Source of the DNA: Lepidodermella squamata
Lineage: Eukaryota; Animalia; Gastrotricha
Length of the DNA stretch: 64,000 nt
Reading direction: 5' to 3'
Assembly (NCBI GenBank): GCA_047495785.1
Contig: JBLDXI010000002.1
Location: 248,001-312,000, forward strand
Each line of letters opens with the position of its first letter. Positions within the stretch are counted from its first letter, which is position 1. The notes under the pieces are model-generated. The model did no database searches. It worked only from the letters and a program-made list of their open reading frames with translations, and had not been told where the DNA came from. Positions 1 through 64,000 of this stretch are shown in pieces. The translations under genes were made by a program, and so were the position numbers.

Positions 1-354
1 AAGCCGCGACTCTGTGATCCATCCGCACAACGTCGGTGGGTTAAATCTCAAAAGCATGGAACGTTTCGGCGCATAATGGCGGCAATGAACTGAAGAATGG
101 ATCATCTGAATAATGGCTAAAAATACTCAATAATAAACCGAATTGGCGATAATAATTCACTCAAAATTCAGTCAGAAGAGATCAACACATACACGGGCAT
201 TAATTTATCATCTAATTACGCGTAAGACCGCTAAATAAGTACGAAGGCCCGCGAATTAGGGTGAAACGCGAATTAGGCTGGAATTTGGCCCTACTAGAAA
301 AGGTTGTTTCCGCATGCCATCCGCAAGTTCGTATTGATTTAACTTTGATCTTAG

Positions 355-725
355 GAATTGCTAGTGAATCCTGTTCCTAGTGGGGAAAGGAGAGCTCAGC
401 TATCAGCGGAAATCGGATGTCTGCGATACTGCATTGATGGTTGGCTGAAACAAAGGCGTTGTTAGAAATCAAATCGACTCCTCAGAGAATAAAAACCTGG
501 TTCAACCGCAGACGCAATGCATGCCTAAATGGCAAGTCGATAAACGATTCCTATTATTTCACCGGAGTTCAGATATCGGCACTAAAGGACGAAATTCGCA
601 AGTTTCGGTTTCTTTCAAAACAAGAGTATCAGGACTTGGCTGAGAGGATCGGTTGCACTGACTGGAAGAAAGTTCGATAATGGTTCTGATCTACTCGTCT
701 TAGGCATACTTCGCCGGAAAAGTGA
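355..725 (+). pseudogene. Divergent double-homeobox gene, 3' part; second homeodomain disrupted by stop codons
   Basis: After an AG at ~354 the sequence reads ELLVNPVPSGERRAQLSAEIG (helix 2-like), then QRIKTWFNRRRN (helix 3). A second homeodomain reads YFTGVQISALKDEIRKFRFLSKQEYQDLAERIGCTDWKKVR*WF*STR, with TAA 678-680 and TGA 687-689 in helix 3. AATAAA at 768-773. Confidence 0.7.
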
Positions 726-803
726 CTTTATTTGCAAAATAGCAACATCTCTAGCATTGTTTTTCATAATAAAATCATGAATTAGTCACCCCTGGGACCA
801 CTT

Positions 804-1787
804 ATGGCGAACGCCTTCATGTGCATGCTGGAGGAGCGACTAGCCAAGGATGGCCAACTACCCAAATACTATCGAAGATTTGTGGATGACACACTCACCA
901 TCATGCCGGGCCTAGCGGCGGCTAATGAATTCCTGGGTGTTCTCAATGGTTTGCATCCGTCGGTAGATTTCACGATGGAAATTGAAGACAACAACCAGAT
1001 CGCGTTTTGCGGGGCCGTCATCAAATCAACGAAAAGGGTACTGGAAACGGAGGTCTACCACAAGCCAACCGACACGGGCCTTCTGCTTCACTTCAAGAGC
1101 CATGTGGAGGGCAGATACAAAAAGTCTCTGGTCAAAACGATGTTATACAGAGCATACCATTTGAGTAGCAACTGGGACGCCTTCCACAGGGAAGTGCAAA
1201 ACCTCCGCAATACCTTTATAAAGCTTGAGTATCCGCCTAATCTTTTTGAGCAGATCTTGGCTACTTTTCTCGATCGAATAGTCGCGTCCGGCATTCAGAC
1301 AGACAGGTCGCAGTCCGAGCCAGTGCGATTCATCGTACCCTTCAAGGACGAGAAGTGCGCGCGCCAACTCAAGTCCAGATTGAATGAGCTCGCCGGGAAG
1401 CTGCTTGTACCAATCCAGGCTGTTTTCACCAGCCGGAAGATCGCGGAAAATTTTGGGGCCAAGGAACCGAAGCCAGACCTGTTCAACCGCCAGTGCGTTG
1501 TCCACCAGTTCAAATGTGGCCAGTGTGACGCTGGCTATATCGGAATGACGGAGAAGCACCTTCACCAGCGCGTTGAACAACATTGGCTACAGTCCAGCTC
1601 GATAGGGAAACATTTGCGCTCGCATGAATTGCCTGATGGCTTCAACCTGCACGCGTGTTTCACGGTGTTACGCAAATGCAGAAACAGATGGGACTGCTTA
1701 TTGCACGAAAGCTTGTTGATAAAGAAAATCAAACTAGCAATGAGCCTAAACGTGCAAACAGATTCTATCAAATTGAAGCTATTTTAG
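804..1787 (+). CDS. Penelope-like element ORF remnant (RT palm/thumb + GIY-YIG), open but lacking its N-terminus
   Basis: 327-aa uninterrupted ORF with an FVDD catalytic motif and a GIY-YIG region. Confidence 0.85.
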   Translation: MANAFMCMLEERLAKDGQLPKYYRRFVDDTLTIMPGLAAANEFLGVLNGLHPSVDFTMEIEDNNQIAFCGAVIKSTKRVLETEVYHKPTDTGLLLHFKSHVEGRYKKSLVKTMLYRAYHLSSNWDAFHREVQNLRNTFIKLEYPPNLFEQILATFLDRIVASGIQTDRSQSEPVRFIVPFKDEKCARQLKSRLNELAGKLLVPIQAVFTSRKIAENFGAKEPKPDLFNRQCVVHQFKCGQCDAGYIGMTEKHLHQRVEQHWLQSSSIGKHLRSHELPDGFNLHACFTVLRKCRNRWDCLLHESLLIKKIKLAMSLNVQTDSIKLKLF

Positions 1788-1867
1788 TGCTCTTCATACT
1801 TTTTTGTTGTGGACTTTCTTTGTTGTGATTTCCCTTTACCTTGTTCTTTATCTTGTTTTGCTTTCTA

Positions 1868-1903
1868 GTCTGATGATGGCTCACGAAAGAGCCGAAACGT
1901 CAC
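1868..1903 (+). ncRNA. Minimal type I hammerhead ribozyme in the Penelope-like element 3' region
   Basis: CTGATGA (1870-1876), T, stem II GGCTC/GAGCC with ACGAAA loop (1878-1893), GAAA (1894-1897), palindromic ACGT mini-stem III, and GTC cleavage triplet ending at 1901. Confidence 0.85.
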
Positions 1904-2590
1904 GTTTAAATAAAGTGAATAAGAGTTCTCTGCCAATGCGCTTTCTCTTCATGAATTAGTCATGCAAGGTTCAGAGATTCCATTCATGGGCGAGTGATGT
2001 TGTATCGACGCAAGAATCATTGCATTCAGTATCGCATGTGAAGAAATACAAACCTCCAGATTCCAGATTCGCGTTTTAAAATATTCCGAGCACAGAGCTG
2101 CGAACCTCGAACAGCTCGGTTCTGTCAATAGCATTGATTATTTATTAATTGGTTTATTTATTAAAACTCTTCGAATAAAACGTAACTTCATTCAATCGAA
2201 CATCGTCGCCTGAAGTGTGGTTTCCATGTCTATTAAATATTCGGATAAAATACATGCTTGTCCTCTTTAGCTTCAAGATGACTGATAAGAAGGAAATAAA
2301 ACATAAACCAACCACAAAATCGTGTAATATGAGGGATGCCTATATTGGTCACAAATAAACGAATGATCATCTTGTCACATCAATAAATTCTTCAAGAGAG
2401 CGAAGTGGGATAGCAGAACTTGTAAGGATAAGGAAAATCGAGAGAAGGGTCCCCCTTCGGTCATGGCTGTGCGGACTGATGGAATAGGTATGATCCCTAC
2501 TCCCTACCATCTTAGCGGTACTTCGCTCTCTCTTCATCAATAGTTCTTAATTCCGAAAGTTGATTATATCGTTTATTTTCCCTCTGTATT

Positions 2591-5500
2591 TCACAGCTCG
2601 TCATCGATTGCATTGCAGTCGCGCCTCTGAGTTCCATCTGGACAATCGCACAACATGGACACGCACCGCTTGGCCATCTTGCAGTCACATATAGCAAGCG
2701 AAAAGAAGGAAATCAGATAATACTTCTCGGCCAATTGCATAGTCATACGCATCGAACAGTCTGGCCCCGTTCTCCACTTGTCAAAACAGGAGCAGACATT
2801 CGGTGAGCTGCACCAGCCGTTTCTAGGGCAAGTTATCGACCCACAGGCCTCTGAGAGGATTTTGAAGCTTATTTTATACAGACTTCAGATATAATGTATC
2901 GAAATGTAAGGCCTACGTTTATCGCAGAACTGCCCAGTCCAGCCGATGTTGCAAGCACATTTATTTGAGCCAATACAAGTTCCCCGCTTGCATTCAGGAA
3001 TACACCTCGGCGTCACTAGTGCACCCTGAGCAGCAAGTGCACGTTTTTTGCGAAATACTGCGAAGTTCCAGTGGGAATTGCAGGAAACTGCCAGAAAACG
3101 CCGTTTACTGTCATTTTTCATCTTTTTTCGAAACTTACTGCAGTTTTTGGAAAAAACTTGAAGTTAAAGCTGGAAACCAGTCACTTCGCGAAATTGGCAC
3201 AGTTTTTTTCATGAAACTTGGGAAATTCGGCGTTTTGCCACCCGAGACCCGAAGTTAACTGCCAGGTGAAAATATTTCTTCGTCGCCGTTGAAAAAACTT
3301 ACGATTTTCCGTTATTTTCACTGCGAAGTGAGAAGTAGTGAACGAAAGTGAACGAAATTCGATGCCTCGACCTCTAGTTATTTCGCGGAAAATTCCCTGG
3401 CTCGAAGAACTGCCTTCTACCTTTCCGGATCAAAGTGTTTTTATTTATCATACAATTTCTCGTTTTTCCCGATTTTTCCTAATTTTTCCTAATTATTTAC
3501 CTGGATCCTGAAAATAACCGAATTTTTATCGTTTTCAGCCTGAACCATCAAGAATATAAGAATGCCAGTAAAATTCGATAATTTATTCGTAAAATTCGTA
3601 AAAGCCAAATTTGTAATGACTGAAAATTGTCGTTCTAAATAAAAGCTGAAATAGGGCAAAATCATTGTTATTATGGCGCTCGATTGTTGTGCACACAAGC
3701 CTCGGGGTGTTGCGTAATCACGCCATGCTTCAAAAATGTGGCTTTTTGGTTCATTCAAATCATCTTATTTTTGTTTTTAATTCCAAAACATCAATGACCT
3801 ATTTAGTAAGAATTTTTCGTCCGGCCTCAATTTCGCATTTTGATCTTCATCAATCCCCGCCGCCTTGCTACCAGGTGTGTCGATCATGCAATTTGGACAA
3901 GTCAGATATTTATCGAATTTTCAAGGTAATTTTGAAATTAATTCCATTTTCTTTAATTTACCCGCAATTGTTGAAGGTTTGTCCCGCTAATCGACTCTGC
4001 TGCCAAACCAGTCTTAACCAGTCGGTCAACAATTCGTAACGGTATCGATGAAAAATTGACAGGTAGGTATTTTCGTGTTTAATTAATTTCAATTATTAAT
4101 TGTTATTTATTTCCATAGTTTCTTCGGGCCTGTCGCAGTGGCGCAGTGGTCACAGTCAAAGCAGCTATTCGAGCATGGCGTCTCGTGAAACAGCATCCAC
4201 AATTAACTTGACAATTTTTCATTTTTGCAATTGATTCATTTTTGATGAATAAAATGAAACTGGCATCAAAGGATTTCCGTTTTAAACTGTCTTTTTTGAA
4301 GCAGTGCAAGCCACGTTTTTTCAGTAATAAAAGTAAAAACTGCCCGAAGTGAAAGTTCTATTGGCGACGAGCAAGTGACTGCGCAATAATATAGAAACCA
4401 TTTCTCACATCGAAACTCTCACCGCGGTTCCGCTGGCCCAGCTCCGCAAAAACTACACTTTCAACAGAATACTGTCCTCAGACAAACTCTCGCTAATTTG
4501 CATATTTAGTTTTTTTTATTTAGGCAGTTAAAAGGCCCGAAATTGTCGCTCAGGGCAATCAAAAACCAAAAACCTTTACTAAGCACCGAACAATGGACTC
4601 ATAACTCACGGAATTGATAGAGTCTAGCGTCGACCAAGGCGAGAGTGCCGTATGCGCCGACATTTCCGATGAAAAATCCGAGAACTGGCGGCTGCATTTT
4701 TGGATCGTTTATTGGTAGAAATGGGGCAATTTTGTAGTCGCGAAAAACGTCTCGGCACCCATAGATGTTGCAAATATCAAGCGACAACGTGTCGCCGTTC
4801 CTTACAACAAGGCCAACATGGGCGCGACCCGATATCCATGACCTATCTAGGGGGAATGCTGGCTGAGCATCTCCTGGTAGAATTAGTGTTGTAGAACACC
4901 TATAACTGATAGATAGATAAGATTTACGCTCAAGATTTGCAACAATAGATGTTTGCGAAGAAAATATGTATATGGCGCCGAGATACGGGCTAAAACGAAT
5001 CATCAACCCGGCGAACTTGCTGGTGTCAACAACATAGTAATCCGTTGGATTAATTTTGATCGAAGAATTTGATAGGATAAATACGCCGTAATGATCAATG
5101 TTTTTGCCAGTCACATCCGTTTGTGTGGTAAAATTGACAGAGAAGTCAGTTAGCGCCATCATCTTAGCGTGAAAGGTGAAGCTCATTATTACGGCTGAAT
5201 TTATGATGGGCGGCATACCTTTCGACTCGTAAATGTTGTGTATGTATAGGGGCCCACTGCCAAATTGATGAAATTATCCGGTGATAGAACGGTCAAACCT
5301 ACGCTGCAGCTGTGCTTCCAGTTTTGAGCTGAAGAAAACATTAATAGGATAGCATTTTGCCGTTCGAAAATTTGCTCACTGTAATTTCCGTCATTCAAGT
5401 AAGAAACTTGCGGCGAAAAAATTTGCGGATCCATTGAAGGCGAGATGACTAAAGGTGGAGCAATGATTCAATTAAGCGATCACATGTATTTTCAGAATTA

Positions 5501-5865
5501 CCTAGTGAGCAGTCCTGACCAGTGAAACGTTTTATACAAGAGCAAACATTTGGCGCAGTGCAGACCCCGCCTCGAGCGTTACAAGGCGGGCTGCATATAG
5601 CTGAAAAAACGAAACACGCAAACGTTTGGTCGGAGGAAGCATGTATCTAAGCATACCACTAGCGCAGCCCGATCCTGTCCAGCCGGAAGTACAGGTGCAG
5701 ACATTAGTGGCTGTGCATGAACCGCCGTTCCCACAAGCTGGACTGCAAGCTATAAAAATACATGCACATTGAGATTGCAAAATCTTAATTTCGAGCTTAT
5801 CAACTTGGAGCTTGTGCGACAGCAAAAGCAAATAACCCTTGAAACACCACAAGGAATAGCATCAT
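2591..5865 (-). CDS. Secreted EGF-repeat protein, paralog A (signal peptide, 2 EGF, ~270-aa unknown beta-rich domain, 3 EGF-like); multi-exon
   Basis: Signal exon MMLFLVVFQGLFAFAVAQ (ATG 5865). EGF exons CSPACGNGGSCTATNVCTCTSGWTGSGC, CIPECKRGTCIGSNKCACNIGWTGQFCD and ACGSITCPRNGWCSSPNVCSC. Last exon ends ...RRDCNAIDDEL* (TGA 2591-2593). Collinear with paralog B. Confidence 0.8.
3024..4555. mobile_element. Non-autonomous DNA transposon with CCC termini and 2-bp TSD (CACTA/EnSpm-like) in an intron of EGF paralog A
   Basis: Left end CCCTGAGCAGCAA; right end reverse-complements to CCCTGAGCGACAA. CA flanks both sides (3022-3023, 4556-4557). The 1.5-kb segment is absent from the equivalent short intron of paralog B. 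Confidence 0.7.
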
Positions 5866-6026
5866 TAATACTGTCTTATTTTTATTGAATATGTTTCGCT
5901 GCTGTTGGATAAGTGTTGAATCCGGCTTCCGTCTCTTTTGTCTTTTGATTGACATCCCGCCCCAGCTAATTAACTATGATCGCAAGGTAATCGGAAAGCA
6001 GACATTCCCTCAATACTTTTTCATTT

Positions 6027-6068
6027 TTCTGTATCGAATATCGCGGCTAGTTCCTCAAACGTCGATAA
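6027..6068. promoter_or_regulatory. Conserved upstream block of the EGF paralogs (further copies at 9107-9148 and, partially, 9301-9326)
   Basis: TTCTGTATCGAA-N6-GGCT(A/G)G..(C/T)C.(C/T)AAACGTCGATAA is retained ~145-200 nt upstream of both ATGs while the flanks have diverged. Confidence 0.45.
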
Positions 6069-6815
6069 GGAGATTTTTATTTGGTATATGTAACTAGGCA
6101 GAGGGAAAACTCGTTTTCTTATTTCGTTCAATCAATACAGCCAGACGGGAGAATCCAGGCTGTTCAAGCGTCGATCAAAGACAACGAAAACAAGTTCTGC
6201 GTCGATATAATAAACAAGTTTCTATTATTGTGGATAAACATGGCTTGAAAAAGAGTGTACATTTCAATGGCATTCTACAGAAAACGAATCCGATTTTTCA
6301 GCGTGAGTAAGTGTAGGCTTCGAGTTTCTTCAATGCTTCATGAATTAAAGGAATAGCAGCATTTCTCGTCAAAGAGATCGCACATACTCATTCCGTCTAT
6401 TAGGAAGGAAATTGGTTTCAGATCCACCTGGCGGAAATTTCCATAGAAATGGACCGTTAAAAAGCGAAAAGTGGGGTTTGGAGTATTTTATGTATTTTTC
6501 ATTATCTGGCAAATGGCAAAAAGTATGTTGACTTTAACAGGGGCTAATCTTGGGTTTCAAGACTTTCATACTTATTTGCTCTTGAGGATTTCGAATTTGC
6601 GAAATTCTGACCTCTTAGAGGCTCCCGTCCATATTTTCTAAGCAATGGTGATGACTATCAACCTCTTCTTCTCCGTTCTACTCCTCATTCATTGATCTTG
6701 AAAGCGGCATCAAAATCTCACGGTTCGCCAACAACCCCACGTTTCACTTTTCATTTATTTAATGCCTCATATATTGGAAATATTTGTAATTGTCTTTCAT
6801 TGTAGGGAAAACTAG

Positions 6816-8963
6816 TCAGTCATCCGTGGCATTGCAATCGCGTCGCTGTGAACCATCAGGGCAATTGCACAGCATCGCAGCACATCTTTTGGCAACTTTA
6901 CAGTCACAAATTGCTAGCAACAAGACGAGATGAATTAAATAATTTCATTTGAATATAGATTTAGCATGCCTACCTTGCTGACACTCTGAACCCGTTTTCC
7001 ATTTGTCGAAGCATGTGCAGGTGTTCGGGGCCGTGCAGTATGCTGATCGAGAGCAAATCATTGATCCGCAAACTTCTGCGGAAAAAATGCATTCTATACA
7101 CTTCGGAAACGACTTGAGCACGGATTTTCTATTTCGAAGTAATTTCAAAATTGCAAAACTCGGCTATTCCCAGCTTAGCTGATCCTTGCCTTAACAGGAA
7201 GGTTAAGTTTGGCTAAATGGAAACAATATTGTCTTTCTTAATTTTGGTTTAGTCCTGTGCGTCCCAATTAAACTTCTGAGATTTACTCCCGACAGACCTC
7301 ATCGCTTCGGGTCCAACGAACCCAGTTTCATGTGGTCGCTTGATAATCTTACTAAAATTCTAAAACCTTTTCAGAAAAGGGCTAGTCAAAAAGGAAACTG
7401 CCAGAGAAAGACGGCATGGTTTAATTTGAGGAAACTCTAAACAATGAATAAAAATTACGTCGGTCGCAAAACTGCCCAGTCCAGCCGGTAATACACGCGC
7501 ATTTATTAGTTCCGGCACAGGTTCCACGTTTGCATTCCTTGGTACAAGTTGGCTTAACTGTAGCGCTAAATGTATGATAGAGCGTTTCAAGAATGAAAGC
7601 AAGCTCACAAAGTTGATAGAATCTAGCTTCGACGATAGCTACAGCGCCATTTCCCGCCCCATTTCCGACGTAAAATCCAAGAACAGGAGGTTGCATAGTT
7701 GGGTCCATTATTGGGAGGAAAGGCGCAACTTTGTAGTCGCGAAAAATGATCCGACATTCACTGCTGTAGCAAATGTCCATTGATACAGTGTCACCGTTTC
7801 TCACAACGAGGCCAACATGGCTTCTGCCCGAAATCCACGCAGTGTTGAGACCAAATCTTGGCTGTGCGCCACCTTAATATAAAGCAGATATATTTGAATA
7901 TTTACCAAGCCTTGTTAAGCTACCAGAAATATTTGAAACTGTTGAGTTTTGCGATGAAATTATGTAAACGTAGCCAAAATCGACGCTGATGCGAATTTGC
8001 AACCCGGCAAAGTTGCCCCAGTTTACGACGTTCGCATCAGTTGGAGTTGGTTTGACGGACGAATTCGACAAAATAAATACGCCATAATGATTGATGGTCT
8101 TTGAGGCCAAATCAGTATGCGTGGTAAAATTGACTGAAAAGTCCGTTAGTGGCATTGGCTGTGAATGAAAATTCGAGATGTAGATTAAGAAAAGACCACA
8201 AATAACCTTTTTGCTCGTCAGGGTTGTAAAAGTGTTGCTGGTTTTTGCCAGGTGTACAAAATTGTCACTGGAAACAATTGGCGCTGGAGTATTTCCAGAA
8301 CTGCTATATTTCCAGTTTTGGGCTGTGAAGACAGGGAAACAATAATCATATCAGTAAAATGTTTAGAACTGATTTTAATCTACCCCAAAAAACAGTCGAA
8401 TAACAAAAGAGATGAGGAATTTCACAAAAAAGCCTTAAATAACTGTTGTACTGAATCGTTGCTCACCGTAGTTGCCGTCATTCAAGTAGGAATATTCCGG
8501 CGAAAACATTTGCTGATCCATTATTGGAGAAATTACTGTAATTCGGACGTTATTAAAACGCTCAATTTGTTATATATTGTTGGCTATAAATCCAAACCCT
8601 GCGAACAGTCAAAACCGGTGAAACGCGCAAGGCACGTGCAAACATTGGGCGCTGCGCAGACCCCACCTCTCGGATTGCAAGGAGAGCTGCAAATTCCTTT
8701 AAAAAGCAAAAATCAGAATGAATCTTCATTTTTTTCAAAATGCCCTTTAGCTTTCACCTGTTGTGCAATCTGAACCTGTCCAACCAGCAGCGCAAGTGCA
8801 GATATTAGTCCCTGTGCAAGCTCCGCCATTGGCACAAGTTTGTGTACAACCTATAAACATACAAATTGATAGCAAAATTTCAACATTTCCAGTTGTATCT
8901 ACTCTGAGCCGATGTTGCAGCGAATGCAGCCAAGAGCGCTGGGAAACCCAGACTAATTATCAT
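6816..8963 (-). CDS. Secreted EGF-repeat protein, paralog B; multi-exon
   Basis: Signal exon MIISLGFPALLAAFAATSAQ (ATG 8963). EGF exons CTQTCANGGAC..., CTKECKRGTCAGTNKCAC... and EVCGSMICSRSAYCTAPNTCTC. Shared block LTDFSVNFTT...HYGVFILSNSS and RDYKVAPFLP...QPPVLGF. Ends RRDCNATDD*. Confidence 0.8.
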
Positions 8964-10561
8964 CGTGAATTGAAAATTTTGGAGCTCTATTGGAAATTAA
9001 TGTTTGGGGATGATCCCAGCTCCAGTCTTGATTGACGCTTAACCCTTGTTATTCATTTATGATAGTAATGTCACTGCGCCGTCACTGGCTCATTTCGCAG
9101 AATTTCTTCTGTATCGAACGCCCTGGCTGGCTTCTTAAACGTCGATAATTTTCCCAGTGCTCATGTGTGACGCGACTACACTCGTACTTGGAAAATATGC
9201 TTTATTTGCTGCTTCAATCGCGATTGGTGCGAATCTCCAGCTCATTATTTATTTTATCCTAATTTGATTAAACAATACGGCATGGCGTTTGCGAAAAGCT
9301 TGGCTAGTTCCTTGAACGCCAATAATTTAGTCGATCTTTAGAAGAATCACGCGACCAATTACTGGGAGGCCTTTGCTTGATTTTTATTAGGAAATAATCA
9401 ACCATGCGAGAACAGGAATCCTATAATTTTGCTTCAGATATAACCTCGATATCATTTCAAGGCTATGAATCTTTAGCAGTCTTGAGAGCCGAAATCGATT
9501 TTCTACCTTTGAACCTTTGATTCGCAGAAGCCGTATTTTCGTTTCGGAGAAATAGATAATAAACTTCTACGCATCCTATATCATAACGCGTATAACATCA
9601 TCGGGCATACTATCGACCCGCAGATCTCTGGGGATAGATGCAAAGGGGAATTTTAGCAAGAACGATTGCTTAACAATTGCAGCTACTATATGAAAATTCT
9701 TGAGAATGAAGCGACTTGGCCACAAAAATGAAAATAAAAAATGGCACTTTAATCGCCGAATCGAAGCAGGACTTTATTGATTAGTAACTTTAAATTCACG
9801 TGGTTAATCATCAGTTTGAGCGTTTGAACGTGGACTTCAGTTGAAGGTTCTAAAACACCATGTCTCCGCAGAATGTCACCATGTCACGGATCTTCATGAG
9901 TGTCGAGTCTGGGTTCTGGGTCCCACTACTGACACTGCGTTTATGCTTTTAGGTTTTCAAGATGGCGTGTTCTTATTTATCGATTCGTGATTAGCGCCAA
10001 TGTGGGACTTTCAGGGGGATGGAGGAGATCATCCCCCAGCTCGGCCGGGCCAGACAACAACATGAGAATTTTTCCCACTGTTTCGTTAATTTTGAGAGGT
10101 TTTGGAGCTTGTTTTAGCGGAAAATCTTCAAAACGTTCACGCTTCGCTCGCTTTTTAGTTGAAATTATTAGTCACTTTGGCAAAAACAGCAGAAAAAGTA
10201 TTTCCATCCCTGGCAGCTCCAGGATCCAAGATCGAACCCCGATTGGCGCTGACGAATCAAAGGCATTGATGATCGCCATTTTCTTGTGATTTTCGTCTTT
10301 CACGATTACTGGCATTCAGCTTTTACTTAGCACAATTCGAACAGCGACATAACCCGAGTTTTCAAAACCGACTGAATTTATAGGGTTTCGGGTGTTGTCG
10401 CTGAATCGATGCTGTTCATCCAGGCAATCCTTTCGCTTTTCGTATTGACTGTGATCAATCAATATTCCATTCATAATTTTCTCACACGTGTTCAGGTTTT
10501 AATGCGCATTTTTTATACCAATTTTTCTCACGATGCTCACAAATTAGCTTCCCGTTTCAAA

Positions 10562-11857
10562 ATGATGCTTGATAGGAGAAAACATTTCCTTTTTCTTTTC
10601 GTCGGTGTCGCCAGCATTCTATCACTTCTAAGCGTCGTTCCAGTCAACTACGTCGCCTATATAATTCAGAAATCTCACTTCACAAAGACTTCAACCAGCT
10701 CAATTTTCAGTTATTCTGAAGAAGTTGAGCCGAAAATCATCGTTTTGTGGAACAACTGGTTTGACGATCCGAATTGGCAAGAGATGTTCCGTTACAACAA
10801 TTTTTCCGATATTGTAACCTTCGAAGGTCATCGTTATGACCCGAAAAATCTCAACAATATTCGAAAACGAAAACTTTCATGTCGATTATCAATTGATCGA
10901 TCGAATCAATCGATTTCGAGAGCGTCAGCTGTTGTTTTTCACGGAATTCCTCCTCCGAGCTTGGAAAAATCGCCAGCTATTCGGTTTGCGTGGCAGCGGT
11001 GGGTCTATTTTCTCCTGGAATCGCCCATTCGACCTTATCGCAAAATTAAAAATAAATTGAAAAACTTCAAGAAACTGAATCCGATGAACTTCAACTGGAC
11101 GATGAGTTACCGCAGAAGTACGGCGAAAAATCACGTATTTTTTCCGTACGGTGAAACTGTCCCAATTCAAGTATGGAACCAATCGGGACTTGAGCGAAAA
11201 ATCAATAATTTCGCCTCTAATTTCTGGCAGCGACCTATCGATGCGATTTGGATGTCTAATCACTGGTTATCAGCTTCGAAACGGGAAGCAGCGATTACAG
11301 CTCTGCGAAATTCTGGGATTAAGGTGGATTTCTATGGTGGCTGTAACGAGAATGGGACGTCGCTCGAAGCTGGATTCCGGCAATTTAATGGAAATATCAG
11401 TAAACTGTTCTCGCGCTATCGCTTTTACTTTGCGTTCGAAAACGCGTTCTGCGACGATTACATAACTGAAAAAGCTTATGTTGGTCTCTACCTCAATAAA
11501 TACCATGGTTTAATCCCGATTGTTTACGGCGGTGCTGACTATCGAAACATTCTGCCGAATGGGTCTTTCATCAACGCTGGCGAACTATCACCGTCACGCT
11601 TGGCTGATTACATGCGGAAACTAGCTGAGCTATCTCAGCTCGACGAAGTTGCGAGTTATCACAAATGGCAGTTCGATTACGACATGGTTCATCGACTCGA
11701 TCCGGATAATTTCAATTATATTGATAAATATTATCCATTTGTCAATGGCTGGTCACGGTTATGCGAAAAATTGTGGTCATCAGAAGCTCGGGACTACGAT
11801 CATGTTGACGATGTTCTGGATAATCTTGGATCTTGCCACAAACCACCTCACTTTTAG
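10562..11857 (+). CDS. Alpha-1,3/4-fucosyltransferase (GT10), intronless type II membrane protein
   Basis: N-terminal TM (RRKHFLFLFVGVASILSLLSVV), ASAVVFH, WQRWVYFLLESP, FNWTMSYRR, GT10 motif YRFYFAFENAFCDDYITEK and IPIVYGG. The ORF is open from 10409; likely start is ATG 10562. Confidence 0.93.
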   Translation: MMLDRRKHFLFLFVGVASILSLLSVVPVNYVAYIIQKSHFTKTSTSSIFSYSEEVEPKIIVLWNNWFDDPNWQEMFRYNNFSDIVTFEGHRYDPKNLNNIRKRKLSCRLSIDRSNQSISRASAVVFHGIPPPSLEKSPAIRFAWQRWVYFLLESPIRPYRKIKNKLKNFKKLNPMNFNWTMSYRRSTAKNHVFFPYGETVPIQVWNQSGLERKINNFASNFWQRPIDAIWMSNHWLSASKREAAITALRNSGIKVDFYGGCNENGTSLEAGFRQFNGNISKLFSRYRFYFAFENAFCDDYITEKAYVGLYLNKYHGLIPIVYGGADYRNILPNGSFINAGELSPSRLADYMRKLAELSQLDEVASYHKWQFDYDMVHRLDPDNFNYIDKYYPFVNGWSRLCEKLWSSEARDYDHVDDVLDNLGSCHKPPHF

Positions 11858-12210
11858 AACACACTGATTCTTTTCATTATAGTGCTGTTTTTGAAATAAA
11901 GTCAGCTCACTGAGTTTTTGATTTCTTTACTGTTTGGAATTGAGGCAGATTGTTACTATAACCAACTCAAATATTGTTAAAATCAAAACAATGCTGTGCT
12001 TATTCAAGTGCGTCGATCGACTCAATTGGAGTGGCGGAAAGCGTTCGACAATTTTCGGAAATTTTCATATACCCTGGACGGAACACAACATTTTGGCTCA
12101 AACTGGCTCGGACCCAGTAGTGCTCTTCTTCGAAATTTCTTCTTCGAAAGTTCATGATGTCAGCATGAATCGCACCAATAAGTGCTTACGATTCGTTAAA
12201 CCTTTTAGTT

Positions 12211-12888
12211 TTATTCAAGTCTATAATCAATGACTCTCAGGGTGCTTTGAACTCGAAAGTAAACATCGCTATCAGCAATCGTGCTATCTGGCACAGGCCT
12301 GAACCGATTAGCAGCAACATTTTCATAGTTTCGACCTGTGACTGCTAATGCTTCTGCCTCGATTTCGAGTATCGAGGCGACTTTGACGATCAAAGGGTCA
12401 TAATCATCACCCAACAACGAAATCCGACCCTCCACTCGTGATTCTACCAGTTTCAGTGCATCAAACCTACGAATTCGATCGCTGCTCGCCCTAGGTCTTA
12501 TAGGCGGGGTCAAGTATACCCCAAGTGCAGTTGCGCCAGCAAAGCTTACTATGGTCAAAATCACAAGAACGAAAACGCCGAACCACTTCCTCTTGTTCAG
12601 CTTCGGGCTCCCTTCCCATAGTTGCGGCTTGTGCTCAGGCTTTTTCCATGGTTTCTCCAGAGCAGGGTCGATTATAATGACTTCATCGAGTTGATTCTTA
12701 CGCACGTAATCTTCGTATGACGCATACGTTGGTATTGCCGACATGGAATCGGACGGCGCAACGAAATTCCCATTTTGGGATTCAGAATGTATAATCTGCG
12801 TGGGAAATTGTGAGTTTTTCGCTTGGCAAAGAATTTGTTCATGCAGCAAACAGAGAGACAGCACAGTGGAAAATGTCGAAGAGGCCAT
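12211..12888 (-). CDS. Novel family member 1 (signal peptide, variable region, TM, conserved C-domain); divergent, inverted copy
   Basis: LSLCLLHEQILC signal; KRKWFGVFVLVILTIVSFAGATALGVYL TM; DRIRRFDALK...VEGRIS...KVASILE...NYE...RPVP....DSD.YF. Confidence 0.75.
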   Translation of the reverse strand: MASSTFSTVLSLCLLHEQILCQAKNSQFPTQIIHSESQNGNFVAPSDSMSAIPTYASYEDYVRKNQLDEVIIIDPALEKPWKKPEHKPQLWEGSPKLNKRKWFGVFVLVILTIVSFAGATALGVYLTPPIRPRASSDRIRRFDALKLVESRVEGRISLLGDDYDPLIVKVASILEIEAEALAVTGRNYENVAANRFRPVPDSTIADSDVYFRVQSTLRVIDYRLE

Positions 12889-12940
12889 CTAACCTTGATA
12901 TCTCATTCCTCTCAGGTCTCAGGTGCTGGTGAGAAGATTA

Positions 12941-12956
12941 TTGAGATGGGCTTTTT
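12941..12956 (-). promoter_or_regulatory. Family upstream motif (variant AAAAAGCCCATCTCAA on - strand)
   Basis: Ends ~52 nt upstream of the ATG at 12888, the same spacing as the + strand copies. Confidence 0.5.
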
Positions 12957-13252
12957 GAGAACGTTCAAACACTTAAATTACTCCACAAAACTTGAATTTT
13001 TCGAGTTTTATTCGGGCTCATTAAAATGCTCCATTCAATCACGAGTTCCCGAGTGAACAATACAGCTTTATGCTGCATTTGAGCTATTCCACTCCGAGTA
13101 CTCATTTTGCACAAATACTTACTAAAGCAAAACACAACGTTATTTGCGGCTTTTGAATAAAAGACAATGGCTAAGTCTTAGCGTAAAATGGCCAAATAAG
13201 TCTAACATTGCTTGAGTGGCATCTCGCTGCCTTTACGCATCACTGTGTTTAT

Positions 13253-15277
13253 ATGTCGCGTTTAACAACGTGTTGTAGTCGTTGCAGGTCAATTTTTCGC
13301 ATCTATTTAGCGAGATGTAGAAATATCAGACTTTTCTACCTGTTCATCGCTCTCGTCATCATATTGGCAATCTTTTTCATCGCAATCGGTATCAGAAATT
13401 CGACGAATAACAGCGAACAGCAGCAACATGTTGTAGCAACTACCATAAGCCCGGCTGAGAGACAGCGGCGAGTTGATGAAACCATGCGGCAGTTCAAATT
13501 TCCGGGCTGTCGAACATTAGAAAAATGGGCGCCGAATATGAACTTCATACAGCGATCGGCCGACACTGCCTGGGGACTATGGACTTTTTCGCATTATGAA
13601 ATCAATCGAATTGTACACTTTGTTTCGCTAGATCACCCAAAAGTCTTTAGTTTCAAGGTAAGTGAAAAATCAAAGAAAATACTGCTCTTATTTTCCTATT
13701 TTAAAGAATTTTTTGAGCCTGCTCAGTGCCATAAAATTTCTAGAACCCGACGAAATTTACATGCATTTCAATGCTGAACCAGTCATGGATGGCAGTTTGT
13801 ACAATCATTGGTGGCAAGAGGCCTTAGAAACAATCCCATTTTTGAACATCGTCTACAACAGCAATTATTCAACGGTTCAAAAACTGGCCAGAATAGAGCA
13901 ACAAGGCGGTGGTTTGGTAATACCATTAGAAGGAATCATATTCACTGGACAGGAGCTGAAAAATCCGCAACCTGAGGAAATATCAAAGGACAATATCGGT
14001 CAAGCTATTTCGACGCGATCGAAAATTTTGATGTTACTGCCCGGTATGTTACCAGGGTTTCTGGAATCCTTGAACCCGATCGCACCTTCAGGGGCCAAAG
14101 GGCTTAATTGCAAAAGCTACACCTCACAGCAACCCTTCACCGATCATCTACTCGATTTTTGTTATTCCATCAATCGTGACACTGAGGTCTATCCGAAGGA
14201 GTTCTTCTCCGGTTCTGATCAGTTTTCACAACTTGTTCGGTATTTGTTTTACGGATCGAAGCGAGAGATTGTACCAAGACCGGATGAAAGCCCTACTGGC
14301 AATGCGAAGGAGAAAGTTCCGCTGATTTGCCACTACATTTGGATCGAAGGGACTCCGCTGGAATTCGAAGCGTTCCTCAGCATGTTGAGCTGTTTGTTCA
14401 TCGTCAAGTAAGTAAAAAGGTTCATTGCATAACGAAAAATCTAAGTCATTGCTTTCAGAGCCGATGTTTACGTTCACGGAAGTTTGCCGCCGACCGGTAA
14501 AAGGTGGCGAAAATTACTCGCCCTGGGAGGTTCGAAGGTCCGCTACCTTGAAACTCAATTACCAACCAAAGTATTCCGGAATCCTGTTTCAGAGAGAGCT
14601 CACATCAGCGACGTTTGGCGAGTGGAAGCCCTCTTGCGATACGGTGGCATCTACCTGGATTGGGATGCCATTTTTGTGAAACCCTTGGATGACAAGATTC
14701 GGAGTCAAGAAGTTGTGTTGAGTTACGATGTAATGCCGTACAACCCGTATCCTAATATCATCAGCAATGGCGTAATGCTATCAAAATCGAACAGCTTCTA
14801 TTTCCGAGAAGTTCAGGTAACTTCTTCGGAAAATAGTTTGATGTTGTTTTGCTGATTTTTCACTTGTCATAGAGATCTATGAGATATTTCAATGCCATTC
14901 GAAATGACGATTACATCTTCCATGGCCTGCCTTATTTCTTCAACTCGCTAATGGCAACTTACAAAATCTACGAATGCTACCCGGAACGTGTTACAATCGA
15001 CCCGCATTTCCAGGCTATCTGCAACAACGGCCGATGCCATCCGACTTGGAAATCGAATTTTCTACAGGATGGAATTGATAATGAAGTCGATTGGCTGGGC
15101 GGTGAAGCTTATGCGCTACACAATACGTACCCGACGCCGCAGGAGTTTGTCAGTGAAAGCTACCTCGCATCGGCCAACCCATCGTCGCGGTACTATAAAA
15201 TTGCTATGAATGTGCTGAAGAACGCTAACTTGACTCTCTCTGATTTATCATCAACTTTCGGCATTAACTTATTTTAA
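13253..15277 (+). CDS. GT32 alpha-1,4-glycosyltransferase-like (A4GNT/A4GALT family), copy 1; 4 exons
   Basis: Type II TM; HISDVWRVEALLRYGGIYLDWD (DXD motif); ISNGVM. Introns 13658-13706, 14408-14458 and 14817-14872 are GT-AG and frame-consistent. Confidence 0.9.
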
Positions 15278-15328
15278 TAAAAATTTAGTTTTATCATTGA
15301 AAATACACCCGCTTGAGAGCTTTTTTTT

Positions 15329-15345
15329 AAAAAATTCTTCCTTAA
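15329..15345 (+). promoter_or_regulatory. Family upstream motif (AAAAAATTCTTCCTTAA)
   Basis: ~54 nt upstream of ATG 15400. Confidence 0.5.
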
Positions 15346-15399
15346 AACCTTTTCGGAGGCTGATCATTTCTCCTTCAACCCGATGTTGTGTAGTTCAAA

Positions 15400-16122
15400 A
15401 TGGGTAGGTGGCATAGAATGTTTGCCATTCTCAGCTCGTTCGCTCTACTTGGCTGTCAGATAATCGCATCGGAAGTAGAGCCGATCGACATGTCAGTTTT
15501 TGTCGATATGCCGCCTCGTGAAAGTTCGGTCGGTGCTAGATTACGAGCAGCTTCAGCCCTTATGGAAGGCTTCGTGGAAGACATAACCCCTCCGAAGCCT
15601 GTAACACCCCCAACAATTTATTCGCCTAAAATAAAGTTATTCCCAAAAATGCCGCCACGTGCTGAGTTGGAGCAGCCATTATTTAAGACTGGCTGGAGGA
15701 AAACTCTCGCTGTTGTCGGCAAAGTGGTTACGACAATCGCCGTGATTGCAGTTCTTACTGGTCTGACAGTTCTTTCTTTGAAAAAAGGCAGTAACCGGAA
15801 GGAAGAGAAGCCTGTTTATACCAATCGGTGGGCAGAAAGGGACAGGCTTGCTCGGCTTGAGCTGTTACGGACCTCAAATGCTGAAGGACGTATGGCCGAT
15901 GTGAGAGAGAAGCTTCCAGGGAGCATCATTTCGATCACATCATCAAAAAATAATATCATGCAGAAAATATGGCTTGGAAATGACGAGTTCATGGTGGAAA
16001 AACACTTTTTCCCAAATCCCGATCCAATTCAAGTAATGAGTGACGTTATCATTGCGTTTAGCAATATAATTGATTTGAGCTACGATTTTAGCGGCAACAA
16101 CTTATTCTCAGCAATTCTCTAA
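15400..16122 (+). CDS. Novel family member 2 (divergent)
   Basis: AILSSFALLGCQIIA signal, Pro-rich region, TM, then ERDRLARLELLR...EGR...N.E....FFPNP....D. Confidence 0.75.
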   Translation: MGRWHRMFAILSSFALLGCQIIASEVEPIDMSVFVDMPPRESSVGARLRAASALMEGFVEDITPPKPVTPPTIYSPKIKLFPKMPPRAELEQPLFKTGWRKTLAVVGKVVTTIAVIAVLTGLTVLSLKKGSNRKEEKPVYTNRWAERDRLARLELLRTSNAEGRMADVREKLPGSIISITSSKNNIMQKIWLGNDEFMVEKHFFPNPDPIQVMSDVIIAFSNIIDLSYDFSGNNLFSAIL

Positions 16123-16218
16123 AGGCCTTTCCAGTTTTGAGAAGTAATAAATAGCAGTTTGACCTTTGAGCTGACAGAATTGGCTTGACCCTTGAGCTAC
16201 TGCAATTTTAGACCTTTG

Positions 16219-16233
16219 AAAAACCCGCCTTAA
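16219..16233 (+). promoter_or_regulatory. Family upstream motif (AAAAACCCGCCTTAA), preceded by three (T/A)GACC(C/T)TTGA repeats
   Basis: 49 nt upstream of ATG 16283; the repeats are at ~16161, ~16187 and ~16210. Confidence 0.55.
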
Positions 16234-16282
16234 AGAATGCTACTGTTAGAAATTTGCGTAGTCCGATTGGTGTTCTAGAACA

Positions 16283-17302
16283 ATGTATTGCGTTGCTTTG
16301 GTTTTCTCTCACGCAATATTGTTTGATCAGATCTTCGGGGCGATCCTCGGAAGATTGCGTCGTCAGCTGGATTGGGGTGACCAGCCGCCTCTACAGCCTA
16401 TATCTGGGATTTCCTTATGGAGTGATTCAAGTCCCATGGCGCAGTACACTAAAGATTTGGTTCCCGAGGCTGTGGCGTACCAAAAGTTCCTATCTCAGGG
16501 AATACATGATGGTCCACTGAAAACCTCAAAGCAGTACTTCCCACCGGGTGGACGAACTGATGAGTACAAACGCACACAGCCGTCTTTCGGCCGGAATGTT
16601 CAAAACTTGCCAATCGCAGGAGCAGGCAATGATGGACCAGTGGCCCCGGCGAATTCGGCACTACAATCGCTACCAGGCAGCTCGAAAGAGAACCCGGCTG
16701 TACTTGAGGAGAATTTACTTTTCGGGGATTACGTGATAGACGAGAAACCTGTCGGTAGACCAACTCCTGAAATATCGATAATTCCTCGCGAGCCCGTTCA
16801 ACGAAAGATATCAAGCCTCGACTCACCTTTGTCTGACGCTGTTGGGCCTCTGAATAATGATGGGTCGAGAAAAGGCAAATCCTTCGCCGAAAAAGCGAAA
16901 TCATTTTGGCAGCGGAATAAACGTGGAATTCTAATTGCTGGCGCTATTTTCGCCGCAATAGCGGTCATTGGAATTGTTGCTGGTATCACGTATGCTCTAA
17001 CAAGTCGGCGGGAGAATTCGAACTCCCGTAGGATCATAGAAGGAAACGACAGACAGCTGAGAGCAGGCCTGTTAACTAGCGATCAAATTTTGGGGAGAGT
17101 TGCCCATGATGAACAGGGAACGCTGTACGGTCGCGTTGCTATGTTAATGGAAGCAAGCAGTTCGGTTACGGGATTGATCGCTTTGAATTACGATATTTTG
17201 AGAATTCGAGAGGTTTTGCCGGCTCCTACGTCAGAGGCAGCCTCAACGGATACTTTGATACGTTTTGAAATACGGAGTGATGCTGCTTATTCCACTTATT
17301 AA
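16283..17302 (+). CDS. Novel family member 3
   Basis: HAILFDQIFG, RLRR|Q, FWQRNKR+TM, DRQLRAGLL...LGRV...LYGRVAMLMEASS. Confidence 0.88.
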   Translation: MYCVALVFSHAILFDQIFGAILGRLRRQLDWGDQPPLQPISGISLWSDSSPMAQYTKDLVPEAVAYQKFLSQGIHDGPLKTSKQYFPPGGRTDEYKRTQPSFGRNVQNLPIAGAGNDGPVAPANSALQSLPGSSKENPAVLEENLLFGDYVIDEKPVGRPTPEISIIPREPVQRKISSLDSPLSDAVGPLNNDGSRKGKSFAEKAKSFWQRNKRGILIAGAIFAAIAVIGIVAGITYALTSRRENSNSRRIIEGNDRQLRAGLLTSDQILGRVAHDEQGTLYGRVAMLMEASSSVTGLIALNYDILRIREVLPAPTSEAASTDTLIRFEIRSDAAYSTY

Positions 17303-17713
17303 TCGTCATATATCTCATATGATTCTTCTTAACACCGTAGTATTAATAATGCATAATGCTTTGTGAATTAGTGTCAATTATCCAAATAAGAAACGCTCAG
17401 ATTTCAAATGAAGCACTTACCTATTGTAGCCTTATCCGTCGCGTGGCTGCTTTGTTCTAGCCATGCGCGGTGATCACTACATTCCTATGGCTGAAGGTAT
17501 TTCCGTAAAAATCCGTATTTCTGCACAACTAAAATCGCGAAAGTTGAGACTAGGCCTGTTGACATCAGGTCATTAAGTTACAAGAACAGCCAAAGAAAGA
17601 ACTGGCACGAAGCCTCGAAGTTGGAAGTCGAGCGTAGCAAAAAACACCAATGTAAATTTATTACATCTCTTTTGTTCATCATAACTAATTCATTCGATTT
17701 AATATTTCTAGCA

Positions 17714-18601
17714 TCAGGCTCTCGGTGGGATCAGTAGTTTGCTGATGACAGGCCACAAAGTCTCGAAAAACAACATGGTACCCATGTCTCCCAAGTGCTG
17801 ACCATCAATGAAAAAATTATCGGATAGAGAATCAGTATTAGTATCCTCCAACACTCGCCTAGCTCCAGCTTTTGTTGCCACATCATGGAAATCGATGAAA
17901 GTAGCTCCGATCAGTTCTGCTGCCACCCGACTAGCTACAGCGTACAAATCAACCTTGGAATTCGAGCGGTTGGAATACGGCAATACCCATGGGTTAGATT
18001 TACAATAATCCGCCCACTGCCTCTCATCGATAGGCGGAGGTGAAACGATAATGATTCGACTCCCTGTTAACACATTTGAACTTTCAATTAGCGACCGTGA
18101 TAGATAAACCAAATTGTCGACAAAGCGATCGATGGGCACATTTAGCAGCGGCGTGTCTGCAGCATCGTTTGAGCCATACATTATAACAACGCCGATTAAA
18201 TAGCCCAATTCGTCGGTAATCGAGGCTAAAATCTTCTGCCAAATTTGTCGGGCAGCTTCTGTAGTGAAGCCAGAGAAGCCACGGTTAACAACATCGCATT
18301 GACCTTTAACTTTGTTGGCAAGCATGGCCGACCAACTAGGTTTTTGGGCGTTTGCTGTCCAAGATGCTGTGTGCGAATCGCCCAGAAGTAAGATCTTCGA
18401 CATCGGATGCGTTCCGATTAAGCTTTGATTCCTATGAAAATACGATAATTTCTTTTAGCTTTGTAGAAATCGTTTGCATCAAGCATTGTAATCAACATGC
18501 CTTATGGACTTGGCTTCAATTTCAGCTTCAATGGAGTGACCCAAGGCTACGGCATTGAGCGCCACGCATACAAATGCGCATACAAGCTTTGCCGACATCA
18601 T
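17714..18601 (-). CDS. Secreted SGNH/GDSL esterase (IAH1-like), copy 1; catalytic residues intact; 2 exons with a GC-AG intron
   Basis: Exon 1 (18601-18501) MMSAKLVCAFVCVALNAVALGHSIEA is a signal peptide. Intron 18500-18432 (GCATGT...TAG). Blocks LLGDS, NRGFSG, YGSND and DGQH. Confidence 0.85.
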
Positions 18602-19712
18602 TTCTGCGACGTGGAATTCGAAAATTCAAGCTAATTTGAAGTTCAAGATGGAACAAAACTACATCCTCCTACATCTCAGAGAGCTAAAAAAAACTCGGAA
18701 TATGTTTCACTACAAGAGGGGAATTAATTCAGCAAGGCATTACAGAGAGCGAGGTGGGACAGCAGAATAAGGCTAGGTTAAGGAAAATAGACGTTAAAGG
18801 CCCCGTTTTGGTCATTGATTGAATTCATCGTGCGGACTGATTGAACTGGTAGGGATGATTTAAATTCCGATTTTCTCATTTGACTTATTTGAACTCAAAT
18901 TTGTCTCTCATTCTTTGCCAGAGGCACGTGCCCGACTGTCGAGCTCATTAGTTTCATTCGCAACGTGTTCTTGACGTGAAAAGTTGGCTTTATTAAACAT
19001 GCGACAATTTTTAGTTCAGTTTGCTATCAAGGACAATAGACAATAGACAATTAAGTTATTGTCCAAAGTAGCAATTAAACACTCAATTCCAGGCAGAAAT
19101 TCGAATTTTTGAATTCGATCATTTGAATTTATAGCCAATCCGCTGCCGCTGGGGCATGTTATCATGAACAAATTTGAGAAATGAATGAGAAATGAAAAAT
19201 TTGCTGGGCTTTCAGAAAACGCAATATTAGATAGTCATAGACTATACCACGGTTTCAATTTAGCGTAATAACGTGTATAACGGAATGCGAAAAGGTGAAA
19301 CTACAAGTTCATTCATCGCGTGCGAATTGCCGGGTTCTCGGTTGAAATTAAAACTTCTTCTAATTAATTGTTTATAAAAATGAACATGACTTCAGTCTAC
19401 TTTGGCCTTTTGCTAGCACAGATTCAGATTCGGAAAATTAGGGTAATCGTTTCGCCTTGAGATTTTATTGACCGGCTGTTACTTCACAGGGTTTACATGC
19501 GTTTCAATTTAGTGTGCATTTATGAAGAAAATGATAACCAAATTTTTCGAAAAAGCATAACAGGAATTTTACATATTTTCCACTCAGCTGCGAACAATTG
19601 AAAAATCAATTTTGCCCGCAACGTCATTCAATTCTGATAAAGTAATAAAGCAAGGCATCAAACACAAAGTCATCGTAAATATTACAATTTATTTTCATTA
19701 ATTTGTATAGCA

Positions 19713-20571
19713 TTAGCTTCTCGGCGGAATAAATAATTTGCTGACCACAGGCCACAATGTCTCCAATAGCAAGGCTGTGCAAGTGTCACCGAGGTTCACG
19801 CCATCCTTGACCAACAACTCATTGGAAGCAGGATCAGTGGTATCCTCTAACTCTCGCCTAGCTTCAGCTATTGTCGCAACATCATGGAAATCGATGAAAG
19901 TAGCTCCGATCAGTTCTGCTGCCTTCCGACTAGCTCCGGCGTAGTAATTAATATTTGAATTCCACCGTTTGCAATTCAACATCGCCGGTTTGCACAAATA
20001 ATCCCCCCATAGCTTCTCATCTACCGGCGGAGGTGAAACGATAATGATTCGACTCGCTGTTAACACTTTCGAGCTTTCGAGCAACGACTGGGATAGATAA
20101 ACCAAATTGTCGACGAAGCGGTCGATAGGCACAGCCTGCCACATGGCGTCCGCAGCATCGTTTGCGGCAAACATGACAACAACACCAATTAGATTGCCCA
20201 ATTCGCTGTTAATTGAAGCTAGAATCTTCTGCCAACTTTGTCGAGCAGCTTCTGTGGTGAAACCGGATAAGCCGCGGTCGACTATCTCGCATTGCCCTTC
20301 AACTTTGTCGGCAAGCATGCCAGACAAACTTGGTTTAACGCTGTGTGCTGTCCAAGATGGTGATACGAGCGAATCGCCTAGAAGTAGGATCTTCGACATC
20401 GGACGCGTTCCGTTTATTCTTTGATTCCTGTAAAAATATGAGGAATTATTTTTAGATAAATCGCTTGTATTAAACATACCCTGTTGAGTTAGTTTCGAGC
20501 TGAGCTTCAACAGAGTGAGCCAAGGCTAGTGCCACGCACAGAAATTTGCCCAGAAGTTTTGCCGATCCCAT
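19713..20571 (-). CDS. Secreted SGNH/GDSL esterase-like (IAH1-like), copy 2; catalytic His replaced by Asn
   Basis: Exon 1 (20571-20480) MGSAKLLGKFLCVALALAHSVEA; GT-AG intron 20479-20428; LLGDS, DRGLSG, AAND, and DGVN instead of DGxH. Confidence 0.85.
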
Positions 20572-21460
20572 AGCTGTGGCGTAAATAAAAGCTAAATTGG
20601 AATAAAACAAAAGTTCAATATAGAAAGTTCAATAGCTATAGAAATATAGAAATTCTCTATTGAGTTCAGGCTTGTTGGTGCATGTTTATGGTGCATGCAC
20701 TTGGCATTTGAATTTTACACTATAATAAAAAATGAACTGTCGCACAAATCAAAATTCCGATTTTTTAGTTGACCTTTAACATTGTCACCCATCCTTTATA
20801 TACGAGCCACGTGTGATTTCCGATCTCATTAGTTGCATTCATTCCGCTTTTTTGGCGTGGATAGACAGCTTCATTAATTATGACTATATAATTATGTCCC
20901 AATCCGGGGCGGTAGACAATAAAGTGATCGTCCAACGGCAACTGTATAGCCAGTAGATATTTATTGTTTTTGCCTGTGCATTCACTGAAGAATTTCATTA
21001 TTGTCCATTGTCCCTGAATACGGACAATTCAAAAAAATCCTAAGCATGATTTGTGGGTGCTCCGCTCATAATTCAAAAAATTAAATTTTTGCCTGCAAAA
21101 GCCCCGACCGGCCTCACTTAGTGCTACTGAGCTCTGAGGCCAGCCGGTCGAAAAGCTGGGACCGTTCGCAAGCGGCCGTTAAAACCGCTAAAACCACCAC
21201 TGCTGCATACTATAAAAAATCAAGGATTATGAAGGGATCATAATGGTTGATAAACCATGATTGATCAAAAATGACTTAGAAAGTTTCCGTGGTTGTTTGT
21301 TGTCTGTACTTACTTTCATAACTCGGCACAGTGTTATCGGAAATGTGACAAGTTTGCCATTCGGTTCCGTTACAAATAATTTAGGCCCCGCAGCAGGCAA
21401 ATTTGGTTCTGTTTAAAGCCACCACGTTTACAATTCGCAACAGTCGCCATAATTTTCAGG

Positions 21461-21475
21461 AAAAGTCCTCCTCAA
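21461..21475 (+). promoter_or_regulatory. Family upstream motif (AAAAGTCCTCCTCAA)
   Basis: 52 nt upstream of ATG 21528. Confidence 0.6.
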
Positions 21476-21527
21476 AGCTCGCTTAATTTACTGCAGCCAA
21501 TAAGAACGAAAGATCCAGCCATCAATA

Positions 21528-22631
21528 ATGCACATGATTGCTCTAGCTATAAGTTACTCAATTCTGATCGACCAAGCCTTCGGACATTTTGCAAGAGAGA
21601 TAATATATACTCGTCCTAAATCGTCGTCGATACGAGTTCGTCGCCAGCCTGGTCAATCTAATATTAATGCCCATCAGAATAGCTTGGATACAGATCTCCA
21701 GGCTGTTCGAGACTTTGTGGAAACAAGTCTCAGGTTGGAAAGAACACCTGCACCACCACTGCAACCAGCTCCAGGAACAAGACGGCGAGTAGTGACATTC
21801 CACGAAGATACCGTATTTCACACCGGCAGACCAGTAAGAAGGCCGTTGTCCGAGAGCCGATTCAACATACCGCCTAATCCACCGGCAGAAGGCCAAGTAC
21901 CGCCCCCTCCTCAGCAACAACCAGCGGCAGCACCAATAATTGTCACGATGAGCCCAGAGCAATTTCAGGAATTGTTTGGGATCGATGCTCAATCAATATC
22001 AAAGAGCGCACAAGAGAACGCGATAGAACTTGAAGAGGATTACCTTTTCGGCGATTATGTGGATCAAGGGAAACCTGTTGGAAAATCACAGCCGGAAATG
22101 TCGATAATTCCTCGTCAGCCCGTTCAACGAAAGATATCAAGCCTCGACTCACCTTTGGCTGACGCTGTTGGGCCTCTGAATAATGATGGGTCGAGTAAAG
22201 GCAATTCCTTCGCCCAAAAGGCGAAATCATTTTGGCAGCGGAATAAACGCGGAGTAAAAATTGCTGGCGCAGTGTTTGCCGCCTTAGCGGTCATTGGGAT
22301 TGTTGCTGGTATCACATATGCTCTAACAAGACAGCAGAAAATTTCGAATTCCCGTGAGAGCCTAGAAGGAAAAGACAGACGCCTGAGAGCAGGCCTGTTA
22401 ACTAGCGATCAAATGTTGGGGAGAGTTGGTTATGATGAACAGGGAACGCTGTACGGCCGCGTTGCCATGATAATGGAAGCAAGCAGTCCGGTTACATCAT
22501 TGGTCGCTCAGAACTTCGAGATTTTAAGAATCGGCGAGGTTTGGCCCGCTCCAACGTCAGAGGCAGCCTCAATGGATACTTTAATCAGATTTGAACCGAT
22601 TTCGATTGATGCTGCATATTCCACCTATTAA
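21528..22631 (+). CDS. Novel family member 4
   Basis: SYSILIDQAFG, RVRR|QP, Pro-rich region with RRVVTF; C-terminal half nearly identical to member 3. Confidence 0.88.
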   Translation: MHMIALAISYSILIDQAFGHFAREIIYTRPKSSSIRVRRQPGQSNINAHQNSLDTDLQAVRDFVETSLRLERTPAPPLQPAPGTRRRVVTFHEDTVFHTGRPVRRPLSESRFNIPPNPPAEGQVPPPPQQQPAAAPIIVTMSPEQFQELFGIDAQSISKSAQENAIELEEDYLFGDYVDQGKPVGKSQPEMSIIPRQPVQRKISSLDSPLADAVGPLNNDGSSKGNSFAQKAKSFWQRNKRGVKIAGAVFAALAVIGIVAGITYALTRQQKISNSRESLEGKDRRLRAGLLTSDQMLGRVGYDEQGTLYGRVAMIMEASSPVTSLVAQNFEILRIGEVWPAPTSEAASMDTLIRFEPISIDAAYSTY

Positions 22632-22760
22632 TGCGATATATGATTCGGATTATTAGGACTTGAAGTATCAATTATCCTAATAAAGAATAGCTCGGAATCA
22701 TAATCAATAAATTTTGGTAGCCATATCAGTCGCTCAAGAAAACATGTTTAGCCTCAATAG

Positions 22761-22871
22761 GGCGATGGAACTCTGTATGGCCGTGTTACCGTGGACATGC
22801 ATGCTAGCAACCCGATTGCAGCCTTAGTTTCGGAAAACTTTGAACTGCTGACGTTTCGAGACTTTTTCTAA
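22761..22871 (+). pseudogene. Relic of the family C-terminal domain
   Basis: Translates GDGTLYGRVTVDMHASNPIAALVSENFELLTFRDFF*; too short for the ORF track. Confidence 0.8.
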
Positions 22872-23059
22872 CAACAAACCCAGCTTCGGCTTTTCAGCTT
22901 GACAGTTTCAGCTTGAACACCAGCCGATTTTTACAAATTACCGAAATTTTTTATATTACAAAAAATGAATGACCCTAAAAATTCTGCCTTCATTTTAAAT
23001 ATCAATGTGAGGGAGAGGGCTAATTTCTTCAGTACCTATATATTAGCCTATTAAGTTGA

Positions 23060-24194
23060 ATGCGACTGCTTGCTGTAATTTTATCCCACCGTATTCTGAC
23101 TGAACAAATAATATTCGGAGAATATAATAAGGATTTGAGGTTGCCGCGATTTCGTCGCCAGCCTGGTGGATTTCCCGTCCCAACCAGAACGCCAAACCTT
23201 GGCAATGATCATAGTGAGATAGATGCCGTAGCCAATGAACTCTCACCAAAGACCTAGTAGCGGAGTCTATTGAATACCAGAAAACCCTATCCAAGACATT
23301 AATCAATCCCCAGGCTTTAAATGAGTTCTCATTGATTGCTGAGGGCGATTTACCGAAAGCAAGGCTGTCAAAACCGAGTCGGCAACATGCAGTGGCGACT
23401 ATACGTCGTTTGAGACCTAAGAGTCCACTTGTGGACCCATCTGATCCTTCCCTAAATGATTACTTTCGACCTGGTGTTAAAACTGATGAGTGGAATCGTG
23501 TACAGGCTTCTTTCGACCGGTGTGTTTAAAACTTGCCAATCGCAGGAGCAGGCAATGATGGACCAGTGGCCCCGGCGAATTCAGCACTACAATCGATCCG
23601 GCTGTACTTGAGGAGAATTTACTTTACGGGGATTACGTGGATCACGAGAGACCTGTTGGTAGTCCACCACCGGAAATATAGGCTTTACCTCGCGAGCCCG
23701 ATATCAAGCCTCGACTCATCTCTGGATAAAGCTGTCGGGCCTTTAAATTATGACGGGTCGAGTAAAGGCAATTCCTTCGCTCGAAAGGCAAAATCGCTTT
23801 GGGAACGAAACAAACGAGGGATTAAAATTGCCGGTGCAGTTTTCGCCGCAATAGCTGTGATTGGAACTGTTGCTGGTATCATGTATGCTGTCACAAGAAA
23901 GAAGGAAAATTCGAGTTTCCGTGAGAGCATGGAAGCAAACGACAGACGCCTGAGAGCAGGCCTGTTAATTAGCAATGAAATGTTGGGGAGAGCTGCTTAT
24001 GCTGAACAAGGAACTCTGTACGGTCGCGTTGCTATGGTAATGGAGGCAAGCAGCTCGGTCACGGGATTGATCGCTCAGAATTTCGAGCTATTTAAGATTC
24101 GCGATGTTTGGCCTACCCCTACAGCAGAGGCAGCCTCAGGGGATACATTTATTTTGAAAAGATCTTGGGTGATGCTGCATACTCCACTTATTAA
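23060..24194 (+). pseudogene. Novel family member 5, frameshifted pseudogene
   Basis: LSHRILTEQIIFG...RFRRQPG start, several frameshifts and stops relative to member 3, and a recognisable TM and LYGRVAMVMEASS domain. A motif variant lies at ~22977-22992. Confidence 0.85.
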
Positions 24195-24309
24195 TTGTCA
24201 ATGAATTATCATAACAAAGAATCGCTTGGAATCACCCTGTTTGCGAGCTTGTGGTGAATTTCATCCGAAGTGTAAAGCGTTTAAACAAAGCAAAACGGCT
24301 AGTGCTGTG

Positions 24310-24445
24310 AAAAGCCCTCCTTTATATATTATAATAGAAAATTCATTTCGATGGTGTAACTCCAGCTTTTTTGATTCGTTCAGCCGCTGTGATAATATCG
24401 TACGCAGCCCTACACTTTGCGCTTGGTGATTCAAGCTGGTAACCC
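24310..24445 (+). pseudogene. Family upstream motif followed by a decayed signal-peptide relic
   Basis: AAAAGCCCTCCTTTA (24310-24324), then SAAVIISYAAL, resembling the family signals SFGVILSYALL and IALAISYSIL. Confidence 0.4.
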
Positions 24446-25109
24446 AATAACAGCTTTGATCTCTCACATTTTCAATTTTTCGAGGTTTTAAAGACTGAGG
24501 TTAGATGACCAACTGCAAAAATGAGTGTGTGTAAGCTTATAGCTTATACTATGAAACTAGCGAGTGTGAGGAGGATGTGTCACAAAAAATTAATGGTACC
24601 GTTTCTGACGCTTAAAGGTGAGTTCGCAAACGTCCGGTTCGCCGTATCGTATCGTAGAGTAGAATAGTTAAGCTTCCGCCGTGTTGACCGTGGAGAAGGT
24701 CAGTGGTTCGCAGTCCAAGGAACTGAGCAGAGCGCACGGCTGAGTGGCAGCAATATCGATCCAAGTCGGAACTACAAGTTTTTTGATAGTTTTATGTCTT
24801 TCTATGTGTTATAAAATCTACAATCGGTCGCCAAGGAGGATATGTGTCTGCCCTTAATAAATTACTTCGATCAATAATTTTAGAGGGTTATAATGGTACA
24901 CAGTATAAAGCCTTTTATCTTCAAATTGCCATTAGGAATTATCTGACCTCATATTTTCTCAGGGATAGGAATCTCTGTGAGCTGCCCACGATCTTTTAAT
25001 CCTCTCAAAGTTAACCATGTTTGACAGGTATCATATTTCATCATCGTCAGATGCCTGAAATGAGTGGATGAAATAGGATGAATTCTAGTCCCTCTTTCAC
25101 AGCTCAAAA

Positions 25110-27401
25110 ATGACTACTATAACGCACATTACTTTTATGTCGATTTTAACAGCAGTGATGTGCAAGCCTTACAATTTAATGGTTATGCAAACATTCCCTA
25201 TCACTGGTGTTGCACCAAATTTCGGCAGGACTTGCAGCCTTATTTCAAATTTAATGGCCGGGATGGTTAATAACCGATCTGATTTTCTTCCCGACTACAG
25301 CATCGCGTTTCGTTTCGAGGACGAGTCAGTCGGGCTATACAATCCATTGATAATCGCAAGCTATTCTCGAGGTATGGATGACAGGAATGATACGTACTTT
25401 TCCCCACTGATTTTAGGCGGAGGCTTGTCAAGTGGAGTAATGAGAGGAGCTCCGTTGCTCAAGCCGTTAAACCTGATTCAGATATGCTTGGGCTGCTCGG
25501 CTGCAATTCTGGCTGATCACCAGCGCTATCCTAATCTGTGGCTGATGATGGCTGGTGGAGATGTACTTGCTATGTCCATTGTGAAATTTATCGGGCAAGT
25601 CGGAAAATGGAGCAGAATAGGAATCCTGACTTCTCCGGGAAACCCTTATGACTATACAACTGCGTTATGGGTTCAAAAGATAGCAATCGAGAGTGGCATT
25701 GCAGTTCCAGTTTTCGACGTTCGGTTGGAAATTGACGATGACTCGATGTCTCCCTTGATCGAAAACGACATTAGGATCATTGTGCTCATGACCAGCGTTT
25801 CGACAACTGTGACTCAATACCATTGCGCCGCGTACAGAAAAGGTCTAACTGGAGCCAAATATGTCTTTTTGAGTGACGGATATGGCTACGTCACTTCGAA
25901 TCCTGATTTTAAAATCGGCTGTGATCGAGATGCGATAGCAATTCAACAGAAGCAAACTATTTGGTTCCAGTCAAGCACCGTAAATCTGGATCCTAGTGCT
26001 AGATCAGAGTTGGGATTCAATTCTATTGAGTTTGATGTGATGCTTAATAGTGCTTTGATGGCTAGAGGATGGGCACCGACTCCGGACTATGGCAACAGAA
26101 GGCTTTGTCATGATTTAACGCTTAAAGGCCTGCGAACACTAGATGAAGCAGAGAAGGAATTGAAAACTCGAGGGCTGTCACTTCGAGACTACAAAACCCA
26201 GCCTGAAGTGATCGCTGAAGTAATAAATCGAACTCTAGGGACGATAACAGTTAATGGCCTTCGAATTGGTGCTATGAAGTATAGTCCACGTGGCCAAGTT
26301 GACGATGACTCAATCGTTGCATCAAACCTTCAAGGAAACGACTTGAAAGGATACTATGTACAGCAGCGCCATCATAACTCTTCAGATTTCAAGCATGAAT
26401 CCTTCTACCTTCGGGAAATCGAACACTTCAACTGGTCGAACTGGTTAGGAATGGTCCCAAAAGACGCTAAAACGGTCGAAGTTGAAGTAGATGATGTTCC
26501 TTGGTCTATCGTAATAACCATCACGACTCTTGCGGTCTTTATCACATTTCCTGATTTTTTCCTTCTTTCAGCTTTGATTCATAAGTCGAAAGAGGGCGGA
26601 TTTCAATTCCGTAAGTTGATGCCGTTCTCCAAAACCCTTGGATTATTCGCTTGCATCGTTTTGAATACGGCGAGCATAGCTTTCGTCGTACCGATAAGGC
26701 AGAAATTCTACGAATTGGCTGTTGCAAGAACATGCTTACTGGTTATCGGCGTTTCTCTTCTTAATGGAGTCATTACAATTAGAGCTTTTTGCCCCGCACG
26801 AATGGTGTCAGCGTTAACTCGAAAACGTCGAAGGAAGAGTAGCCGAAGTGAGAATATTTTGGTTCTGGACAACGAAACAGCAAGGAGCATGGATCAAATG
26901 TGCTCAATCGGAGCCTTAGTCTACTCGAACCTTAACGTGGTAGTAATGATATCCGGCCTTATGAGCAGCCCTATCTCATGCTCGTTCCAGGGGTCAGAAA
27001 GTTCAGATCATTATGACTCGGAGAGTGACACATACGTTCAGATTATTGCCCCAATTTGCGGATCCAAAAACGATACTATATGGATTGTCCCGCTAATCAT
27101 TGTCAACCTTATCTCTCTCTGCATTGGAAGCTTCCACATTTATCAATTTAAGCTGAGAAAGGTCTCGATTAAAGGCGCTAACTTCATTGCAAGGATACCA
27201 GTATGTATAGCCAACTCCATAACCATCATAGTTGCTTGTTCTATGATCGTGATTACTTTCAAAGGCGTAATTGCCAGGCAAATTGCTGTTTCATTCGCTT
27301 GCTTAGTTCTATCAGGAGGTACTGCGCTGATTTGGGCCTGGCCAACTGGTACGGAGCAAAAATTTCGTCCGAGCTCTGTCCATCCCCTCGACCGTTTGTG
27401 A
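25110..27401 (+). CDS. Class C GPCR, GABA-B-like (Venus flytrap + 7TM, no cysteine-rich domain), copy 1; intronless
   Basis: Signal peptide; ANF-receptor/VFT features (LPDY, ILGGGLSS, LIQICLGCSAAILADHQRYPNLW, GKWSRIGIL, CAAYRKGLTGAKYVF); seven hydrophobic helices in the C-terminal 300 aa. Confidence 0.85.
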   Translation: MTTITHITFMSILTAVMCKPYNLMVMQTFPITGVAPNFGRTCSLISNLMAGMVNNRSDFLPDYSIAFRFEDESVGLYNPLIIASYSRGMDDRNDTYFSPLILGGGLSSGVMRGAPLLKPLNLIQICLGCSAAILADHQRYPNLWLMMAGGDVLAMSIVKFIGQVGKWSRIGILTSPGNPYDYTTALWVQKIAIESGIAVPVFDVRLEIDDDSMSPLIENDIRIIVLMTSVSTTVTQYHCAAYRKGLTGAKYVFLSDGYGYVTSNPDFKIGCDRDAIAIQQKQTIWFQSSTVNLDPSARSELGFNSIEFDVMLNSALMARGWAPTPDYGNRRLCHDLTLKGLRTLDEAEKELKTRGLSLRDYKTQPEVIAEVINRTLGTITVNGLRIGAMKYSPRGQVDDDSIVASNLQGNDLKGYYVQQRHHNSSDFKHESFYLREIEHFNWSNWLGMVPKDAKTVEVEVDDVPWSIVITITTLAVFITFPDFFLLSALIHKSKEGGFQFRKLMPFSKTLGLFACIVLNTASIAFVVPIRQKFYELAVARTCLLVIGVSLLNGVITIRAFCPARMVSALTRKRRRKSSRSENILVLDNETARSMDQMCSIGALVYSNLNVVVMISGLMSSPISCSFQGSESSDHYDSESDTYVQIIAPICGSKNDTIWIVPLIIVNLISLCIGSFHIYQFKLRKVSIKGANFIARIPVCIANSITIIVACSMIVITFKGVIARQIAVSFACLVLSGGTALIWAWPTGTEQKFRPSSVHPLDRL

Positions 27402-27657
27402 TAATCATGGAATGCAATCAAGTCTAAAAGCTGGGGATCAAACTCATGGACGGTGTTTTACGCACGAACTTTATTTCGATTGCGAATTCTATTATCAGAG
27501 TTATTAGCCATGATTAAAGTTTGGAAAGTGTCGATCGTGAAACATTGCACTTACACAGCTTCGTAAATCAATGTTTGGTACATTCATGAAATGCAGTAAA
27601 TAGCTAGTCCGAAATGGATCAGAACACCCGCTTGAAAATTAAGGGATCTAATTGAAG

Positions 27658-27823
27658 CAGTGTGCGAAGTAGGATCCGGGAGCTGAGGTGTTTTCTACTT
27701 GTTTTCTGGGACCCAGCCGAAGAAACCAAAGGGTCCCCCCTGTGGTTTTTTCAGCCTTTCTCTGGTTTGGGTCCCGGAGCTGGGGTGTCGCGACACCCCA
27801 GCACCCCGGTACTTCGCACCCTG
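27658..27823. mobile_element. hAT-family MITE (166 bp)
   Basis: TIRs CAGTGTGCGAAGTA / CAGGGTGCGAAGTA (rc); 8-bp TSD AATTGAAG (27650-27657, 27824-27831); internal palindrome GCTGGGGTGTCGCGACACCCCAGC. Confidence 0.9.
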
Positions 27824-29347
27824 AATTGAAGCATGGTAAAAGGAGCTAGTTCAATGTGTTTTTTCACAATAGTCTTCTTTTCACGCTATTCTTAGAGACA
27901 AATTACTGATATCAGTCAATAGGAAAAGCCGGAAATAATTTGGACCACAACGCCGTTAAGGTTCCCTGAATCTGCCAGGATCTTTGTCCCAAATTGTTTT
28001 AAACTTGAACAAGAAGTATTTCGGAGTACATTTAAGAATATTTTGACTGAGTTATTCACTCAGTTACTTGTCATGGTCGCTTTGGAAATTGGAAACTAAC
28101 AGAAAGTTTTCAAAATTTGGCAATATTTACTAGAATTCTCTCTTCCATGTTCCGCAATTTAACCCATTGAAAGGGACAAACAATTGCGCAGCCTTTATTA
28201 CAGATTACGCCGCCACAGCAATTTATCGCCAAACTTTCCAATTTTATCGGTTATTGGTAGATGTTTCAACACACTGCTCGCGTGTTTTTTTCGCAAAATT
28301 GTATTTCTTCCGTCCTTTTGACGTCTCATGTTCGTTTCTGACAAGCAAGACACCCCGCAAGTTGAGGGTTGAGGGCAGGGTATGCAGAAGCCTGGTTTTG
28401 GTCTATTTTCATGAGCATAAGTTTCGATGTAATGCGAGGACATGAAACAAATCTACTTATATTGAAAGGTTTTCAATAGGATTTCCTTTTCTGTATCTTT
28501 AAGATTAATTTATTAAGATCAAAATGAACACACTGCAAAAAACTACACACACCACTCTCTACACGTTCCAATGACCCGGAATACTTTAAGGGCAAAGCAT
28601 TTATTTCAACGATTGTTTCGGTCGGAAATTTGCGTTCATCTGCCTCAATTGCTTGGTACAATATGGATTTCTTATTTTTCAATATACCTATATGATTCAA
28701 GAAAGGCGGAATTTGATTTTTACTCTTGTAGCGATGAGTTGAGCAGAGATTTTTTATGAAGAAGTGCTGTGTGTTTGGCGGTTTTAAGATAGATTTGTTC
28801 TAGAAATCGTTTCGCTAAAATCGCAGCAACGACATGGGCCTTTTCCGTTGAGTTTAGCTTACAGCTTACGTCTGCATGAAACATGAAGCCATAATGTGTG
28901 GGAAGTCATGAAAGTTTGGCACGATCATTGCTTGCTAACAGTTTCGTGATCATACTCCTACCACGAATTCTGCTTGCCTAGAAATGAGTTACAACTTCCT
29001 GTCGAAGTAATATAACTACGGCGCCAAGTTTTCATTGCATCACCCAATGCATTATGGGATTGATAATATGTGCAACTTATCAATATTATTTTAAGTAAGC
29101 GAATTAAACTGACAGCCCCGACAGTCTGAAATTTCAAAATCTGAGAGCATCACTTTGTAGATTCAACCTTTTCCACTTAGCACAGGAAACAACCACGAAC
29201 CCTACTCTCCACGATAATAGCAACGACGATTTCAGTTTCATCCATTAGAAATGCGAGACGGAGTTACATTTTTAGCGCCAAAGGTTTTCATATATACACA
29301 AGCTGTTTGCATTTGAAAGCGATCGAGTTTTCCTAAAATATAACACA

Positions 29348-31641
29348 ATGATTTTCGCCAGGCTGATACTGATAATCACCGCGTTTATGCCAATCGCATC
29401 CAAGAAGTATAATTTGACAATCATGCAGACGTTCCCCATCACTGGTGTTGCGCCGAATTTCGGCAGAACTTGCAGCCTTATTTCGAATTTAATCGCTGGA
29501 ATATTCAATAACCAGAGTTATCTTCTTCCCGACTACAACATCTTGTTTCAATTCGAAGACGAATCGATCGGGCTCTACAATCCATTGAGAATCGCTAGCT
29601 ATGCTCGAAATATGGACGATCGTAACGATACGTACTTTTCTCCGCTGATTTTGGGCGGAGGCTTGTCAAGTGGAGTAATGAGAGGAGCTCCGTTGCTCAA
29701 GCCGTTAAACTTGATTCAGATATGCTTGGGCTGCTCGGCCGCAATTCTGGTTGATCACAAGCGCTATCCTAATCTGTGGCTGATGATGGCCGGTGGAGAC
29801 GTCCTCGCTATGTCGATTGTGAAATTTATCGGACAAGTCGGGAAATGGAGCAGAATAGGAATCCTGACATCACCGGTCAACCCTTATGACTATACAACTG
29901 CGCTATGGGTTCAAAAGATAGCAATCGAGAGTGGTATCGCTGTTCCAGTTTTTGATGTTCGGTTGGAAATTGACGATGACTCGATGACTCCCTTGATCGA
30001 AAACGACATAAGGATCATTGTGCTCATGACCAGCGTTTCGACAACTGTGACTCAATACCATTGCGCTGCGTACAGAAAAAGACTAACTGGTGCCAAATAT
30101 GTCTTTCTGAGCGACGGATATGGCTACGTCACATCTAATCCTGATTTGAAAATTGGCTGCGACCGAGATGCAATAGCAATTCAACAGAGGCAAACGATTT
30201 GGTTCCAGTCAAGCACCGTAAATCTGGATCTTAGTGCTAGATCAGAGATGGGATTCAACTCGAGTGAGTTCGATGCGATGCTTAATAGTGCTTTGATGGC
30301 CCAGATTACGGAAATCGAAGGCTTTGTCACGATTTAACGCTTAAAGGCCTGCGAACACTAGATGAAGCGGAGAAAGAATTGAAATCTCGAGGGCTGTCTC
30401 TTCGAGACTACAAAACGTACCCGTGGCTGATTGCTGAAATAGTGAACAGAACCTTAGGGACCATCGTAGTTAACGGTCTTCGGATCGGGGCGATGAAGTA
30501 CAGTCCACGTGGCCAAGTTGACGATGACTTAATTGTTGCATCACATTTTCAAGGGAACGCCATGAAAGGATACTATGTACAGCATCGGCGACAGAATGCT
30601 TCTGCATTCGAATACGATTCTTTTTATATTGAAGAAATCGAGCCTTTCTCTTGGCCAAACTGGCAAGAAAAAGTTCCGAAGGATACAAAAAGTACTAATA
30701 TTGTGATAGATGGTGTGCCATTGCCGGTTTTTATAGGCGTATCTGCTATGGCGGCTTTGTTGACCTTGAATGATTTTTTAGTCCTAGCCCTTATAACCCA
30801 TCGATCGAAAGAGGGAGGAATGCGATTTTGGAAATGCTTGCCGTTCTCTCAGGCCGGGGGATTGTTAGCATGTATAATCCTAAACCTGGCTAGCATTTTC
30901 TATGCATTACCAATGCAGCAGAGATATGAACTAGCTTTAGCTGGACAATGTCTATTGGTAATCGGTGCTTCAATTCTCAATAGTATTCTAGCCTTCAGAT
31001 GTTTCAGTCCTATGCGAGCGGCATCACTTCTTCCTCAGTTAATTCAGCGTTTAAGTCTAGTTAAACGTAATGAGAACACTTTTGAGTTAAATATACCCAC
31101 AGCGAAAAGCTTAGACCGCATGGCTTCAATAGGCGCAATGCTGTTTTCCTTGTTGAATATCGCAATTATGGCTGGTGGAGTAGCCGTAAATCCAGTGGTT
31201 TGTTCCATTCAGATTTTGAGTCAAGCTGATCAGTACGATCCGATAAGTGACACGCTAACTCTCAACTTGGCACAGGTTTGTGTCTCAGCAAATGAAGTTA
31301 TATGGGTGGCAATCATAGTCGCAATCACTCTTCTAAATCTCGGTGCTGGCTGTTTGTCTTTCTATCAATTCAAGCAGCGTAAGATTATGATTGTAGGCGG
31401 AGAAGTTCTTACAGGTTTTCCTATGCCTGTGATCAATTCAATAGGTCTCATAATTGCGAGCTCCCTTATCGTGCTAACTCTAAATAGCGTCAGCGCTCGG
31501 CGAATTACCATTGCCATCGCTTGTCTCGCTTTATCGGGAGTGACGTCGCTAATATGGAGCTGGCGGAGCAGGAAACTGGACACGCCCACGATACCGGTGA
31601 CGAACAGTCTGCTATCGAGAGGGAGATCGTCTGCAATTTGA
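29348..31641 (+). pseudogene. Class C GPCR copy 2, split by a 19-nt deletion at ~30300
   Basis: Lacks TAGAGGATGGGCACCGACT, which is present in copy 1 and has a near-identical counterpart in copy 3. This gives a 329-aa VFT fragment plus an out-of-frame 7TM ORF. Confidence 0.85.
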
Positions 31642-31961
31642 GAACGCATTATTCATGTCGCGATGCGCGATGTGTTATTTATAATCTTTCTTTGCAAATT
31701 GTGTCTCAGCAAGGAGTTCAATCATTGAATGATACTGTTTTTCACTTGTAATTTTATGCTGTTAGACTGCTTGTTGTGCAATCACTTTCATACCACTCAC
31801 TTCTCCATCTTTACAATATGAAAACCGAATGAAATCAGCAAAAATGTGAACATTATTGTTTCTTAGCCTGCCATCTTTGCAGCGATTTGAAATGACTAAT
31901 TACTAGCCGGTGTCTTCCGATCCCGAAACAACGTAAAAGAGCTCAAATTCCCAGTCTCGAC

Positions 31962-32250
31962 ATGCCATCGAATGAATAGTTAGATTCAACCAGAGAGCGA
32001 AGTACCGCTAGGGATGGTAGGGATCATTCCTACCAGTTTGATCGGCCCGCAAGGTGAACTCAGCCAATGGCCAAAGAGGGGCCCTTACGTCGATTTTCCT
32101 TATCCTAACCAATTCGGCTGCCCTACTTCTCTGGATTCAACCATTGCGCCAACAGACCAATTCAGCCCTTTTTACCAACTTACCAACAATCGAATTCATA
32201 GACAATGATGTACCACTCCTAACTACAGGGCGTTCAAGAAATTATATCTA
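31962..32250 (+). pseudogene. Relic of a family gene (paralog of member 6) downstream of GPCR copy 2
   Basis: ATGCCATC start as at 36153; SLDSTIAPTDQFSP versus LLDSAIGQKDQFSP; the upstream 3'-UTR blocks at 31731-31765 and 36039-36072 are homologous. Confidence 0.6.
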
Positions 32251-32621
32251 ACCTTATTATAGAACGAACTTTAAACAGGCTGACGCGATACAAACTTTCA
32301 AATTTCAGAAGAAAATGGATGGCGTGTAACTAGTTCAAAACACTTCTTTCTTCAATACTTTCGCGCCAATGTTCATTTATTTTTAGGGGTAAAGTGAAGA
32401 GTGAAGTAATGCGAGCACGAAAAAAAGGAAGAATTCGGGGATTTTCTGAAATTTGCGTAGGCTCACGTCGTAGGCTCACGGCACGTTCAGCCAGAATCCA
32501 TTCGAGCAAATCGAGATCCAGTCCATCATAGCCTAGTTTACGACCAGCACCAGGAAGACGAGCGTGCTGCGAGCAAAATCAGCGAAAGACAAGGCGAGTA
32601 GTTCGACATGCTGCCATAGCT

Positions 32622-32712
32622 AAAATGGTTTGCCGATCGACATTAAACTGCGAGCAGCAGCAGAGACGCTGATATCTTTGGCGAATTCGACAGCTTTGAG
32701 CTTGAATATGCT
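32622..32712 (-). mobile_element. pogo/Tigger-type transposase N-terminal HTH (Brinker-like) relic
   Basis: FKLKAVEFAKDISVSAAAR-(frameshift)-FNVDRQTI. Confidence 0.6.
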
Positions 32713-32969
32713 GGCAAGCAGCATCGGCTTCAACACTTTCCACGGAAGGTGAAATGACAAAATGTAAGATAAAAACGATAAAAACGAGAATTGTTTTCGT
32801 TGTGTTGTTGTCGGAGATTGGTGAGTAGTGATTGGTGATTGGTGAGCAGGTGAAAATTTTCCATCCCTGGCAGCTCGGGGATTCAAGATCGCACCCTGTT
32901 GGTGAGAAATAGTTTCACTGTGGGTCCTATACCAGCCAATCATCTTTCCCAGTTATGCATCGATTATTA

Positions 32970-33197
32970 GAATATTTTCAAGCACTGTCGAGCAAAACAT
33001 ACGCCATTCAGGTTTGCGGCAAATTTTTCATCTGTGCTTTGGGCATGACCGAGAAGTTCATTCGCTGTGCCCTGCGAAAATTCCAACCATCTGTGTTATC
33101 AATAATCACAGATATGCAACGTCGCCATTCTCCTGGCAACAAGATCTCTGATGCGCAGTGTCAGCATGCTTCATCTTCCATTGCATCTCTTCCTCCT
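32970..33197 (+). mobile_element. DNA transposase fragment (Sola1-like N-terminal region)
   Basis: VCGKFFICALGMTEKFIRCALRK...DMQRRHSPGNKIS...IASLP resembles the VCxxFFxxTLxI...DxRGxH.P.NK...HIxSxP pattern recalled for these transposases. Confidence 0.5.
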
Positions 33198-33669
33198 ACA
33201 TATTCGGTCCTATTCCTGGTAAACTTACTTACCTAATTTAATTTTTGTCAGATCATTGTTTTTCTTAGCTTTCCTGCTTCTAAATTTCTGCGTTGCTGTC
33301 GTTGAAGGAGAAAATGTTTTAACATCCGTGCGTCGATGGCCGAATATCAGCTATGCCTCTCAAATGTTCTTGGGCATTTAGTTTTGACGCTTTTTAAGCG
33401 TTATTCGAGCAATTTCGCTTTAAATATATGTGAAAATATCGTCAGTCGCTTCGCTCGTGAAGGATCTATGAGCGAATTAGCCTCGCCTAGCAAGAAAATG
33501 CATGAAAGTCACGATTTTGCCACGGTATAGAACAGCTAATTATGCATGTTTTCAGAGCAAAGAAAATTAGGCAGAATCTGCTCACTGCATCGCCAGTCAA
33601 AGACTCTACTTACAGCGTTGCTCGTGTTTACATTTGAAAACATTGTTTTCTCAATATAAGTATAGTACG

Positions 33670-35976
33670 ATGATGTATGTCCCACTCATACTGATAATCA
33701 CCGCGTTTATGCCAATCGCATCCAAGAAGTATAATTTGACAATCATGCAGACCTTTCCTATAACTGGTGTTGCACCAAATTTTGGCAGAACTTGCAGCCT
33801 TATTTCAAATTTAATTGCCGTGATGTTCAACAACCGATCTGATCTTCTACCCGACTACAACATCGATTTCCAGTTCGAAGACGAGTCAGTCGGGCTTTAC
33901 AATCCGTTGAGAATCGCTAGCTATGCTCGAGCCATAGAAGAGAGCAACGATACGTACTTTTCCCCACTGATTTTAGGTGGAGGATTATCCAGTGGAGTCA
34001 TGAGAGGAGCCCCTTTACTCAAACCTTTGAATTTGGTTCAAATCTGCTTGGGCTGCTCGGCTGCAATTCTGGCTGATCACCAGCGCTATCCAAATTTGTG
34101 GTTGATGATGGCCGGTGGAGACGTCCTCGCTATGTCAATGGTAAGGTTTATTGGACAAGTCGGAAAATGGAACAGAATAGGAATTCTAACCTCTCCAGTT
34201 AACGTGTATGACTACACAACCGCATTATGGGTTCAAAAGATAGCGATCGAGAGTGGCATTGCAGTTCCCGTTTTTGACGTTCGGTTGGAAATTGAGGATG
34301 ACTCGATGACACCATTAATCGAAAGCGACATTAGGATCATTGTACTCATGACCAGCGTTTCGACAACTGTGACTCAATACCATTGCGCCGCGTACAGAAA
34401 AGGCCTAACTGGGGCCAAATATGTCTTTTTGAGCGATGGATATGGCTACGTCACGTCGAATCCTGATTTTAAAATTGGCTGTGACCGAGATGCGATAGCA
34501 ATTCAACAGAGGCAAACTATTTGGTTCCAGTCAAGCACCGTAAATCTGGACCCCATCACTAGATCAGAGATGGGATTTAATTCTATTGAGTTTGATGTGA
34601 TGCTTAATAGTGCATTGCTGGCTAGAGGCTGGGCACCGACTCCGGACTATGGCAACAGAAGGCTTTGTCACGATTTAACGCTTAAAGGCCTGCGAACACT
34701 AGATGAAGCGGAGAAAGAATTGAAATCTCGAGGGCTGTCACTTCGAGACTATAAAACGTACCCGGGGCTGATTGCTGAAGTAGTGAACAGAACCTTAGGG
34801 ACCATCACAGTTAATGGTCTTCGAATTGGGGCGATGAAGTACAGTCCACGTGGCCAAGTTGACGATGACTTAATTGTTGCGTCAAATTTTCAAGGGAACG
34901 CCATGAAAGGATACTTTGTACAGCATCGGCGACAGAATGCTTCTGCATTCGAATACGACTCTTTTTTTCATAAAGAAATCGAGCCTTTCTCCTGGCCGAA
35001 CTGGTTAGGAAAGGTCCCCAAAGACACAACAGCTATTAATGTTGCCATTGAGAGTGTCTCCTTGCCTTTCTTGATAGTGGTATCCTCTATCGCAGCTGTT
35101 TTGACCTTGAATGATTTTCTGATCCTGGCGCTTGTGATCTACCAGTCAAAAACGGGAGGAATGCAATTTTGGAAATGCTTGCCTGTTTCCCAAGCCACCG
35201 GATTGCTAGCTTGTATTATTCTGAATCTAGCTAGCATTTTCTACGTACTGCCAGTACAGCAGAGACTATCTTTAACTGGACAGTGTCTAGTGGTAATCGG
35301 TGTTACAATTCTTAATGGAATTCTAGCCTTCAGATGCTTCAGTCCAATGAGAGCGGCATTTATTCTTCCACGGCTTACTCAGCGTTCGAGTCTGGCTAAA
35401 CGAAATGAGAGCACTATTAAGTTAAACATACACACAGCGAAAATCCTAGACCGCAAGGCTTCAATAGGGGCATCACTGATGTCTTTGTTGAATATCGCAA
35501 TTATGGCTTGTGGAATTGCCGTAAATCCAGTTATCTGCTCCATTCAGAGTTTGAGCTATGCTGATAATTATGATCCAATAAGTGACACGCTAACAATCAA
35601 CTTAGCAGAGATTTGCGCCTCAAAAAACGAAGTTGCATGGATGGTAATCATAATCGCAATCAATCTTCTATATCTCGGCGCTGGCTGTTTGTCTCTCTGT
35701 CAATTCAAGAAGCGAAAGATTGCTTTCGTGGGCGGAGAACTAATTACAGGTTTTCCTATGCAAGTGATCAATTCAATTGGTGTGATAATTGCGAGCTCCC
35801 TTATCGTGCTGACTCTAAATAGCGTCAGCGCTCGGAGAATCACCATTGCTGTCGCTTGCCTAGCTTTATCAGGGGTGACGTCACTAATATGGAGCTGGCG
35901 GAGCTGGAAAATGGAGAAACCCCGAATATCGGTGACGAGTAGTCGAGAATCGAGAGGGAGATCGTCTGCAACTTGA
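33670..35976 (+). CDS. Class C GPCR, GABA-B-like, copy 3; intact and intronless
   Basis: Same VFT+7TM architecture. The 7TM is close to copy 2 and distant from copy 1. Likely start is ATG 33670 (MMYVPLILII). Confidence 0.85.
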   Translation: MMYVPLILIITAFMPIASKKYNLTIMQTFPITGVAPNFGRTCSLISNLIAVMFNNRSDLLPDYNIDFQFEDESVGLYNPLRIASYARAIEESNDTYFSPLILGGGLSSGVMRGAPLLKPLNLVQICLGCSAAILADHQRYPNLWLMMAGGDVLAMSMVRFIGQVGKWNRIGILTSPVNVYDYTTALWVQKIAIESGIAVPVFDVRLEIEDDSMTPLIESDIRIIVLMTSVSTTVTQYHCAAYRKGLTGAKYVFLSDGYGYVTSNPDFKIGCDRDAIAIQQRQTIWFQSSTVNLDPITRSEMGFNSIEFDVMLNSALLARGWAPTPDYGNRRLCHDLTLKGLRTLDEAEKELKSRGLSLRDYKTYPGLIAEVVNRTLGTITVNGLRIGAMKYSPRGQVDDDLIVASNFQGNAMKGYFVQHRRQNASAFEYDSFFHKEIEPFSWPNWLGKVPKDTTAINVAIESVSLPFLIVVSSIAAVLTLNDFLILALVIYQSKTGGMQFWKCLPVSQATGLLACIILNLASIFYVLPVQQRLSLTGQCLVVIGVTILNGILAFRCFSPMRAAFILPRLTQRSSLAKRNESTIKLNIHTAKILDRKASIGASLMSLLNIAIMACGIAVNPVICSIQSLSYADNYDPISDTLTINLAEICASKNEVAWMVIIIAINLLYLGAGCLSLCQFKKRKIAFVGGELITGFPMQVINSIGVIIASSLIVLTLNSVSARRITIAVACLALSGVTSLIWSWRSWKMEKPRISVTSSRESRGRSSAT

Positions 35977-36152
35977 GAACATTATTCCAATGATGAGCGA
36001 TGTGTTTTTATGATTAAAAGCTAAATCGTTGAATGCTAGTACTGTTTCTGACTTGTAATTTCATGGTGTTAGAAATTGTGTAAGAACATAATGTGAAAAT
36101 TCCTATTGATTTCGAAAAATCTTCCTGAAAGAATTGCCAATAGTTTCTTACC

Positions 36153-37079
36153 ATGCCATCCTCAAAGCAACTTGAAATGTCTGGTAATTGTTTCCCATTG
36201 GTTTTATCCTTAGCCCTGCTCAGTGATCAAATTATTGCGAGATTGAGTTCCACGTCTCCAACTGAGATCCGCAGACTGCACCGACGACAGTTGAAGACTC
36301 AAGGCGCCACCTCGAATAACTACCGCGCCACTTTGGAAGAATATAATCTTGCAAATTTAGAGAAACAACTTCTAGGTTACAACACATGGAATCCTCCGAC
36401 TGGGGACACGCTACCGGGCTCACCTAGCGCCAGCCATCCAATTCCTATTCTGAAACCTGGTAGAAGATTTAAAATTCCGTGTCTTGACTTGCCACCGAGT
36501 GAACTCTTAGATTCAGCTATTGGACAAAAGGACCAATTCAGTCCTGTAATACCCTCGATCAGCCACAAGAAACATGTTCGATCAGCTTATGACCTCCCTC
36601 TAGGTTCGTCTGGACTTACCAACAATCCAATTAAAGGTCCCCCTCCTGGCCCTCATCAATCACAAAGGTTTAATCTCAAGAACGGCCTCATAACGATTGG
36701 AACAATTCTAGTAGCAACGTTATTGGTTGGATTAGTTGCAAGCTTGAAAGTTTTCCTTGCGGAGAAAATCATGGAAAATCGTGCGAAAAATGACCACCCC
36801 TTGCAAAAGGATCGCGACACCCGAATGCAAATGCTATCTGGTGTGAAGGATGTAATAGGACGAACAGCTTTGGATGAAGAATCGCTCTACGGAAGAGTTA
36901 CCATGATTATTCAGGAAAGTCCGCAAATTCGTGGGTTGGTGGAACAGAACGTTGACATGATTCGAATGTTGAATCTGTGGCCATCTCCGACGCAATCCAG
37001 CGTTCGAGGAGATTCGTATCACCGTGTGGCTCAGGGACTTCAAAGGGTCGACTACAGCGCTGGGGAAACCGACATATAG
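36153..37079 (+). CDS. Novel family member 6
   Basis: LALLSDQIIA, RLHRR|Q, TM, DRDTRMQML...GR...LYGRVTMIIQESP...WPSPT. Motif variant AAAAATCTTCCTGAA at 36115-36129. Confidence 0.88.
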   Translation: MPSSKQLEMSGNCFPLVLSLALLSDQIIARLSSTSPTEIRRLHRRQLKTQGATSNNYRATLEEYNLANLEKQLLGYNTWNPPTGDTLPGSPSASHPIPILKPGRRFKIPCLDLPPSELLDSAIGQKDQFSPVIPSISHKKHVRSAYDLPLGSSGLTNNPIKGPPPGPHQSQRFNLKNGLITIGTILVATLLVGLVASLKVFLAEKIMENRAKNDHPLQKDRDTRMQMLSGVKDVIGRTALDEESLYGRVTMIIQESPQIRGLVEQNVDMIRMLNLWPSPTQSSVRGDSYHRVAQGLQRVDYSAGETDI

Positions 37080-37420
37080 ACAACGATGACTCGCTAGGGG
37101 AATGCAATCAATTGATAAGTAAGGGCTAGCTCTTGTGATTAGACAAGGTGCCCAGTAAATTAAACAAATATTCTTCCTGAAATTATTTTACACTTGATTT
37201 CGCATACTTATTCGCCTCGTTTTTTGCTAACTCATGGCGAACAGTACGAAATCAGAGTAACTTTGACCCTTGATCGTTATTTTCATTCAAATCGTGATAT
37301 TTGAGATTGGATGAAAGCTGATTGTATCAAAGAGCAAGTGCATAATGAAAGAAGTGGCTGAATGATGAGCGCTGACTAGTCTTCTACATCATTCCGAAGG
37401 AAACGATCAACACAGAAGTG

Positions 37421-37434
37421 AAAAGTCCACCTTA
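37421..37434 (+). promoter_or_regulatory. Family upstream motif (AAAAGTCCACCTTA)
   Basis: 48 nt upstream of ATG 37483. Confidence 0.65.
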
Positions 37435-37482
37435 GTATTAGTTGAACATCCTAATTTCAAATTTCTATTGTTTGATGCCACG

Positions 37483-38601
37483 ATGTCTCCTACGTCTCGC
37501 CATCGAACTTTGCGGCTCTTCTCGGTCGTACTTTCAGCCGCTATTTTGAATGAACAACTATTCGTTTCTGCTACTTTAAAGCGATCGCAGAGATTACATC
37601 GCCGACAGCCTGGCTCGCCGCCATGGATGAACCCAAAGGAGATGTTGAAGGACAATCTCCGCGAGCAAGTTCGACAGCAATTAGCAGAGTCTCTTGGATT
37701 AGAGGGCGAGGCGAGTAGCTCTTCAGCAAACCTTGGATCTAGCCAACCTAAGTTAGAAAAGCCTACTTCTATATTACGCGATAAGGCAAGTAGCTCATCG
37801 GCAAATTTAGGCCCTAATCCGGCGAAAATGCCAAGAATCGAGAGTCCTAGCCCGATGGAAGTAGATTTGCCGCAAACTGAACCTCTAGCTAATCTTGTCG
37901 ATGATACCGACCCCTACGGGCCTATTGGCGTTGACGAGTATGGTCTACCAATATGGCCTGAGGGACTTGCCCGAGCCAATCCTGACCCTCCAACAGTTCT
38001 CGGGCACCCTAACAGACGAAAGATAAATGACTTGAAAATGAAAAAAACCAGCATGTCTGGCGGGTTTTCTGGCGAGTTTATGAAGGAGCCTGACAGACCT
38101 TTACAATCAGCACCTCCTCTTCCGGGCGATTTCGATTCAGCTGAGACCGCGAAGGTTCCGGACCAGCGAGTGCAGGTGAAACAAGGTTGGTCATTACGTA
38201 GAATAATGCCGATAGTTGGTATGGTATTCGGCTCGATTCTTGTTTATGGGATACTGATTGGAATGCCCATCCTACTAGTCCACCTTCTCGGTAGTTCAGG
38301 TAGCAATGAGAAAAAAGCTAAAGAAATCGATACGGAGACTAGGGCGAAACTACTGAAAGGAGGCGATGAAAGTTTGGGCCGATCTAGCGAAGATTCGTGG
38401 CATATCTACGGCCGTGTTACCGTGATTTTGCAAGCCAGTAAGCCGCTGAAACAACTGGTGATGAACAACTTCGATTCGCTCATCGTGCAGAACTACTGGC
38501 CGAGCCCGACTGAGGGGAATTCTCAAAACGACCAGTTTTTGAGTGCCGGTCTTCCAAAAAACGATTACAGCACTGGAGAACACGAGTTTCTATACCTGTG
38601 A
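37483..38601 (+). CDS. Novel family member 7
   Basis: AAILNEQLF, RLHRR|QP, duplicated ASSSSANLG, DEYGLP, TM, IYGRVTVILQASKP...WPSPT. Confidence 0.88.
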   Translation: MSPTSRHRTLRLFSVVLSAAILNEQLFVSATLKRSQRLHRRQPGSPPWMNPKEMLKDNLREQVRQQLAESLGLEGEASSSSANLGSSQPKLEKPTSILRDKASSSSANLGPNPAKMPRIESPSPMEVDLPQTEPLANLVDDTDPYGPIGVDEYGLPIWPEGLARANPDPPTVLGHPNRRKINDLKMKKTSMSGGFSGEFMKEPDRPLQSAPPLPGDFDSAETAKVPDQRVQVKQGWSLRRIMPIVGMVFGSILVYGILIGMPILLVHLLGSSGSNEKKAKEIDTETRAKLLKGGDESLGRSSEDSWHIYGRVTVILQASKPLKQLVMNNFDSLIVQNYWPSPTEGNSQNDQFLSAGLPKNDYSTGEHEFLYL

Positions 38602-38731
38602 AAGTCCCCGAGACTCCCTGAAGGCGAATGAATCGCGATGACTTTCCATTACACAGTTAATTTCATTTCACGATGCGTAAAATAGCTAATAAAATGTTTG
38701 TGAAAAATGTTGTGTCTTGGAAAAAAATTGC

Positions 38732-38747
38732 AAAAGTTCCCCCTTAA
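38732..38747 (+). promoter_or_regulatory. Family upstream motif (AAAAGTTCCCCCTTAA)
   Basis: 64 nt upstream of ATG 38812. Confidence 0.6.
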
Positions 38748-38811
38748 GAACACGTTTTCTCTCAGAAACTAGATTCAGATTATTTTAATCTTCTCAGTAA
38801 ACTCGTCTATC

Positions 38812-40056
38812 ATGGTTTCTCGCAGAAGGCAAAGCATCGCCATTTTGGTGTCGTTCCTTGTGCTCACTGATCAATTTTTCGCTTCGGCTCTTAAGGCACA
38901 GCCAGTTCCAGGCCATGAAAACTCACCCCGATTGCACCGTCGAGCTGATCCTGATCCTGATTCCAATCCGTCGCGAGTAAGATTCACCCAGCCAATCTCG
39001 GCAGAAGCTAGCGTAGAGCCGGTGAGGAGCTTTCTTGAACGCGCTGGTGTAGCGGTATCCGGGCCGGAAGCCAGCTCTTCTAGCGTTCGATTTCGCCCGC
39101 CGAATCTTCAAATCGACCCCGCAGCGAATTTAGACGACATAGTCGGGCCTACTGATGGACTTCGACCAATTGCCGACCGCACTCCAACGCCCTATCCTAG
39201 GGGAGATGAACAAGGTCGGCCGAAAAAGTGGCGCCCACCAACTCCATTCCCCGGCGAAGAAGCTGCAAAGCCGCCGAAGAAGTGGCGCCCGCCAACTCCA
39301 TTCCCCGGCGAAGAAGCTGCAAAGCCCCCGAAGAAGTGGCGCCCTCCGACACCATTCCCCGGCGAAGAAGCTGCAAAGCCCCCGAAGAAGTGGCGCCCTC
39401 CGACACCATATCCGGGGGGACCAGATGCTGGGCCTGCAGATAACGCTGGCGGTTCCAATTCTCAACAAGTGTTCTTCGGACCGGATTTCGAAATGCCCGA
39501 AGCAGGTGAGCAATCGCAACCAGAAGCTCAAAGCCCTGGGTCTCCTCAAAACTCACCTGATAGAAGCCTGGTTCCGTCAAATGCCGGCCCACTTGCAACC
39601 ACTGGATCAAGGCGTAACACGTTGCCGGCCTTTAATTATCGACCAGTTCTAGCCGGTATGGTTATTGGTGCTTTTCTCACAGTAATTGCTGCAGCCTTCG
39701 CATATTCGATCGTGAATGTAGTAAAAAGATTTGTGAATGATGAAAAGAAGGATCCCAGTGATGACATGGCTGAGAAGGATCGACTTGTCAGGGTTGATTT
39801 GCTGAAAGGCGGTGATCAAGCTCTGGGGCGCGTTTCTGCAAATACTGACGATGTTTACGGCCGAGCAACTGTCATCATGCAAGCCAGCAAGCCTATTCAA
39901 CAAGTAATTGGTGCTAATTTCGAATACCTCTCGATGCCGTATCTCTGGCCCAGGCCTACGGACTTGGAGGCGAGAAGTGATCAATTCGCTAAGATTGGAG
40001 ATGGCCTAGTGGCAAGTGACTACATCACAGAGGCATTAGAATTGCTCTACGTCTAA
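38812..40056 (+). CDS. Novel family member 8, with an 18-aa tandem repeat
   Basis: LVLTDQFFA, RLHRR|A, RVRF, (PKKWRPPTPFPGEEAAKP)n, TM, VYGRATVIMQASKP...WPRPT. Confidence 0.9.
   Translation: MVSRRRQSIAILVSFLVLTDQFFASALKAQPVPGHENSPRLHRRADPDPDSNPSRVRFTQPISAEASVEPVRSFLERAGVAVSGPEASSSSVRFRPPNLQIDPAANLDDIVGPTDGLRPIADRTPTPYPRGDEQGRPKKWRPPTPFPGEEAAKPPKKWRPPTPFPGEEAAKPPKKWRPPTPFPGEEAAKPPKKWRPPTPYPGGPDAGPADNAGGSNSQQVFFGPDFEMPEAGEQSQPEAQSPGSPQNSPDRSLVPSNAGPLATTGSRRNTLPAFNYRPVLAGMVIGAFLTVIAAAFAYSIVNVVKRFVNDEKKDPSDDMAEKDRLVRVDLLKGGDQALGRVSANTDDVYGRATVIMQASKPIQQVIGANFEYLSMPYLWPRPTDLEARSDQFAKIGDGLVASDYITEALELLYV
39220..39417 (+). repeat. 54-bp coding tandem repeat, ~3.7 units
   Basis: Unit CCGAAGAAGTGGCGCCCNCCNACNCCATTCCCCGGCGAAGAAGCTGCAAAGCCN; differences between units are mostly synonymous. 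Confidence 0.95.
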
Positions 40057-40768
40057 TGTAATTCGAGTTTGAAGCATAACTAATAAAAACGTTGGAATTG
40101 TTTTTTTCTACTTCATCCTGTCCAGTTCAAGATTACGGTCATTAGGACGATTCCGGAATTTTGTCAGTGCAGTGTTATTTCATTTTGATGAATTTCAGAT
40201 CGCGCTTTTGAGCAGTGTTACTTATCGATCCTGGCTACAAGAATTTGAAACAATCAGACCACCATCCCAGACCGTTATGGTCATTTTAAAACAGGTAAGC
40301 GAGGTCATAGACCATCAATTTCTCTACGACCAAGGTGTGTAATTTTGATTTTTTTCCAAGTTGAAATCGAGGTAACCCCGTTTACCCATCATGTTCAGCA
40401 AAACATACTATCCCGCATATTTTCGTTGACTTTTGTGTCAATTTTATCAGCTTTTGAGATTTGAGTCAGTGTCCTCGAACAGTCGCCGTATATCAGCTGG
40501 GATAGTGTGATTTCGACTATTTTCCGAACAATCTTTAGAAACAAGCAAGTTTCAAAATCGGGATCAGGAAACCCAATAGAAATGCTGTCAAATATTTTTT
40601 TCCAGATCGGCTATGAAAGGATTAAGCTTTGTTGAGAGAAAAACAATTTAAAAAAATCCACCTTTACAGATTGATTCTCAAAGGATTCATTCCCGAGAGG
40701 GACGAAAGAAGCCTCTTCGCTTCTATTGCGACCCGGGTGGAGCGTAGCAGCTTAAATAACTTTCTTCT

Positions 40769-41719
40769 ATGGAGCTTTGCATGAAGATGATTTCTCCTAG
40801 AAAGAAGACTATTGCGCTTGTTATTTCGATAGCCGTTCTCAGCGATCAAATTTTCACATCCGCCCTTCAAGCCAAGCTGCTGAATAGATCATCTCGCCTT
40901 AATCGACGCGCTGTGTACGAAAAGTTCAGCGATCTGCCGCCATGGGGCCAGCAGGACCTTCGAAATCGTAGGTTAGCCGCCATTAAGCGATACCTCGAGA
41001 ATCGGGGCGTTCCGGTTTCTGGACCTAATGCAGCATCCGCTCCCTCTACTCGAGGCCGAGGTCGGCCATTACGTGTAAACACGAATGCTAGAGTAACGAC
41101 TTTGGGTGACTTGATGGGCCCAACGGACGGGCTTCAGCCTCTGGTTGACCTGGCTTCAATGGCATCCGATGTTTCGTTGCTACCTGGGCGAGGAATAGTC
41201 GCTCTTGCTAACTTACCAGGAAGCTCAATCTCTCGCCCCAACTCTCCAGTAAGGTCCGATTTGCAAAGATCAAAAGTTGCGGCCACTTTATCATGGAATA
41301 GTGAACTAGTAGTTGCGGGTGTTGTCATCGCTGGAATCATTGCATTTACCATAGCGGCTATTGGCTATGAATGGCTGCAAGCGCATAATTCAAAAATAAA
41401 GAAGCTAGAAGATCGGGTTGCTGAGCAGGATAGGAAAAAACGACTTGACAAGCTGGGTTGGGGCGGACGTTATGACGTATATGGGCGAACTGCTTCTGCT
41501 GAAGATATCGACAGCGTTTACGGCCGTGTAACAGTTATCATGCAAGCGAGCAAGCCGATTCAGCATATGGTTGGCGAAAACTTCGATGCTCTTTCGATGC
41601 CTGTAATCTGGCCCTGTCCGACTAATCGTGAGTCAGTGAACGATCAGTTTTTGAAAATTGGCAATACCTTGAGAGATAGCGATTACGTCATCAAAGAAAT
41701 TGAATCCCTCTACATTTGA
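40769..41719 (+). CDS. Novel family member 9
   Basis: IAVLSDQIFT, RLNRR|A, LMGPTDGLQP, TM, VYGRVTVIMQASKP...WPCPT. Motif AAAAATCCACCTTTA at ~40652-40666. Confidence 0.88.
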   Translation: MELCMKMISPRKKTIALVISIAVLSDQIFTSALQAKLLNRSSRLNRRAVYEKFSDLPPWGQQDLRNRRLAAIKRYLENRGVPVSGPNAASAPSTRGRGRPLRVNTNARVTTLGDLMGPTDGLQPLVDLASMASDVSLLPGRGIVALANLPGSSISRPNSPVRSDLQRSKVAATLSWNSELVVAGVVIAGIIAFTIAAIGYEWLQAHNSKIKKLEDRVAEQDRKKRLDKLGWGGRYDVYGRTASAEDIDSVYGRVTVIMQASKPIQHMVGENFDALSMPVIWPCPTNRESVNDQFLKIGNTLRDSDYVIKEIESLYI

Positions 41720-41772
41720 CGAGTCTGATAATAAATTAATGTATTGCTTATTGAATTTGGGAGTTTATTCAC

Positions 41773-41787
41773 AAAAGTCCCCCTTAA
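41773..41787 (+). promoter_or_regulatory. Family upstream motif (AAAAGTCCCCCTTAA)
   Basis: 47 nt upstream of ATG 41835. Confidence 0.65.
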
Positions 41788-41834
41788 ATATCATCATCAG
41801 GAATCAGAAAAGCTTTGCAACCGAACCAGTAGAA

Positions 41835-42722
41835 ATGGCTATGGGGCGAAAACTGAATGGCTACATTGCTTTCTTCCTCTCATTGATAGTGCTGAATGAT
41901 GAAGTCTTTGCTTTATCCCTGAATCTTCGGTCACGGCACCCCCGAAGTGAAACCCTGACTCTGACAATATCCCAACAGGACCAAGCGTTTAATTCGATAC
42001 GAAGCAGCATTTCACAGCGTCAGAAAGCGTTTTCGTCACCAGGCCAACGACTCGGCTCAGACCTCAGTTTAGTTCCTCCCTCTTCAAAGGAGTATGGCGT
42101 AGACCGGCTGGCTAACATCTTAGCCCCACCAGAGCAGCAAGTTCCTGTTATGCCAGATTCGAAATTTCTCATGGCCTCTTCGAAGCTTAATGCCAAAGTC
42201 TCGCCGGGGTTCCCTGGTCCAGAACATCCATCGCCAAATCAGATGACGCAAAACTTGGCAGATTCCGGATCGAAGTCTGTCGGATTCTCAAGTTCTGTCA
42301 GGAATTTCTGGTCGAAATACAAAAAAGATATTATCCTCGTCGGAGTAGGAATAGTGGCGGTGATAGCATTCGTTGCATGGCGTGTTGCGACTTCAGTGAT
42401 CACAAGAGAAATTAATGATAAGGATCGAAAAGATCGTCTGCGGAGAAAGTACATAAATGGAGACGAACCACTGGTTAATGGATCGTTGTTCGATGAGGAT
42501 AGGTTGCTCAGCAAGATGACTGGAGTATTTGGCAGCAGTCCGGTTTTAGGGAGAGCGATCCTAGATAATTTTGACTATCTTCGAATCAAAGACACCTGGA
42601 TCAGCCCGAACGAAGCTACGATTGGAAACGAGCAATTTTGGACTGTCGACTCAAGTTTCGATTCGAAACAGTACAGTGTAGTGGATGATTTACAACAAGG
42701 AATTTTCACAACCATAGAATAA
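41835..42722 (+). CDS. Novel family member 10
   Basis: LIVLNDEVFA, RHPR|S, FWSKYKK+TM, KDRLRRKYI...KMTGVFGSSP...NFDYLRIKDTW. The ORF-track start at 41700 overlaps the previous gene, so the true start is probably 41835. Confidence 0.85.
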   Translation: MAMGRKLNGYIAFFLSLIVLNDEVFALSLNLRSRHPRSETLTLTISQQDQAFNSIRSSISQRQKAFSSPGQRLGSDLSLVPPSSKEYGVDRLANILAPPEQQVPVMPDSKFLMASSKLNAKVSPGFPGPEHPSPNQMTQNLADSGSKSVGFSSSVRNFWSKYKKDIILVGVGIVAVIAFVAWRVATSVITREINDKDRKDRLRRKYINGDEPLVNGSLFDEDRLLSKMTGVFGSSPVLGRAILDNFDYLRIKDTWISPNEATIGNEQFWTVDSSFDSKQYSVVDDLQQGIFTTIE

Positions 42723-43004
42723 AATGTATTTGAAAATGAGTTTTATTACTCGATTTCATTTGTAGTTTACTGATTCATTTCTCTTATGAGGTTCAGCGTG
42801 TCAGTGACGTTGCACATCTACTTCTTAATTTGGGATAATTTTGTAGAAAATTAAATTAATTTTCAAAATTAAAGTTGAAATTAGGTCTTCCATCCGCAAG
42901 AACTGAAGAAATAAACTCGGTCGAGATATCCCGGGACATCCCGAACGTAACTGGTTCGGGGATTTTCGGTGTTTTTCCTGGTTAGAATTTTTCTATCCTT
43001 TTTG

Positions 43005-43019
43005 AAAAGTCCCTCTTAA
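43005..43019 (+). promoter_or_regulatory. Family upstream motif (AAAAGTCCCTCTTAA)
   Basis: 53 nt upstream of ATG 43073. Confidence 0.65.
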
Positions 43020-43072
43020 CATCATTTTCTACGACTCACACTGATTCATCAGGTGATCCGACCAAGTTTGAG

Positions 43073-44008
43073 ATGAATGGTAAACTTCACCGCAGTTACG
43101 CGCCACTCATTTCAGTGCTGCTCTTGAACGAACAAATCTATGCCGTAATTATCAATGCCGTCATTCCGATTAAGACGCGCATACTTTATCGCCGACAGCC
43201 AGCTGGAGCATATGAAGCCCCGCCGCCGTCGTATGAAGCTACTATGAACGGGATACGGATGAGCATCCGTCAAAGACTTGAGCGCCTTCAATTAGCACTT
43301 GATAATCCACCGCATGGCAATGCCCAATTACTACCAGGTCAATTGCGTCCATTAACTGTAGTTACCCCACCGCCCTACCCTGGGACCGCTGGAGGAAATA
43401 ATTTGGGCAACGTCGTAGGGCCTGCTGAGCAGCAGATTCCAATTATGCCGCATTTTCCAAGGCTTGGTGATCGACAGAGTGCGCCTCCGTTACCAACTGA
43501 GCCGCCGCCCTCTTATGAAAGCCTGTCAAAACCTCGATTCACTGATCGCGTGAAGAAATTCTGGGCAGAACATAAAGGCAAGATAAAAGTTGTGGCAATA
43601 GCCTTCGTGGTGTTGCTGAGTTCTATTGGACTTGGAATTTTGTTTGGTCACCTATTCAAGGACAAAAGCGAACCTACGCCGATAACTCCAGTGGTTCCCT
43701 CTAATAAGATCCAGAGTAAGGGCGAGGATGATAGGAAATTGAGAACGAAGTACCTATTGGGCCAAGATGAGCTGCTTGGCAGATCGAGCTTTGGCGCGGC
43801 GGAATTTTACGGAAAAATGACTGGATTGATAACGGGCAGTCCCCTTATTAGCTCTGGGGTTCTTGAAAATTTCGATTATCTTCGAGTCAAGGATACATGG
43901 CTATGTTTGAATGAATCAGTCGTGCAAATTGATATTCTGTTGAGATTGGATGGTGGGTTATTTTCAGATGACTACAGCACTCAAGATGACGCGATAAATG
44001 ATATTTGA
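43073..44008 (+). CDS. Novel family member 11, with three PPxY motifs
   Basis: LLLNEQIYA, LYRR|QP, PPPSY/PPPY/PPPSY, FWAEHKGK+TM, FYGKMTGLITGSP...NFDYLRVKDTW. Confidence 0.88.
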   Translation: MNGKLHRSYAPLISVLLLNEQIYAVIINAVIPIKTRILYRRQPAGAYEAPPPSYEATMNGIRMSIRQRLERLQLALDNPPHGNAQLLPGQLRPLTVVTPPPYPGTAGGNNLGNVVGPAEQQIPIMPHFPRLGDRQSAPPLPTEPPPSYESLSKPRFTDRVKKFWAEHKGKIKVVAIAFVVLLSSIGLGILFGHLFKDKSEPTPITPVVPSNKIQSKGEDDRKLRTKYLLGQDELLGRSSFGAAEFYGKMTGLITGSPLISSGVLENFDYLRVKDTWLCLNESVVQIDILLRLDGGLFSDDYSTQDDAINDI

Positions 44009-44246
44009 CAGATTATTGAACCTTGGTGTAAAATGTATGATGTGCAGAATTTTTTTTATTTATCTTGGCGTTTAGAAGCGTTCTAAATTCTTTATGTTCG
44101 AGTCTCTCGGTAACTTCAGGTAAGAAATTGCGAAATCGCAAAACTTGATTAAAGGAGATTCAGAAGAAGCTATTCCGATGTATTCCTAGTTATACAACTT
44201 TTTTCGATGCTTTCATCATTTCGATGCTTACCCTAAAACTCTGTAA

Positions 44247-44520
44247 ATGAAAAACTGATTCAAGCGATACCTATGTCAAACTCTTTCGCTGCTGCTGCTC
44301 AACGATCAGATCTATGCGTCCAGCGTAAAAGCTTTCCATTTTTTCAAAAGCTCCGATATCGGCGACAGCCGAACAATAACATTAAAAGTTGATCATACGA
44401 TGGATAGTCTTCGGTCAAGCATACGACGCGGTGTTGCGGCTCACCGACCCGTTGTAGCACCTTATCAACCAACAAATACACAGCATCGATGGCCGGGTGC
44501 CCAACCGAATCAGCTGTACT
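44247..44520 (+). pseudogene. Relic 5' end of a family gene (similar to member 11)
   Basis: Fragments SLLLLNDQIYA, RYRRQP and TMDSLRSSIRR with frameshifts. Confidence 0.7.
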
Positions 44521-44760
44521 GAGGGACGATTTCTGGAGGTTGGAAAATTGATTGCAAGATGGTGACTATGGCTTGACTATGAAAAAATGACGTAATAAAG
44601 ATGAAATATCTCGTATACTCTGAAGATTATCTAGATTTTCAGCTTGCGTCTTACTTCAACGTCATCCTAAGTATTTCAACAAAAAAGCTTCCTCCTTTGG
44701 TCAAGTATTTGAAATGTTTCCAACTTAAATAACTGGGCTCCATGTCATAACTAATATTTG

Positions 44761-44775
44761 AAAAATCCTTCTTAA
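44761..44775 (+). promoter_or_regulatory. Family upstream motif (AAAAATCCTTCTTAA)
   Basis: 45 nt upstream of ATG 44821. Confidence 0.6.
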
Positions 44776-44820
44776 AGCATTTCGGATAACTGTATAGGCG
44801 AGTCACTTGTAGAAGCAACT

Positions 44821-45825
44821 ATGAATTGCCGCCAACTCTTCCCGGATGATTCCTGTCCCCTTATAATACTTGCTCTTCTAAATTTACTGATCCATGGATA
44901 TGCGGAAGATTCTTATTCACGAAAGCATGTCGGATCAAATGGCAAACTACTCCGTCGGCCGCGGGGTTTATCTTCGGCCGCCTTTTCAGCCGGGTCCTCC
45001 GGACTGTACTTCACACTCAAATTATACGACTGGTATCACAACAGAAATAGGGCTCCACCAGCGTTAGAGTCTTCTCCTTCCAACTCAGTTCGTATCCCCG
45101 CAAATTATGCTGACCGAAATCTTTATGACCCACTGGTTAATCCCTTTTACGGCCCGCAACTCTCGCCCGCCCCGGATAATAAGCAGTATGACTGGGCCGC
45201 GTTAAGAGCAACGATGCATGAATCTGATTTAGATCCGTTGTATTACGCTGTTGAGAGGACTGACGATATCAAGCCGATAATTCCAGAGAAAATCGTGGAA
45301 TACCCAACCCCGGCAAGTCCTCCAATGGCCCAACCGATTCCAGAGAGCAAACCGACTTCATTCAACGTCCCCGTGGTTGATAAGCCGCCGAAATCGTTTT
45401 GGTCGCGTCATGGGGAAAAAATACTATTGGCAGGTGCTGTTTTCGTATCCCTTCTAGTATTCTCGGCCATAGGATACGGCCTCAGTAAAGCAATTAAAAC
45501 TCTAAAGCAGGATAAAGAAGCCAGGCAAATCATGGATGAAGAAATGAAAAAACTCGATAGAAACACGAGAGCCGCTTTGCTGACTGGTAGCAATGGCGTG
45601 GAGGGGCGCTCTTCTGATCAGGATTTCGACTACATTTACGGCCGCGTGACAGTCATTTTACAAGCAAGTCGACCTGTTGAATCGCTGATTGCTGAAAACA
45701 TTGAAATTGTATGGCGCCCGCAACCATGGCCATCGCCGGATGCTGCAACAGTACAGGGTGATACATTTCATCAAATTGTGAAAGGAGTGAGTCTAGAAGA
45801 CTATGCTGTATCAAATTTTGAATGA
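44821..45825 (+). CDS. Novel family member 12
   Basis: Signal peptide, RRPR|G, NPFY, FWSRHGEK+TM, DRNTRAALL...EGR...IYGRVTVILQASRP...WPSP. Confidence 0.88.
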   Translation: MNCRQLFPDDSCPLIILALLNLLIHGYAEDSYSRKHVGSNGKLLRRPRGLSSAAFSAGSSGLYFTLKLYDWYHNRNRAPPALESSPSNSVRIPANYADRNLYDPLVNPFYGPQLSPAPDNKQYDWAALRATMHESDLDPLYYAVERTDDIKPIIPEKIVEYPTPASPPMAQPIPESKPTSFNVPVVDKPPKSFWSRHGEKILLAGAVFVSLLVFSAIGYGLSKAIKTLKQDKEARQIMDEEMKKLDRNTRAALLTGSNGVEGRSSDQDFDYIYGRVTVILQASRPVESLIAENIEIVWRPQPWPSPDAATVQGDTFHQIVKGVSLEDYAVSNFE

Positions 45826-46009
45826 GAAACGCAATTGTGAATGCGCGATGAATAAAAACAATGAATTGGTTATAGGCGCGTTATATGAATAGGCGTTACA
45901 CGCAGGTGAGGTCACGCGCTATTGATGCGCGGTGTCTCATTCAGAAAGTGCGCCTCAATAATGCCACACGCCTACTGTTCACAATGCGCACATGCATTGT
46001 TTGAAAATT

Positions 46010-46408
46010 ATGTCTTGGCTTGTTCGCTTAGCGAGGAAAAATTTCAGAAATTTTGTTCTCGGTGCGCTACTATCTGTAGCGTTGTCAACTATTGTTTTGG
46101 TCACGATTTATATTCCTCCGTACCGCGGTAATCCGATCACATATGAAGAGCACAGACAACAAATGGCGGAAGCGCGGAGGCAGTTTAAGTTCATCGGCTG
46201 CGGGACGCTCGATCGATCGAGTGCTAATATTACGAAAACAAGACCGCTGGACACGGTTTGGGGCAGTTGGCTGTTTGAAAATTACAACCTCAAAAGAATG
46301 GTTCATTTTGTTGCGACTGAAAGCCCCATCACATTCACATTCAAGGTAATTTCATTAACACAAAACTTCATCTTTAAATTAGGATAATTATATTTCCTAA
46401 ATTTATTA

Positions 46409-46444
<36 letters not shown>

Positions 46445-48129
46445 AGAATTATTTGCCTACAAAAATTAACTCATCGATTAAAATAACTGTAATTCATAAA
46501 TACAACTAATTTTACAGAATTTCCTGAGCGTGCTAAGTGCGCAGCGGTTTCTCGAGCCAGATCAAATAATCATACACCTGAAATCCGAACCGGAGCCGGA
46601 TTTGAGCAGCTATCACCATTGGTGGCAAGAAGCGCAAGAGACCATACCTTTTCTAGTCGTTAATTACTACACCGGATTGTCGCTCTCTCAATTGCTGGTG
46701 AATATTCAGAATGGCGGCGGAGGTATTATCGTCCCGCTTTCTGGCATTATTTTCACTGGCGGAGAACCTGTCGTCTCGCGAATGGTCGACTTGGGTTCAG
46801 TCAATAATCTTTTTTCAAGAAAAGATTCAGTTTTTCTAACCCACCCGGGTACATTACCGGGCGCGCTCGAAATTTTGAACCCTCTAAGTTATACATCAAT
46901 CAAAAAGTAATTGAACTTCTCTTGAAGTTTTCCTATGCTTCATCTGTTACTCCTTTGATAGGGTCGCATGCGAAGATTATAAATCTGTTGGTGCGAAAAT
47001 GGGATTCTGTTTCTTTTTCAACCCCGAAAAGGAGCTGTATCCACGGGATTTCATGACCGCTGATGACCAAATTTCTGGGCTGGCACGGTACTTGTTCTAC
47101 GGGAATCGACTGCAAATCGCTGCTCAACCAAGCCCTGGAAAAATACCTCTCATCTGCCACTACATATGGATCAACGGTACACCGCTAGAGTTCGAAGCTT
47201 TTCTTAGCATGCTCAGCTGCTTGTACATTGCTGGGTAAGTCCGTCCTACATTTGCCAGTTTTGCCAGTACATTCGATTTGCCAGTTTTTTACTCGTCATA
47301 TTTTCAGGGCTGATGTTTACGTGCATGGAAGTTTACCGCCCTCTGGCAAGCGATGGGTGAAACTCAATGAATTGGCCGGTTCCAGGGTTCGATACATTGA
47401 AACTCAACTTCCGACCTCTGTCTTCGGAAATCCCGTGACAGAACGAGCCCACATCAGCGATGTCTGGCGAGTTGAGGCCTTATTGCGATACGGTGGGATC
47501 TACCTGGACTGGGACGCGTTTGTCGTGAAACCCTTAGACGACCGAATTAGAAGCTATGATGCAGTACTAGCCTTTGATGTAATGTCTTACCCAGACTACC
47601 CTAATATCATCAGCAATGGCGTCATGATTGCAAAACCAAACTCCTTCTACTTCAGACAAGTTCAGGTAAGTACAGAGCTTTGACCGAATCGTAAAATTAT
47701 GTCGAATTTTGTTAACAGAAATCTATGAGATATTTCAGAGCTGAGCAGACTGAGTTTACGGGTAAAGGCCTGCCTTACTTCTACAACTCTCTTTTCGTGA
47801 CCTACAAAGTGTACGAATGCTATCCCGACCATGTGCTAATCGACCCTCATCTCCAAGCAATCTGCAATAAAGGTCGTTGCCATCCAACGTGGAAAGACAA
47901 CTATCTAGTCGATGAGATCGATACGCCAGTCGATTGGATGGGTGGCGAAGCGCATTTCTTGCACAACACCTATCCTACCCCAAATGAATTCTATAGCGAG
48001 AGTTACTTGGCAAACGCGAAGAATCACAGCTCACCATATTACAAAATCGCAATGAAAATCCTGAAGAGTGCTAATTTAACACTTGCTGAGCTCAATTACT
48101 CACATTCAGGTCTTAGCATTGACCAATAA
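46010..48129 (+). CDS. GT32 alpha-1,4-glycosyltransferase-like, copy 2; 5 exons
   Basis: Identical HISDVWRVEALLRYGGIYLDWD. Three introns are shared with copy 1, plus an extra intron at 46907-46961. Start is 46010 or 45992. Confidence 0.9.
46414..46442. repeat. (ATT)n microsatellite in intron 1 of GT32 copy 2
   Basis: About nine ATT units. Confidence 0.9.
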
Positions 48130-48137
48130 AAAAATGT

Positions 48138-48152
48138 AAAAGTCCACCTTGA
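48138..48152 (+). promoter_or_regulatory. Family upstream motif (AAAAGTCCACCTTGA)
   Basis: 46 nt upstream of ATG 48199 and only 8 nt after the GT32 stop codon. Confidence 0.65.
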
Positions 48153-48198
48153 ATTTTAAACCCGTGGGATATTTTTCCGAAGTGAAATCGTGGCTACG

Positions 48199-49439
48199 AT
48201 GACAGCTGCGAAAAGCTTTGGTGTCATACTCTCTTATGCTTTGCTGATAGATCAAATTTTCTGTTGGGCTATTCGCGGCTATCATCCGCGCAGAAAAAGA
48301 CAGCCAGACTTCCTTGATAGCGATAGTTCGAGTTCAGATGAATCCGGCTATTCGACAGATAGCGATAACGTATTTTTCAATGCACGAGTTCGTGGCGTAT
48401 ATGAAGGCATAGAATTCCCTCTTATGGATGCGCCGAGAGAAGGTGCTGAGCGATTCCTCAAGGAGCCACGATTGTCAAAAAAGTATCCTGGAATTGGTGC
48501 ACCAATGCCAGTCGTAAAACCGCCATTCATATTCAATGCTCCGCCTCCTGGGAGACGGCAGCGGCAGCGTGGTCCTATTAGGCTGCCAGGTGCGCCAGAT
48601 TTTGACCCGCCACCTATTCCCAATAATAGACCTATCAGGCTACCAGGGGCTCCTGACTACGACCCGCCGCCAATTCCTAATGTCCCACCGTGGAGACCCG
48701 ATAATTCCCTCAACTAGCGATCGACGCCGTTAGTCAGGCGGAAATCAACCCACAGGAAAGAAATTTAGCTGATCAACTTTTCGGAGCAAATGCCCAAGCC
48801 CAACCTGAGAGGGGCCAACCTGTAAGGCAACCTCAGGGCGAATTTGAAATGAAGCCAATCCCAGGACCACCATCATTGGAAGATCAATTTGCACCAAGAG
48901 CTACTGCCAATCAGGTTTTCGGAGCGAATTCGCAAGCGAATCCTGATGAGAGGGGCGTGGTGAGAAAGCCAGATAACTCAGTTCAAATCGAATTGGAACC
49001 TTTACCACGCCCGAATGAAGTTAGAAAGCCGGATGAAGTTCGCCCTGCAGTTCCTATTCGGAATGGTGTCCGGCAAAGGATGAGGTACTGGAGGCCGTTC
49101 GTAGCCGCAGCAGTTGTGGGGGTTCTTGTAATCGCGACTGTTATTGGTCTGGCAATTTATTTATCGTCTAACAGTGATAAGAACGATTTCAAAGATCGGA
49201 ATCTGAGAGCTGAATTCCTGTCAGAAAAAATGGGAAATAGGATCGAGGGCCGAAACACCGCGGAGGACGTTAATAGCCGGATAGCAAAAGTGTTTGAAAC
49301 CAGCAAACCTGTTGTGGCGATGTGGCGGGGAAATATGGATGTTTTATTCGCAGTTTCGAGTCTGCCCAATCCAACAAAAGAATTAGCAGCTGGAGATACT
49401 TTCAATGCGCTAGACAATTTTAGTGATTACGATCTTTGA
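48199..49439 (+). pseudogene. Novel family member 13, split by a single-base frameshift at ~48705 (pseudogene, soluble variant or assembly error)
   Basis: The 5' ORF (YALLIDQIFC, RRKR|QP) ends at 48717. The -1 frame is open from 48705 (FPQLAIDAVSQ...) through the TM and KDRNLRAEFL...EGR to 49439. Confidence 0.75.
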
Positions 49440-49590
49440 AGGTGTGTGAGGCAATGAAAAAGCAAACAGCAATAAAAGATATAGGGTACTGTATTTCAAT
49501 GAGATAGACATAAATTAATGGAAATCCATATACGATACAACAGTCCTTCCTTTTATTTACACAGGTGTCTACGGCAAGCAAGAAATCTCA

Positions 49591-49606
49591 AAAAATACCA
49601 CCTTAA
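49591..49606 (+). promoter_or_regulatory. Family upstream motif (AAAAATACCACCTTAA)
   Basis: 44 nt upstream of ATG 49651. Confidence 0.6.
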
Positions 49607-49650
49607 TCAAAATTGAATTGACCTTGTCGACTGTGGGGCATCGATTCGAA

Positions 49651-50748
49651 ATGGTAACAATGAGCTGTCGCTTTTCAGCTTGGCATTGTCTAATACTATC
49701 ATTCTCACTCCTTTTTTACGAACTTGATGGATCTACCCTTTTGTTGCAGCAATCCCCGGGATCTCGCGACGCTCAGCGATTCCCACGATCTACCTCTCAA
49801 AAGGAAGCACAGGGACACGGAAATCAAAGGCGTATGGACCCCCTCGATCAAATTATTGAAGAAATATCAGCCTATTCAGACTTGTCTGACGGAACACTAG
49901 AACGCCTAATCCACATTTTCCCTTCGGCAGATGAAAATGTAGAGTATGTCCCGTCTTCAGTCGTATCTCGAGGATATGCAAAGGGTAAGCGTAAATTGAG
50001 CGATCCGTCCCAGGATATCCAAATCAAGACTGAGGCTCAGAGGAATACAGCAAAGCTACCTGTTGCACCACCGCCCTTGCCAACTGTCGAAATCGATGAA
50101 TTCGGTCTGCCATCTCTTGCAAGTAAAGATGCAGTCGAAAATTACGTTCGCGCCACGAGAGTTGAATACGACTTGAGCGATCTGCGCAAAGCCTTGCTGG
50201 ACGATGATTACGCAGCGAAACTCATGGTTACCCCGCCCGCTCTTCAGGAAAAATTGTCATTCCAGGTAGATGAATATGGGCTTCCAATGCTTCCACAAGC
50301 TGAAACTGAGCCTAAATCTGTTGGTTCAAAGGTGAAGCTATGGTGGGCAGTAAATCGCAACAAAGTGATTGTGTATGTTCTCGCTTTTGTAGGACTAATT
50401 GCTATTGGTGTTGCGATAGGTCTTGCCATAAATTACTTTGATCCTAAAGAAAACCCCAAATACTCCGGTCAAAGGAGCGATCGTGATTACAGGATGAAGT
50501 CTCTCGGGCAGTCCAGTTCAGCCGAAGGTCGGACAACTGCTTTGAATCAGGAGTTAACAAGCTTGCTAGCAGCTCGTATTGCCGCTAGTGAGCCTATCAA
50601 AGCGATATGGCGTGACTATGTCGGAAATATGCCGTCAAGCAGCGCGTTACCAGTCCCAATCAAAGAAGTCGTTAATGCAGATTTATTTCACACCATAGAA
50701 GATACAACAGCAGCGATAGAATATTATATCATTAGTAATGGAATTTAG
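49651..50748 (+). CDS. Novel family member 14 (divergent)
   Basis: Signal peptide, RFPR|S, DEFGLP/DEYGLP, WWAVNRNK+TM, DRDYRMKSL...EGR...ASEPI...LPVP...D.F. Confidence 0.82.
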   Translation: MVTMSCRFSAWHCLILSFSLLFYELDGSTLLLQQSPGSRDAQRFPRSTSQKEAQGHGNQRRMDPLDQIIEEISAYSDLSDGTLERLIHIFPSADENVEYVPSSVVSRGYAKGKRKLSDPSQDIQIKTEAQRNTAKLPVAPPPLPTVEIDEFGLPSLASKDAVENYVRATRVEYDLSDLRKALLDDDYAAKLMVTPPALQEKLSFQVDEYGLPMLPQAETEPKSVGSKVKLWWAVNRNKVIVYVLAFVGLIAIGVAIGLAINYFDPKENPKYSGQRSDRDYRMKSLGQSSSAEGRTTALNQELTSLLAARIAASEPIKAIWRDYVGNMPSSSALPVPIKEVVNADLFHTIEDTTAAIEYYIISNGI

Positions 50749-51065
50749 AAATTTAATGAATTATGGATTAAAAATTATGTTATTTTCCACTCAGAAACAA
50801 GTTATGATTAGAAAAAGAAAAGGTATACTACTAATAAAGCGGATTAGAGCCTAGTCAATTAATGCAACCTAAGTTTAGATGCATCGTTTTCACAGCAAAT
50901 CCTTAGAAAATAAATTTCACTAGTCACACAATAATGTCCTTGAATAATGCTTAAAAAGTTTCACAGCAAACATTCTTTTCGGGTAATAGAATATTTTTGA
51001 TCACATTTTTTCTGTAGCAAGCTAAAGCCGCATAGAAATCGATAGATGAGAGAAAAGGTTTATTT

Positions 51066-54000
51066 TTAATCAGTCACGTAATATTCCCTTGATTGGCGCC
51101 GCAACGTATTTTTGTCAAAAAGTTCCTCAAACTGAACTTGGGTTTTATCCAAATACCGATCAACCCTCGCCAGCAGGTCCTCCATGTGTTTCGTGAACTT
51201 ATCGATATTGTCTTCTTTAGTCACTGAAAAATTTGAAAGGACAGCGTTATTAAAGGTAGCTGGAAGATGAAATCAGCCGACCTGAATCAAAGTACATGAA
51301 ACGGCGATCGATTCCCAATGTTGGCGGTCGTTTCCCCGCGATGCCGAAAAGCTTTTTGATGTTTGTAAACATGAAAGAGAAAACTTGTTGTTGATTCTTG
51401 ACTATCTCCTCATTCATAGAGGCCTGGAAAGGAATTCGAATTTGTAAAATTCATTGCAATAGCTAGATTATGGCCTACCTCTTGATAAGCGCTGACAATG
51501 AATGCCATCAGGAAATTCGTCAGCAAAATCGATATCATGAAAGAGTAAAACGTGAAGAATACAGGTCCTAACGTCCTGAAATTCATTCGGAGCGCCGCAT
51601 AATCGAAAACACCGAGCTGCATCGCGAAAAGCGTCTCCACAGCCGTAATATACGTCGAATAAGCTTTTATCTGAGCTCCGAAGGCTAACAATCCAAGACT
51701 TGCGAAAGCCATGAAAACAATGGCGAAAACAACAAGGTAGCTCAAAAGAAACCGTCCGGTGTTAGACAGGGTTTGTAACATCATCATGATGTTACGATCG
51801 AATCGAAGTAAGCGGATGAACCTCAATGTACCCAGCGTCACTATCGTTGCTGCGAAACACGAGACAATGAAATCGTAGTAAACAATCAAATCCATATTCG
51901 TGTAGGTATTAGATCGCTTTCTGAACCGACCGGCTACCAGTGAAAACACGTAGTAGCGAATTCCGAACATAGCGGCCCAGATTAAGCAGCCAAAGAGGTG
52001 GACAAAGTCGAAAACCGACCACCACAATCTCCAGTAAGAGCGGCCCATTTTACGTGCTTTATTGCATTCTCGTGCGAATTGAATGATTACCACCAACAGG
52101 GTGAGAAGTTGCAGTAGTAACGTGACCATCTCACTCCCAGAGTTATAAGCCTGGAATTTGAGGACGTAGAAGTACGGGTAGATAACACAACCGCCAGTCG
52201 CTGGGAACTCGAGAATCGTCTGAGACACTGCGAACAAACCCCTCGTTGGGTTGTATAGATTGAACTCCATGAAAACCGCCCGAGTCTTCTCGTCAAGCCA
52301 TTTGTTATCGAATAGCTGTTGTAGGAATGTCCGGGCTTTGATTAGATTCTTGGGTAAATCGACTACGTAGCCACTGCCGTCATACAACGCCAATTGGCCC
52401 ATAGAAGGCGAACTTCCAGTCTTCAAAACCGATGAGAACGACCAGCCAGGGTTAAGCAAGGCCATGTTGTTGTAGGTCGCATTGTAGCCTTCGACCACGC
52501 TTTGCCAGCCTATGGTGTAGTTACGGGTCTCCTGGTTCAACATTGAGTAATCAGAGCTGCACTCGTTAATCATTGATCTAAATCGCCGAGGCACGCAACA
52601 GTCATCTATCTTAGTCCTAAGCTGTCGAAGTCTGATGGTTCCGGTAAGATAGACAGCCTTATCCTTAGTATAGGATCCTAACTGGTCGTCAGAATCTCCG
52701 TTGTACCAGGACGAGTCCGTCAAAGTGGGAAGGACTGTATGATTGAAGTAGAACCAAAAGTCCTGCAACGAGCTGATCTGCCAAATCGCGCCTTCTCCAG
52801 ATTTGTATTCAACTGATGCTGAAATGGCTTTCTTTGAATTGTCTTTACTAAACGCCGGGGCAGCTAGATCGCCAATGACCCCTTCGAAAAACATGTGCCT
52901 TGCCGATTTTTGGAATTGCCAACCCCATGAATCAATGTTGTTGTAAGCAACGAACATGACCATGTATAGGAAAATGACGTAGCCAGCGATTTCTTTGACA
53001 ACTCGCCACATTTCGAGCTCTTTGAAACGTAACTCTCTGGCTACTCGCAGCTCCTCGGGAGACGGGGGTAGGAAAACGTATTCTTTCCGTTTGGCTTGTA
53101 CTTCCAGCCGGTTTTTCTCCATCGCAGCCAACTCGGCCTTGGTAAATTTCACAGGTCTCATGTAGCTTTCATCATCGCGAAGAGCCATCAGCTCGTCAAC
53201 ATCGTCATCCTTCGACGGGTTTTTGATGATTAAGGCGTAGAAAATCGCGAGTCCGATAATTTTTATCGGCTGCAGGAAGAATATGTCGGTGAATAACGAC
53301 AATACCATTGCTGCTACCCATTCAATAGCCTTCTCGGGCCCTAGAGCTCCGCCATATTCGACTATGGCCCAGAACGCAACGCAACACGTCAAAGCAGCTA
53401 GGCAGTAAGCGATGACCACGCAGTACCAGGGCAGTCTGAATGATCTCTTCCTGTCCTTCTTCTTATGAGTTTTAGCTTTCGGCTGATTCATTAGCTTAGT
53501 AGCCGCCACAGTCTCGATGTCGATCGATATTTTCTTCTTGAGTTTTTCCATTACGACCAGGCGGTTATCGACGGCTTGCTGGACGATTTTCCTCGTATTT
53601 TTCTCGGTTTCTGTGATTCGCCGCTTACTGAGTCTGAAGAGCTGAATGATGAGCAAGTTGATCGGCATGACTATCAACGCTGATATAATGCTGATCTTGA
53701 TTTTATCTGTGCTTATCCGAACTGGGCCAAGACTTAGCTGAAGAGTATTAGGACTGTCTCGCTCAAGTCCAAAGAACATGATGTTCGCCAGCATAGTACA
53801 GTAAAGTATCTATGAATCAGAACAGTCTTCAAAGGCAAACAATAAGACGGACTCAACTTACTGATAAGACACACGTAAGCCGCTGGGCTCGGGTGAACAT
53901 TGACCGAGCGGGTCGATTGAATACTGAAACCCATAAATGGCCATCGGAAATGTTTCTCTGCGTTGTAGTCACAAATAAATGCTCAAATGTCGCCATTTGC

Positions 54001-57000
54001 TGTTTTGTCGCAGTTGGTAATATCCGTTCAACCGTGCCATCATCCTCTTCAACAGCAAGCCATCGATCGCATAGGAAGAAGAAGTGTTGGTTACGCTGAA
54101 TATCTAGGACCATCATCCGAGCGAAATACCAAGCTGGATGCCGGCCGGAGTTATCATGCCAGATCCTGAGCTGGTTAATCTTGCCGAGACTCTTTGGAAC
54201 TGTCATCAGGAATGAGTCCACCTGGCCTCGTTTTAGAACAGGTCGGCAGAAGTCGTCGAGCATACGAGGTTCAGTCTCACTTTCATCTCCACTTAGAATG
54301 AACGAAACCCTAGCTGTCGTACCAGCTCCCTTCCTTTGACCAGTCCATATCGTGATTTCATACGCGTATTTATCCCTAGGATGATTATCAATTAAGGGCA
54401 ATGCTCCCCACTTAACTTCATCCTCTCTATCCTTCCTCCTCGCCCAGATTAATATCGTGAAGTAGAGGCAGAAAATGCAGATACCAAATGTAAAGCAAAC
54501 CGGGTTCTGATCCAGCCTAGTGAACGCTGAATCTCCAGGTTTGAACGTGTTCATCGGAATGTTTAAATTAGCCCCGAAGGAGGTGAGATGGTTACAGAAA
54601 CATTGAGTTATGCTAGGGTTACCACCAGGTGTCGATGAAGAGCCAACCTTACAACCTTCAGTCGACCAATCACTGATTTTCTCATTCCAGAAAACGCAGC
54701 TTGTCGTAAAGCTCTCGTAACTTATCAGAGCTGGAACGGTTTCATCTAAATACTTTGACATCAATCGCTGAATAACTGTCGTTTCGTTCAGGCTAGATCC
54801 GAACTCTGAAATAAGGCTACGAATGACTGAACGGACCAGCGTAAGAGGGAGGGCCCTAATTCCGACAAAGAGAGTCGAACTTGTATTTGAAACGCCAAGG
54901 TCTTGCTCGGGGAAGAAACAAGTGTTTACAGGAAGTTCGGAGTTCAGCTTGCATTGCTTCGAGCCCTTCGTCTTAACTTGAGATTCAATAGTAACTGTCA
55001 CATTTGTGGAATTTTCAAAAATCGCTGGCGACGAAGTCGTTGTTATGTTGACCGATCCAGCTTTGAGGCCCGACTGTTCTTCTAGGATCAAATTTCTAGG
55101 CAGCATGCAACCCAAATTCGACCCATTCAGAGCGAGGCTCTCAGTTGGGAATTTTCCGTCTCGATTGACAAAGACAAATAAGGCCACTGGTTCCTTAATC
55201 GGACTGATTTGCTTGATGCTCATATTTCGATTTCCAACCATTAAATGCAAATTCTCGTAAGGATCTTTGCAGTTTTTATCCCATGTGGCGTTACAGGTGA
55301 CATTGTCTTTGTATACAGTAGTCGATAGGTCGATGATTTGGTCAACAGTTACGAAAGCAGCGGAAGATCGGGCGATAGAGAGCTCGATATATTTCAGCGG
55401 TTTTGAAATCGACTTTCCTAAAACAGCGGTCAGAACGTTTCGAGGCAAGCGATGATTCTTTGACTCGATCAGTATCTCGATTGGATCTTTCAGATTTTCA
55501 ACCACAATTTTCTTACCCGTTTCTTCGCTGAGAGTTAGAGACTGAATCATTGAGTTGATGGAATAGTTACTCTTGCCAACGCTCGCATACATATTCCCTG
55601 ATTCCATGGAAGCTTTAATTGTTATTTTCATAGAATTGAACACCTCTGAGCTATTCGAGCCCGAGTCTTTGACAACGCTAGGCATTATGGATGGTCCAAA
55701 AATTTCTGATGCCTCGCCGAGTTTGAACCGGCCGCAGTCTTCGTCATCCCCATTTTGAATTGTGGCGTAGTCAAGATTCCCGATAAAGTTGAATGAGAGG
55801 GAAAACTTGGAAGTTCGGCCGCCGACCACAGTTCGACTTTCCTGAACACCCTTTCGAGTGAGAATCATGTCCATCAAATCATCCCTTAGAGACTCCATAT
55901 CAGCGAGAATACTTGTGACTTTCGGAGATTTTGTTGTTACGTAGAGCTCGTAGAGAATATCTTCAGGTGGTGGGATTGTCGTTGTCGGTTGGGTAGGGTT
56001 CCACGGGGATGAGTAGCTAGCTGAGTAGTCAACTATATCTGAAAGCTTCCCCATCGCTGTTACGGCAGCACTAGTAGCCATGTCCAAATCGTTCGGATCA
56101 ACAGTTGCATCTGATGAGAAGTTTGACAGCATTTTTACAGCTGGTTTCAGTGCTTGTATAATTTTAGATTGAAACTCGACTGACAGAGATTGCTCAGGAA
56201 CAGCCTGAATCATTCCAATGACAGCACAGTAACTTTTCAGGGATTGGACGCTCTTCGAAGCTACTCCGACTTCTAACAGCCAGTTTAGTGATTGGAGCCT
56301 CATCTCTCGGAAAACCTTTAGCTCGTAGTTGTAACGATCGAAATCAGTATTCACTTTTTGGATCTCGGCATCTCGATTCTCATTGTTAGGGTCATCTTAT
56401 AAAAACACAATTTGGGGAGAATTCCAGCAAAACAGATTGAAACTTACTTAAGATTGTAGCATTTCCTGTGTAAGGTTGATCGAATGGTCTGGCATTGATA
56501 AGGTCCACGAAACTGAGCAATCTTGAAACAAGAAATTCAGGGTTTGTAGTGTTTGCTGCAGAAGCCGCTAGCTGTTCATATTGCTCTTGAATGAATTCCA
56601 AATCGAATCGAGGCTGAACTTTGACCGATGAGAAATCCAGGTAACCTGTAGCATCCACTGAGTCGTAAGCGTACACCCGGATTGTCAGCACGTAACTTTG
56701 AGTCGAATCACCAGCCGGCAGATAGAAGTTCGTGAGCTCTGGTACTACTTGCGGGATCGGTGTCAGATGGATTGGGTCACAATTTGAGCAAGTATAAGCT
56801 ACGAAAGTGAATTTCTTCAACACAGCTTCGTCTGCGTCACGGAAGCCGGTGCATTTGATTGAAAATGGCGTGGTCAAGGCGATGCCATTCGCTGGTTTGA
56901 CCGTACAAGACGCTTGGCTGGCATCTGGGGGCGTATCAATGTACAGGTAGATCATCGACCGCCCAATCCTTCCGTGACTTCCCAATCTAGCCTCAGAAAT

Positions 57001-60000
57001 TACTGCATACATCTGCCCATAGGTTGCGCTTGAGAACGCTCCAGCTCTGAAGGACAAATCAGGGCCGAATCTTCCAGTTGACGTGAGATCAGCCCAGTTT
57101 GACATGGTCTCCAATGCCAAGGTTCCATTTGGAGTATCGAAAGCGATCGCCAGGTTATCCTCAAAGTCCTGGACCTGATTTCTGTTGACCGGAATAAACA
57201 GCCAGTTGTATTTATAAACGCGACCGATGATCCGGTTATCAATAGTTCGGCGCAGAGTCGTGCGTGAGGTTGGATTGACAGAACATCCCAACTCGTATGG
57301 GTATCCGCAGTTCGCCAATGGCCTACACATTTTAAATTCGAGAAAATAATGGCTAGAAATGCAATTCTTACTCTACTGTTCCCCCTGGAGGTTCAGCCCG
57401 TTCCAAACGAATCGTCTGAGTCGCAGTAGCGAACCGCTTATTATCCGGGTCCAGGGCTACCGCAAGAATATTGAAAGTCTCATTTTCAAACATGTATTCC
57501 GTCCATAGTTGGATCGCTTTCCCATCAGCATTCTTCTTGTATACAGTTACGTTGAACTGCTGAGTGACACCCTTGTCATTTTTCGCTGCGAGAGATCGAT
57601 AGAAATTGGGTAGATTAAGCGATGGTGATAAATCTGTTGATGGGTATGGAAATTGAAGATCCTGCTGAGAATGCCAACCCCAGGCGAAACATCCGGGTCT
57701 GCCCACTCCCAGCTTCTCCTCTTCAGCATCGCTTACGTTACACTGTTTGGGATTGAACAGCTGAGGATTAGCTACAAACTTAGAAGCATCGTCGTAGCTC
57801 GAAATGCTGGGCCAGGGACCCTCGCACATCCTTTTGCAATACACAGTGATCTTCGGCATTTTCAGCGGCTCATCTGGGTTGTAGCTATTCGAAATCGGAT
57901 CCACTGGATGCGTTTTGCCATTACCGAAAACCCCGTCAACATAACCAGAGGATGGTTTGAATCTTAAAACCATAGAAGACCTCATTACTTCAGTCACGAA
58001 TTGGAAAGTTTGGCTGTCAAGATCTTCATCCGGCATTTCGACCTTGAGAGTGAATCGATAGAAACCAACGCTCAAGGTGCCATTGTCAAAGCTAAGCGAA
58101 ACATCTCGAATCACAGCCGCTCGTTTCACCTCAGTGAAAGTATTCTGCCGCAATTTTGTTGGAACTAAAGCTGAAGTTACATCCTGCCAATTATTTCCAT
58201 CAACAGAATACTCGGCCGTCCAACTCTGTGTCATCCGGTCAGACGAAGTGCAGTTGAACAGCAAGCTTGTCGGTATTTCGAGTTTCTCTCTCCGATAGAC
58301 AGCAGGAACTTGCTGTAGGCTTACAATCGGTTTGTAGCAAGGCCCGTTTGTAACAAAGATTCGTTGAACCAGCGGATCAGATAGATCGACCATATTTCGT
58401 AATCTCGCTTCGATGAAATACTTCCCTTTCGTAAAGTACCGCTTTTCCAGGACGATTTTCTTTGATTCACGCTGTGCTAGAGTAATTGGGCTCAGCGTAT
58501 GAAGGAGTTCGATTTTGTCGTACAAAGTAGCGCACATGTACTCTGAGCCTCTCAGAATTCTCCGCGGGCCTTCAATGCTGTCAGATCCAAAATCGACGTA
58601 CAAGCATGAATCAGTTCCGATGTAGTCGAATTCGATTTCAACGGAAAGATTATCCTCCTTAGGAATGGGATCATAGGCAGTTATTTTAGTTCCTCTCGGC
58701 AATGTTTGGACATAGAATAACATATCAGCCTGGGTGCTTTCGTAAGGGCTGCTCAAGGTCATATTGACGATAAAGCCACAACTCTCAAGATAGGCTCCAC
58801 AGGGACTGTCATTCCGGAAAATATGAATAGCCTCAGGGGCGGTTGGTTCGAATTCATCAGGGCAATAAGATGAGTTGCCATCTCCGAAGTTCCAGCAAAC
58901 TTCAAACAGGCTTCCAACTGGCGCGTTGGTATAGAAGAGAACTTCGTGATCAGTCGGGACATAGTTCCTGTTAGGTCCGAGAGCTCTCCTCCACGGATAG
59001 GACGAATTCAATCGATACGACAACATTATCACGAGATTCTGAGGAACCTGGAAGTAGACCGGTACGAGAGTTTTGAATTCATTGCTTGAAACTGCGTTCT
59101 CAATAACAAGCTTGACTACAAAGTTGTCCGAAGTAGCGTAAGAATACTGGGAAACGCTGCACGCAGCCAGTTCGCCTTGTTTAAGCCAACTCAAATTCGG
59201 ATCGCACTCGAACAGACCAAGCCCTACCAACGTCCCATCACCATAGTAAATCGAGGCGGTAACGTCAGATGGCAAAGATTCGGAGGTGTTGTACCATATC
59301 GTGAAGTTGATAGGGGATGATTGCCATTGTAGGTACGAATTTTGGATCAGGCGGCCGTACTTTGGTTCCGCAGTTATCGCGTAAGAATAATCGCTTATTG
59401 GCGCAATGACTTTGATTGGCGAATCGATGTCGACTGGGCCCAACTTGCTAACCAGATTACGAACTTCGACCTTTGGGGAGAAAGTCCCTGAATCATTGAA
59501 CCTTATTTGAATGCTCAGATCCGTTATATTGGTATACTCCGACCATCCGAGATCAACGGAGTCGAAAGTTATTCGATACTGATAAGGCGCACCCCAGGAT
59601 ACCGACAATTTGACGGATGCTCCGGCACCGGTTCTCACTGGACCCGTTTCCTCGCTGATGAACGTCAGATCCGAGAGCAACTCTTGAAATTCGACGTAGT
59701 AAACATCCGTGGCTGTGAAAGCGTTATTCTTGATCATTACGTAGAGGGGGTAGACTCCCCTTGTCTCCCAGACATAGGCCCAATATGTCAAATTAGCCTT
59801 GAAGTTTCCAGATGCTGGTAAATTAGCTGCGAATCTCGCAGATTTCGAAATGCCATCCCAAGTCGTGATTTTAAACTCTGGCTGAGCTGGCCATTTTGGA
59901 TATTCCACAACGTCACCGTCGTAGCCCAATGCCATTGATAGAGTTCCTCTTGCATCTTTGATGATTCCAACGGGATTCGAGTAGACGAAATAGAAATTGC

Positions 60001-63000
60001 GAGCTGGATTCTCAACAGCGACTTTTATTGAAGTTGCCATGCTACTTACGTTGTTAGACATATTGAAGGTTACATCGTAAAGGCCAGATAAATCCCATGC
60101 GAACAGAATGCCTGAGGCATTATCACCCTCTAAGAGGAGAGGGAAGAAATATGATTGGACCACAGACGAAGATTGCGTTCGAAATGTCACATCCAAAGAG
60201 CATCGAGAACAATTTGAAGCTGTGACTGAAAATTCCACGGGTTGGTTTCGAAGAGTGCCATATTCAGCGGTCTGATTTGAAGCGACTTTCAGGCTAGTTA
60301 CTGGATATTCGACATAAACGAAGCTATCGACAATAACAGGGTCGGAGACTGCATTATCAATCATTAGAGATAGGTTTGCTGGTCCATCTTGAGTTAAAAC
60401 CGAGGCTGGTATGGTAATTTGCCCACTTTGTGACGCTCCATCGATACTACTACTGAGTGGGATGCCATTGAGGCGAGCTTTCGACATTGGCCAAGAAATC
60501 TGGTTGTAAGTAAAAGAGACTGTCTGAGTCGTCGCAAATTTCAAAGCGGCTGGGACTAAAACAGTTGGCTGGCTGACAGGTTTCATCGAATAGATGGTCG
60601 CAATTTTTGTAGCATTCCCAACATTCAGTTTTGCATCGTACTTGCTCGTTGCATACGAAACTGACCTGAATGTTTGCCCAATTATTGTTACACATCCAGA
60701 GAACTCAAGTTTATAACTCGGCAATGAGATGTAAGTCACTGGGACAATTCTCACTCTGCGAACATGGATCATCCTCGGAAAATCAACAAAATCTGGCCCG
60801 AGGTTTGGCTGGACTTCAAAAACCAGAGGATCAAGGAAGTTGTCAGCATAGAAACATGGTGCAAATAAGTCGATGATTCCGGTTGAGCATTCAAGTTTTA
60901 GCGAAGTTACGTAGCCTGAGTAGTTGGTCGATATCGTTAGGCTGTACAATGATACCAAGTGTGGGAAAATTATTTCCAATATATCAGATGGCGTCACAGG
61001 TACGAAGCCAGGTCCATTACTCGTCAGAACGACTGATTCCGCTCTATTGTTCGCGTCATTTCCAGAAAAATTCACGTCACTTATTGTCGCTAGAATGGTT
61101 TCGGTGCACGGCTTGACAGCCTTCCAGCCGATGTAGTAGAGATCGGAGGCACCTTGAGAGTTTCGGATGCCTATTGTAGTTGTTGTGATAGATTCACTGG
61201 AAAGGACACAATGGTCCCCACGGTATTCGAATGTCATGCATGGTTGATAGCGCGATGTGAGGCATTGAAGAGCGCAATCATCAGGAGTGAGTGAACCTGT
61301 GTTAAATCAAACAAATTTGCTCTAAAAAGTCAAAAAGGGAAACTTCGACAAAATAGGTATCCTATTAGGATTACCGTATTTATTCCAATATTAGCCCATC
61401 CACTAAAAATCGCCCATCCCTAATGGTAGTCCAGAGTAGAGGGGTAAAGTCAGTTCGAAAACATCAAAAATGAACGATTCACTAACAATTATTTTTTGAA
61501 ATTTTGGTAGCCCGGGGTGCTATTGGAACAAATACGGTAGAATATTAGCAGTCTTGCTTAATTCGATAGCTTTTTCAATTTTAAATGCAAGAAATACCTA
61601 TGTAATGCGCGCTTATGTAACTTTTTCGAATAATTTTTAAATGTCAGTTTACTTACTTGGTCTCTGGCAGACGACTTGCATCTGGAGAGCGGCGTCGTTA
61701 TCGGTTAAGGACTTCATTTGATTCGACGAGTCAATGTAATATCGCTGCGAGTAGCTATTATTTATTGCCGAAGTGACGTAAATATCTCTGCCGAAAAAAT
61801 GTCTAGTATAACCACCCGTAAATGTTAACTGGCCAGTTGCGATCAGCGCTGGAAGTTCAGCAAATGGCGCAAGCCTTATGCCAGAGATTTCATCAGCATT
61901 TGCGACCGAAGTCGCGTACGAGTTCCAAAGGTGAATGCAGTATGTAATTGTGTAATCCGGGTTGTAGAGACGCGTCTTCAAAGTTTCTTCTTCAGAAGCC
62001 TTGTAACACATCCCGCCCCACGCTCGCCACAAAACAGGACAGATAGTCGCGGTGACCTGGCAACTGAACCTCAGAGATGTCGAGCAATCAGCCAACTTAG
62101 CGTAACCATCGGCATATAATGCAACACATTTACCCAAAGCAACACTAGGCGTGTAACCAGGTGCCCATTGAACATAAGTCGTCGCCAACGAAACTAAATC
62201 AAACGTAAAACCTGTCCAGATCGGCTTCGAGCTATCGTTCCAAGCGGAATTTTCTAGCAAAAATTGAACTGCTTGTTGCCACTCATCTTGACTGCGTGGA
62301 GCTACCAGTTGACCGCCGAAATTAGCTATGCAGCTACCATTCGACGAGGCAGCATTTTGAGGGCCACTTAGATCCGAAATGCAACGGCCATTTTTAAGCT
62401 TCAGCGTTTGGTTCAGGATGTAATTATCGCAATTTCCACCGTAAGTTGGCTCGACCTGCGGTTTTAGCTCGCAAACGTAAGGCAATCTATTCGAACTATC
62501 TATCACATTCCAAACGCCGTTTGAAGAAAGCATTGCAGCGCCACTTATAGCTGGTTTCGATAATGGGGTTTGGATCATGCCCCAGTTTGAGAAGGTGGAA
62601 ATCGGGCCAGATCCATCCAACCAGAGCCAATCGTTTCTCTCACCCCCTGCAATGAGACCGACCCAAGCTGAGGTTAGGCCGAGAGATGAAAGCTGATCTC
62701 GGATAAAATTGTTCTCCTCCATGCTTGCAATTGCCACTAAATTGCCACCAAAATTCTGCCGGCAGTTTCGCGCTGCAACATCCATGGATTCGATTTGAGC
62801 GATAACTTTATAACAAACTCCATTTCTCAGAGTCATGCCGTTAGGACAATTCGTAAAGGCTGGGGTCACTTCTGTTAGCAGGCGTCTACTCGCAATCCTG
62901 GAGAAGTATTTACTAGGCCTAGACTCTGATAGGATGGGCCTTTCGCACAATATACCGGCACTCGCATTATTTGGTTCCACCGTTGCTGTTTTTAGATCGA

Positions 63001-64000
63001 ATGTGTATAGACGGCCAACTGGTGCGTTGTCTCTATCCGGTTTGAAAACATTTGCATACCAATCCGTCTGCATTCTGTAGCCATTAGCGCCCAACAAAGC
63101 TTGGATGTAGTACTTGTTAGCGTTAGACGATGTTTGATTGAGGACACTGGCTAATTTAGCGTAGTCTGACGCGCGGCCTTTCGGGCTGAACAGGATGCTG
63201 TTGTAGTATTTGCACGTTCTGATCGCTTGAGCCCATGTTCCTACAGAATTAGGAAAAGCTCGATAACAGCTGCTGCCATAGGGTGTCCAAAGTTCCCCAT
63301 CAGGCCCACACAACTTAAAATCTGAAAAAGAAAATAACATATGTGCAGCGTTTTACATGTTCCGGGGCTGCAATCGTAAATTTATAAACTAGCTAAATAT
63401 TTTATAACTAGGAAAAATCCTTGAAGTCTTACTTGAAGCCGCTTGCTGGCATATAAAAGGTGATTCAAAATTGCAGTCATATGGTACTGGCGCTCCTCCC
63501 TTATACATGGCCGCACATTGCTGCTGCGAGGGTCGAAGAGTGCCAAGGAATGAGAACAAATCTCCGTTTCCAGTCAGTCCAGTGTAGAAGCCTTGGCGAT
63601 TTCTTAGAGAGGTCAGGCCGACCCAGACAAAGCTAAGCGAAGCCGGGAATGTGGACGCCAAGTGAGTTATGTTGAGACTACCAATATATTGAGCACTGGC
63701 GAGAGTTCCGCCTAGCGAGGCACAGTGGTACTCAGCATCACCGAAAGTCTTGTTGACATTCACGAACAGCAGACAGACACCAGCATTGCTTATTAGGGTC
63801 CATCCCGGTTGGCATGATCCATTTGTAGCAACAATATTGTCCATATCAAGGGAAACAGGCGTCTTTCCACCACCAAAGTCTAATGTCCAATTTGAGGTCA
63901 AATCTGCGATTGAAACAGTGTTAACAACCATTATTGAAAATATTGATCCGATATACCTTGAGAAGGAAAGCCAGCGTAGGAAATCACTTCTATCGCAACC
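51066..64000 (-). CDS. Polycystin-1-like / REJ-family protein (multiple C-type lectins, PAN-like, F5/8C, PKD repeats, REJ, GPS, PLAT, polycystin TM channel); 5' end outside the window
   Basis: CTL motifs (CYKV...AWVGL...WLWLDGS...PYVCE); PKD WNFGDG; REJ CTVKPANGIALTTPFSIKC; GPS CVFWNE...WSTEGC...CFCNHLTSFG; PLAT YEITIWTG...LRIWHDNSG...CDRWLAVEEDDG; FTRAQRLTC; RLRQLR and WLDEKTRAVFMEF. The final exon ends ...YYVTD* (TAA 51066-51068). Confidence 0.93.
61374..61537. mobile_element. Tc1/mariner-pogo-type MITE (164 bp) in a polycystin-gene intron
   Basis: TIRs CCGTATTT(A/G)TTCCAATA; TA TSD at 61372-61373 and 61538-61539. Confidence 0.88.

What the first reader, a model, noticed from the sequence alone, without database searches (positions are those of the whole stretch)
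12211..50748. Large unrecognised intronless gene family with a fixed scaffold and a hypervariable middle: candidate modular effector or recognition system
Seen: 14 full-length loci (12 intact, 2 frameshifted) plus 4 relics share one architecture. It runs: signal peptide usually ending L..(D/E)Q(I/L)F; in most copies a basic RxxR/RxRR site, often followed by Q(P); 60-270 aa of largely unalignable Pro/Ser-rich sequence; often FWxx(N/H)K, then one hydrophobic helix; and a conserved ~90-aa domain DRxxRxxLLxG...GR...(L/I/V)YGRVTVIMQASxP...NF(E/D)xL...WPxP...D.F...DY. I recognise no known domain in it. Established: RxxR/Rx(K/R)R is the furin/proprotein-convertase consensus. Inference: a birth-and-death array of processed secretory proteins with a conserved anchoring or delivery module and a variable payload, as in parasite effector, venom or gamete-recognition families.
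Basis: partly seen in the sequence, partly recalled or inferred. Interest (0 to 1): 0.92.

Follow-up and report, generated by a model that had tools for sequence, protein, structure and literature searches.

The report
Orphan membrane-protein gene family, gastrotrich
A small freshwater animal, very probably the gastrotrich Lepidodermella squamata, carries more than 50 single-exon genes for membrane proteins with a fast-changing, floppy outer part and a conserved inner tail that matches nothing known; the family is real and new, but its function and expression are untested.

Summary
The window has 12 intact single-exon copies, 2 broken copies and 1 clear relic of one family.

Shared architecture:
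- a cleavable-looking signal peptide with a conserved end motif;
- usually an RxxR/RxRR site, often followed by Q(P);
- 56-231 aa of Pro/Ser-rich, Cys-free, nearly unalignable sequence;
- a Trp-plus-basic juxtamembrane motif and one ~23-aa helix;
- a conserved ~100-120-aa C-terminal domain.

The family is larger than reported: 56 matches in the 121-Mb genome, on six contigs but mostly on the window's contig.

No relative or known domain turned up. I tried a profile search of 1.84 billion proteins, two word-indexed searches, a metagenome scan, Pfam, PDB sequences and fold searches.

The genes look functional. Synonymous sites are saturated while the frames stay open. Tail omega is 0.15-0.4 in seven of the nine pairs where it could be estimated, and 0.66 and 0.85 in the other two. 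Thirteen of 14 copies have the genome's common promoter-proximal motif, mostly 45-65 nt before the ATG.

Best reading: convertase-processed type I surface proteins with a disordered ectodomain and a new cytosolic tail. PSGL-1 and syndecans are analogues in layout, not kin.

Effector, venom and gamete roles have no support. No RNA run holds the locus. Processing and topology are inferred, and the charges around the helix argue mildly against the simple topology.

The parts
12211..12888 (-). Copy a, intact, 225 aa, divergent; lacks the RxxR site
   Evidence: HMM E 2e-28
15400..16122 (+). Copy b, intact, 240 aa, divergent; lacks the RxxR site
   Evidence: E 7e-35
16283..17302 (+). Copy c, intact, 339 aa; RLRR then Q; RNKR just before the helix
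21528..22631 (+). Copy d, intact, 367 aa; RVRR then QP; nearest paralogue of c (tail 77% identical)
22761..22868 (+). 36-aa relic of the tail domain
   Evidence: E 3e-8
23245..24204 (+). Copy e, broken in several frames; c/d-like
36153..37079 (+). Copy f, intact, 308 aa
37483..38601 (+). Copy g, intact, 372 aa from the first ATG; RLHRR then QP
38812..40056 (+). Copy h, intact, 414 aa; four tandem Pro-rich repeats in the ectodomain
40769..41719 (+). Copy i, intact, 316 aa
41835..42722 (+). Copy j, intact, 295 aa from the first ATG
43073..44008 (+). Copy k, intact, 311 aa; three PPxY motifs in the variable part
44821..45825 (+). Copy l, intact, 334 aa
48190..49439 (+). Copy m, split by one frameshift within 48700-48717 (N-terminal half 48190-48717, C-terminal half 48705-49439); keeps RRKR then QP and the promoter-proximal motif
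49651..50748 (+). Copy n, intact, 365 aa, divergent
41773..41787 (+). Example of the promoter-proximal motif AAAARTCCNYCTTAA. Thirteen of the 14 copies have one on their own strand, 24-103 nt (mostly 45-65) before the ATG. The other sites start at 12941(-), 15331, 16219, 21461, 36115, 37421, 38733, 40652, 43005, 44761, 48138 and 49592.
   Evidence: the motif is genome-wide

Best explanation
These are functional, single-exon genes of an old, lineage-restricted family of single-pass type I membrane proteins. Inferred pathway: a cleavable signal peptide takes the chain into the ER. A furin-type proprotein convertase removes a short basic propeptide of 5-20 aa at RxxR/RxRR, which often leaves an N-terminal Gln-Pro that could cyclise to pyroglutamate. 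The mature protein then shows a disordered, Pro/Ser-rich, Cys-free ectodomain, nearly free of N-glycan sites, on the cell surface or the apical matrix. It is held by one ~23-aa helix. A conserved, mostly helical cytosolic tail of ~100-120 aa, a new domain, links every paralogue to the same intracellular partner for sorting, cytoskeletal attachment or signalling. The ectodomain diverges fast, and tandem duplication plus decay drives the family. Shown: the family, its architecture, its size, purifying selection on the tail, and the absence of detectable relatives. Inferred: cleavage, topology, location and partner.
For: Family and architecture. Genome-wide there are 56 matches on contigs C2, C48, C15, C42, C19 and C17. 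Signal peptide: basic n-region, hydrophobic run of median 11 aa and a small-x-Ala cleavage-like site; the membrane helix has median length 23 aa. The basic site sits at a conserved position, followed by Q(P), in paralogues with saturated dS. The ectodomain is exposed to selection typical of the secretory lumen: 1 N-x-S/T sequon against 11 for the reversed pattern and 11.1 after shuffling, and 1 Cys in 1971 aa, whereas neighbouring genes have 77 sequons against 53 expected. Selection: tail omega is 0.15-0.4 in seven of the nine pairs where it could be estimated and 0.66 and 0.85 in the other two, with open frames of 225-414 codons kept despite dS above 1. Own promoters: the genome's common motif lies 24-103 nt (mostly 45-65) before 13 of 14 ATGs, and a poly(A) signal follows the stop in 10 of 12 copies. 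Tail model: helices, mean pLDDT 74. Nine window copies form one local clade with 93/96 support, which indicates expansion in place.
Against: No RNA evidence: the only run that holds the locus is DNA. The charges around the helix do not favour a cytosolic C-side: the N-flank averages +3.9/-0.8 and the C-flank +3.1/-2.2. Some distant members have CC clusters on the N-side, which resemble cytosolic palmitoylation sites. Sequons are also somewhat depleted in the tail. The basic site is missing in about 15 of 37 members. The tail model has pTM of only 0.30, so a compact fold is not established.
Confidence: 0.55

Rival explanations
1. Membrane-tethered precursors. The helix and tail only route the precursor, for example into a regulated secretory compartment. 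Convertase cleavage at both ends, after the propeptide and at the basic cluster just outside the membrane, releases the variable Pro-rich polypeptide as the active secreted product.
For: A basic cluster directly precedes the helix in most members. In copies c and d it is a full RxKR-type site (RNKR), and dibasic pairs occur there in many others. The ectodomain has no Cys and almost no N-glycan sites, as in many processed peptides. The upstream RxRR-Q(P) site is conserved.
Against: The juxtamembrane basic cluster is not a consistent RxxR consensus across members and always comes with a conserved Trp, so it may be an interface motif. The ectodomains contain no conserved peptide core that a receptor could read. 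Nothing shows cleavage.
Confidence: 0.2
2. Inverted topology. The conserved C-terminal domain is the extracellular or lumenal functional domain, and the variable Pro-rich part is cytosolic and carries short linear motifs.
For: The N-flank of the helix is the more positive side, so the positive-inside rule puts it in the cytosol. CC or CCxGCC clusters lie on that side in the C15, C17 and C2:831k members. Copy k has three PPxY motifs, which are usually cytosolic WW-domain ligands. Sequons are also low in the C-terminal domain.
Against: The N-terminus is a textbook cleavable signal, with a hydrophobic run of median 11 aa that is too short for an anchor and a basic n-region. It should force the following segment into the lumen. 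A conserved furin-type site makes sense only in the lumen. Sequon depletion is strongest in the variable part. The C-terminal domain has no Cys.
Confidence: 0.1
3. An effector, venom or gamete-recognition family under diversifying selection.
For: Conserved signal and pro-region with a hypervariable middle, and tandem birth and death. One young pair on contig C15 has ectodomain omega 1.85 at dS 0.10 over 130 codons.
Against: The host is very probably a free-living, largely parthenogenetic gastrotrich (and the scan notes; its biology is from general knowledge). There is no Cys framework. Almost all pairs are saturated, and ectodomain omega is 0.2-0.9 where it can be measured. The proteins are membrane-anchored. 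There are no expression data.
Confidence: 0.07
4. Mostly silent or decaying lineage-specific ORFs without present function.
For: No RNA run in the index holds 9.8 kb of the array. Two of 14 copies are broken and relics exist.
Against: Twelve frames of 225-414 codons are open although synonymous sites are saturated. Tail omega is well below 1 in most measurable pairs. Conserved residues persist across six contigs. Promoter-proximal motifs and poly(A) signals are in place.
Confidence: 0.05

Closest known systems
PSGL-1 (SELPLG) and other sialomucin-type type I membrane proteins (from general knowledge, not tested by homology)
   Same: The same order of parts: signal peptide, a short propeptide removed at a paired-basic site that leaves an N-terminal Gln, a Pro/Ser/Thr-rich disordered ectodomain, one helix, and a cytosolic tail that docks to intracellular adaptors.
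   Different: There is no sequence or fold relation. Here S+T is only about 13%, repeats are seen in only one copy, and the tail is the conserved part. The family has more than 50 members, not one.
Syndecans
   Same: A variable, disordered ectodomain with a conserved transmembrane and cytosolic part; single-pass type I.
   Different: The Pfam Syndecan domain is not matched. The tail here is about three times longer and has different motifs. No conserved Ser-Gly glycosaminoglycan sites were seen. Copy number is far higher.
Parasite variant surface families with conserved ends and a hypervariable middle (RIFIN/STEVOR, PfEMP1 with its conserved cytosolic ATS, T. cruzi MASP)
   Same: A conserved signal region, a hypervariable exposed part, a conserved membrane and cytosolic end, and large clustered families that grow by duplication and decay.
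   Different: The host is a free-living animal, there is no export motif of those families and no homology. Antigenic variation has no obvious role here.
Conotoxin-type secreted-peptide superfamilies
   Same: A conserved signal peptide and pro-region with a dibasic cleavage site in front of a hypervariable mature part.
   Different: The mature part here is long (56-231 aa), free of Cys and followed by a membrane helix and a conserved tail.

Membership tests
Any Pfam family (C-terminal domain or whole protein) | Score above the gathering threshold of a Pfam-A model | tested here: not met
   Eight window members and 28 genome-wide members: no hit near any threshold, and the best hits are scattered with E of 0.02 or worse.
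Any protein family represented in public genomes and metagenomes | Detectable sequence relative outside this genome | tested here: not met
   Profile search of 1.84 billion representatives: 0 hits. Word-indexed searches with one protein and with a 28-member alignment: 0 hits. Metagenome contig scan: 0 hits. Gastrotrich proteomes appear not to be in these libraries, so relatives within the phylum are not excluded.
Known protein folds (PDB, ESM Atlas) | Structural match of the tail model | tested here: inconclusive
   Foldseek against the PDB gave 0 matches. Atlas TM-scores were 0.42 or lower. VIA-align gave only long-helix matches with Z of 5.1 or lower. The models have pLDDT 70-74 and pTM 0.30, so they are too weak to claim a new fold.
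Proprotein-convertase substrates | RxxR or Rx(K/R)R consensus in a lumenal position | tested here: met
   An RxxR-type or dibasic site at residues 24-50 in 10 of 12 window copies and an RxxR-type site in the first 100 residues in 21 of 37 members overall, about 11 of them followed by Q, mostly QP.
Proprotein-convertase substrates | Actual cleavage at the site | not testable with these tools
   Needs N-terminal proteomics.
PSGL-1-like sialomucins | Homology to SELPLG and mucin-type Ser/Thr-rich repeats | tested here: not met
   No homology was found. Ectodomain S+T is 10-22% and Pro 9-21%, and tandem repeats are seen only in copy h.
Syndecans | Syndecan transmembrane and cytoplasmic domain (Pfam Syndecan) | tested here: not met
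   No Pfam hit.
Venom or toxin peptide superfamilies | Conserved cysteine framework in the mature part | tested here: not met
   1 Cys in 1971 ectodomain residues in the window and 13 in 5645 genome-wide.
Gamete-recognition or effector families under diversifying selection | dN/dS above 1 in the variable part | tested here: inconclusive
   dS is saturated in most pairs. Measurable ectodomain omega is 0.2-0.9. One young pair gives 1.85 over 130 codons, with tail omega 0.85.
Type I single-pass membrane proteins | Cleavable signal peptide plus one stop-transfer helix with a cytosolic C-terminus | tested here: inconclusive
   Signal-peptide features and a 23-aa helix are present, but the flank charges favour the opposite orientation. 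No dedicated predictor or experiment was available.

The most novel reading that the evidence does not exclude
A gastrotrich-specific cell-surface system. Dozens of paralogues present different disordered ectodomains on one constant, previously unknown cytosolic signalling or sorting domain. That would make it a variable-outside, constant-inside recognition or matrix-patterning repertoire (for example cuticle or scale assembly, adhesion, or microbe sensing), built on a domain with no relative in any other sampled organism.
Probability: 0.15. Interest if true: 0.75.

Novelty: new variant of a known kind. Interest (0 to 1): 0.5.

Why it matters
Gastrotrichs are almost unexplored at the molecular level. 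A family of more than 50 genes with a conserved domain that matches nothing in billions of proteins is likely to sit behind lineage-specific biology such as the cuticle or scales, adhesion, or surface recognition. It also gives a clean case for studying two things: how a disordered ectodomain can diverge beyond recognition while a signal-peptide motif, a processing site and a cytosolic tail stay fixed, and what a conserved tail of unknown fold binds. Large orphan families are common in poorly sampled phyla, though. Without expression or localisation data this is a well-defined lead, not a discovery of mechanism.

Tried and rejected
- Fold searches with two AlphaFold models gave only generic long-helix matches or nothing.
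- The RNA evidence failed. Laying its unitigs showed even ~90-100x cover across genes and spacers and two haplotypes, which says nothing about expression.
- I first took the upstream motif AAAARTCCNYCTTAA for a family-specific regulatory element. I rejected that: it has 1028 exact sites genome-wide against 13 for the reversed control, and it precedes unrelated genes.
- An operon reading of the tightly packed same-strand copies (spacers of 115-813 nt) is unlikely, because each copy has its own promoter-proximal motif and most have a poly(A) signal.
- The acidic-dileucine and YxxPhi sorting motifs in the tail are not kept consistently across subfamilies (inspection).
- Literature searches found the genome paper but nothing on such a family.
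Full report
**1. Observation**

The window (G000 contig C2:248001-312000) is animal DNA. The neighbours of the family are:
- a GT10 fucosyltransferase (10409-11857);
- two GDSL esterases;
- three class-C-GPCR-like genes with an ANF-receptor domain;
- on the minus strand, a polycystin-1/REJ/PLAT/PKD-channel gene and a C-type lectin.

- There are 12 intact single-ORF copies (coordinates under parts).
- Copy m is split by one frameshift within 48700-48717. The unitigs of run X1 show no indel variant there, but that run is probably the assembly's own data.
- Copy e (23245-24204) is broken in several frames.
- There is one 36-aa relic (22761-22868, E 3e-8).
- I could not reproduce four relics.

Region by region, mean pairwise identity among the 12 intact window copies, with the shuffled control in brackets:

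| Region | Identity | Shuffled |
|---|---|---|
| First 35 aa | 0.22 | 0.14 |
| Middle (ectodomain) | 0.18 | 0.16 |
| Juxtamembrane + helix | 0.25 | not run |
| Tail | 0.26 | 0.08 |

So "fixed scaffold, hypervariable middle" is accurate. Only the nearest paralogues keep islands of similarity in the middle.

**2. Extent**

A profile of the window's tails found 29 matches in the 121-Mb, 151-contig genome, all on C2. A broader profile found 56 matches. They lie on C2 (72-838 kb), C48, C15, C42, C19 and C17. I extracted about 37 distinct full-length members.

Even the most distant members keep these features:
- a basic n-region and a short hydrophobic run, followed by a polar-aromatic motif of the type (N)(D/E/Q)(Q/H)(I/F/L)(F/H/Y);
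- often an R/KxKR or RxRR site followed by QP;
- a Trp-plus-basic cluster just before a ~23-aa helix;
- a tail with D..R...L, (V/A)EGR, P.P, D.F and DY, which is DYDGG in some subfamilies.

In a maximum-likelihood tree of the tails, nine window copies (c, d, f-l) form one clade (93/96). That indicates expansion in place. Copies a, b and n sit on long branches with members elsewhere, and those placements are unreliable.

**3. Are they genes?**

- For most pairs synonymous sites are saturated (pS 0.6-0.85), yet frames of 225-414 codons are open.
- Tail omega is 0.15-0.4 in seven of the nine pairs where it can be estimated; the other two, both on C15, give 0.66 and 0.85. Ectodomain omega is 0.2-0.9.
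- One young C15 pair gives 1.85 for the ectodomain over 130 codons, which is too little to claim positive selection.
- The c/d pair has lower dS in the 3' half (0.33 against 0.83), so it may have undergone gene conversion or be a mosaic.
- Thirteen of 14 copies, including broken copy m, carry AAAARTCCNYCTTAA on their own strand, 24-103 nt (mostly 45-65) before the ATG. The window has 17 matches against 3.0 expected.
- The motif is not family-specific. The genome has 1028 exact sites against 13 for the reversed control, and it precedes unrelated genes, often about 50 nt before their first ATG. I read it as a general promoter-proximal element. It argues that each copy is its own transcription unit.
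- Ten of 12 copies have AATAAA or ATTAAA within 150 nt after the stop.
Expression is therefore unshown.

**4. Anatomy and likely mechanism**

- The N-terminus has the features of a cleavable signal: a K/R-rich n-region, a hydrophobic run of median 11 aa, and a small-x-Ala site four to five residues after the conserved polar motif.
- The basic site follows 5-20 residues later. RxxR/Rx(K/R)R is the established furin/proprotein-convertase consensus, and an N-terminal Gln can cyclise. Both steps are inference here.
- The variable part is 56-231 aa, 9-21% Pro and 10-22% Ser+Thr, with essentially no Cys.
- In the window clade the variable part has almost no N-glycosylation sequons: 1 N-x-S/T against 11 for the reversed pattern, 8-14 for neighbouring spacings and 11.1 after shuffling. 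Neighbouring genes have 77 against 53 expected. Selection against N-glycans implies exposure to the ER lumen, which fits an ectodomain.
- The tail models are helical with moderate confidence (pLDDT 70-74, pTM 0.30-0.31).
- The best-supported reading is therefore a convertase-processed type I membrane protein with a disordered ectodomain and a conserved, new cytosolic module.

Three observations do not fit neatly.
- The N-flank of the helix is more positive than the C-flank (+3.9/-0.8 against +3.1/-2.2).
- Some distant members have CC clusters on that side.
- Sequons are also somewhat depleted in the tail, although conserved Asn columns explain part of that.

They keep an inverted-topology rival alive at about 0.1. 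The basic cluster next to the membrane, which is a full RNKR in c and d, also allows a tethered-precursor model in which the ectodomain is released.

**5. Comparison with what is known**

Nothing matched.

| Search | Result |
|---|---|
| Pfam, 8 and 28 members | no hit |
| HMM profile against 1.84 billion representatives | no hit |
| Word-indexed searches of 5.8 billion clusters | no hit |
| JGI metagenome contigs | no hit |
| PDB sequence profiles | no credible hit |
| Foldseek (PDB), VIA-align, Atlas by structure | no credible hit |
| Atlas by features | no credible hit |

These libraries evidently lack gastrotrich proteomes, since the window's own proteins were not returned. The family may therefore be phylum-wide rather than species-specific.

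In layout the closest analogues are PSGL-1-type sialomucins (signal, propeptide cut at a paired-basic site leaving Gln, Pro/Ser/Thr-rich stalk, helix, adaptor-binding tail; from general knowledge) and syndecans. Parasite variant families and conotoxin superfamilies share the conserved-ends, variable-middle logic. Membership in each was tested and not met (see the membership table).

**6. Organism**

Earlier scan notes suggested the gastrotrich Lepidodermella squamata. The published assembly is 122 Mb in 157 contigs (PMC11660948), against 121.2 Mb in 151 contigs here. That is consistent but not proof. A free-living bacterivore makes the effector and venom analogies unlikely (general knowledge).

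**7. Verdict**

This is a real, large orphan family with a sharply defined architecture and a new conserved domain. Function, expression, processing and topology are all untested. Interest is moderate: it is a solid lead for gastrotrich biology and for the study of disordered ectodomains on a constant tail, but large lineage-specific families are expected in unsampled phyla.

Noticed in passing
window 41773-41787 and 16 other sites in the window; genome-wide: The motif AAAARTCCNYCTTAA occurs 1028 times exactly in the genome against 13 for the reversed control. It lies about 50 nt before the first ATG of many unrelated genes, so it looks like a general promoter-proximal element of this animal. 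I do not know what it is.
   Followed up: partly
window 25110-27401, 29348-31641, 33634-35976: Three tandem class-C-GPCR-like genes (ANF-receptor ligand-binding domain plus a seven-helix part) are each encoded almost without introns. The middle one is split into two ORFs (29348-30337 and 30379-31641), by either a frameshift or a short intron.
   Followed up: no
window 51410-63340, minus strand: A polycystin-1/REJ-type gene lies in a few very large ORFs (PKD, REJ, GPS, PLAT and polycystin channel domains), next to a C-type lectin gene. The large exons suggest an intron-poor receptor locus.
   Followed up: no
window 17714-18403 and 19713-20510, minus strand: Two paralogous GDSL/SGNH esterase genes are inserted between family copies c and d.
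   Followed up: no
window 16283-17302 vs 21528-22631: Copies c and d have much lower synonymous divergence in the 3' half (dS 0.33) than in the 5' half (0.83). This points to gene conversion or a mosaic origin.
   Followed up: partly
L061 (C15:4185500-4195499), L064 (C17), L065 (C2:829000-834500): Distant family members carry CC or CCxGCC clusters immediately before the membrane helix. Copy k in the window (43073-44008) has three PPxY motifs in the variable part.
   Followed up: partly
window 45900-50800: The unitigs of run X1 show two haplotypes at roughly equal depth at several sites (for example 45937, 45968, 50320-50400), so heterozygosity data for this locus already exist.
   Followed up: no
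C2:226406-226804 and C2:231505-231903 (L027, L028): Identical family copies about 5 kb apart indicate a very recent segmental duplication within the C2:217-233 kb subcluster.
   Followed up: no

Follow-up and report, generated by a model that had tools for sequence, protein, structure and literature searches.

A 15-bp motif precedes the genes of a tandem membrane-protein family in Lepidodermella squamata

What is the role of a short DNA word that recurs ahead of the genes of a single family, in the same orientation and at nearly the same distance from each start codon? In a 64-kb window of the Lepidodermella squamata genome (the whole stretch of DNA analyzed here), the 15-bp word AAAA[G/A/T]TCCNCCTTAA precedes the genes of a family of tandem, intronless genes for single-pass membrane proteins. 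The proteins combine a signal peptide, a transmembrane helix, and a conserved cytoplasmic tail, and they are 19 to 46% identical to one another. Protein searches, which did not return the window's own proteins either, found no relative of the family. An initial annotation, made by reading the window, listed 15 copies of the word, and all 15 are present, with coordinates that differ by 0 to 2 nt.

Occurrence, form, and placement of the motif

Although the consensus as written is matched exactly at one site only, a scan of the window that allows up to two mismatches yields 15 matches, against 1.35 ± 1.10 expected, and none of 100 shuffles reaches 15. Thirteen of the 15 matches are listed sites, and the remaining two are on the minus strand, at 10499 and 11319. 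The listed sites at 12941 (minus strand) and 22978 are more than two bases off the consensus and were found by matrix alone, that is, by a position weight matrix built from the 15 listed sites and applied with a cutoff score of ≥16. The window contains 16 matches at this cutoff, where 0.22 (exact calculation) to 0.34 (simulation) would be expected, and the best-scoring site below them reaches 12.6; leave-one-out scores of the 15 sites range from 12.9 to 21.6. The extra match at 11319 (minus strand) runs antisense within the conserved coding sequence of a GT10 (fucosyltransferase) gene, with no open reading frame (ORF) behind it, and fits a chance hit, in line with the chance expectation.

The motif consists of four invariant blocks and one free position, the invariant positions being AAA, C7, C11, and T12. 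It is asymmetric, with antisense matrix scores of at most 7 at the family promoters. The CTTAA at its 3' end, taken together with the next five positions, is 76% A/T (column counts). Outside the 15 nt, the per-column information in the aligned family upstream regions is about zero, and k-mer enumeration upstream of the family genes returned no second family-wide word.

One sense copy lies before each of the 14 family genes that have an N-terminus, 23 to 102 nt from the ATG. From the end of the motif to the ATG, the distances for members 1 to 14 are 52, 54, 49, 52, 67, 23 or 47, 47, 64, 102, 47, 53, 45, 46, and 44 nt, which places 11 of the 14 members at 44 to 54 nt and leaves three with longer spacing (64, 67, and 102 nt). 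The spacings in the initial annotation therefore hold, both the usual 44 to 54 nt and the exceptions at members 8, 9, and 6. The distance from the previous stop codon to the motif, by contrast, varies from 8 to 752 nt, indicating that the placement of the motif is set by the gene that follows it.

Member 1 (12211-12888) is inverted, and its copy, AAAAGCCCATCTCAA (12941-12955; matrix score, 17.2), is likewise on the minus strand; a GT32-like gene at 13208 runs the opposite way. All other copies and their genes are on the plus strand. The copy of member 2 (15400-16122), AAAATTCTTCCTTAA (15331-15345), sits 53 nt past the stop codon of a GT32-like gene, and that of member 3 (16283-17302) is AAAAACCCGCCTTAA (16219-16233). 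Member 4 (21528-22631) is preceded by AAAAGTCCTCCTCAA (21461-21475), and the SGNH gene upstream of it (19713-20510) is read from the other strand. Members 1 and 4 thus have no same-strand upstream gene, yet both keep the motif at 52 nt; that the motif follows gene orientation had been proposed from the inverted member 1, which is confirmed, and member 4 adds a second case without a same-strand neighbor.

Member 5 (23060-24204) is broken by a frame change and an in-frame stop, and it carries the weakest copy, AAAATTCTGCCTTCA (22978-22992; matrix score, 16.1; leave-one-out score, 12.9), as would be expected if constraint on the motif depends on a working gene. The next copy, AAAAGCCCTCCTTTA (24310-24324; matrix score, 19.2), is directly followed by TATATATTATAA; no ORF stands behind it (ATG GTG TAA), and tblastn detected no family-like sequence downstream in any frame, so it is an orphan copy. 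The copy of member 6, AAAAATCTTCCTGAA (36115-36129), is 23 nt from an ATG at 36153 or 47 nt from one at 36177, the gene extending from either of these to 37079. Members 7 (37483-38601), 8 (38812-40056), and 9 (40769-41719) follow AAAAGTCCACCTTAG (37421-37435), AAAGTTCCCCCTTAA (38733-38747), and AAAAATCCACCTTTA (40652-40666), respectively. The sole exact consensus match, AAAAGTCCCCCTTAA (41773-41787), belongs to member 10 (41835-42722), before which the entire intergenic space is 115 nt. AAAAGTCCCTCTTAA (43005-43019) precedes member 11 (43073-44008), and AAAAATCCTTCTTAA (44761-44775) precedes member 12 (44821-45825). Member 13 lies in two frames (48199-48717 plus 48849-49439), and its copy, AAAAGTCCACCTTGA (48138-48152), begins 8 nt past the stop codon of a GT32-like gene whose AATAAA overlaps that stop. 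The last copy, AAAATACCACCTTAA (49592-49606), serves member 14 (49651-50748).

Conservation and specificity within the window

Among the paralogues, pairwise identity within the motif is 75.6%, whereas the 15-nt flanks anchored on it are 25 to 31% identical, i.e., random, which bears out the earlier observation that the motif persists though the surrounding DNA has diverged. With the young trio left out, the paralogues are saturated at the 4-fold degenerate sites of identical residues, where their pairwise identity is 26.5%. Set against saturated 4-fold sites and random flanks, the identity of 76% exceeds the neutral expectation for the same sequences, indicating that the motif has been under purifying selection while its surroundings were randomized.

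Specificity was assessed from the highest sense matrix score in the 300 nt ahead of each of the seven non-family starts available (five recognizable genes and two unassigned ORFs). The motif is present at 14/14 family starts and at 0/7 of these others, all of which score 10 or less. The best sense scores are at most 4.0 for the GT10 gene, the SGNH gene, two class C GPCR genes, ORF 804, and ORF 4599 (minus strand), and the GT10, SGNH, and GPCR genes reach no more than 0.8, in agreement with the initial annotation, which had seen no motif before such genes. A weak look-alike with a score of 10.0 lies 33 nt before the ATG of the GT32-like gene at 45992. Within the 64-kb window, the motif is restricted to the family.

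Chance matches with a matrix score of ≥16 are expected at about 3.4 per Mb on both strands, and a genome-wide scan therefore needs a filter for position and orientation. With such a filter, the suggestion that the motif can be used to find further members throughout the genome stands; as an unfiltered search it does not.

Possible functions of the motif

Taken together, specificity, orientation, near-fixed distance to the ATG, and purifying selection make a family-dedicated cis-regulatory element the best reading, and the motif is probably a proximal promoter site dedicated to the family, a double-stranded-DNA site for one sequence-specific factor. The initial annotation had proposed a dedicated core-promoter or cell-type element that co-regulates the family; the same evidence upholds the dedicated element within the window, and core-promoter activity, cell-type specificity, co-regulation, and family specificity across the whole genome would be conjectural extensions of it. 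Acting at the DNA level, the motif would be bound by a factor that recruits or positions RNA polymerase II, and transcription would begin between the motif and the start codon, about 20 to 35 bp downstream if the TTAA of the motif and the A/T-rich bases after it behave like a TATA box. In this way, all genes of the family would be activated jointly. In so compact a genome, some copies lie just 8 to 53 bp past the stop codon of the previous gene, and at these the motif would be essentially the sole conserved information for starting downstream transcription. The longer spacing in three members and the good copy at 24310 without a gene count against a dedicated promoter site. Several members lie 69 to 176 nt behind a same-strand gene, and their transcription could come from upstream.

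A possible but more tentative alternative, drawn by analogy with SNAPc and the proximal sequence element (PSE) of snRNA genes, is that the motif forms a family-dedicated, TATA-less core promoter at which a lineage-specific factor fixes polymerase II initiation at a set distance. There would then be autonomous promoters as little as about 60 bp long directly after the previous stop codon and even internal promoters in operon-like clusters.

The motif might instead lie inside the transcript, in the 5' untranslated region or a short outron, as a signal read in RNA: either a site through which an RNA-binding protein controls translation, stability, or localization of the mRNAs of these membrane and secreted proteins, or an element that enhances the addition of a spliced leader at an acceptor close upstream of the start codon. 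A signal of this kind would account equally well for the constant sense orientation and the narrow range of distances to the ATG, both of which are uncommon among ordinary activator sites. ATG is mildly scarce between motif and start, with none in about 9 of the 14 intervals as counted by eye (expected, about 42%), and in most members a possible leader acceptor, AG, is found no more than about 20 nt ahead of the ATG. The AG count is no higher than chance, however (about 0.7 per 20 nt), and two members lack an AG close to the start codon: in member 7 the single AG lies 41 nt upstream, and in member 14 there is none. There is also no conserved secondary structure, the mean folding z-score being -0.5 and the motif pairing with differing partners or none. 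Unlike known trans-splicing elements, the motif is not U-rich, and a general processing signal should not be limited to one gene family. Member 3, moreover, has an ATG 3 nt past the motif, and a transcript that included the motif would therefore have an upstream ORF in its leader; the upstream intervals of the family genes show no upstream-ORF coding pattern. On balance, we regard an RNA-level role as unlikely.

A reading of the motif as a core-promoter or housekeeping word in general use, or as the mark of a large regulon beyond the family, whose specificity is only apparent in a window dominated by the family, is more doubtful still. Only seven non-family starts could be scored, one of them, that of the GT32-like gene at 45992, has the weak look-alike before it, and the orphan at 24310 has no family gene behind it, but the other non-family starts, from GT10 to ORF 4599, all score far below the cutoff, and the single match with a score of ≥16 outside the family region is antisense and compatible with chance.

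An intercistronic or 3'-end element, whether a termination or cleavage signal of the upstream gene or an operon spacer, is very improbable. Stop-to-ATG gaps of 69, 115, 122, 160, and 176 nt behind same-strand genes would accommodate it, as would the motif of member 13, so close to an upstream stop codon and its AATAAA. Across the family, however, the motif keeps its distance to the downstream ATG but not to the upstream stop codon or poly(A) signal, members 1 and 4 lack an upstream neighbor on their own strand, the GT32-like gene 166 nt after member 12 lacks a good copy, and the motif is not found after the ends of non-family genes. Least credible of all is a nonfunctional leftover of duplicated-unit inheritance, gene-conversion homogenization, or a mobile-element end: the genes are tandem duplicates, and all copies of the motif must go back to a single ancestor, but neutral sites and flanks have reached random identity around it, a 15-bp conversion tract recurring in 14 genes is implausible, and visual inspection revealed no repeat structure or flank similarity around the motif.

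Shared promoter words before paralogues are a familiar phenomenon, and a dedicated promoter site changes no concept. What the motif offers is of practical use in a phylum whose gene regulation has hardly been studied: a well-delimited 15-bp element, validated by selection and fixed in orientation and spacing, that marks every member of an orphan family without relatives found in protein searches. Combined with a position filter, the motif could be used to establish the extent of the family across the genome and to pick out other genes that are co-regulated with it, and it could be used as bait for finding the binding factor. It also illustrates how short a promoter can be in a compact genome, one copy lying 8 bp past a stop codon, and should initiation prove to occur at a constant distance from the motif, the motif would provide a clear case of a core promoter specific to one gene family.

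Comparison with known regulatory elements

Elements locked in position include the TATA box, at about -30, and the PSE of snRNA genes, at about -55, both of which are general or class-wide elements read by basal factors (TBP and SNAPc). The motif shares their fixed orientation and has a near-fixed distance of its own, measured to the ATG, and its 3' end could double as a weak TATA-like site. TATAWAW itself occurs within 150 nt in 1 of the 14 family promoters, and the invariant AAA, C7, C11, and T12 are not TATA-like. The NF-kappaB/Rel site GGGRNWYYCC, on either strand, also matches in 1 of 14 promoters; the reverse complement of the motif, TTAAGGNGGAYTTTT, is kappaB-like in only some of the copies, lacks a second half-site, and has its variable position where kappaB sites are fixed. 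The nematode Ur-type intercistronic element lies between genes of one strand that share a transcription unit, at a set distance from the 3' end of the upstream gene; members 1 and 4 do not have this arrangement, and the stop-to-motif distances of this family are widely scattered.

The X-box of nematode ciliary genes, bound by RFX/DAF-19, is 13 to 15 nt long, usually single, and located 50 to 200 bp upstream of the ATG (PMC1794439). Like the family motif, it is usually a single motif near the start codon in a compact genome, and it can predict further targets. The X-box, however, is an imperfect palindrome that works in either orientation before functionally related, nonhomologous genes, whereas the family motif is asymmetric, always sense, more tightly spaced, and seen so far before paralogues only. 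The X-box consensus GTHNYY AT RRNAAC has no match in the family promoters or in the whole window.

Short words tied to the secreted gland-cell effectors of plant-parasitic nematodes offer a likeness in concept, in that a lineage-specific noncoding word marks genes with signal peptides and helps to predict more of them (PMC8158474). The initial annotation had drawn this comparison, and it survives at the conceptual level only. In 150 nt upstream of each of the 14 genes, on both strands, the DOG box ATGCCA, the Mel-DOG box TGCMCTT, and STATAWAARS are not enriched, with 2, 1, and 0 matches against 1.44, 0.43, and 0.07 expected from the window rate. Gland boxes are 6 to 10 nt long and are defined by enrichment at gland-expressed effector genes in a known tissue, whereas the family motif is 15 nt long, single-copy, and position-locked before membrane-anchored paralogues of a nonparasitic, non-nematode animal. 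Effectors of that class are secreted proteins expressed in pharyngeal gland cells; the family proteins have a transmembrane helix and a cytoplasmic tail.

A further parallel is with the msp genes, likewise a clustered family of short intronless genes with a common promoter motif, in that case bound by one transcription factor. The family motif is unrelated to the msp motif in sequence and has no GATA core, and the msp paralogues are nearly identical, whereas the proteins described here are strongly diverged and the DNA around their genes is saturated. The msp motif marks a co-expressed set of genes, and by analogy the motif of this family may do the same.

Occurrence and placement of the upstream motif

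The initial annotation listed 15 copies of a 15-nt word beginning AAAA(G/A), lying upstream of intronless genes for single-pass membrane proteins (members 1 to 14, numbered along the window). The consensus as written has a single exact match in the window, and at two or fewer mismatches there are 15 matches, against 1.35 expected, a total never reached in shuffled versions of the window. A position weight matrix built from the 15 listed sites contains invariant AAA, C7, C11, and T12, almost invariant A4, C8, C10, T13, and A15, and weaker T6 and A14 (11 of 15 sites each); at position 5 the base is G, A, or T, position 9 is unconstrained, and the information per position drops to about zero beyond the 15 nt. 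Leave-one-out scores for these sites range from 12.9 to 21.6. At a score of 16 or higher, where the chance of a match is about 1.7e-6 per position and strand, the window holds 16 matches versus an expected 0.22 (exact computation) to 0.34 (simulation), and the next highest score is 12.6. All 15 annotated copies are recovered at this threshold. The remaining match, at 11319 on the minus strand, is rejected as a hidden family member: it is antisense to the codons that encode the conserved IKVDFY in a GT10 fucosyltransferase (10409-11857, identified with Pfam), no open reading frame (ORF) follows it, and its occurrence agrees with chance expectation.

Exactly one sense copy precedes each family gene that has an N terminus (14 of 14). 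The distances from the end of the motif to the ATG are 52, 54, 49, 52, 67, 47 (or 23), 47, 64, 102, 47, 53, 45, 46, and 44 nt for members 1 to 14, a tight set compared with the 8 to 752 nt that separate the motif from the previous stop codon. The orientation of the motif follows that of the gene even in the inverted member 1 (12211-12888, minus strand), and the upstream neighbors of members 1 and 4 are divergent, not on the same strand. The variable stop distance, the tight ATG distance, and these divergent neighbors argue against a signal of the upstream gene or an operon spacer; the motif belongs to the downstream gene. Among the seven nonfamily starts scored, the best sense score is 10.0, at the GT32-like gene starting at 45992, and the other six score 4.0 or less. 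The near-fixed spacing, the tracking of gene orientation, and the absence of the motif before the glycosyltransferase, SGNH, and GPCR genes scored in the window, all reported in the initial annotation, hold on statistical and evolutionary grounds.

No family ORF lies behind the copy at 24310-24324 (score, 19.2), which runs directly into TATATATTATAA. A GPCR gene (ATG at 25110) starts 786 nt downstream of this copy; between the two are a GTGAGT donor at 24619 and, 7 nt before the ATG, the good acceptor tctttcacag (25102). A role as the GPCR promoter acting through a 5' intron is disfavored by the many ATGs inside the putative leader and by the two GPCR paralogues, which, when scored or scanned, contained no sense upstream copy at a matrix score of 8 or higher. 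This copy may be what remains of a lost member, may serve as promoter for a noncoding RNA, or may belong to an alternative first exon of the GPCR gene.

The gene family and its neighbors

The 14 intronless family genes are interspersed among recognizable genes between 12211 and 50748. In the encoded proteins, a signal peptide, in most cases a dibasic RxxRRQ site, and a proline-rich stretch of variable sequence are combined with a single transmembrane helix and a conserved tail (DR..R..LL...GR...LYGRVTVIxQASxP...NFDxL...WPxPT...DYS); identity to member 9 (40769-41719) is only 19 to 46%. No Pfam model matches the family. With the conserved C-terminal part of member 9 as query, a word-based search of proteins returned no relative; a 14-sequence profile had no matches among 1.84 billion representative proteins, and a locus scan of metagenome contigs gave 17 pattern matches and no relatives, although none of the three returned the window's own proteins. 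An Atlas look-up gave nothing usable, and the AlphaFold model of the conserved tail is of low confidence (pLDDT of 64, pTM of 0.27).

Two members on the plus strand are disrupted. Member 5 (23060-24204) changes frame after 23257 and has an in-frame stop at 23530-23532, and member 13 (48199-49439) occupies two frames, split at 48717/48849, without a convincing intron; the cause is either pseudogenization or misassembly. At 22767-22898 on the plus strand, after member 4 and ahead of the member 5 motif, an isolated fragment of the conserved C-terminal domain (tblastn E value down to 1e-6) is the relic of a further family copy. A 54-nt unit encoding KKWRPPTPFPGEEAAKPP is repeated 3.5 times in tandem, almost perfectly (95%), at 39220-39409 in member 8, and a 57-nt repeat lies at 48574-48681 in member 13, which points to recent expansion within the proline-rich ectodomain.

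The window consists of animal DNA whose genes are very compact; its G+C content of 40 to 50% agrees with the 43% of the published Lepidodermella squamata assembly (PMC11660948). Pfam identifies two SGNH hydrolases (17714-20510, minus strand) and three tandem, essentially intronless class C GPCR-like genes with an ANF-receptor domain and seven transmembrane helices (25110-35976, plus strand), the middle one in two ORFs (29348-30337 and 30379-31641). A large polycystin-1-like gene (51410-61237, minus strand) contains PKD, REJ, GPS, PLAT, polycystin, and channel domains; its introns are very short (about 38 to 58 nt, plus one of ~400 nt), with GTAAGT starts and weak WYAG acceptors lacking a polypyrimidine tract. 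Beyond it on the same strand are C-type lectin ORFs (61649-63931). At the other end of the window, a 327-amino-acid ORF (804-1787, plus strand) has no Pfam match at an E value of 0.01 or less and shows, by eye, a GIY-YIG-like stretch (YIGMTEKHLHQRVEQH) in its C-terminal part; it may be a fragment of a Penelope-like retroelement.

Pfam also identifies two multiexon GT32-type (DXD, PF04488) glycosyltransferase genes with short introns (13208-15277 and 45992-48129, plus strand), each of which precedes a family member, member 2 (15400-16122) at 122 nt and member 13 at 69 nt, and the glycosyltransferase and member may have been duplicated together as a unit. The AATAAA upstream of member 13 overlaps the stop codon and the motif follows 8 nt later, so that 3' end and promoter must overlap or the pair must be cotranscribed. 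For members 13, 10 (41835-42722), and 2, the motif lies 8 to 53 bp past the preceding stop and is therefore the sole conserved information in an intergenic space of 69 to 122 bp, a situation consistent with a promoter that has shrunk to a single dedicated element.

Selection on the motif and its possible functions

Because the paralogues are old, selection can be tested within the window. The neutral yardstick was the set of 4-fold degenerate third positions at sites where the aligned tails have the same residue. Identity at these positions is 63% within the young trio (members 3, 4, and 5) and 26.5% among the paralogues outside it; the latter are fully saturated. Motif-anchored 15-nt blocks on both sides, out to 45 nt, are 25 to 31% identical, and pairwise identity in the motif itself is 75.6%. 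The persistence of a conserved 15-bp island in the randomized DNA of 14 genes shows that the motif is under purifying selection. Gene conversion, which would have to act on so short a tract in every gene, does not fit, nor does the end of a mobile element, and the flanks show no similarity. The lowest-scoring copy precedes the broken member 5, as one would expect if a broken gene no longer constrains its motif.

On sequence grounds, the motif is best read as a cis-regulatory element dedicated to the family. The interpretation given in the initial annotation is partly supported, with a core-promoter or cell-type role and specificity across the genome as conjectures. A sequence-specific DNA-binding protein, perhaps a multi-zinc-finger or bipartite reader given the length of the site and its one free central position, would recognize the asymmetric 15-bp site and from this fixed place would recruit or position RNA polymerase II for the gene immediately downstream; we regard such a mechanism as fairly probable. 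The narrower proposal that the motif is a true core-promoter element, setting the start site, is a doubtful one. Promoter word searches across the family found no second shared word, no further positional signal (including an Inr-like word) is present in the 40 nt before the motif or the 60 nt after it, and TATAWAW occurs in only one family promoter. By site counts, A/T makes up 76% of the five positions that follow the motif; together with CTTAA, these positions could serve as a weak TATA-like site.

The main rival explanation is that the word is transcribed and then read on the RNA of a 5' leader or outron. Motif orientation and spacing suit a reading on RNA equally well, and the motif may be a linear RNA-binding site, but overall we consider this explanation improbable. 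A structured RNA element is rejected, since folding from motif to ATG gave a mean z score of -0.5 and no consistent pairing partner for the motif; the window also has no Rfam match. Similarly rejected is a coding or upstream-ORF reading: one frame gives Lys-Ser/Asn-Pro-Pro-stop, with the free position as the Pro/Leu wobble base, but the remaining third positions (AAA, CCT) do not vary, the stop is missing in 6 of 15 copies, and the peptides encoded upstream show no conservation and do not start with ATG.

Comparison with known promoter words

Promoter words shared by sets of genes, as proposed here for the gastrotrich family, are a well-known phenomenon. None of the DOG, Mel-DOG, STATAWAARS, X-box, NF-kappaB, Krüppel, or GLI consensus sites fits the motif. 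In Caenorhabditis elegans, clustered intronless msp genes have a common promoter motif bound by ELT-1 (PMC5942854); the X-boxes of ciliary genes lie at -50 to -200 bp from the ATG (PMC1794439); and the promoters of gland-cell effector genes in plant-parasitic nematodes contain lineage-specific boxes (PMC8158474). The motif matches the consensus of none of these three. It provides a way into gene regulation, and into an orphan gene family, in a phylum that has hardly been studied.

The likeness to gland-cell boxes drawn in the initial annotation stands for the broad phenomenon and does not extend to the consensus or to the type of protein encoded. Unlike the gland boxes, the motif is long, single copy, and locked in orientation and position, and whereas those boxes mark a tissue-defined set of secreted effectors, the motif so far marks one paralogous family of membrane-anchored proteins.
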